63,850 nucleotides of DNA, filler included, from Kipferlia bialata (GCA_003568945.1; 5 parts of 4 records of this genome joined end to end with filler, not necessarily neighbours in it), one strand, 5' to 3'. Positions 1-63,850 are shown, counted from the whole stretch's first letter. A program made the numbers and translations. Notes: generated from the letters alone by a model not told the origin.

Positions 1-50
<50 letters not shown>
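1..50. repeat. (TC)n microsatellite
   Basis: Perfect TC dinucleotide run. Confidence 0.95.
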
Positions 51-55
<5 letters not shown>

Positions 56-95
56 TTATCTCTTACCCTAGCAATTATATACATCTAATATCCAG

Positions 96-896
96 CCTAA
101 GAGGAAGCCCGTGACCACTGCCATGCACTGTCTGTTGAGACCTGTCACATCGGCCCCATACCTCAGTCAACGTATGTGTGTAGTATATACTAGTGTATAT
201 ACTGTATACCGTGTGTATATATATCGTATATACATATATAGGGATCACTGTCTGTTGAGACCTGTCACATCGGCCCCATACCTCAGCCAGTGTACGTATA
301 TATGCTAGTTATATACCATATATCATATATATCCCTCAACATATTGCTTGAGAATACCCTGAGGGGACACCAATACCCACAACATAGTTATTAGTATTGT
401 ATATATATATGAATGTGTGTTTGTATATGTATCCCTCACCCCCAGTGCTGGAGAAGACCCTGAGGGGGGACATGCAGATGACATCTAGGGTAAGTGGACA
501 GTATGTACATATATACATGTATATATATACATATACATATGGTATATATATGTTCTATACTATATACTTAAACTGGATATATATTTATGATATACTTAGG
601 GGGGACATGCAGATGACATCCAGGGTAAGGATGTATATATCCAGATATCATATACATACTATACAGGGCACAATAGCAATATTCACACCACAAATATAAT
701 TATGGCACAAGATCAAGTTGGTGACCTGCAATGACATCTATAAGTGTATAATGGACAGGTAATATGTATTCTACATACATTTGACACACACATACACTCA
801 CACTCTCTAATACACTAACCCTAGATCTCCATCAGTGGAGGTCCCTTCCTGACACCCCCCACGGAGAAGAGTCACCTCGACCTGGCAAAGTAAGTG

Positions 897-931
<35 letters not shown>

Positions 932-1758
932 GATGTATAATGCATGTGTCCCATAATAGAAGAGTCACCTCGACCTGGCCAAGTATGTGCATGTATATAC
1001 AGAGTCAGTGTAGTACTTATACCCTTTCTCTCTCGCTCTACACCACTAATATAGGTTCTACATCAAGAACTGTGTACATGCTATATCTCTCTCCCTCTAC
1101 ACCCTTTCTCTCCCCCCCTACACCCTTTCTCTCCCCCTCTACACCCCTAATCCACAGGTTCTACATCATGAACTGTGTGCATGCTCAGATGATCCACAAG
1201 ATATCGGCCAGTGTCAGATACTCTGCACCCACAGACGCCAACATAGACCCAGCTGAGGTGTGTATATTTACCGGTAGACACAGATTTAGATAGATAGATG
1301 GATAGATGTTATGCCCTCATGTATATATGTATATTATAGTGTATATGTGTATACTATAGTGTATATATATGTATATTATAGTGTATATATGTATATTATA
1401 GTGTCTATATGTAGCATCAGGGCAAGAGGAATGACATGTATGTCCCTTTCAATCCCATAGTCTATACTAATTTCATATATATATATATATATGTGTGTGT
1501 GTATATATATGTTGTAAGGTACTATGACTAATTGTATGTCTTACACCAGGGCAAGCGCAATGACATGTATGTCCCATTCAATGCCACGGTGGCAGGGTTC
1601 ACAATGACACAGAGGGCGGTGAGTATACCACACATATATATATATATAGAAAGAGAGAGAGAGGGGGAGAGAGAGAGAGAGAAAGAGACTATGCCACGGT
1701 GGCAGGGTTCACAATGACACAGAGGGCGGTGAGTGGTATTTTATAGAGCGAGTATATG

Positions 1759-1793
<35 letters not shown>

Positions 1794-4700
1794 CATGCTA
1801 CAATGACACAGAGGGCGGTGACTGATATATAGAGGAGTTATATCTCTTTATAGTGTTGGATACGTTGTTTTGTTCCTCACTCTAGTCTCTGTTCCCCATG
1901 TGCCGCTCTATGGGCTTCCCCATATCCTGTGCTGCCTGGATAGGAGTACTCCACAACACAGTGTCACTGAAGCTCATATTGCCTGAGGTATGTATCTACA
2001 TATATATACTATATATTGCAATATTTTTATATATACTGTGATGCCTGGATAGGTGTACTCCACAACACAGTCAGTCTCAAGCTGATTCTACCTGAGGTGT
2101 GTATATTGATTTATATATACAAGTAGTATATATATATATATATACTCTGTGATGCCTGGATAGGTGTGCTGCACAACACTGTCAGTCTCAAGCTGATCCT
2201 GCCAGAGGTATATACTATATACATGTAGTGTATATATATATATATATATACATATACTATGGGATGCCTGGATAGGTGTACTCCACAATACAGTGTCCCT
2301 GAAGCTGATTCTACCTGAGGTATCCATATTTATTATGTTTTTATACTATATTCATATATTTCAGTCAGTCTGTAGCTGATCCTGCCTGATGTAGGGTATA
2401 TATTGTCACATGTGGGTCTGGAGACATTTTCATATTCATTTATATTGCACATAGACTGGATAACTAATTACATCTTATCCCAGATCATTGAGTCCCCCAT
2501 ATATTTGTATGCGTTGAATATATATATATTGTGTACAATAGATATACTGATGTGTATTCGAATGATTCTCACCCCAGATCAACCGCATCATTGAGTACAT
2601 CATATATATATGTATTTATATATTGATTAACCTCTATATATCCATATACACATGTCTAACCCTCCAGATCAACCACATCATTGAGCCCCTGGCCAGCAAG
2701 AGCCTCGAGTTTGCAGGTACATGGGTACACACATATATATATATATATGTGTGTGTGTACAATATATGTATACATATATGTATATACAGTACCATATGGC
2801 CAGCAAGAGTCACTAATATGCAAGTGCAGACATATTATATATAATCACACACATACATACAGTAACAGATAGTCTCGAGTATGCAGGTGCAGATGTACAT
2901 GTATACACGACATATATATGTATACCCGACATATATATATATAGTATATTTTGAACACATACAGTCTCGAGCATGCAGGTGCTGTATACATGCACATATG
3001 TGTATATGTGTATATTCACACATACATACCTCGAGTATGCAGGTACATGCATATACATGCACATGTCATCACATTCTGCCCTGTATATATATATATACTA
3101 CTTGTATATACTACTCTGTTCTGAGCTTACCCCTTAGGCACCTCCCTGGCCTCTCTCACTCTCTCTCTCTCTCTCTCTATCCTTATGTACCTCATCTTTA
3201 GGCACCTCCCTGGCCTCTCTATGTGAGTACTACAGGGCTGTGATGGCACTCATACCCACAATGACACCCGCTGAGGTATGAGATCTATATATGTATATAC
3301 ATATGGTATATGTTATGTATATACAGAGTATCAATAGTACTGATGGCACTGATACCCACAATGACGCCCGCTGAGGTATGTATCAGTGTATATGTGCATA
3401 TACTCTTGTACATACTCTGTTACTATTGTGATCACTTGTGTATAGATAGATACTCTAGACCCTGTATGCACCTTTTGTTCTCTCTCCATAGCCCTAGTAT
3501 GGCGTTGTATTATACATTATTCATATATCCCTTACCCCCAGTATGATGTTGACTCCTGGCCCAAGTACGTCAGGCAGAACGCAGCGTACTACGGAGTCAT
3601 GAGAGGTATGGGGTTATGAGTGGTTTAACTATATATATGTGTGTGTATGTTCATACCCCACCCCAGGCAAGAGGACTGTGCTCCCCAACACCCACATCCC
3701 CATCGACCCATTCTTCCACCACTGCCCAGGGTATGTGTGTGTACAGTATAGAATCAGTGTGTATACATATCATCCCCGTTGATATATATATATATACATA
3801 CAATATATATGTATATGTACAACCATGTACATGATGGTGTTTATGTATATATAGCCCTATATCTTACCCCCAGCGATGAGTGCACTGCATGGAATCACAT
3901 ACGCCTCGCCTTTGTCTATATGTGTATTCATGAATACACACACCACATATACATATATACATATATATACATTGTCTGACCCCCAGTGACGTGTGCACTG
4001 CATGGAATGAGGTGACCCTCACCAGAGACATCCTGGGGTACAGGTATGCCGTGTATACACACACATATATATATGGTATACATGCATATGTATATGTGTA
4101 TGGATATATCAATATATGAGGTGGCACTCACCAGAGACATCCTGGGGTACAGGTACAGTACTGCATGGATATGTACTCCATATACACATGTTATAGTATA
4201 TTGTGTAAGATATTTGACATCTCCCTCCCTCTCTAACCTCTAGGGCCATAACCGCCTCTACTCATAGTGTACACACATATATATATGGTATACACGCATA
4301 TGTATATGTGTATGGATATATGTGTATTTGAGGTTGCACTCACCAGAGACATACTGGGGTACAGGTATATCCAATACACACACACATACAGCTTGTTTCC
4401 TCTCTCTCTCTCCCTCCCTCCCTCTTACACTCTAGGGCCATCACCGCCTCTGGTCGTGATGCCCGTAAGAACCCAGGCCTCTCCCCCATCCCTGCCTGTC
4501 TGCCCCAGAGACTGGTAGGATGGAGTAGAGACATCAAGAATAGGTATACAGTGTATATATACACTAGAGACAGTATATATATACTATATGTAGTATTTAC
4601 TTTATACTATATATATATATGTATACTATATGCAGTATGTATACTCCATCCCTGCCTGTCTGCCCCAGAGACTGGTGGGGTGGTCTAGGGACATCAAGAA

Positions 4701-5743
4701 CAGGTAGAGAGGCAGTATATACATAAGAGACAGGTTATATATACTATATGTAGTATATACATTATGGTATTTTATATATATATATATACTATATGTAGTA
4801 TGTATACCCCATCCCTGCCTGTCTGCCCCAGAGACTGGTAGGATGGAGTAGGGACATCAAGAATAGGTAGAGAGGCAGTATATACAATATAGACAGCGTA
4901 TATATACTATATGTAGTATTTACATTATGGTATTAGATATATATATATATACTATATATATATATAATATACCCCATCCCTGCCTGTCTGCCCCAGAGAC
5001 TGGTAGGATGGTCTAGGGACATCAAGAACAGGTATATGGTGTAGATGTATGATTTCTTTAATTACTCCTTCTTACCTATGCTGTATAGACTCACTCTAGG
5101 GCCGACGAGATAGCCACCACAGGGGGTATATAGTACAGACAATCCTGTATATTCATATGTATATGTGTATTCATATGTGTATGTGCGTCCCATACTGATA
5201 CCAGGGCTGACAAGATAGCCACCACGGGTGGGATGGATGCCTTTGACCCCAGGGCATACGGCATCAGTGTGTTTGCAGGTATATACAGTGTATAGAGTCT
5301 ATATTGGGATAGTATGATACTCCTGTGTATCTCACTCCTAATACAGCCATCATCCCCCCTTTCCCCCTTATTCCCGGCAACCCCCCCTATCTTCAGATGC
5401 TTGGGTATTCTCTCTCTCTCTCTTTTACCGCTCATTCCAGGCAACCCCCCCTGCCTTCAGAAGCTTGACATGCTGCCTGGGTTTGGGCACCTGGGACCCA
5501 TGTCACTCAGTGTGCTCAAGGTATATACACTGCACATACGGTGCTCTCTCCCTCTCTCCATCGCTATCCCTCATCTCTCTACCCCCCTCTCTCCCTCTCC
5601 CTCTCTCCATCGCTATCCCTCATCTCTCTACCCCCTTGATACCCAGACAGCCACTGGCCCAGGCACTCTGACTGTGAGCCCCATATTGGCAGAGACCAAG
5701 TAAGTATATGTATATATATATATATACATATACTAGTAGTAAG

Positions 5744-5777
<34 letters not shown>

Positions 5778-6035
5778 CTACTCTGTATGTGTATTACTAT
5801 ATACAGTATTGATAGCATAGTTTACTGATAGTGAATATATCAATACACTGACTGTGAGCCCCATACTCGCAGAGACAAAGTGAGTATGATAATGTATATG
5901 TCATCACCTACTATTGTATTGTATTGGAGTGAGTGGTTGCGTGTATATATCATAAGTTGAGAGATAATTGACATATAGTATATATTCTCCTACCTATGCC
6001 CATAGTTCATGGCAGGCCTGGACGTTGAGCCCTTG

Positions 6036-6069
<34 letters not shown>

Positions 6070-6840
6070 CATATGCCCACTAACCTTAGGTTCACTGCTG
6101 CCCTTGATGTAGAGCTGTTGGCCGGTCTAGTCCGACACGGCATAGAGGTGGCATCCATACAGAGGTACTTAATGTCTGTAAATATACTATATGTGTATAT
6201 AGTATATATGCATTATACACTAGATGCTGGCGCATAGTGTATATGGTCTAGTGAGACACGGCATAGAGGTGGCATCCATACAGAGGTAGGGGTTGATATA
6301 TACATATAGTGTGTAGTATATATATATATATATATATATATATACTTGCCATACTATATATATGTAATATATGTGGTCTAGTAGGACGCCTTAGTGTATC
6401 TCCATACATATTAGTATGAATGTACTAGCCGCCTCTGACCCATCAGGATCAAGCACGACCTGTCGTACACCATGTGTTTGTCTGTATAGCCATATATGAT
6501 ATACATATGTATGAGTGTGTGTGTGTGTGTATATGTATATACTACAGTCTCTAACACTCAGGATCAAGCACGACCTGTCTTACACCATGTACCGTATGTA
6601 TGTAACTATACATGATTAATACACATAGTATTAGTACCCATATATATACATATGACTCATATGTATATATCTCTCCTAACCATCAGGATCAAGCACGACC
6701 TGTCGTACACCATGTGTCATATGATATACATATGTATGAGTGTATGTGTGTGTGGAGTCACTATATACTACAGTCTCTCACACCCAGGATCAAGCACGAC
6801 CTGTCGTACACCATACCCCTATGTATATTACTATACATAA

Positions 6841-6885
<45 letters not shown>

Positions 6886-7803
6886 GTTCCTAACACCCAG
6901 GATCAAGCACGACCTGTCGTACATCATACCCCNNNNNNNNNNNNNNNNNNNNNNNNNNNNNNNNNNNNNNNNNNNNNNNNNNNNNNNNNNNNNNNNNNNN
7001 NNNNNNNNNNNNNNNNNNNNNNNNNNNNNNCATACATACATATATATGTTCCTAACACCCAGGATCAAGCACGACCTGTCGTACAGTCTGGGCAAGTTGT
7101 TCACAGAGGTATGATGACGTATATTCTGTATATTATATACTTTATCTATTATTGTATTACCATATAATGTATGTGTTATATATACCATGTACTATTGTAT
7201 ATCAAGCACGACCTGTCGTACAGTCTGGGCAAGATGTTCTCAGAGGTATGGATAGCTATATGCATGTAGATAATCAGTTATGTACAAAGATATTATTTTT
7301 GTATATATATGTGAGTGATTGATCATACCTGGGCAAGATGTTCACAGAGGTATGGATAGCTATATGCATATTTATGTATAATTGTATGTTATTTTTGTAC
7401 ATATGTGAGTGATTTATCATACCTGGGCAGATGTTCTCATGGGTATGGACAGGCATACAGAAATGCTAATAGTGTACATATATAGTGGTTGTGTGTGTAT
7501 TAATTATACTTGGGCAAGAGTGATGAATAGAGTGTAGTATATCTGCCCATATGCTCCTTCTGTGACCTCTCGCTCTATGTATGTATATATGTATGTATCT
7601 ACGTGTTCTGTAGAATATCATTGCATATATCTCACCCTAGGCCGAGATCCTGTCCCGTGCTGTCTCTCTCTCTCTCTCTCTCTCTCTCTACATGTATGTA
7701 TATATATATATAACGTATACCTCACCTCTAGGCCGAGATTCTGTCCCGTGCTGTGGGTCTCATCGGCCTGGCAGTCTCGTGCTTCTGCCTGGAGTTCAAG
7801 TAG
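96..7803 (+). CDS. Hypothetical protein, 5'-truncated, 18 exons visible
   Basis: Manual splicing at GT-AG sites gives one open frame: exons 96-171, 446-489, 825-889, 1158-1257, 1550-1618, 1886-1987, 2668-2716, 3202-3275, 3542-3605, 3667-3730, 3987-4043, 4436-4543, 5205-5278, 5441-5520, 5647-5699, 6090-6164, 7063-7108, 7732-7803 (TAG). Product PKRKPVTTAMHCLLRP...GLAVSCFCLEFK*. All phases are compatible; no family recognised. Confidence 0.8.
2043..2390 (+). repeat. Intronic array of 3'-exon-end plus donor copies of exon 1886-1987
   Basis: Copies at 2043-2096, 2154-2207, 2266-2319 and a degenerate one at 2363-2390, separated by AT microsatellite spacers. Confidence 0.95.
4646..5031 (+). repeat. 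Intronic array of 3'-exon-end plus donor copies of exon 4436-4543
   Basis: Three ~58-nt copies of ccatccctgcctgtctgccccagagactgg...aag aay ag|gt at ~160-nt period. Confidence 0.95.
6441..6925 (+). repeat. Intronic array of acceptor plus 5'-exon-start copies of exon 7063-7108
   Basis: cag|gatcaagcacgacctgtc(g/t)tac with AG ending at 6446, 6561, 6686, 6787 and 6900. Confidence 0.95.
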
Positions 7804-8534
7804 ATAGAGGTATACACACACCTACGCACCCAGAGAGAGTGAGAGAGAGAGAGAGACTGTGAGAGGTGTATGTTTGCACACACACTCTCTATTTGCCACT
7901 TGTGGGGTACATTCACGCCGGTTGACGTGTGTGTATGCCTGTTTACCTCCGATGGTGTAGTTTGGTCTACAGACACACGTAGAGAGAGAGAGAGACAGTT
8001 CGTCTTGGTAGAGGACTGTCAGGCCATCGTACAGACCTATATGGACCTTCTTACGTGTCACAGAGTCTGATGTAATAGAGAATAGACAGATCTCTTTGAC
8101 AGATGGTGTCATATCTGTGGGGGATATAGTAGTACTATATATAAGAGTACTATTAGTACTCTTCCCTATATGTCAAGTCACAATGCGTATTGGTCACCCC
8201 AATTATCATACGATACGTCTATCACATACATCCGTAACATGCTATTAGGTCCCAGTATGACTGTAGACTCTGCAGTGATAGAAGCGTGTCAACCATGACA
8301 CCTTCCTTAGGTCTACAGTGCATCGCACATGAGTCATCTACAACAACTCTCTCTCTCTCTCTTAGTCTACAGTCCTTGACACTCCGAGGTGATATACAGT
8401 GTAGGATAGATACCCTCACCCTTCCACCCCAGGGTGTCCCATGGGTATACAGTAGGCACCCACCTCCCACACTGCTCTCCCCCCATTCTCTCTCAACCCA
8501 TACCACCACTACCCCATCCCTTGTCACAAGAGAT

Positions 8535-9299
8535 ATGGTCAAGCTGGTCGGAGTCTGGAAGTTCCTGAGGTAAAGAATGGAGTAGATAGAGTACAATCTG
8601 TATACTCTAGCACTGGGACCTGCAATCTACTTCACTACTACTATGTATAGCTCTGTAAAGGGAGAGAGAGAGGTATTGCCATAGCCCATAGACTCTGGTT
8701 GGGGAGAGAGAGACTGTCTTGTGGAAAAGAGTAATACAAGTGGCACTACCTCTCTTGTTAGATGCATTCTTCCCTGTCTCTACATAGATACCTGTATCCT
8801 ACGCAATACAGATACATAGTGTGTATGCAAGCTCACGGCTGCCTCTCTTACCCTCTCTCTCTCTCATAACCTCTAAGTACTATAATCTATCTATCTCCCC
8901 TGCCTTTCCTGTCCCTATATATATACTGCCTTTTCTCCACCTCTCAGTTCTCTCTCACCCCAGTCCTGTTGTAACGTATATTACACTTTACTATCACTCT
9001 ATCTACTGTGTATGGATGTGTGCCCCATTCTTCCTCTAGTAGCTATACTCTGTCCCATTCTCTCTCTTTCTCCTACATCCTACATCCATCCTCTTGTCCA
9101 ATCAGCTGTTCGGCTTCTCTCTTCCGTCCTATCCTCTCTCTATCTCTACCCCACCCCATTCTTTCTCCTCACCACCGAGATCCTATGAGGATGGAAGGCC
9201 TTCTATCTCTCTCTCTCTCATGTATATGTACACATATATTCTATATTACATATATGAATCTTCATTCACCTTCCAGGTCCTAAGAGGATGCAATGCGGC

Positions 9300-9345
<46 letters not shown>

Positions 9346-11122
9346 GTACTTTTACTACATCTTAACACCCCAGGTCCTATGAGGATGCAAGGTCTATCAA
9401 TCTCTCTTTCTCTCTATAGTAATTATTAATATGCTCTCTCTCTGTCCCTACACCCTTCTTACTCCCAGGTCTTATGAGGATGCCGGGTCCAAGCAGGACA
9501 GGGACATGGTAGGTAAGGGATTAATGCATTTATATATATATGATACGACATCTGTATAATGGTATGCACGATGGTATGCATACTATATGGGTTTAGAGTC
9601 CAAGCAGGACATCGACATGGTCGGTGAGTAGCCATCACTTCTATATGTACACTTATATCACCTATATATGTCATATATACCCCCTTATATATAAGAATGT
9701 ATACTAAATACTCACTTATATATATGCAGGGTCCAAGCAGGACAGGGACATGGTAGGGGGACAAAGACTGTGTAGTATATATACACTACATGGATGTATA
9801 TATATAATATGAAGCATATACACTATGCATGCTATATATACATTAGTGTTAGATCCAAGCAGGATAGGGACATGGTAGGTAAGGGACTCATAGATGTATA
9901 CTCAATATTACTTAGTACATGGACAACCAGTATATACACTGGTCTCACACCCATACTCTTAGGATAGGAGGGAGGTATATATACCTGTTGGTGTCTGTGG
10001 ATATATCACACAATCTCTACACCTAACCTAGCCCACACTGATATCATGAAGTGAAGACATATATATAACTTTGTGGGTGATAATGAGTACATGTATGTGT
10101 CTTCACTGTGTATACGTCTAACAATACGGAGATCATGAAGTGATAACATATACAAATAAGTGTGTGGGAGAGTGTGTACATATGTGTCTATACTATGTGT
10201 GTATATGTCTCACCCCCTGCATATATAAATACATATATATATATATATACATATACATGTGTGTCTTAACCCCAGCCCACAATGAGATCATGAAGTGCAG
10301 GAAGTGGCTGTCAGACCCAAACGCACCCCCTCATAAGGTATAGTAAAATATACTATAGTATATCCAGTTTGTGAATTCATTGTGTATATTGTGCATGTGA
10401 TTATCAATGTGTTGCTGTCAGACCCAAACGCACCCCCTCACAAGGTGAATACTATATGACACATATAGTATACATGGTATATAATGTGTACATGTGATTA
10501 TAAGTGTGTTGCTGTCAGACCCAAACGTACCCCCTCATAAGGTAGAGTATTGTATACTAGCTACACCAGTATATATAGAATGTATAGTACATGTATATTT
10601 TGTGAATATTGCATATATGTGGTTATTGACATAGTAATTATATATATGTGTGGCTGTCAGATCCCAACGTACCCCCTCACAAGTTATAGTAAATACCCAT
10701 GCATATGAATGTGTGCAGACTAAGTAATACACCTCATGTAACTCTCTCAGAAGTAATTCTGTATGTGTTTGGTGGTCAGAGTCCAATGCACCTCCTCGAA
10801 ATGTATATATATGTATATAGTATGTATGTAGAGTATAAACTTAAGCATATATATGGGTGCATCTAACCACCAGGTCCGTACCAGCATCCTGAAGCTGGTG
10901 GCACTCAGACTCAACGGGTATGTACATGTATGTAGAGTACTATAGAGTATATACTATAAACTATGCTATACACAGTGTGTCTGAAGCTGGTGGCACTCAG
11001 ACTCAACGGGTATGTATATATTAGTATGTAGAGCAGTTCATTGTATATAACAGTAATCCTACATACACATATAGACAGACAGAGAGAGATGGGTGTTGGT
11101 CATCGCGGTATGTTGAACAATG

Positions 11123-11154
<32 letters not shown>

Positions 11155-14100
11155 ACAATGTACCTCTCACCCTAGCTATGACTTTGGGTTTGGCTTCAAC
11201 GCCTGTTGCCAGTTGATAGCATCCAGGACACCCAAGGTACGATACTGTATATACAATATATATAGTATATATTGTATACTATGTACAGAATACGGAGCAT
11301 ATACTGCATAACTATCGTATACCCCAGTAATGGGTGCTTGTATTGACAACATCGAAGACACCCGCTCTCTCTATCTGTATACATATGTATATGACAACTG
11401 TGTATTTGGTATAACTCCATCTCACGCTAGTGCAAGGCCATAGGGTATCTGGCCACTGCCTGTCTGCTCCCCACCACATCCAGCCCAGTCATCATGCTGA
11501 CCAATACACTCATGGAGGACTTGACAGCATAGACATATTATATGTGTTTATATGTATATATATATTGTATATATAGTATATATATCCAGCCCAGTCATCA
11601 TGCTGACCAATACACTCATGGAGGATCTCACTGCTTCTAACGGAATGATATACTATATATGTATTTGTGTATAGGTAGGTATAGTGTGGATATAGTGTAT
11701 ATATACGTATATATATATAGTATATACATCCAGCGCAGTCATCATGCTAACGAATACATTGATGGAATACTTGACAGCGTCTAATGGTATATACTATGTA
11801 CTATACTACAGTGCGAACAATGACCTGTTGGAATATATATATGAATATATATATATATACCTATAAATTGTATAAATACATCCAGCCCAGTCATCATGCT
11901 GACCAACACGTTGATGGAGGTGGTCTTTAGAATATTTAGTGTGTACTCTCATGCAGTCATATCATCTAACCCCCAGCCACCTACCTGTCCTACTGGCGCA
12001 GAAGTGCCGCACTCAACATGATGTGCAGCATGACATCGGGTATGTTTAACACACACATATACATACATATGGCGGGTATGCTTATTAATATATATGCTTG
12101 CTATAAATGGTCGATACTCTATATGCACTCAACATGATGTAGAGTATGACGTCGGGTATGGATGTACAGACGTATACACCTACATAGATATATGTAGATA
12201 CATATTTATACATATACATTGAGATATTCCCTCTTGGATAGTATAGTATACTTAGATAGTGTGTACTGCGTACATAAACTCCACTATATATATATATAGC
12301 ACAAGGTGTTTATACCTCCTCACCCGCAGGCCTTGACATCCTGAGTGACACCGTTGTCAACATCTTCATGGACAAGCAGGAGGAGACACAAGTCAGGGTC
12401 AAGGTACTCTAAATGCCAATACTCATACGCATATACTCGTACGCTGCACTCCATTGTGACATACTCCTTCTCTCACCCCTAGGCCGCCCTTGTTCTGGTC
12501 AGGGGTGTCAGAGAGGGTGTGGTGTCAGTTGATGGACAGGAGTGGCCAGGAAAGCTGCCGGGTACTATAGTATTCATGTATATGCTGTACTACGTACTAG
12601 ATCGATATACTGGAGATGGCAATATCAGGTATTCTGGCAAATGTATGTATATGTATATATGTATAATGCTATGTGGATGGATAGGAGTGGCCAGGCACGC
12701 TGCCAGGTATGCACACACGATCTTATGGTTGTACTGGAACCCTCTTGATCCTAGGCGTTATCCTGTCTGCCTTCCTCCCCCTGCACATGATGCCTCATAT
12801 GATTATATGCATATATACAAATACTTATACATATACATGTATATAAATGTATACTCACTATCAGGCGATATCCTGTCTGCCTTCCTCCCCCTGCACATGA
12901 TGCCCTCTGTCACACACACACACATACATATATATCCCAGTGGAGTACACATACATGTACATTCATATATTTATGTTCTCAATATCAGGCGTTATTCTGT
13001 CGTCCTTCCTCCCCCTGCACATGATGCCCTCTGAGCTGGAGAGGAACTGGCCAGTGGCTAGGTATAGGCTATACATACATATCCTTATACAGCAGACATA
13101 TATACTCCTTACAGAGTTTGAATCAATACTCTAGGTACATCATACCCTCTGCGCAGGAGAGGAACTGGTGGTTGCATTGTCTTACTCCAGAACTGCCCTG
13201 TGTCTAGCCCACGTGTGTGAGGAGAGACAGCCTGGCAGTGTCCCTGGACTGGGGGTGGCAGTGGTGCATCTACTGAGGTACATACACACTACTCGATGTA
13301 TATCAAAACTACGCGGTCCTCACCACTTAGGGCAATTCATGTGAACAAGAGGTTCACCCTGTCCTACTTTATGCACAACGTGCTGGACCCTTTTATGCAG
13401 ATTAGGGCACTGAGGTGACACTCTAAATACTACACGATAATACTATGCTACCAACCTACGCGGTTTGTGTGTGTCTCTAAGTGCAGGATCCTGTGTCTGC
13501 CTGGCATAGGGGATAGTCTACAGGCCAATGTGCTGAGGGACCTGGCTGAAGTGATGGACATGGTACGAATGCATACTATATACTAGTAACGTACACCGTA
13601 TAGTGTTTACTATACTGTATATATACATGTATATATGTATATGAATGTATATATATCTAGGCCAATATGCGGACCTGGTAGAAGAGAAGGACATGGTGAG
13701 TGAGTGTATGTATGTACTTACATATTACATATACATTTAGTATTTCATCTTACTCTAGGTCCTCAACTCCAAGAGGCAGACTGTGAGACACCCCGTGAAT
13801 GTCAGTACATATATATATATATATAGAGAGAGAGAGGGAGAGAGTATATATACATAGTATTTCATCTTATTTCATCATATTATATCTTACTTTAGGTCCT
13901 CAACTCCAAGAGACAGACTGTGAGACACCCCGTGAATGTCATTATATATATGTGTATATAGTTATAGTTATATATCAGTAGTATATAGTATATATAACTA
14001 ATATACCTACTTTCAGGTCCTCAACTCCAAGAGGCAGACTGTGAGACACATGTACATATCAGTCTATATATATGTATATTAATAAATATGTAAATATATC

Positions 14101-28082: not shown

Positions 28083-31000
28083 ATGCTGTCTCCCCTCGCC
28101 TCCCCTACTGAGTGGGTGTCTGCAACAGACCCCCTCACCGTGGCAGCTGTTGAGGTATCAGTATCAGTATCAATAACAGCATCAATATCAGGGTCTGGGC
28201 ACAGACCCCATAATGGCAGCGGTGCGTCTGTCTGACTCTGAGATGCTACTCATAAGGCCAGGGTACAGCCAACGGGTGACCTTTGTGAGAACCGACGATT
28301 CTGTGGAGGCATCATATACAGGACACATAACCAAGAGAGTATGGTGTCCAGTGACAGGTGGTAGGACTAGTGCTTCCCCTAGTGAGGACTACCACCATGT
28401 AGGAGAGATGTGGACACTGCCAACTGGGTTCCGCATAGGGGGTGGTGTATACATGATACCTCAACAGGTGTGTATATACATATTCAAGCACTCTCTTACG
28501 TATATCCTGTATGTCAGAATGGGAATTCGTACACCGTCCTGACTTAAGGTAAACTGATTCTTGGTATATCACATTATGCTGCAAAATGAATATGCATGAG
28601 ACTTCACAACCACTCTCAGAAGGCTACTGAATCAGTATCCCTCCACTCATCAGCAGTCAGGCACGCCTGACCCATATGGACTGAGCATTAGATTCCCCAA
28701 TGACACCCACCCCTCCTGTGCCGATCACATGCACTGGTATGGTAGACCAATATGAGTTGATACGCAAGTACTATCCCTGCAGACTTTGTTCTCTCATCAA
28801 GAATACAGAGACACGTGTATGTCAGTGTTTGATATAACCAGGTACGACCTATGCACTGACAGCTGGCACATTTGAGAGAGAGATAGTATAGTTGGTAGTA
28901 CACTGTGCAGTAAGTTGTGTTTGTATATGTATTTACTGCAGGTATGACCTTGCGTCTGACACTTGGCACATCAGAGAGATAATGTAGAATAGTTAGTAGG
29001 AGTACTATATATAATTTATACTTTATACTGTGCATTGGATAGTGACTGTACACTGTAACACTAGGTATGATCTTGCCTCAGATACCTGGCACACCAGAGA
29101 GAGAGAGTGGAGGGGGAGGTGTGGCCAGGTCTAGCCCAGGCAGAGAGGGAGGAGTGTCTTACGCTTAGGTCATGGGTAGCTAGCACGACGGAAGACCGTC
29201 TATGTGAGTACAGAGTACTATAGTATTCATAATATGAATTTCATATATTCATATTCATTCACATGTAATACTGTCAGGCGACTTTGACGCTGTCTCACTC
29301 TTGATACCAGTGATACTAGCTAGGGTATCCTGTCTTGTGGATAATGTGGACTACGACCCCAACGACGAAGTGAACGACGACGAGCCATATACTCTCATAT
29401 GTACTACCTTAGGGTGGGAGTATACCCCACAGACAGGCCGGTGGACAGCACTGGGTAGGGGGCCCACCCAAGCAATACAGTGCAACGGAAACAAACTCCC
29501 CGTGCTAGCCACATACTCGACCACCAGCCACCTCCATGTGTTCAACGACCACCCATCTACACGACATGCTTGCACGATAGCCATGCCGCAAGGTCATACA
29601 CCCCATACACATATCACACTGTCTCAGAAGAGTCAAAGCTCTCGAGGGGATGGACTACTCAGATGCCTCTCTCTGGGGAATGTGCTGCTGCAGTGGACAT
29701 GCCCTACCGACCCTTACTGGCATGTACGCTGGAACACGATGCTGTGTCTGAGACACTGTCTCCCCAGTGGGTTGAGGCTGGCGAGGTGACCCGTTTCGTC
29801 CCTTCTGAGATCACTGTGCAGCTAGTGCAGCTCAGCCCATCTCTCGTCTTCTGCTTCGACACATACGTTGCAACGGACGGGGAACGAGTGGATTCTCCAC
29901 GTTTCCTGTGTGTGTGCCCGGAGCTTCAGAGTCTAGGTGCCAGGCATCTAGTATGGGCGGCAGCAGAAGGGACAGCCATCTCTGCCATGCTATCCCTGAT
30001 AAGGCAGCCGCACTTGATGTACCTGCTGACAGCCGTAGCTGGGGGTGGGTATGTGTGTCCCGGAGAGCAGCTGGAGAAAGTACGAGAGAGGGTCTCTAGC
30101 ATGGGTCACTTGTGTAGTGATATTGCAGCCATACAGCCCTGCCTGAATGCAGCATGGGAAGCGGGAGTGGCACTGAGACAACTACACACGGCCAGCTCTC
30201 TTCCGTGGGCGTGGCAGAGCGTGATAGAGACAGCCTGTGCATACTCGCCCCCTCTCAGAGAGTCAGTGTCCCTTGTAGCATACCACTCACTCCGAGATCT
30301 TCTGCGTAGTGCACCTAGCTGCCCAGCAAGTTACTCTTCAGTGTATCAAGTGCTGGCAGCAGTCCAAGAGCTAATTCCCCTGCTAGGTGACAGTGCTGAC
30401 ATGGTCAACACTATGCAGTCAATAACCAACTGGCTGAGTGAATATGTCAGTCCTGAGTCACATTCCCCCACTGTAACACTTAATAGGTGCCATGAGCTGA
30501 GGATGGCAACAGACATAGCATCTTCACTGGTGCGAGGGGCAGTTGTCCAACCAGAATTGAGCTGTATCAGTGACACTATCACACTGGTGTCTGGTGCGCA
30601 TAATGCTGTTGCCCAGGCAGATGTCCTCTGGTACTACAGAGCAGCCATGAAGCATAGGTCAGAGAGAGAGAGACAGCCAGAGACTGAGAGAGTGTTGGCC
30701 ACACTATGTGACAAGCTTACCTCTATATGCACAGCGAGTTATGTCCTGCTGTCCAGTGACTACAGTCTAGGGGAGTGTGAGACACAGGTGGTCCCAGCAC
30801 TTTGCGATTGTGTATGTAGACACCCTGCCCTGCTCGACATGTGCGTCCACCTCATCCCAACAATCACATACTCAATCACCCTCTATTGTGTGGAAGTGCC
30901 AAGACTGAAGTACAGGCATATGCTCACCCTATTGCTTCGGGCACCCGTAAGAAACGGGGGTCTCAGCGTTACTGTTATACCACATGAGTCTGATGCAATG

Positions 31001-32502
31001 GGTGAGGCACTAGCAGCGGAGTGGAGTCACCACCTTTCTAAGGCACTCTGTGTCCGATCTCGTGAGGTCACAAGACTCGCTTCACACGCAGCTAGCGTCT
31101 TTGGAATACCAGTCAGCCGCAAGAAGTCTCGTAGAAGCAGCAGAACATGGGCTATTGAGAGTCCAAGGCACCCAGCAGACTACTTTGCACACAGGATGCT
31201 TCCTCTGTTTGGCTCCTTGAGGACTATGGAAGGCCGGCAACGCACTGGCTCTCATCATGGTCTGACTGCCAAGCCGTCAGTTAACTGTTCTAGGACTAGT
31301 AGGTGGTGTGGTGACAGGTATGATTGATATACACGTCTCACACTTTCACATACTAATCTGTGTAATCGGGGTAAACACATATGACTGTAGACTCTCACAC
31401 AATACTTATGCCGACACTGATGTCAGCGCCGTCACTCTTCGGATCGGTCACAACACGGCTCTGCTGCTGTGCCACACGGGTGGTGCAGTGGAGGAGGACG
31501 AGACCCTGATGTACGTGCTGGAGCTCTGTGCCAATAGCCTGACATGGAGACGCCTGCCGTGTCATCTGAGCCTAGGTGCCGACTCAGTATTCAATGCTAT
31601 AGTGTATGGAGGACAGGTGTTTGTAGTGTATGGGAAGCGGTCAAGAGAGAAAAGAGACAACATGGGTGTCATCTACAGCGCCAGCCTCAGAGTGTGGGAC
31701 ATTGCTACTGAGACATGGTCCACTGAGACGTCTAGGGTGGCAGTGGGGCTCACACTCCAACCCTCAGCTCTCATGCTCGATGAGGGGAGAGTGATGGCTG
31801 AGTGCTACATGACGCCAGAGGAAGACCATACGAATGTGTGGTGTTACAATCTCGATACAGGTATGATCTACACAGTGTGTAGACTACACACTAGAGAACT
31901 GGCGATTACTCAATAATTGACCCGTGTATTCCCACGTCCTATACCCTTGTTTCTCTATCGAGTTCATTGATGTCATCAATTTGAAGACGAAATACTCAAA
32001 CTGGCAACTGATAACAGGAATCGAGACCATATTGCCCAGTATCTATCAGTCAAGGGGACATGTGTTTCTAGACAACCATCCAAAGGACAGTGTGCATGCA
32101 GGGTGTCTCCACCAGATGATGTCGGCCCTAAGGGCCACTGGAGGGCACGAGGACACCTACATAACGTACCTCCCTGCCCTTGGGTCCATACTGACCTGGC
32201 AGGAGCAAGGCATACACGACGACACCGGGGGCTGTAGAAACATTGTCAACTGCGACATCGTCCAACAATGGGACCCAGTGACTGAGGAGCTCAGGTTGCT
32301 GGTGAGGAGTCGCTTTGCCTACCTTAGGCATGTGACGTTTGGCATATGGAGCCCCAGACTGCGGTCAGCTGTGGTGCTGTCCTATGCTGAGGAGCCGAGG
32401 ACATCTGTACCTAGGCTTGTGCTTCTGATATGGGAGAGACACTACCCACGTGTGGTCACTGTGTACCCGGGAGGGACTCTACTGTATGGAGCAGGACTTT
32501 GA
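28083..32502 (+). CDS. Hypothetical protein with Kelch/beta-propeller-like segments flanking a long helical region; 5' exon structure uncertain
   Basis: ORFs 29301-29789 and 29480-31327 join via a 34-nt intron (~29593-29626); further introns at ~31318-31426 and ~31861-32017. Kelch-like motifs YDLASDTWH, WEYTPQTGRWT, VWDIATETWS, WCYNLDTG. The frame at 28190-28550 is unresolved. Confidence 0.55.
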
Positions 32503-32959
32503 TTGCTTAAAGGGTTCAAGTTTGAATCCAGATCAACTAAACACCCGGTCCCGTATATGAATGGCACATCCCATTTCTACCCTTTACATGACTATATGTA
32601 ACATAGAGTAACATGCCACCACAATGATTTTACAATCTGATTGTAGTACAATCTAATCAATAGATTCTATTGAGAACGACCCTTATCTTGCTGGAGATAT
32701 AGAGAATCTCTATCAGATAGAGCTCTCTATTAGAGATTTCCTCTGTTATGTGCGGAACACTCACCTGGTCTTCTATGAATCACAGTCTGTGATCACGAAC
32801 ACATCGGTCCGATTATCCATTCACATACTAGTAGTCAGTGCTAGCGTTGAATCACGCTGAGAGACCCACACCCACCGATTGGGACGTCTTCTTCTACTCA
32901 TCTATCTCGTTGATTCTTTCAATTTATCCTCTATCCTCTATCCTACTCTTATGTATGCT

Positions 32960-35900
32960 TCATGCTGCGGAGAGTCCCACGTCCACCTTTGTCTGTCCAC
33001 ACTCACTGATGGCGATGTCTAGGGAGAGTGGCTGGTAGGGAAGGGGCGGAGTGAAGTGCACTATTGCGTCATCCGGGTTGGGGTTGTCAATGAAATAGTC
33101 CCCGTTCTGGGATTAGACCTAATCAATGCAAAGGTAGCGTTCTACATGATCGAGACCTACCTCCTCTGTCACTGTCGTGTCCCCACCCTCTAGTTCCACC
33201 ACTACACCCTCAATACCGACTAGGGTTTCCTCATCAAAGACCACGCCGAGTAGAGTTCTAGGCTCACACAGCTCCTCTAGGCCCACATCGAGTAGGAACG
33301 GGCCGCATGTTGGGATGGTGATACCCAGTGTCTGTGGCCCGTATGGTAGAGGGGGGGTGAATGTCACGAGGTTGAACCCGGCCCAGAGGAAGGGGACAGA
33401 GTATAGACCAGACTGGGATTAGACATAAATACATATACACATATATAATATATGTAATGTATATTTCTGTATCTCTGCTAAGCCTTGATAAGCCTTATCA
33501 AGTTGATAAGGTGGTGTCTTTAACACACTATCTTCAAGATAGCATCTTGTGGAGGTGGACTTACCGCGTCAGTTTGCGTGTTGTCCTGTGTGGGCTCGAC
33601 CAACACATCCACCCCTCCTACCCCCACACCAGTCTGTGCGTCAGACACCATTCCCAGCAGCACACGCTCACACTGGTCATCACTGCTGAGGGGTATATCC
33701 TGTACTGTCACACCACACTCGTTGATGATGGCATTGTAGCCGATGGGGTTGTAGGGGGCAGGTGGCGCCAGTTCAATAGTGACAAGACCCGGGTTGGGAC
33801 TTGGAATAGTGTACTGTCCATCCTAAAGTGAGAGGTTGATAAGGATACAATTACTACACTGTGCATCAAGTGGTGAAACATCGACAGTACAATACCTCGT
33901 CTGTAACGGTGTTCCCAACACCGGATACCCCGATGAAGACCCCCTCGATACCGATGTCGGTGTCATCATCTACCACTCTCCCAGTCAGAACACGATCATC
34001 ACAACCTGGCTCAAGAAAGGCATCCACTATCGTCTCCCCACACTCGTTGATGTCGACCGGTAACTCAAGAGGGAGGTAGGGCGCAGGGGGGAAGAACTGC
34101 AGGAGGGATGGGCCTGGGAGAGGGTCAAAGAACTGGTAAAAACCCTCCTGGTGTTAGAAGACACTGAGTAACACTGAGGTATACAGAGGAACCCAGAATC
34201 ACTGCAAGATTCGCATGAACCGTGGACGTGAGTGAGCGCTAACAACTTCAGTAGCCAATCACATAAACCGTACCGGATCAGTGCTTGTCACGTCCCCCTC
34301 TAGCTCCACCTGCACCTCATGGATGCCCTCCCCAGTCTCTGCATCGCGTACAATACCTGAAAGCACGCGGTCTCCACAGCTACACGATAGGTTAACCTGG
34401 ATGGACTGGTAGGCGTTGATGTCATCACCTGGTAATGAGAGGTGTTAACTCACATTGCTGTACATGGACACAGATCATTACAAGTACTAACCTCGATTCA
34501 CCATCACGATGATGTCTTGTAGAGAGAATGCCGAGAATGACACTGTCTGCACTTGAGGATCCTCCGGCATCTGGGTGAAGTCCTCGACACACCCCTCTGG
34601 CTCTGGGTTCAGTCTAAAGCCCTCCTGGAACTGGGTCCTGTCAATGGCTATTAGATACTCAGAGTCAGGGTTGGTGCCATCAATGGGGTTGCAGTCAGTG
34701 CACAGGGGGTCGGTGGGTGTAAAGAGGACAGGGTCCACAGATACAATGGTCAGGTGGGACAAAATGCACTCAGGGGGAGTAAACTCTGACAGCAGCTCCA
34801 TCTCCACCTCGTACTCACCCCCATCTACTGCACTCACGCATATCGAGGCAAAGTAGACACAAGGGGCGGTGCCGTGCCTCTCGTCAACAAACGCCACCTG
34901 TTGGTATGTGCATATGCACTCACTGGCTCCACCCTGGAGAGCGATGTCTAGGAAGGTTTCTCCACACTCCTCGATGAACACTTCGACCTCCTCGGGGGTG
35001 TAGGGCTCAGGTGGTACAACATGAACAATGCCCTGACCGGGGTTTGGGTCAGGCAGCTGGTAGAAGCCTTCCTGGGAATGAGTACAAATACAAATTGGCA
35101 CTTGTAAGTGAGTACATGTATACACTCTGTACTAACCTCGTCGGAAACAGTGAGGTTGCCGTCTAGTTCCACCGCTACTCCTGGGATACCATCACCAGTA
35201 GTCGCATCAAAGACACGTCCAGTCAGCACTCTGTCATCACAGCCCGTGCATCCAAAGGCTGCAAAGGCAGTGAGTTCATACGAGTCTAGGGTTAGATACA
35301 CATAGTGTGCGTACTCTGAACGAGAGACGCGTAGTGTGTGTTACCTGTTGCCACGAGTATGAGCACAGTCTCCAAGGAGGTAGTAGTGAATGATATTGTC
35401 TGGCTCTCAGGTATTACCAGGAAGTCTGATATGCAAGCAGGGTCAGTCTCTAGAAGAGACTGCAGACTGAACCCAAACTGGAACTGGGACAGACCGATAG
35501 ACTCTAGGTATAGAGAGTCTGGGTTAGACCCGTCGATGGGGTTGGTGTCCGTACACGCTGGGTCTGTTGAAGTTATCTCCATAACATCTAACTCTGTCAG
35601 TACAGTAAGGTGCTGCAACCCACAGCTCTCAGGCCCAACAACGTCACGACTAATCACTAACTGGACCTGGTACCGGCCCTCAGTGTCAGGCCCTGATACA
35701 CACACTATCTGGGCCTGGTACTCACAGACAACCTCACCAGTCTCATCTGTCAGTAACAGTACATCAGAGGTACACAGACACTCCACAGGTCTACAGTCCA
35801 AGGCCACAAGCTCTAAATCGAGCTGTGTCGTGTCACAGCTGGTGAGGTCTACCACTCTACTCTCTGCCCGGTAGGGCGTGGGTGCACTGTACAGCACATC

Positions 35901-37930
35901 ATACACCTCAGGTGGGATGTGTCCAATCTCGTAGTAGCCATCGGCATCTGAGACAGTTAGGGCTAGGGTAGGATCTCCCACAGAGACAACGACGTTACTC
36001 ACTGGGCCCTGGGTGCTCTGATCGATAGTGAATCCTGCCAAGACACTGACACATCCAATGTCGAGACATATCTGGTTCTCACCACATCTCAGGAAGAGCT
36101 CCTCCTCGAACTCCTCTCCATCGAGAGTGAATCTAGCTGTGACTGTGGTTACTGGCTCTATAGACAGACACTCAGCAGGGAGGGACGGCACCGTCTCAGT
36201 GCTGCCTAGGAACTGACCCTCCTCACTGTAGTACTCAACGAGTACACCCCCTATGTAGGTGGGGTTACTAGATGTGCAGTCGGGGCTGAGGGAGACACAC
36301 ACCTCCTGCCTGCCGCAGGGTAGCTCGACCTGTAGTGGCACCTGCCCGCAGCACGGGAATGTGAAGGGACCCAGCTCTGCGCCAACACCAGGTGCGGATA
36401 TAATCACCACATAGTCCTCATACCCAACTGCGCCTAGACTGTCGAACAAGACCTGTCCAGTCTCGTCTGTCACTAGGGTCTGACCAGTGCCAGGGTCAGC
36501 TAGCAGTTGCCACCGTACGTCTGCACCCTCTACAGGGCCTGGGAAGGGGTCACTGTAGGTCACAGAGACCAGTAGGCTGAGGGTGTCCGTACACTCTACA
36601 GTGATGGGGACAGGTGTGTTAGTGACCTCCCAGATCAGACACTCCTCCCCAGCGGCGTATCCATTGGACTCATCCCAGGAGAGCATGACCTCATCACCTG
36701 GAGTGTTAGTGAGGGATGTCTTATCTAGAGAATACAGTGTGGATGTAGCGAGTGATGCTGTATTGTACCTTCTGCAAGACACCCAAAGCATGCGACACCC
36801 GTAGAGTTTGTGGGTCTGTGCACACTGAACCGCATATCAAAGGCATCCAGTACCAGACCACACATGTCAGACACGACAGTACACATAGAAGGACAGTCGT
36901 CACAACCCCCTCCACCCCCACCACAGCACATCTCAACATCTACAGTTATAGGGTCACAGTCAGGCACTACTAGCTCTACAGTGGTAGGCTGACATGTAGT
37001 GTTGGGACCAGGAAAGAGAGAGAGGATGTGGGGGCCTGGGGGTACACCAGATAGGGTGTAGTGACCGTTACTATCGGTGACAGCAATTGGTACAATGGCA
37101 GTGATCTCCACAATGACACCCTCTAGTGGGGTGCCAAGTGTATCTGTCACGGTACCCTCCACCTCTGCAGTGCAAGGGACGCAGAACAGTTCAACATCTA
37201 CAGTGTACGTCTCACACTCTGGCACATGTACCTCTCTCGTAGTGCTCTGGCAGGTAGAGCCAGGTGGAGGGGTATAGGTAAGGGTGTGAGTGCCGAGGGG
37301 GATGTCTGAGAAGGAGTACTGTCCCTGACTATCTGTCTCTGTAGAGGGTACTCCAGGTGCGTCAATGTCAACAGTCACTCCCTCTAGTGGGTTGCCGAGG
37401 GTGTCTGTGACTGTACCCTCCACCTCTGCCGTGCATGTGCCACCACATAGCTCCTCTAGACCCTCAAACTGAAAGGACTCAGTGCCCCAACTGGGTGTGA
37501 GGAGGCGATATCGATGTGCAAACACACTGAGTTATAGTATATATACCAGCATTACCCAACGCACTAACCCTGTCTTGACCATGACTATGGCATCAACAAT
37601 GTACTAATACACACATATACACGAATACGTGCATCAGCGTGAATCGATCGGTACATACTCTATACATATATATACACATATGAGTATACACACTCACCCT
37701 GTCTTGACCATGACTATCACATCATCGAGGGATGTCAGGGTGAAGTCGATGAACACAGTCTCAAACCCGGTCTGGGATCAGCTTGTGTAGGGAGGCTAGT
37801 GCAGTGCACTACAGACTAGTGCTACACGTGTGGGTATAGAGAGCGACTTGCACTGTACCGACCTCAAAGTCTAATATGCACAGTCTCAACATATATATCA
37901 AACATATACACGCTCCGAAATGCATCTGTG

Positions 37931-37971
<41 letters not shown>

Positions 37972-39118
37972 CTATGTACCCACCTCAAAGTCCGATATGC
38001 AGCCTGGTATGTCAGACTCCAGCTTGAACCCTTCGTCAAAGGCCTCCCTGTCAATGTCACGAAGGTACCGCCTTGGTTAAGAGAGACATACTCAAATACA
38101 TATTATTCTATATATGTAGTCTGTCATTGTACGTGATATATTCATCAATGTCAGGCCTGCCTGTCAATGTCACGCAGATAGCGCCTGATGTTAGACACAC
38201 ACATACATATACACGACATATACTAGAAGTGCTGAACTACTCACACTGAGTATCTCACCTATCTGAGCTGTTGCCCCTGATAGGGTTGTTGTCTGCACAT
38301 GCATACCCATTCCCAATGATGGGGTCTACAGTGACAAGGGTCAGGTGAGACAGACCACACCGGTTTTCCTTCTTACCCAGGGAGAGCTCCATCTCAACTG
38401 TGTACACACCCTGGGAGTGAGGTTGTTGATATGTCACACACTAAATGACAATATGTCATACTATACAATATATTACATATACTATATAAAGAGTGCACAT
38501 ACCTCATTATCGGGTCCATTGATGCACAGAGCAGCGTTGTAGTTACACGATGACCCAGTGATGCCATCTACCAGTGTCTCAAAGGGGGTGAGGCACATGC
38601 ACACTCCTGTTTGGAAGGGGGTAGGGATGTTAGTAGTGTCTGTGTCCCATATGGATGCCTCATAGTACTGGAAGCCTATAGGAGTAAGACATCGTACTGT
38701 GGTTTAGGGGAACGTATATAATACCGTTCAACAGAGAACACTGAAATGAGACGTCAACTGTAGTGGAAGGGTGAAAGGGAGCGTTTGACACTCCCACTCT
38801 ACAGGACGCTTAGCAACTGTAAAGAGGTCTATGTTCAGTATGATATGGGTCACTCAGAATGGGTGAGAGGTTTATCATCTCAATCTCTATAGTGCTATAG
38901 TGAGAAGCAACATACTCAATGCACGGATAGCAATGGTGAGTGTATATTTCGGCATGGAGTATATATAGATCAAGAGGGTAAAGACATCAGACATGAACAC
39001 AGCATGCTCCAGGCCTGACCTACCCCCCACCTTCACCAGTTGTCCTGACAGTGTCTGTGGGTATGCCACGACTGGCTGCTATCAAAGCCAAGAGCAGCAG
39101 AAGTAGTAGACTCTGCAT
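32960..39118 (-). CDS. Secreted protein with about 10 carboxypeptidase-regulatory-like (transthyretin/Cna-B fold) repeats and 3 copies of an unrecognised Cys-rich domain
   Basis: ATG 39118 gives signal peptide MQSLLLLLLLALIAASRG. Repeats resemble VEGTVTDTLGNPLEGVTV...TDSQGQYSF. ORFs 36725-37525 and 35292-36791 join via intron 36725-36768. The last exon ends VDVGLSAA* (stop 32960-32962). Confidence 0.75.
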
Positions 39119-39466
39119 CTCGAGAGAGAAGAGGCAGATGTTGTCCGTTGGTTGGTACAGAGACCCGTCAACAGCAGCATCTCTATACAGCTGCTGCATT
39201 CAACAGTATTATTCATCAGTAAGATACCCGCAAATCCACAGAGACAATCCCTTCCGCAGGGTAGTAGAGGTCACGCCTTCGTGGCTAGTACGGAGACTGC
39301 CAAAATCACATATACACGTCGTTGCTATAATGAGGTACAAAACTCAAGAAGTACTGACTCCAAGCTATCGTCAAAACAATAGAAAAAGGGTCCAGGCATG
39401 AAGCAACAAATCAAATTGAATCAGCAACCACACTGATTCAAGAATCGTCCTCTCCAGACCACTAGG

Positions 39467-40149
39467 ATGCACCCCCTGCATATCCTATGTGGGTGTGTGG
39501 TGCTGTGCTGTGTCGGGGTGGTGTTAGGTCTTGGGTGTCCACAGGGAGGTATGGATGGGGTATATATAAAGTACATGGAACCCACTATATACTATATGTA
39601 GCGGTAACTGGTTCTGCAAGACTTGCACATATACAATAGGTATCTTCTCCCCTGTTGCATATACCTGTGCAAGAGTTGGTAATTCTTCCAGTCTCCCCTG
39701 TCTCTCTCTCTCTCTCTCCCCTCACATTGTAGTATTATACACCTCTCTTCACACCTGACATTCACTCTCTCTCTATATATATGCGCGTCTTCTCATTTTA
39801 CTACTTCCTTGTTTTTCTACCCCCGAGCTGAGCCAGACCCCTGTGACACTGGGTACTCTCTCTCTCTCTTAAATAGTAAATATTATAGACCTTTACATTT
39901 ATTGTCTTGTGTGTTACTGTACCTACCCTCCAGGTGAACCCGACCCCTCTGACATTGGGGCTGTCATGATCATGTCCACTAAGGTATCAACCCTCTCTCT
40001 CTCTGTTTCTGTTGTATACGAGAAGTTACTATATATATATGGATATGCCGTCTCTTATTACTTATTGCCAGGGCTTCAATAAGGCCATGGATGGAGAGAT
40101 ACCCAACCTGGAGGAACAGGCCACGTACCTGGTGCTCGAGTACGCATGT

Positions 40150-40223
<74 letters not shown>

Positions 40224-43200
40224 CCCAACCTGGAGGAACAGGTCACGTACCTGGTGCTAGAGTGAGTGCAGATATATATGTGTATTGTGTAATATATATA
40301 GAGACATGTAGATACCGATACCCAACCTGGAGAAACAGGCCACGTACCTGGTGCTAGAGTGAGTACAATCGTATCTGCATATGTATATATATACACCAAT
40401 TCATATTTGTGTATATATTCATATCTCTCTCTCTCTCGCCACATAAATTCTCACATATCCATACACTAGTAAATAGTATTCTCACCCTCCAGTGATAGTC
40501 CTGGGTGTAGCCATAGTGGACTCTCTCTCTCTCTCTTTATATATATATACATATGATCTAACTCTCCAGTGACATTGACACCGAGCAAGACCTAGGCATA
40601 TCTATAGTGGATCTGTCCATATCAGACATAGTTACACATAGTTACACATTCCTATATGCCTAAATACTTATCTCTCTCTCTCTTTGTTACTCCGTCAAGT
40701 GGCGTATATCCTCTCACCCTCCAGTGATATTGACACTGAACTTGATCTGGGCGTGGCTGTGGTGGACCTGTCCATCTCAGACATGCACATCACTAACTTC
40801 CACATAGAGTCCATAGAAGGTGGTCTACTTCTATGGCAGTTTCACATAGACTCTAGCTTCACTTTATACCCATATCTCCCCTCCCTCATTAACTGTAGTA
40901 ATCCCCTTCTTCTGTGTGTATTATACGTGCCTCTCTCCTCACCCCCAGCCATCACCATCCCAGAGTCACAGGAACTGGAACTGGACCTGTACGTGACATG
41001 ATGGTATATACTTGTATAGATTGGTACTGATACCAATCACCCTCTCATTTCCTCATAGTTACTCAAATCTGAGTGATGACACCGATGTCAACATATACTC
41101 GGCTGACAACTCTATAGAGAGTCTCTATTAGAGACCGTATCAACACTGATATATAGCCCTATGCACTCCCCCTCCCTCACCCCCAGGGGTGACACAGATG
41201 TCAACATGACCTTTGACTGGAGCTACACAGACACGTCCTGGCCGTACGTGCTCTGTCTCTCAGCTGCTCCCACTCTTATATATACACACCACTTCGAACA
41301 ATCTCTCCTAGAGCTTACACCTCTCTCTCTCTCTCTCCCTCCCTCATCTCTAGTTTCCCCAGTGACTCTGGCACAGGCACTGCCTCCTGTGCGGGTATCA
41401 ACGGGGGGTTCACATACCACCCCATCTACGATCACACATGCGGTATTCCACAGGTGCTTAGACAGCATATACATATATTTCTAATACATATCACATAGAT
41501 ACTGTTGGTGTCTCTTATGACAGGTTGTAAACGACGAATTCAACCTCGACTTCGGGAACATTAAGATCACACTGGATGGTATGGTGCATGTGTATATCCC
41601 TGTAATACTCGAATACTTGACCCATCATCTCCCCCTATCTCTCCCCCCTCCTAATATTTACTGCTAGACGGGGCCTCTGCCTTCTTCCAGACTCATCTCT
41701 TTCTCTCTCTCTCTCCCCCCCTGTCTCCTTCTGTTAACTATCAGGCGGGGCCTCTGCCTTCTTCCAGACCATCCTGAATGTGTTCATTGGACTGGTAGAG
41801 GACCTCTTCACAGACCAGCTCAACCAAGTCATAGAGGAGAGCATGACAGAAGGTACTTCGTTACACTAATGTATATAGAACTATACTAGCACACACAGAT
41901 ATATCCAAGTCATAGAGGAGAGCATGACAGAAGGTACTGTATATCTCTCCCTGCACAATATTTGTATCCCCCCCCCTTCTATGTTTTGAGTTACCACATA
42001 TGTCCTTCTCACCCCTAGCCATGAACAGGAACCACCTATATCTAGCAATTCACAATGATATATTGTAAATAGATCATCTAATAGTAATTGGCTATCCCTT
42101 TCACCCGACCTACCCCTAGCCATGAACAGGAACAGTCTCCCACCTCTCTCTCTCTCTCTCAATACATATATATATTCATATATACATCTATATGTTAGCA
42201 GTGATGTCCCTCCTGACCCCTAGCCATGAACAGGAACCTTGTTGGCAGTCTCTTCAACACAGACCTGACAGATGGCATGATGGAGGTATGAATATGTAGG
42301 GTGTAGATATATTTGCACTAGAGTAAATATATTGATTTACAAGAGTCTATATATTGTGGTGTATTTGTACTATAGTATGATAACCCAGACCTGTTGGCAT
42401 GATGGAGGTAACGCATCTCTTTCTTTCTCTCTCTCTATATATATGTAATGTTAGTGTATACCTATACTACTGTACTTATACCGGGACATGCGCTACTCCG
42501 ACCAACATAGCATCTCTTTCTTTCTCTCTCTCTATATATACACCCTTAGGTATAATACTTAATCCTAGGACATGCGCTACCCTGACCCTGCCCTGGTCGT
42601 TGAGGACAGCTACATAGCAGCACACTTCACAGGATACGTACGTTCATGTATCCTTGTCTCTCTCTCTCTCACTGCTTAAGCGACTAGTGTTTATGGCTCT
42701 CCAGCAGGAACCATCCATGAGTCTCTCATGTATATAGCACTGTCTCACACCCAGGTGTACCCGATAGACGAGGGCGTTCTGTATCCAGGTACACCGAAGT
42801 ATCTATCAACATATATTCATATACCAATAGGATGTGCCTCACACACCATCCCTCTGCCTAGGGTTTCCAGTGTCAATCTCTGTCTCTCTCACAATATCCC
42901 TATACTCTTAATACCAGCCCGTGAGGCCATCATGCCATCTCCCCTGCCCAACCTAGTTACCAGTGAGGACCTGCAGTTCGTGTTCTCAAACACGTACGGA
43001 TAGATTGAATACACCACTTGTTACACACATAGATGTATATGTATATTGAATGTAGTATTACAGTCTTCTAGCTCCAGTGTGTGAGGCTCTCTCTCCATAT
43101 ATGAATGTATGTGGTATATTCTCCTTCTCTCTTACCCACAGTGTGTTTGAGTCTCTGTATCTGTCCGGCCTGCACCTTGACCTCTTGCACGGGGAGGTAG

Positions 43201-45372
43201 ACCCTAAGGAGGTATGATATGTATATTGATTAGTGTATATGTGTATGTGAGTATATATATCAGCATATACCTGTCCGGCCTGCACCTTGACCGGGACATA
43301 GACCCTAAGGAGGTAATGAGATCTTATACAAGACATATATTTATCTCTGTCTCTCTCTCTCTGTCGCTCGCTCTCTCTCTGTATTACCCAATAGGTCCAG
43401 AACCCCCAGCTGGCCTCCCTTCTGAACACATCCACCCTGGGGAGTATATGTCCAGGTATGTATATACTATTATCTTTGTATATATAGGGCTAGTGTTAGG
43501 GATGTGGTATATCTGGATAGTCTATGTCAATATTCTTACGAAACATGATCTCTGTTTTTCTACTTATGCAATATGTGTGTGTGCGCCGGAGTGTCACAAC
43601 AATCTTACTTTCAGGACTCTTTGAGGCCTATCCCAATGCCCCAATATCACTGAGCCTCGAGACGTCAATAGTGTGAGGGCTAAATCAATGCTGTCATTTA
43701 GCACTCTTCTCTCACTATGTATCTGACTTGAGGCCCACGGTCACTGTTATGTCCAGTAATCTCTCTCTCTCTCTACACCCTTAATGTCAGGCCCACTGTC
43801 ACTGTTATGCCAAGTGCCGTGTTCACAAACGTCACAGGTACATCATATCATTCACGTACACTTACATGTGTGTATCGTGTCTCTGCATCGTGACATTTAA
43901 CACTAGTGTACAGACACACACATTTAAACATCTATATATATTCATATCTACACTTGCCACATGCACTGTGCACGATGATGCCGTACCGATGATATATACT
44001 AATATATGTATATATAAATATATATGTGTGTGTATTCATATCCTGACCACTCACCACAGGCACCGTTCACGTGTCTGTGCATGATGAAGCCTCTGATACC
44101 ATACATATACATATATATATCTATAGTCATGTACACACTACCCACAGGCACTGTCCATGTGTCTGTGCATGATGATGCCTCCGATGCCTATCTCGATGCA
44201 TTCACAGTGGGGTACAGTGCTGGGATGGCAGGGGTCCCACAGACGGAGACAGTATGTGCGTGGATGTATACTACTATACTACTATACAGATACATTGATG
44301 TATATATATGTGTACATGTATGTGGNNNNNNNNNNNNNNNNNNNNNNNNNTGATGTATATATATGTGTACATGTATGTGGCAGGGGTACCCCAGACAGAG
44401 ACAGTGTGTGCGTATGTGTTGTATATATACATACATGATTGATGACTATATCTACAGTATGGCCTGTTTATTCTCTTGCACTAGGCAGCCCTGCTCATTG
44501 CTCCATCTGCACCTCATCAGTCAGTGTATGATAGTATATGTATATAGTATGCAGTATGTTTTGTGATTCTGACACTGATACCTAGATAGTCCAGCCCACG
44601 GATCCAACTACACCTCCCTGTGGCTCTCCTACACCCCTTTCAATGTTACAGGGTGGAGTATAGACAGTGAGTATGGCCCAGTGGATATGGAGGGACCGGC
44701 GGCAATGCAGCTGGAGGTATAAGTGTATATACATCAAGTCCCATATACACAGATATTGGTATATATAGTTATTTTCTTTATATATGCATGGACCAGCGGC
44801 AATGCAGCTGGAGCTATCTCTCTCTCTCCCTCTCTATCTCTCTCTCTCTGCACCCTTATCCTCAGATGTACCTCTCTGTGTTTGCTGTATGTCCCTGGCT
44901 GACAGAGTGGACATATGACCACGCACCGTACTTTGGACTGGCCGGGGTGCGTCACATACTCTCTGTGTATAGAGATAGAAAACTGTCTTTGTCCATTATC
45001 ACAGATAAATCGAGTGGGTATACACAATATTGTAATGGATTTATATTAACTTCTCACCCCAGGACTACTATGACTGGGGTAGCATGTATCCTCTCCTCGA
45101 GGTATATCAATGTATTATATCAATATGGTATATGAAAAGACTAGCAGCATGTATCCTCTCCTCGAGGTATGGGGGGATGATATGGCATGTTCACAACTTG
45201 TGAATCACAAGACATATATATAGCCGGAGTGATTTCGTTTCTGGAGTGTCTGGTATTGGCTATGGCTACCACCCACACTCTTATTGCCATTTGGGCTTCT
45301 ATACCACTCACCCAGGCCCCTGGGACTATTGTCTACAACGTACCAATGTTCGATGATGTGGTCACTCGGTGA
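39467..45372 (+). CDS. BPI/LBP/CETP (TULIP) family lipid-binding secreted protein
   Basis: Signal peptide MHPLHILCGCVVLCCVGVVLG, then GAVMIMSTKGFNKA...ISDMHITNFHI...FDWSYTDTSWP...IKITLDGGASAFFQTILNVF...LQFVFSNTVFESL...LGSICPGLFEAYPNAPISL, which fits the two-lobe BPI pattern. Stop TGA 45370-45372. Confidence 0.8.
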
Positions 45373-45765
45373 CATCCGTATGATATGGTCGCACGGACAC
45401 TGAGACCGATACACCATATGGGGACGAGAGACTTTACCTGAGTTCCAGTGATTCACACAAGAGAGAATCTATTTTAGCGATACAGATCCTCCTACACCAT
45501 TGATGTGATCGGGAGAGCGAGACGCGAGTCTTCGAGACTCAGAAAGTAATGTATGAATAGAAAGAGCAGTAAGAGGAAAGTAGGGTGGATGGGAAGGATA
45601 TAGCCTCTATCCGATATAGGGACTCAGAACTGAGAACAGTATGGAATGCGAAACATCTGACTCAATGTTGTAGAAGTCTGGCGGAATAACACCTGGAATA
45701 CTCGGCTATGCTATGGAGTGGGAAATAAAGAACACGTTTAGTTGACTTGTGGAAGACGAAGAATA

Positions 45766-45812
45766 TACGCCGTAGGGGAATCGAACCCCTGACGTTAGAA
45801 TGGAAATCTAAC
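45766..45812 (-). tRNA. tRNA-Gly(TCC), 3' part only (5' part lost at contig end)
   Basis: Minus strand gttagaTTTCCATtctaacgtcaggggTTCGAttcccctacggcgta: anticodon stem-loop with TCC, TTCGA T-loop, acceptor 3' strand. Confidence 0.85.
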
Positions 45813-45984
45813 NNNNNNNNNNNNNNNNNNNNNNNNNNNNNNNNNNNNNNNNNNNNTTAATTAATTAANNNNNNNNNNNNNNNNNNNNNNNNNNNNNNNN
45901 NNNNNNNNNNNNAGGGGTCTCTTCTCTCTCACACACTCACACACAACCCCCTCCCACCCCCCCCCCATCCCACCCCACTCTCAG

Positions 45985-46686
45985 GCCGCTCCGGGTGTCT
46001 GGATGGATCCATCAGACATGCCCTCTTCAGCCACCCATCTAGTGTGTGTGTCCTCGGTGATGGCACACTCGCAGTGGCAGACACAGGAAATAACCTGGTA
46101 TGTGGCAGTCCATGGAGGATAGGGGATACTATAGTCCACAGTGAGTATCATTCAGACTTCTGTATCAGTCTCACCCCCAGATCAGACTGATCACCCTGCC
46201 AACCGAGAGAGACAGAAGCCTCTCCCTCTCCCGCAGCACCTACGACTCAGATGGGTCAGGCGTATCCACACTGGCTGGTTTTAGGGCAGGTATTATCCTA
46301 GTGTGTATGCTCGTATGACTTAAGTTGGTAGGTCTTGCTTTCTTCTAACCTACCCCCATCCCCTCCCAACCCCAGGTGGGTCTAGGGATGGCTCCTGCAA
46401 GGGAGAGGCCGGCTTCATGTGCCCTGTCCAGGTGGAGTGTGGGTGGGTGGAGGGCAGCCTGCTGGTGCTGGACCAGGGTGAGGCATCCACTCTATATGTA
46501 TCTCTTGCGTTCCCTGACCCTTCTATCCCTCTGACCCCCCAGGCAATGGGTGCATCCGCATGATAGACGCCGACCACCGGTCTGTGTCCACCCTTGCCAC
46601 CGGTCTCACTAGCCCAGGGGGCATGGCCGTCTCGGGGGACTCCGTCTTCGTCAGTGACAAGGGTATGGACACTAGAGTGTGTGATG

Positions 46687-46722
<36 letters not shown>

Positions 46723-49030
46723 CCCAGGTGTGCACAACATCAAGGTGGTGGCCAGATCAGGCCTCCCCGAGAGCTTTAGCACCCGCCCCTCCCTCTCCCT
46801 CAACGCGTCTGCCTCCCGACCCCTCACCATGTCCCCCGCCAGCTCAGGCAGGGTGAGAGATGTCATGCAGCAGGGGGAGGGGGAGAGAGAGAGAGGCGTC
46901 GTGCAGGGGGGTAGGCCCATCCTGCACTCTGTACCTGTGTCCATGGCCATGCCTGTGTCCATGTCTGCCTCCATGCCTGCCAGACACATGCAGGATATGA
47001 GGGGGGCAGAGGCAGAGGCAGAGAGGGAGGGAGAGGGGGAGGGGGAGAGAGAGGTCCTTGCTGTCCAGACCCAGGTCCTGGAGAGAGACATGCTGGATGC
47101 CGAGTCCCCTGTTGAGGCCTCTCTGTCTGTGTCTCCCGAGGCCGCAGAGTGGGAGGGGGTGGTGCCAGAGCCCCAGAGCGCAGCCCTCAACCCTCAGCGC
47201 ATGTCCCCCCCCTCTCCCCATGCTGTACAGATCAGAGCGGTGTCTGCCGGACACTCCCAGGCCTCCCTCTCTCTCTCCCTGTCCCAGCCGTACCCTGTGT
47301 CGATGTCTGTCAGAGGGTCAGATAGGCACACACTGCCACAGGACACTACAGGGGGGGCATTCCCATCCCACGTGTCGCCCCTCTCTCACTCTGTGTCGGT
47401 GCCTAGGTCTGGTGCCCCTGCACACACACACACCAGACACCCTGCAGCCACAGCAGCCCGACGCCCCACCCCCCCTGCCCCTGCCCCTGCCTCTCTCTCC
47501 CTCTCCCCCAACAGGCAGGCCTCGACTGGGGTGGCCCTCCATACCGTGGTCACCCTATTCCGCACACTGCTCTACACAGAGGATGCAGAGCGCTCTCTGA
47601 CCCTCCTTGCCCTCTCTGTCCTTCCTACCACCGCGATGGACGCCAATGAGGTGGAGAGAGAGAGAGAGAGAGTGGCCCCTGGGGCAGTGCAGGAGAGAGA
47701 GGCAGTGGAGTACCTCCGTGCCCTGCTTAGATCCAGGCTTCTCTCCCTATCCCCCTCTCTATACAGAGCACCCAGACCCCTCGTCATGCAGGAGAACCTC
47801 CGCCCCTCCCCCCTATCCCCCTCCTCCGATGTCCGCACTGGTATCCCATCCCACACTGCCCAGTACGCAGCAGTGCATGAGGTGGTGGGGAAGGACCTAC
47901 CAAGCTACCTCAGGTGGGGCAATAATAGTGATGGACACTGGGTATAACACTTACACATTGTTCTTACTCCTCTGTTCACTCTCCACTCACCCCTCAGGGT
48001 CCTGTCCCGTGTGGCCCCCTCCCACACTGCAGTCTCCCTCAGGATGACAGACAACGAGGTCAGTCTCTATAATGTTGCCACTGTATACTTCTCTCATTCT
48101 CAGTCTCTCTCTCGTTCTCTCTCTCTCTCTCTCCCACCCCAGGCTGTTTCTATGCCCCTCTACTGCCTGGGCGCCCTGTCCCAGGCTGCCTCGGCCTTCA
48201 ACACTGCTGAGGCCTCTCCCTCTGCAGCCCCAGCAGACACCGCCCCTGTGCGTGTGTTTGTCAATGAGGGTGCCTACCAGGACGGACTGGCAGCCGGTAC
48301 AGGTACGCAGGGTGTGTGCTGCTAGATGAGATACAGAATGAATAGTACCATCTATCACTCGTGTGACTATCCTGCCATATCTCCCGAAGTATTCTCACCC
48401 CCAGCCCACACCGTGCGTGTCCACTTCGACGTGCACTCTCTCCCTGCCTTCTCCCCCTCCTTCCCCTTGTCTGTCAGTGCCCGTTCAGTGCACGGTGTCT
48501 CTGCCCAGCCTGTGACTGCCTACATCGATGAGACCTCAGCATCTGTGGAGGGTGACAGGGTGGAGGTGGTGCACTCTCTCTCCCTGCCCCTCTCCCTGCC
48601 CTCTGCCTCCGACCCCAACACACCCTTCCGTAGTGTGCCCCTCCAGGCCCTGCCCAGTGTGCTAGGTGCATACTCAGACGTGGAGGCGGCGTGGTACAAG
48701 GTATCCTAAATTGAGACACACACACACTCTCTCTCTCTCCTTAGTGTCCCCTCACCCCAGGCCGAGCTGTCTCTCTCCATGACCGATGCCATCCAGAGGC
48801 ATGTCCTATCCCCCAGGACAGTCTCTGTCTATGTGGCAGTGCCTAGGTCCCTAGACGCAGTGTACCAGCTGAGGTACAAAGGCTGACTCTCTGAGTGATG
48901 TCTCTCTCTCCCTCTCTCTCTCTCTCCCTCACCCCCTAGGACCACAGCCCAGAGAGAGGCCGAGCCCTACTCGGAGTACCAGTCAGGCCTACAGAACATC
49001 GCAAAGTTCTGCAGCCCACTCTGTCTGTAG
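45985..49030 (+). CDS. NHL-repeat (beta-propeller) protein with long S/P-rich linker, 5'-truncated
   Basis: Spliced FSHPSSVCVLGDGTLAVADTGNNLIRLI, LLVLDQGNGCIRMID and SPGGMAVSGDSVFVSDKGVHNIKVV are NHL motifs; stop TAG 49028-49030. Confidence 0.8.
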
Positions 49031-49246
49031 ATTCAAAGACATGTATTGAGGGCTAGGCCAAGAGAGATATGGCAGAGAGGTTGATGACGGGTGTTTAACA
49101 ACTAGTTGTGTGTGCTATTGATATAGTGTGTAGTGTTGTACTTTTATGTAGCGAATAGACGGTGTGAGAACCCAGACCTACTGTCATATATGCACACAAG
49201 TACAAATCTACACTGAGCCTGATTATCTGACTATCTATTATCTTAA

Positions 49247-50177
49247 TCAGAGCTCATAGTCGACCCAGCCCCCCCTCTCCACCTCTGGTGTCCTCCCATC
49301 CCTGTACTGCAGAGAGGTGCTGCCTATCTCTAGGTCACGCGGGGTAGGTTTACGCATGTCATACGCATCCGGCTTATCCACCCCATAGTAGTCCTTGATG
49401 CTGAGGGGTGAGACAGATAGCCAGTGGGGAAGAGAGAGTGTATACATATACACAATTATATATGACGCAGACGTACGTTCGATAGATGACATAATCCAGG
49501 TTCTTGTACATCTGGACAGCACTCTCGTTGTCACTACGCACAAACAGGTCGGTGAAGTAGCCACCGACGCTCTGGGAGGACCTCTCCAGTCCAGCCATGA
49601 GTCTGGGTGTCAGAAGGGTGGAGAGAGAGAGAGAGGGTAATGTGCAACATTGGCCAGGTGTCAATGCGAACACACTTATCAGCAGTATACCAATGATTGG
49701 ATCAGTGGATCACCATATCAGCAGATATGTGTATCAGTATCAGGGAGAATGTAACTGACACCCCTCCACCCCTACCTCTTAGCCACCCCCTGTCTCCTGT
49801 ACTCTGGGGCCACTGTCACGGCAGACACGTGTCCGTGCATCTCGTCCCCCCTGCCCTCTGCCTTACCAATCATGTACCCGGCTAGGAGACCTGGGGTGAG
49901 ACACATCGGATATGGGAGAGAGACCCATATACACTGCTACTCACCACACACTGTCTCGTGCACCACACACATCTCAGGCCACATGGTCATGTAGTGGTTG
50001 TAGAACCGAGGGCTGAACTGAGGTGAGGCAAGGATCTGATGATGGTATATGGGTATAGGTATGGTCACAGAGAGACACGTGCAATTCACTCCGACGTACC
50101 GTAGCAGTATAGGGGTCTACATTGATGTTGTTGAAGCAGAACATATCGTCCACATGGAAGAGTCGCTCACATGCCAT
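49247..50177 (-). CDS. NAA20: N-alpha-acetyltransferase 20 (NatB catalytic subunit)
   Basis: Spliced DDMFCFNNINVDPYTATF...GYMIGKAEG..MHGHVSAVTVAPEYRRQGVAKRLM...DLFVRSDNESAVQMYKNLDYVIYR..DYY...DAYDMRK carries the diagnostic NAA20/Nat3 motifs. Confidence 0.92.
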
Positions 50178-50532
50178 GTTCTATGGTGGAGAAGTAAGGA
50201 GGTAGGTGACCTAGATGGGTCAGAGACCAACCCTTATGTCTATGCCTGATCAAAAACATCCCTTAAGATAAGGGCCTCAACAAAGTCGTCCAGTTATCGC
50301 ATGTTTGAACCTAATAGGGTACATTTATCCTTAGAATCAGGACACAACATGAAATTGTATGCTTTACTAACCAGAGACTCCGAGCCGTATGTCATCTGTG
50401 GAGAAGGGAAACGGAAGTGCTAACCACGTTTATTGTGACGGAGTCATGGGTTCGAATCTCGCTGGGTCCTTTCTCTTTCTCCTCTTCCATCTCTTGCAGT
50501 CTCTCTTCAACAAAACAAACAACCTCACTAAA

Positions 50533-52538
50533 ATGGACGACGCTCTCGCTGGGTGCGTTTTCTTCTTATATCGTATGCCTGCTGTCTATCGTTTTGGGGG
50601 TTGTTTTATTTGAGAGCATGTGGAAGGAGTGTGTCGAATCTAGATGAACCGTGTCTTGCCATATAGCATTCATGTTTCTGCTGCTATCCGCTCCACTTAC
50701 GCCAGTGGAAAGAGGTTCTTCCGCATTGGAAGGCAGGCTGTGCTGCAGAAGCTAGGCAAGGCTCAGGTATCGGAGTCATGTCCAAGTATCTCACTCAATT
50801 GAAACAACAATCCGACTATACCCTATGCCCAAAACTAGACCTCCTCTCGCCATCTTTGCCCGTATTCAGTATCTACTTCCTCTTTACATGTATATGTGCC
50901 CTATGTACTACTATGCATCTCTTCTATGCTGTTGGTCTCTTATTCATCTCCCTCTCCCACCCTCTAGAAGGCCGAGGAGGACCCTGCCTTCAGGGCCAAC
51001 ATTGACCAGTTCAGAGCTGTCAACGGTACGGGGGGTGGATGCGGTGTATTCTGTGGACATGTTGCAAATGTTGGCTGCCTTGCTCTTACCCCTACTCCCC
51101 ATATATAGTGTATGCATCTCTGTCTGTCTAACTCGCAGGCTCCTTCAAGGAGGTGTCCAAGGCTGCCCAGACCATCGTCAACCAGGTGTGTATGTGTATA
51201 TAATGAATAAGTGTGAATATATTTGTATGTGGGTGCAGAGCACCCTATTTGGTTCCTCTACCTCCTGATGATGTATGGTGTATGGTGTATGACATATCCC
51301 CCTCACCCTAGGAGACCAGCGTGGCTGTTGCCGGCCAGACCGCTGCCGTTGCATACCGCACCATGGCCTCCAAGATGCCAGACACCCCTCTCGCAGGTAG
51401 AGGCATTCTCTATTTTGTACTGATATGATTCTATATTCTCCATTGTGCAGTCTCTCACTAAGGCTTCTTGACATGACACGCAAACAACATACCCTCCTAT
51501 TAATATCGTACTTATCGGCCAGGCCTTGTCTCAGATCTTGCCGCCAGCCATGACCAGCTCGATGCATTCAGGTAGGGGTGATTGATATAGGATGTATGTG
51601 CACAAGGACTCATATATCACGTCAATGGTCTCAACATGAAGAGTGTCTCACCGCGGTTTCCCCATTCCCCTCACCCCAGGGACGAGTTCACCCGCAGTGC
51701 CAGGGAGGGACCCCTCAACCACCTGGCAGGTAGGGGGGTGTGATAAGAAGGATAAACATCGTGCCTTACCACCACTGCTAATGTGATAAGTTCCCCCCCC
51801 CCCTCCCACCCCAGGCCTCACCACCACCTTCGATGAGACCATTGCCGTCAAGAAGAGATACAACACAGTCAGGCTGGAGCACGACGCCATCAAGGTGGGG
51901 AGTGTATGGGATGATTATATGGTGATGTATGGTACTTACTGCCTAGGGGCCATGTACTGCACTTGTCAGTCTTCTATTCCCCCCTCCCTGTTCCCACCCC
52001 AGACCGAGCACGACAAGCTGCTGGCCAAGGCAGCCACCACTCAGAGCGCAGCTGGTACGGTTATAGTGTATGTATGGATGTATGTGGTCTTCTGGTACAT
52101 CTACCCTCCCCTCCTAACCATCAGAGCGTCTCGCTAGGGTCCAGAGCGAGTACGGTGCCTCCCACGAGGCCTACACTGCCTTCCAGGCCGACTTCAACGC
52201 CCTGGCTGCCTATGGAGAGCAGAGGGTCAAGAGAGAGGCAGGTATGGGCCAGATGAGTATATGCTATATAGCATTGGTCTATTTATATGCCTCTCTGCCC
52301 CTCACCCTCCCAGGCCTCCAGCTCATCAAGGTGTACAGGGAGATGACAGCCTTCTACGGACAGGTATGGGTGGATGTGTAGTGTATTTTTTTTTACACAT
52401 ATAGTATAGTGTATCAACCCCCCACCCCAGGCATACCGCATTCTGACAGAGATGGCCCCCGGCCTGGAGCAGCTCGAGAGGTCCATCCTCGACAACACAG
52501 ACATGCCCGTCGAGCCCAGCCTCAGTGCCGCAGCTACG
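50533..52538 (+). CDS. N-BAR domain protein (amphiphysin/Bin-like), 3'-truncated
   Basis: Spliced RIGRQAVLQKLGKAQKAEEDPAFRANIDQF resembles the amphiphysin QKLGKADETKDEQF segment; later KKRYNTVRLEHDAIK resembles the BAR 'KKR...LDYD' motif. Confidence 0.75.
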
Positions 52539-52617
52539 TACGTGGGGATGGATGCAGTCATTCACTAGTATTACAGAATAGCCTGTTCACGCTACTCCCT
52601 CCCTCTCTCTCTCAATC

Positions 52618-52661
<44 letters not shown>

Positions 52662-52848
52662 CGGGGGGGCCCCCCNNNNNNNNNNNNNNNNNNNNNNNNN
52701 NNNNNNNNNNNNNNNNNNNTTAATTAATTAANNNNNNNNNNNNNNNNNNNNNNNNNNNNNNNNNNNNNNNNNNNNGGACTTTTTTTACTTTCTCTCCCCC
52801 CCCCCCCCCCATTCCCTTCCTCTCTCTCTCTTGTCCTTTTCACCCCAG

Positions 52849-55800
52849 GCCAGGCACCTCGAGTCTGCCCTGTTGGGATACTGTGGAGACATAGTGGACG
52901 AGGCAGACCTCATCCAGGTATTCTCTATCTCTCTCTCTGTCTCACTGTCTCTCTCTCTTCTCCCTCCCATGATATCCTTACGGCCAGCAGTACATGCTTT
53001 CTCACAATGCCTTCCCCGTGAGTGAGGCAGTGCCCCAGGTGCCAGAGAGCAAGGGAGAGAGAGAGAGTGCCGTGAAGCCCCCCATCACCCTGCCCATCGG
53101 TACCCCAGAGGGCCCACCCCCTGGCATCAAGGTCAGTATCAGTATATATTGATGTACTGATATATACAAGGATACTGACACTAATTCAAGGCTACCAAGG
53201 CTGCTATCAAGGTCGGACCCCCTCCCTCCCTCCCCTCCACCTCCACTGGCGGCCTGGCACCACCTCCCACCCTGCCCATTGGAACCCCTGCCAGTACCAC
53301 CACCGCCCCTGCTACCTCTCTTGCCCCCCCTCCCCTCCAGTCCGTACTGAGTGCACCCCCATCTGCCTCCACAGGGTCTGAGGTTGAGCTTCCTATGCAG
53401 AGCCTCACCACCAACAGGGGCGCCGAGGACCTCTTCTCCTCTGCCCTCCCCTCTGTGCCCGTGCCTGTCGACGTCCCCGAGGCCAACCGCTCTGCGATGC
53501 CTGGTCTGCCTGCCCTCGACTCCAAGCTGGCTGGTGCACCCATCCCGTCCCTCACAGCATCCCTCGACGAGGCAGAGACAGACCGCCGCGGCTTCCCCCC
53601 CGGCCTCCCCCCTGTCTCCCTCCACTCCTCCTTGCCAACTGAGGCCCCCGTGCCCCTCCCCGACGTGCCCCAGTATGCCCCTGCTAAGGCCATCACTACC
53701 AAGCCTGAGCCTGAGGCTGTCTCTGTGCCTGAGGAGCCATCTGAGGACGAGGCAGGTCACCCCCTGCTTGTGAGGTCCCACCCCCTCTACCCTGTGGTCC
53801 AGGCCTCTGTTCTCTGCCCTTCGGCATATGCCCTTCAGGATTCCGTTGGCCTTGCAGTCGTTGAATCTCTCTCCCGTGCAGACAGTGCCCTTGCCAAGGA
53901 CATCGATGCCTTTATCAAGGACCCCTGCCCCCTCGACGAGCTTGACGAGGCTGGCGAGATGCTCTTCCCTACCCTCTCCAGCCTACTTCACACTCTCTCC
54001 TGGGAGGCTCTCCGCAGCCACACCCTGATCGACATGTCCAAGGTGGCCTCTGTGTGCATGGAGGTGCCTGAGGCCCTGTCTGGGGCAGTGGGAGCCAAGG
54101 CGGTGAGGGTGGCTGACGTGAGGTCTGACCCCAATGGCAGTGCTGCCAAGAAGTGCACCGTGCTGGGTATGGCCATCGAGACCATCAGACACGAGTACAC
54201 ACACAAGGACAAGAAGATTGTGGAGGCCATGGACGGCCTCGTGGCCAGATACCTCCTGCAGCCCCTGAGGGAGTCTCTCTCTCTCTCTGTGGGGGCAGTG
54301 TCCTGTCTTCTCACCATGGTGAGTGAGTGCGGCATGAGGGATGTGGTGGTCACTTCTAGCATCCTCTCCACCTACGCGGACATGGGCGAGAGGCACATTG
54401 GCTCTATGGATGAGTGCGAGGTGGATGTGGACCTATCCCACATCAACAAGCTCATCTTTGACATCGAGGACCCGCCCAAGGGATACCCCTCCTCCGTGGT
54501 GCTCTCGGTGCCAGCTTGGTACAGGTACAGCTTGCATCCTTGAGCTACACTATTCTAGCCATGTATATTTGTATGTATATATGTGCGTGTCATATATACT
54601 GATCCCAGGGACACCGTCAGCCTCTCCGAGATGCCTACTGAGGACGGGTCACTGTCCTATGTCGTCAGGGCAGCCCCTGATACCACACCCTCTTCTGACG
54701 TGTGTGTTGGCGCTCTCTCTGCCCCTGAGGCCTCTCCCAAGGACCAGATGGCGCTGCTCATGATGCAGATATCCCTCGTGCATTGTCTGTTCACCAGACT
54801 GTACCACGAGGATGTGCTTCCACCCTACATCCAGTCCCTCTTCGGCCACCCATCCCCAGTGGCCTCGGCAACAGAGTTTGCAAGGATCTTCCACACCCTG
54901 GCCCTCCACCTCACCCCCCCTGCCACTCTCTCCCTGGTGGACAGCTGTGCTGGGTACCTCTCCCAGTTCATACAGAGACCTGAGGAGGCAGACAACAAGA
55001 ACAAGGTCAGGACGGGTATATGCATATATATATATACGTATATGCGTATGCGTATGTGTATACCTCTCTTCTTCTTACTGCCAGGTGCACGGTGTCCTGA
55101 AGGAGCTCAGGAAGTGCGGCCTCGACCTTGTCTCTGTGCCCGATGCCCTGGACGCTGTCCTCAGACAGTGTGCCCTCAACATAGTGCAGAGCATGAGGGA
55201 CTACCACTTCAACACAGAGGACCCCACGATGCTGTCCAGACTCGTCACAACCCCTAGGAACATATCCGGCATGTACAAGGTACCCCCCCCCCCTACACAC
55301 AGACACACTGATACATTGAGTTATTATGTCTTGCCTCACTCTTAGGTTGCCTCAGAGGGTGTTCTGGACACCTGTGTGGCCGAGTTTGCCACTGTCCTTG
55401 TCCTGGACCCCATCCTAGGTGCCATCAACGTCAAGGAGGAGGACCCTGCCGTCGTGTCATCCTACCTGGCCTCTCTGACAGTCGGTGACAAGGCGAGGCG
55501 GGTGCACAGTCTGTACTCCAACAAGGAGGAGGCTGCCTCCAAGCAGGGTGTCCTCATGGCCAGACTGGATGTCGGCCTCATCTTCTGCGGTGCCTTCTCC
55601 CTCAAGTATGCCTGTGACATGGCATCTGCCGAGGAGGGCAGGTACCACAAGGTCAGGACAAAGGGGGGTGCCACTGTCGGTGAGGTTGTGAGGGCTGCGG
55701 TGGAGGGCCTGCACCTCAGTGTGGACCTGTGTCTGCCCAAGTTCCCAAAGGCATCGGCCAAGAAGCTCCCAAGGTATATATAGTATGCATATATTCTACA

Positions 55801-58800
55801 TACATCGGGTTTGAATAGGTCAATATAGTATAGATATAGTGCTCACCTCATCACCCACTCCCAGGTACCTTCTGAAGCTTGACGACGTTGTCAAGGCCAT
55901 TGGCCCCCTCCCCCCTGGTGCCCTAGAAAGTGCCCAGGAGGACAAGGAGGTGGACCGCTCCACACCCCCTGTCACCCAGCTGACAGATACTGAGGTGTCT
56001 GCCCTGGCAGAGAAGGTGTCACCCGCCCCCGCCCCTATTGCCCCTACTGCCCCAGTGGCATCTACCATTGCACCTCTTGTGCAGCCTACTGGTGCTCAGT
56101 CTGTGTCGGCCGAGCCTCCCCTCCCTGTCTCTGCCCCCCTCACTGGCATCTCCCTCCTGTCCTCAGGTGCCAAGACAGACTCGGTCGAGGTCAGGTTTGT
56201 GTGCACCACCTCAGCATCTGTCTCTGGATCCACCTCTGTCTACACAGCCACTGTGGCAGTCCCCTCTGAGGGCAAGAAGCCATGCTCCCCCTCCATCCTG
56301 ACCGCTCTCGTCGAGTGCCTCTCCAAGGAGGGCGCGCTGCCCAAGGACGTGTCCAGCAAGACACTGACTGTGGCCCTGCACGAGTCCGTCATGGTTGCCG
56401 ACCCCAAGCAGCAGTGCATCCTGAGCGTGGACGGGGTCGACGAGGTGTACGTCAAGCTCCACATGAGGAAGTTCAAGAGAAGCGACCTCAAGGCCGTGAT
56501 AGAGAGATGCCAGCAGCCTGGGGTGACCCCCAAGCTGTGTGTGATTGCCATGCCCACAGTACTGGCCAAGAAGCTCAGGTCCACACCCTCCACCCCTGTG
56601 CCTACTGCAGCCCCTGTCTCTACCGCCCCTCCAGTTGCCTCTGCCCAGAAGGTCATGGGCCCCCCTCCCTCCCTCCCCACCTCCAAGGTTGTTGGCCCAC
56701 CACCCTCTCTCCCGGTGTCTGGTGCCAAGACTGGTCCTCCTCCCTCCCTCGGCGTTGGGTCCTTTGTCCCCACTGTCCCCAGTGTCGCTCCCTACACCCC
56801 TATCAACATGTCACAGATACAGATGCCCCCACAGATGCCCGCCCAGCCATATCCCCTCTACCCTCAACAACCCATGCCCCAGGCCGGGTTCGGCTACGGC
56901 ATGCCTCCCTTCTCTCTACCTGGTACCGCTGGCGCTGTAGGGTTTGGAGCTCCCGTATCAGAGGCCCAGGTATAGTATATTGTATAATCACTTACATTCA
57001 CGATAAGGTCTCTTATTCTCTATCTGACTGTCAGGAGGCGTTTGACTCCCGTAGCAGCGAGGTGTCTAGGTTCATGCAGGAGAGAGAGGAGAGGGAGAGG
57101 ATCCTAGTCAAGGAGGAGGAGAGTGGCCCCGCCCTGCCCCCTGGTATGGGTGCCCCCAAGAAGACTGGCCCTCCCCCCTCCCTCCCCATCAAGACAAAGG
57201 TGACGCCCCCTCCCTCCCTCCCAGTGGCCAAGCCCGTGGTGCAGAAGGTTCCTACAGCTGCCCCTGTGAAGGCTGTCACTACTGCCACTCGCCCTGCTGC
57301 TGCTGCCTCTGCCAAGTCTAAGCTGAAGAGGTCCTGCGCCTCCTCCTATCGCTGTGTCGGTGTGGTGAGTGAGGTGATCGACGGGTACTGCGCCGTGGTG
57401 CGTGTGACCCATGTCGACTCCCAGCCCCTCTCCACCCCCCTGGCTGCAGTCTGGATGGGTCCCCCCTCAGTCACCAGTCTCATCAAGGACGCAGACATTG
57501 ACAGAAACGTCAAGAGACCCAGGGCGTGGCGGCCCAGGCACGATGACGCCACAGGTGAAGTGGTGTCACAGGGCATGGGGTGCCACCTCCCCAGGGTGGT
57601 CAACATCGCCATGCTCGAGATCGACTTCACACTCAAGCTCTTCCACGGCATCCTCAGGGTGGCCGATGCCAAGGTACTTATATATATATATATATAAGTA
57701 CATATTCTTTTGCCAATTCTTGTATTGCTCCGTGTGTCCTCTTACCCCTCAGGCCCGTGACTGGTGCGACTACTCTGGAACCCTGGACGGTTACGTCACT
57801 GGAGTTATCAACAAGGTATATATGTATATATATATATATGTATAGACTATATTATCGTATTTGTAACCTTGTTGCCCCTCACCGCGTAGGTCGAGGAGCA
57901 GGAGATCTTTGTCCGCACCCAGCAGGGCATCTCTCTCTACATCAAGCACCACCTGCCCGGTAGTCATGCAGCCCCCCAGGGGTGGAGGGACAGAGACAAC
58001 GTACCATACAACGAGATTGGCAGGATCAAGTTCGGTATGTGACATTGCCAGGTACACTTTCCTACGCGTTATATCTGACACTGCAGGTGACGTCGTGAGT
58101 GCCAGTGTGGACAAGTTCCTCCTCGAGCACTACAACCAGGAGGTCAACGACAACGCCATCCCGGCCTCTGTCAAGACTCTTGTCTACCACGGGTTCATAC
58201 CCAAGGCAGACCCCTCCAAGCTGCAGGTGTGCTTGTGCCAGTGACACCCACTCTCCCGCAGAAATATGTATAATGTATGTATAATGTCGTGTTATTGTCT
58301 ATTTTCTCTTACCCTCCAGAACGAGACCCGGCCCACCCCCTTCCAGGGCTGGGTGGCCAGGCTGTCACAGCGCAACAGGTGGGCACATATATATACAGGC
58401 ACATCTATCTCAATGCTGTAATATAGTACTCACCTCAGGTCCAGCCTCCCCCCTGTGTTCCAGAGTGTGGACAATGCTGGTCTCGTGGTCTTTGTCGACA
58501 GGCCCCACAGGCTGATCCCAGCCACCCTAGTCGTGGCACAGATCAGGGACAAGGTACACATAAATTTACATATATCTGAATATGCACTACATCTCTTCAT
58601 TACATGTTTTGTGGCATTGACGCCAGATCTACCGTGACAGCATTGACACTGGGACCCCCGTTGCCCTGACCCTCTTTGAGGCAGCCTTCGACCTGTTTGC
58701 CACAGAGGATAGCCAGCATGTGGAGAGGACAGACCAGAAGAGATGGTTCAAGACTACAAACCTCGGCAGGGCCGCTGACATGCTGCCAGGTATATGCACT

Positions 58801-60185
58801 AATATAGTGGTATTATATATATGATTAATTGATATATTCTCTCTCCCCCCCAGGCACCATCATCTTCAACCATCCATCACCATTGTCTTCGCACCTATGT
58901 ATCTTGTTCATTAATACTTTCTCTTCTTTCTCTCTTACCCCCCAGGCACCATCATCCGCACCCCCAAGAAGCAGGAGGGCGATGACAGGCTCATCAACGG
59001 ACTGGAGTTCCAGGTGTGGGGGTATCTCTCTCTCTTACACACACTCTCTCTGTGGGTGTGTGTGTCGTGTTTTCTCTCTTACCCCCTAGGTCACCCACGA
59101 GGAGTCTGCCCTGACCCACGAGGGAGACGGCATCACACGCAAGTTCCCACACCTTGGTACGATAGTATACCCCCCCCCCCCCCCCACATCTCAATGATAT
59201 CGTTTGACTTTAGACTCTACGTAATATATACTAATTAGTGAATATGTATGAATGTAACCCCAGGTCTGCTTAAGGAGGACGGTCTCATGCACTGGTTCCA
59301 GAAGCCTGTCAAGGACGAGAGGAGGCACATCGTGCACGCACCATGCGTGGAGCTGGACGCCTCTCCGGTACGTACTCTCTCTCTATACAGTATTCATGTA
59401 TTAGGTGTGAATGTATATGTGTGTACTCATACCCAGGCAGTGAAGGACCTTGTCTGGACTGCCATCAGAAAGGGGTGCAGGTTCCAGACCATCGTGTACC
59501 CCAACCTCATCGACTACCCCCAGGTACCCACATCTCTCTCTCTCTCTCTCTGATCGACTACCCCCAGGTATCTCTTCTTACCTGCATTCATAGTGTGTTT
59601 CTCTGAATACTACCTCCATCCCCCTCCCCCCCCTCTCTCTCTCTATATATATGTATGCATAATAGTATATATTGTCTCTGACCCCCAGGTGGACGGTGTC
59701 AAGCACAACCTGCACATGTCTCTCTCTCTCTCCCTCTCTATTTATCTATATGTATAATGGTATATATATAGATATATCCCTAACTCTCAGGTGGACGGTG
59801 TCAAGCACAACCTGCACATGGTCCAGTACGGACTCAGGTACGACATCTTTTGGGTTCCTTCTAACTGATATATTGCTTGTATACTACTGAATATGTGTAT
59901 GTGTATATTCCTTCTCACATTAGGTTCTGGGACATGATCCAGCCCTGTGCCATCCGGGAGGTAGGGTCTACCATCGAGGCCAGGAGTGACGGGTCTGGTC
60001 TCTACCAGTGCCACATACCCAAGCTGCCCCTCTTCAACGACATCCAGCCCCCAGGTTAGATATATTGACTGCTCCTTTGTTCTGTCCATCGGTTGTTTTG
60101 GTATCCATTCAATTCTATATTGAACATCACTCACCTCAGGCCCCCTCACAGTCACCATCCCACCCCACGTGGAGGCCGCCCTCAG
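52849..60185 (+). CDS. Large hypothetical protein with Pro-rich segments; both ends truncated
   Basis: Long exons (ORFs 53395-54543, 55839-56975) and many GT-AG exons to 60185 splice in frame; recurrent GPPPSLP motifs; no family recognised. Confidence 0.65.
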
Positions 60186-60191
60186 GTACCT

Positions 60192-60234
<43 letters not shown>

Positions 60235-60357
60235 CTCCCTTCCCNNNNNNNNNNNNNNNNNNNNNNNNNNNNNNNNNNNNNNNNNNNNTTAATTAATTAA
60301 NNNNNNNNNNNNNNNNNNNNNNNNNNNNNNNNNNNNNNNNNNNNGGGTCCTTGTTTT

Positions 60358-60391
<34 letters not shown>

Positions 60392-60403
60392 TTACCCCTC
60401 TAG

Positions 60404-63166
60404 GAGGCTGAGCTGGATGTCCTGGCCTACTTTGCCACCCTCGGCCTGTCATCCCTGGACAGCCACTCCAGGTACACGCATGTGTTGGGAACTTATGGGT
60501 ATAGTGTCTGTTCATTACCCCCCACCCTTGTTGGGATAGTCAATGTACTGAGGCCCTCTCTCACCCCAGGGCCCTTGGGTTTGTACTGTTCCGTAACCTG
60601 GCCTGTGTGGACATTCTCCTAGGTACATATGCGCATACACTAGCTTTCACAGCCGTCTGTGGGATATTTCCCCCCTACACAATATATTTGTCCTTACCCC
60701 CAGGTGTGACTGCCGCCCAGACCGCTGTGGACGTGCTTGGTATGGACGGGGAGGGGGAGAGGGAGAGGGAGGGAGACCTCCCCGAGGACCTCGACCTTGA
60801 GGAGTATCTGTGTGCCGTGCACATGTGTGTGAGTATGGCAGCCCGGTATGCAGAGTGGGACACAGACCAGGTGGTGATATGTTGTATATGTATATATATA
60901 TATATGTTGTATATATGTTGTATATGTATATATATATATGGTATGTATATATATGTATGTATACATACATGATATGCAGAATGGGACCAGGTGGGTGGAT
61001 CAATGATGTATACTGCAATTTCTATGAAAACGGTATCATATCCTCCCCTTACCCCCAGGTTGCTGAGGAGGCTGTGCATGCCGTCAGGGATGTGTGTGAG
61101 GCAGCCCTGGCTTCTGTCACAGCAGTTCTCTCATCCTGCCAGGCCCTTGGGCCCCTCAGGACAAGGTGCATAACTCCATCGTTATAGGCCCTCCTCTGCA
61201 GCATCCTACTATAGTACTATCCGTCTCCACCATGTCATGCCATGTCTGACCCCCAGACTGGCCCTGACCCTTGTGTGCCCCAACCTGCACCTCCTCCCCA
61301 TGGAGGTTGGGGACTTTGCAGTCGAGGCCCTGCTCCAGCTGCCCCAGCCCCATGTGGGCAGTGCGGCAAGGTGAGATACATAGTATAGCATAGCACTGTA
61401 TAAGTGAGAGGTAGTGAGGAGTCGGTAGTACATAGCACCCGTGTTCCTATATATATAACCCCTAGGTGCATGCTGGACCCTGTCAATGGAGTGACCGACA
61501 CCCAGGGCCTGCCATCAAGGGCCCTGGACGCCCTCAGGTACTAAGGGTCTAGTGGATAATGGATAGGGTCTTGAGGAAGTGTATACATCCATGTCACTAT
61601 CCGTAGCTGTATGTATAATAGCTATATATCCCCCCTGACCCCAGGATGTGTGGGGACCTCACCACCGGGTGTGGGGCCACTCCAGTGGACACCCCTGCCG
61701 CACTGTTTGCACGCATAGCAAGGTGGGAGAGGGTGCATGTGTATATGTGTACATGTATATTAATGTGTTCATCGTCTTTCTTTTATCTCTGTGGCAATCT
61801 ATGGACGGAGTAGCAAGTGGGCGATAGGTACCCCTCCCTCTGATCATATCTCCCTTTGTTCTCATTCACCCTCAGGTTCATTGGCAGCAGTGAGAGTGAG
61901 AGACTCGAGCCCTCCGAGTTACAGGCTGTATCTGCAGTGCTCAGTGCAGGTGGGTCATACTGCATGTATCATGGATACCCTACACCATACACCCACTTAC
62001 ACACCCTATGCCTCATGTATCAGGCAGGGTAGGGGAGGGTCCCTCCGAGACCGCCCTCTATGCCGCAGGAGTCAGTGACCTGAGGAACTACCTCTTTGTG
62101 TCGCTGGCTGACCCCCTGCTCCACCAGGAGGCAGGAGACACCCTGGTGCAGGTGGGTGATACTGATGTATCTATGACTGATACTGATACTGATACTGATA
62201 CTGAGACACCCTGGTGCAGGTGGGGGCTGTGGTATTTGTATATATCTATGTACAGGACTACTGGATGTTGCAGAGGTGTATCTCCGTACTTCTGACCCCC
62301 AGGCCCTGTCTCTGTGTGGCCAGGCCAGCACTGACCTAGACCTCGCCCCCCTGCTGGTGTCAGCACTGTGCCTGCTATTCTCAGGTGGGGGGAGTGGGAT
62401 GTATTAAGTGTTATTTATCATACATATCATACATATCTCATATATGCCCTCTCATATGGCTGGGAGTCTGTGTCTCCCCTATCATATATCCACACACACA
62501 AACCCATCACCCTCACCCTCCAGACTCCTATGCCGCATGTCGGGACGGAGTTGCTGCCCTTGTCACAAGGTATATCTACATGTGTGTATGAATTAGGTTA
62601 ATATATGCAAGTCACTTCAGAATACATGGTGTGTCTCTGACGCTGTACATTTGCTCTACATATTCACATCCCTGACCCCCAGACTTGTGAGGCTCCCTGG
62701 CATTGGCGCCATGTTTGCAGAGGCATTGAGGACAGCACCCGCAGAGGTCACAGGTACAGAGAGTCTATATATGCATAGGGATATACATATAGATACAGTG
62801 AGGACAGCACCCGCAGAGGTCACAGGTACAGAGAGTCTATATATGCATACAGATACATAGGCATATAGATGGATTGAGGACAGCACCCGCAGAGCTCACA
62901 GGTATAGAGGGGGTAGAGGATAATCATATGTACATTGCCGATATCACCCGCATATGTGACAGGAACAGGAAGAAGGGGTGTGTGGTTTAGATTCAACTCA
63001 TATGTATACTCCTCATACACCACACTATGTCAGACCATGTCACAGAGTGTTAATGGGTGTTCTGTCATGCCCCCTCATATATCAATATATCTATATATCT
63101 CTCTCACGCTCAGGGGCTGCTGAGCTGGCCCCTGTCTATGACGCCCTGGCAGACAGCATGGCATAG
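60404..63166 (+). CDS. Hypothetical alpha-helical (solenoid-like) protein, 5'-truncated
   Basis: Exons from EAELDVLAYFATLGL to AAELAPVYDALADSMA* (TAG 63164-63166) splice in frame; Ala/Leu-rich. Confidence 0.65.
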
Positions 63167-63850
63167 GCATAGATGGTGTAGGTGTACTAAGTCACCTGAA
63201 ACAGCGGAGTCGGTTGTGCCCACAATGCAATAGATTGTTTTGTATGGTTAATGGTTATATATGGATGTGGAGTCCTGGGGTAGTGACTGTGAATGTAGGA
63301 AGTATGTGAACAGAATCGAGTGCAACAGGTCAACCCCTCGACATATTGGTCTCGACACATACCGCATGTGTCGTCTGTAACGCATATACTATGACGCATA
63401 GACTATGAGTGATATAGGACATGCATTGGTCATTAGAGCCTTTGGGACCATTCAAGGCATTGCCACACATTGACAAATGATACAGTGACACTGACCCACA
63501 CCCAATCTGATGAGTAGCTGAGGCTGTTCTATTGCAATGGAACCTCGTACCGTCCGTCCCTCACACCAATAACGTTCATGCACCGTTTGGCTAGAGAGTC
63601 CTGGGGTCAGGGAGAGGGGGTACGACTGATGACATAAACATTACCCAGTGGACATATCAGTATCCAACCAGTCACAACGCATACTGATACTAATGGAGTG
63701 CTGTCTAGTGAACATGTGTCCCACCACCTGTCATATATATACATACATCTATATATACCATATATATATACAACATCCATGCATCCATGTGCCACCCCCA
63801 CCTTGTGTATATCAGATGCATGTCATATATATATATATACTAATACATAA

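What the first reader, a model, noticed from the sequence alone, without database searches (positions are those of the whole stretch)
96..45170. Exon-edge 'echoes': intronic partial exon copies that are synonymously recoded
Seen: introns of most genes here contain 20-65 nt copies of only the edge of the adjacent exon plus its splice site, separated by AT/TC microsatellite spacers. In gene 96-7803, 16 of 18 exons have at least one echo (about 40 by eye). Echoes also occur in the adaptin, SAC3, Kelch-like, surface-protein and BPI genes and at 58854-62901. Differences from the live exon are strongly biased to synonymous changes, including multi-base swaps (TCA/AGT, AGT/TCT, CGC/AGG, TTG/CTC). Established: a neutral intronic duplicate should accumulate more non-synonymous than synonymous changes, and a half-exon with one splice site cannot be a normal alternative exon. 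Inference: each echo has been, or still is, used as coding sequence. Possible routes are recombination or conversion that swaps exon edges in and out of the array, capture of edges from very divergent alleles, or repeat-guided DNA/RNA joining. I do not know of a described system like this.
Basis: partly seen in the sequence, partly recalled or inferred. Interest (0 to 1): 0.93.

Follow-up and report, generated by a model that had tools for sequence, protein, structure and literature searches.

The report
Relics of other alleles inside introns
In the marine protist Kipferlia bialata, many introns hold half-copies of the neighbouring exon with one splice site, differing from it mostly by silent changes; they are likely dead leftovers of DNA repair or crossing-over between very different alleles, which would make one genome an archive of its population's past alleles.

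Summary
The window is Kipferlia bialata DNA. In nine gene models (142 introns) I find 123 exon-edge copies against about 3 expected. Polarity is strict: 3' edges lie downstream, 5' edges upstream, none on the wrong side. dN/dS against the live exon is 0.18 (one echo per edge: 0.13-0.26), and echoes differ from each other mostly synonymously too. Neutral duplication and single-lineage conversion do not reproduce this. The intron flanks beside each echo are nearly unalignable to the live flank, yet keep AG/GT and a branch motif, so each piece diverged while working. The amino-acid changes look like unselected decay (AT-biased, 7.6% stops), which argues against present use. Best reading (0.6): pieces of strongly diverged alleles, left by out-of-register repair or crossing-over, then decaying. 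It works like amphioxus 'mirage' repeats but differs in scale and in this coding signature. Echoes are regional (60 of 90 introns versus 3 of 52). One adaptin exon has its missing 3' end only in echoes; in a reportedly diploid strain this may be a null allele. No read-level or second-isolate test was obtained.

The parts
96..7803 (+). Gene 1 (KIPB_001828, hypothetical, 5' partial): 18 exons, 36 scored echoes in 14 of 17 introns
1886..2319 (+). Gene 1 exon 6 (1886-1987) with three 3' echoes (2031-2096, 2142-2207, 2260-2319) carrying 6-11 synonymous and 2 non-synonymous codon changes each; they also differ from one another synonymously
4044..4451 (+). Gene 1 intron 11: two tandem units of spacer + 3' half of exon 11 + GT...AG intron + start of exon 12. 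Spacer and echo parts are about 93% alike, the two enclosed intron versions are very different
4436..5031 (+). Gene 1 exon 12 (4436-4543) with three 3' echoes (4646-4703, 4807-4866, 4972-5031) in a 163-nt tandem array, the most mirage-like array
6447..7349 (+). Gene 1 exon 17 (7063-7108) with five 5' echoes (an N gap lies in the array) and two 3' echoes, one nearly whole but without an acceptor
8535..22728 (+). Adaptin alpha-like gene (weak Pfam Adaptin_N and Alpha_adaptinC2 hits): 39 exons, 51 echoes in 25 of 38 introns; NCBI model KIPB_001830 covers only the part from exon 7 on
11431..11920 (+). Adaptin exon 6: the acceptor-bearing copy has no GT/GC donor in the needed phase and runs into a stop at 11530-11532; the missing end exists only in echo 1 (11584-11642, GA at the donor place) and echo 2 (11726-11786, GT donor, two amino-acid changes); echo 3 is 11878-11920
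   Evidence: annotation starts a new gene in exon 7
14430..14470 (+). 5' echo of adaptin exon 15: 10 synonymous and 1 non-synonymous codon change
16847..16908 (+). 3' echo of adaptin exon 21: 10 synonymous and 0 non-synonymous codon changes
18113..18891 (+). Adaptin exon 25 (18610-18683) with five different 5' echoes and two 3' echoes; more versions than two haplotypes could supply
23138..27830 (+). KIPB_001831 (hypothetical, 5' partial; no Pfam hit): 12 exons, 10 echoes
28837..29111 (+). Two upstream copies of the start of a Kelch-like exon at 29065; gene model not clean, left out of counts
37569..38184 (-). Three echoes in a repeat-rich surface-protein-like gene
39934..45372 (+). BPI/LBP-like gene (paralog KIPB_005082, named lipid-binding serum glycoprotein by UniRef): 21 modelled exons, 17 echoes
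45985..63166 (+). Echo-poor contigs: four modelled + strand genes, echoes in 3 of 52 introns (59550-59718, 62203-62219, 62791-62962)

Best explanation
The echoes are half-exons with one splice site and their own intron flank, and they are likely non-functional relics of strongly diverged alleles of the same gene, left beside the live exon by out-of-register repair or crossing-over and now decaying. Shown: layout, polarity, synonymous excess, kept splice signals in diverged flanks, decay-like amino-acid changes. Inferred steps: (1) alleles differ at roughly 20% of silent sites and their AT/CT-repeat-rich introns barely align, so exons are the main homology; (2) a broken end, held at the exon, primes synthesis out of register on the homologous chromosome, giving a tandem duplication whose two copies come from different alleles; (3) duplications holding a whole exon with both sites are purged, half-exons survive in the intron; (4) unequal crossing-over in the exon-derived part then grows arrays and refreshes them from live alleles; (5) each echo decays neutrally, about 4-5% per site at the time seen; (6) splicing ignores echo sites, likely because AT-rich spacer lies on both sides of them.
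For: Synonymous excess: dN/dS 0.18, P 3e-10 against 'neutral echo plus silently evolving exon' with kappa 4; single-echo edges alone 0.17, n=57; bootstrap with one echo per edge 0.18, 95% 0.13-0.26. Echo-echo ratio 0.29; variants private to one echo 43 synonymous and 37 non-synonymous, against 25% synonymous sites. Two-component signature: synonymous changes are GC/AT-symmetric (67 v 64), non-synonymous ones AT-biased (16 v 39, P 0.006), 6 of 79 are stops (4.1% expected by chance), BLOSUM -0.47 v -0.50 for random changes, and pS does not track pN (rho -0.02). Flanks: 30-nt identity 0.65-0.66 v 0.58-0.59 for random introns, 3 of 109 reach 0.9, and echoes identical in the coding part mostly have unlike flanks. 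Bases -3 to -5 match the live acceptor in 53-57% while AG matches in 94-98%; branch motif in 94% of echo flanks, 93% of live, 59% of shuffled. Gene 1 intron 11 holds two different whole versions of one intron in tandem. Single-lineage conversion or turnover gave ratios 0.71-1.33 and pS <=0.15 in 11 of 12 parameter sets (the twelfth left no detectable echo). Context from papers: the strain is reported diploid from k-mer peaks (PMC5874029 section 11); fornicates lack NHEJ and Rad51A and have two Dmc1 (PMC8516963 section 8), and K. bialata has Spo11 and PolQ (its supplement); Dmc1 stabilises mismatched joints (PMC6719624 abstract); in a fungus with synonymous diversity 0.13-0.20 crossovers favour exons (PMC4576712 and PMC4209137 abstracts).
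Against: No second allele or isolate was seen: two metagenome scans found no relative, and each of four proteins is alone in its 90% cluster. The published assembly matches the k-mer genome size with one main coverage peak, which suggests the sequenced strain is not this heterozygous now. The needed silent diversity (about 0.2) equals the highest on record in the abstract I read. Synonymous counts are less overdispersed (1.32) than random coalescent depths would suggest. Refreshing from the splice-site end predicts more decay at the far end, and pN is flat along the echo (far ends are trimmed by alignment). XPF, ERCC1 and Msh2/3 are present, so failure to clip tails is not explained by gene loss. 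The joining step itself is inferred, not shown. Adaptin exon 6 needs an extra assumption (a null allele in a diploid).
Confidence: 0.6

Rival explanations
1. Echoes are kept by selection as DNA-level back-up templates. Breaks in the repeat-rich intron are often repaired by annealing or conversion between echo and live exon, so an echo that no longer encodes the right residues is costly.
For: Five echoes of 29-38 nt are identical to the live exon while their flanks differ (2.3 expected), which shows or suggests recent exchange. Splice sites and branch motifs are kept. No NHEJ in metamonads. No 5' and 3' echo pair overlaps by more than 10 nt (0 of 22, 3.4 expected under one null), as if overlapping pairs collapse.
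Against: Non-synonymous changes look unfiltered and near-Poisson across echoes (dispersion 1.19), not a live class plus a dead class. By inference, exchange frequent enough to be selected also homogenises silent sites unless diversity is already very high, which leads back to the allele model. My simulation did not model selection on echo carriers in a population.
Confidence: 0.17
2. Echoes are used in RNA: transcripts are joined between live exon and echo at their shared sequence by a non-canonical reaction, so echoes are expressed part of the time.
For: Adaptin exon 6 has no usable donor in its acceptor-bearing copy, the missing residues and the right phase lie only in echoes, and the other 38 exons are intact. 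K. bialata has a reduced spliceosome and no snRNA candidates were found (PMC6679479 passages).
Against: Only 1 of 151 exons is like this. A seamless GT-AG intron between copies is possible for 8 of 110 echoes, 16.6 expected; cut ends have no excess GT or AG (23 of 54 v 40%; 18 of 69 v 28%). Echoes carry stops. NCBI models follow the live copies. A diploid can carry a null allele.
Confidence: 0.07
3. The donor was not a standing allele but a sister lineage or a lost recent paralog: one or a few hybridisation or duplication episodes supplied the diverged copies.
For: pS is fairly even among echoes. Echo density is regional. Some BPI echoes show conservative amino-acid changes, and that family has a paralog.
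Against: Up to five different versions sit at one edge and differ synonymously from each other, needing many donors. No close paralog was found for three genes (short queries, limited sensitivity).
Confidence: 0.08
4. Assembly artefact: the short-read assembler stitched haplotypes or strains together at microsatellites.
For: Short-read assembly of a diploid, non-cloned as far as the methods say (PMC5874029 section 4); an N gap lies in one array; an amphioxus mirage was once misassembled (PMC3087553 passage). Copy number and order could be wrong in places.
Against: Each echo has a spacer-to-mid-exon junction that no ordinary haplotype contains, and a de Bruijn contig can only use k-mers in the reads (established). 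Up to six versions of one edge exceed two haplotypes. Echoes carry stops, indels and broken sites that a live haplotype would not.
Confidence: 0.05
5. Ordinary neutral mirage repeats: tandem duplications from the same chromosome, with the silent bias coming from change in the live exon.
For: Same layout as mirages; a few arrays have alike spacers, e.g. 163-nt period at 88%.
Against: Predicts dN/dS of at least about 0.5, echo-echo about 1, and co-duplicated flanks; found 0.18, 0.29 and 3 of 109 flanks at 0.9 or more.
Confidence: 0.03

Closest known systems
Amphioxus 'mirage' minisatellites (Adh3, globins BflGb6 and BflGb9, troponin C, PGBD5). Seen: passages of PMC3087553 and PMC3902484; the original paper PMC117041 is not held
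   Same: Head-to-tail copies of an exon-intron boundary, 5' or 3', next to the real one; many keep AG/GT; units up to about 160 bp; reported not to disturb splicing; unequal crossing-over suggested.
   Different: Mirage units are 81-100% alike along the whole unit with concerted evolution. Here the exon part is conserved and the intron part nearly randomised, differences are synonymous-biased, most edges have one copy (57 of 77), echo units make up 55% of intron DNA in five genes, and the host is a metamonad protist.
Exon-biased crossing-over in hyperdiverse Schizophyllum commune (PMC4209137, PMC4576712; abstracts)
   Same: Alleles so different that recombination falls in conserved exons; silent diversity of the size needed here.
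   Different: Those abstracts report crossover placement, not half-exon relics; diversity was measured there and is only inferred here.
Tandem exon duplication with mutually exclusive splicing (recalled, e.g. Dscam)
   Same: Adjacent exon copies with low dN/dS.
   Different: Those are whole exons with both splice sites; echoes cover about 41-50% of the exon and have one site.
Silent cassettes for segmental gene conversion (recalled: trypanosome VSG, Borrelia vlsE, chicken immunoglobulin pseudogenes)
   Same: Partial, unexpressed copies near an expressed gene that can exchange sequence with it.
   Different: Cassettes diversify the protein in special loci; echoes keep the protein sequence and occur in housekeeping-type genes.
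Intron gain by tandem duplication of an AG|GT site (Rogers model, as cited in PMC3087553 passage)
   Same: Internal duplications that touch splice signals.
   Different: No excess of seamless AG|GT sites (8 of 110, 16.6 expected); no new intron is made.

Membership tests
Mirage minisatellite | Repeat unit spans an exon-intron boundary and duplicates a splice site | tested here: met
   123 of 129 hits edge-anchored; GT in 60 of 69, AG in 48 of 54
Mirage minisatellite | Direct, head-to-tail copies next to the authentic boundary, at 5' or 3' edges | tested here: met
   0 wrong-side hits, spacer median 76 nt
Mirage minisatellite | Units alike along their whole length (81-100% in BflGb6), minisatellite-type homogenisation | tested here: not met
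   Flank identity 0.65 v 0.58 null; 3 of 109 at 0.9 or more; 57 of 77 edges single-copy. A few arrays do fit
Mirage minisatellite | Copy number varies between haplotypes or somatically | not testable with these tools
   No second haplotype or isolate found; no read-level view obtained
Mirage minisatellite | mRNA uses only the authentic sites | tested here: inconclusive
   NCBI gene models follow the live copies but are predictions; no RNA reads examined; adaptin exon 6 is unresolved
Mutually exclusive tandem exons | Whole exon copies with acceptor and donor | tested here: not met
   Median coverage 41% (5') and 50% (3') of the exon; of two near-whole hits one lacks the acceptor and the other the donor
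Silent gene-conversion cassettes | Donor copies supply amino-acid diversity | tested here: not met
   dN/dS 0.18; amino-acid changes look like decay
Silent gene-conversion cassettes | Directed transfer from cassette to expressed locus | not testable with these tools
   Needs clonal time series or deep long reads
Intron gain by AG|GT tandem duplication | Proto-splice site allowing seamless removal of one unit | tested here: not met
   8 of 110 v 16.6 expected

The most novel reading that the evidence does not exclude
Echoes are a working back-up system: Kipferlia keeps recoded half-exons under selection and uses them, by homology-guided joining in DNA or RNA, to rebuild exon ends, as at adaptin exon 6 where the end of the exon survives only in echoes.
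Probability: 0.2. Interest if true: 0.93.

Novelty: new variant of a known kind. Interest (0 to 1): 0.74.

Why it matters
If the best reading holds, more than half the intron DNA of these genes is debris from recombination between very different alleles. That gives a new route by which introns grow and turn over, and lets allelic diversity and past outcrossing be read from one genome of a protist whose sex life is unknown. It ties a visible genome pattern to the odd repair kit of fornicates (no NHEJ, no Rad51A, two Dmc1). It poses a direct splicing question: how a reduced spliceosome skips up to five intact acceptors with branch points. It also suggests testing amphioxus and sea-urchin mirages for the same silent bias. 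If echoes are used, it would be a new way to build exons.

Tried and rejected
Whole genome: none held, so all counts are for this window. Sequencing runs: one DNA holder (X1, 0.93 of words), which may be the source sample and is not counted as support; no RNA holder listed. No reads or contigs were laid, so expression and array structure stay open. Metagenome scans with two proteins found no relative (55 and 224 pattern matches, none confirmed). PDB sequence searches for adaptin exon 6 and KIPB_001830 found nothing, so the need for the three missing residues could not be checked against homologs. The atlas search for gene 1 did not complete. No tRNA found. Rejected ideas: echoes as remains of an older two-exon layout with a lost intron (no GT or AG excess at cut ends); seamless canonical splicing between copies; single-lineage conversion; missing flap nuclease (XPF and ERCC1 present); a GC donor or other phase for adaptin exon 6 (read by hand, each gives a stop or a large deletion). 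'Split and replace' (old exon cut in two around a new copy): 5' and 3' echoes meet within 4 nt in 9 of 22 exons, but this was noticed after the fact and P runs from 0.001 to 0.10 by null (0.001 to 0.30 at 6 nt), so it is only suggestive. Literature: searches listed no paper describing these copies in Kipferlia or a synonymous bias in mirages; the library lacks most subscription papers, PMC117041 was not held, and supplements of PMC5874029 and PMC3087553 were not opened and may bear on this.
Full report
Source and gene models. Three exon queries each returned one protein, identical over the exon and named Kipferlia bialata KIPB_001831, KIPB_001830 and KIPB_001828. K. bialata is a free-living fornicate. 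The window is several contigs joined by N-linkers, and no whole genome is held. I built nine gene models by hand and by mapping those proteins. All 151 exons give open frames and all 142 introns are GT-AG except one donor, adaptin exon 6. A Kelch-like gene whose model has stops, a minus-strand gene near 49-50 kb and the genes at about 29.3-36.7 kb were not modelled or counted.

The observation. Exon-only queries against the two adjacent introns gave 129 local hits at score 26 or more. Exons of other genes pass this in 0.95% of 2840 trials and non-adjacent exons of the same gene in 0.8% of 2874. 123 hits touch an exon edge: 69 are 3' edges downstream of their exon and 54 are 5' edges upstream, with none on the wrong side. 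GT is kept in 60 of 69 and AG in 48 of 54, though the queries held no intron bases. Gene 1 has 36 echoes at 15 of 18 exons, and a sixteenth is seen by BLAST. Echo-bearing introns are 39 of 55, 21 of 35 and 3 of 52 in contig 1, contig 2 and contigs 3-5. In the five genes of the first two contigs, echo-plus-spacer units fill 55% of intron DNA, and the core left over (median 111 nt) is near the size of an echo-free intron (91 nt).

The silent bias. Against the live exon dS is 0.35 and dN 0.062 (1349 codons), a ratio of 0.18, or 0.12 in a fixed 18 nt next to the splice site. Synonymous changes are 60% of differences. A neutral copy predicts 24-29%, and a neutral copy beside an exon that changes only silently predicts 39-45% (P 3e-10 or less). 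BPI alone does not reject that second null (P 0.07-0.36). Copies in an array are not independent, so I recounted on the 110 echoes scoring 30 or more: unique variants per edge give 0.20, the 57 single-echo edges 0.17, and a bootstrap of one echo per edge 0.18 (0.13-0.26). Echo against echo gives 0.29, where two neutral copies should give about 1. A simulation of mutation, turnover and conversion among copies in one lineage, rejecting only events that harm the live copy, gave 0.71-1.33 in the 11 of 12 settings that left detectable echoes. It does not model selection on carriers in a population.

Two layers of difference. Synonymous differences are balanced between GC and AT (67 and 64), as between two coding sequences. 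Non-synonymous ones are AT-biased (39 against 16; P 0.006), include stops in 6 of 79 cases, and score like random changes in BLOSUM62. An echo's pS does not track its pN. Non-synonymous counts are close to Poisson across echoes. Splice dinucleotides are broken in 15 of 123, about the same per-base rate as pN. I read this as silent divergence inherited at birth plus unselected decay afterwards (inference).

The intron side says the same. The 30 nt beside an echo's splice site are 0.65-0.66 identical to the live flank, against 0.58-0.59 for random introns. Only 3 of 109 reach 0.9, and echoes identical in the coding part mostly have unlike flanks. Right next to the acceptor, positions -3 to -5 match in 53-57% while AG matches in 94-98%, and a branch motif is present in 94% of echo flanks, 93% of live and 59% of shuffled ones. 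So these intron ends diverged while they worked. Gene 1 intron 11 holds two tandem units, each with the end of exon 11, a whole GT-AG intron and the start of exon 12; the spacers are about 93% alike and the two introns very different. That looks like two allelic versions of one intron side by side.

Mechanism. Most likely (0.6), alleles differ by about 20% at silent sites and have barely alignable introns. A broken end primes out of register on the homolog and leaves a duplication whose copies come from different alleles. Whole-exon copies are purged, halves persist, and unequal crossing-over in the exon-derived part builds arrays; 38 of 62 copy pairs within arrays end within 2 nt of each other. 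These steps are inferred. Support from papers: the strain is reported diploid from two k-mer peaks (PMC5874029, section 11; I also read sections 4 and 12 and passages, and saw no mention of such copies). Metamonads lack NHEJ, and fornicates lack Rad51A and have two Dmc1 (PMC8516963, section 8); K. bialata has Spo11, PolQ, Msh2, Msh3, XPF and ERCC1 (rows of its supplement). Dmc1 stabilises mismatched joints (PMC6719624, abstract). In Schizophyllum commune silent diversity is 0.13-0.20 and crossovers favour exons (PMC4576712, PMC4209137, abstracts).

Against it. No other allele was seen. The published assembly equals the k-mer genome size with one main coverage peak, so the strain may not be this heterozygous now; inbreeding or loss of heterozygosity must then be assumed. 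pS is more even among echoes than random allele depths suggest, and decay shows no gradient along the echo. The flap nuclease is present. That 5' and 3' echoes of one exon often meet near its middle (9 of 22 within 4 nt, none overlapping by more than 10) hints at an old exon split around a new copy, but the test is post hoc and depends on the null (P 0.001-0.10).

The odd case. In adaptin exon 6 the copy with the acceptor has no donor in the phase that exon 7 needs and runs into a stop at 11530-11532. The missing end lies only in echo 1 (silent changes, GA in place of GT) and echo 2 (GT, two amino-acid changes). The NCBI model starts a new gene in exon 7, and the other 38 exons are intact. This is 1 of 151 exons. 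A null allele in a diploid or a local assembly error is simpler than joining in RNA, and canonical splicing between copies is not enriched. It is still the best single place to test use. No reads were laid, so it stays open.

Known systems. Earlier scan notes (unchecked AI notes) pointed to amphioxus mirages, which I then read in passages of PMC3087553 and PMC3902484. Mirages are tandem copies of an exon-intron boundary, 5' or 3', that keep splice signals, vary in copy number and are reported not to disturb splicing; units are 81-100% alike. The echoes work like mirages in layout. They fail the whole-unit likeness test, so I do not file them as members. The silent bias, the functional divergence of flanks and the scale are not in the passages or listings I saw; the original mirage paper was not held and two papers' supplements were not opened. 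Mutually exclusive exons, conversion cassettes (both recalled) and AG|GT intron gain each fail a defining test.

Verdict. A real and strong pattern, a new variant of a known kind, interest 0.74. The echoes were once working exon edges; that they are relics of diverged alleles is likely, and that they still work has a probability of about 0.2.

Noticed in passing
window 11431-12039: Adaptin exon 6 lacks a usable donor in its acceptor-bearing copy; the public annotation splits the gene here.
   Followed up: partly
window 13331-13414: An in-frame 84-nt adaptin exon with canonical sites is skipped by the NCBI model KIPB_001830; the same model treats the 5' echo at 19843-19863 as a small exon, so echoes can mislead annotation.
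   Followed up: partly
window 1-45812 versus 45913-63850: Two kinds of region: echo-rich, AT-repeat-rich contigs with long introns, and GC-richer contigs with short introns, almost no echoes and long poly-C runs at contig ends.
   Followed up: partly
window 22857-22956, 45813-45912, 52676-52775, 60245-60344: Contigs are joined by N44 + 12-base linker + N44; the first two contigs are both 22,856 bases long, so they may be neighbours only by length order.
   Followed up: no
window 32960-38700 (- strand): A cluster of related repeat-rich surface-protein-like coding stretches with internal domain repeats (self-BLAST 60-70%); only the last gene was partly modelled.
   Followed up: no
window 28837-29600 and 31400-32400: Kelch-like coding fragments; the first has in-frame stops after an AG repeat in my model and may be a pseudogene.
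   Followed up: no
window 45772-45812: A stretch at the contig end that looks by eye like part of a tRNA gene on the - strand; ARAGORN found no tRNA in the window.
   Followed up: partly
introns across the window: Branch-point-like motifs sit very close to the AG, usually followed by a short C run; donors vary widely after GT.
   Followed up: partly
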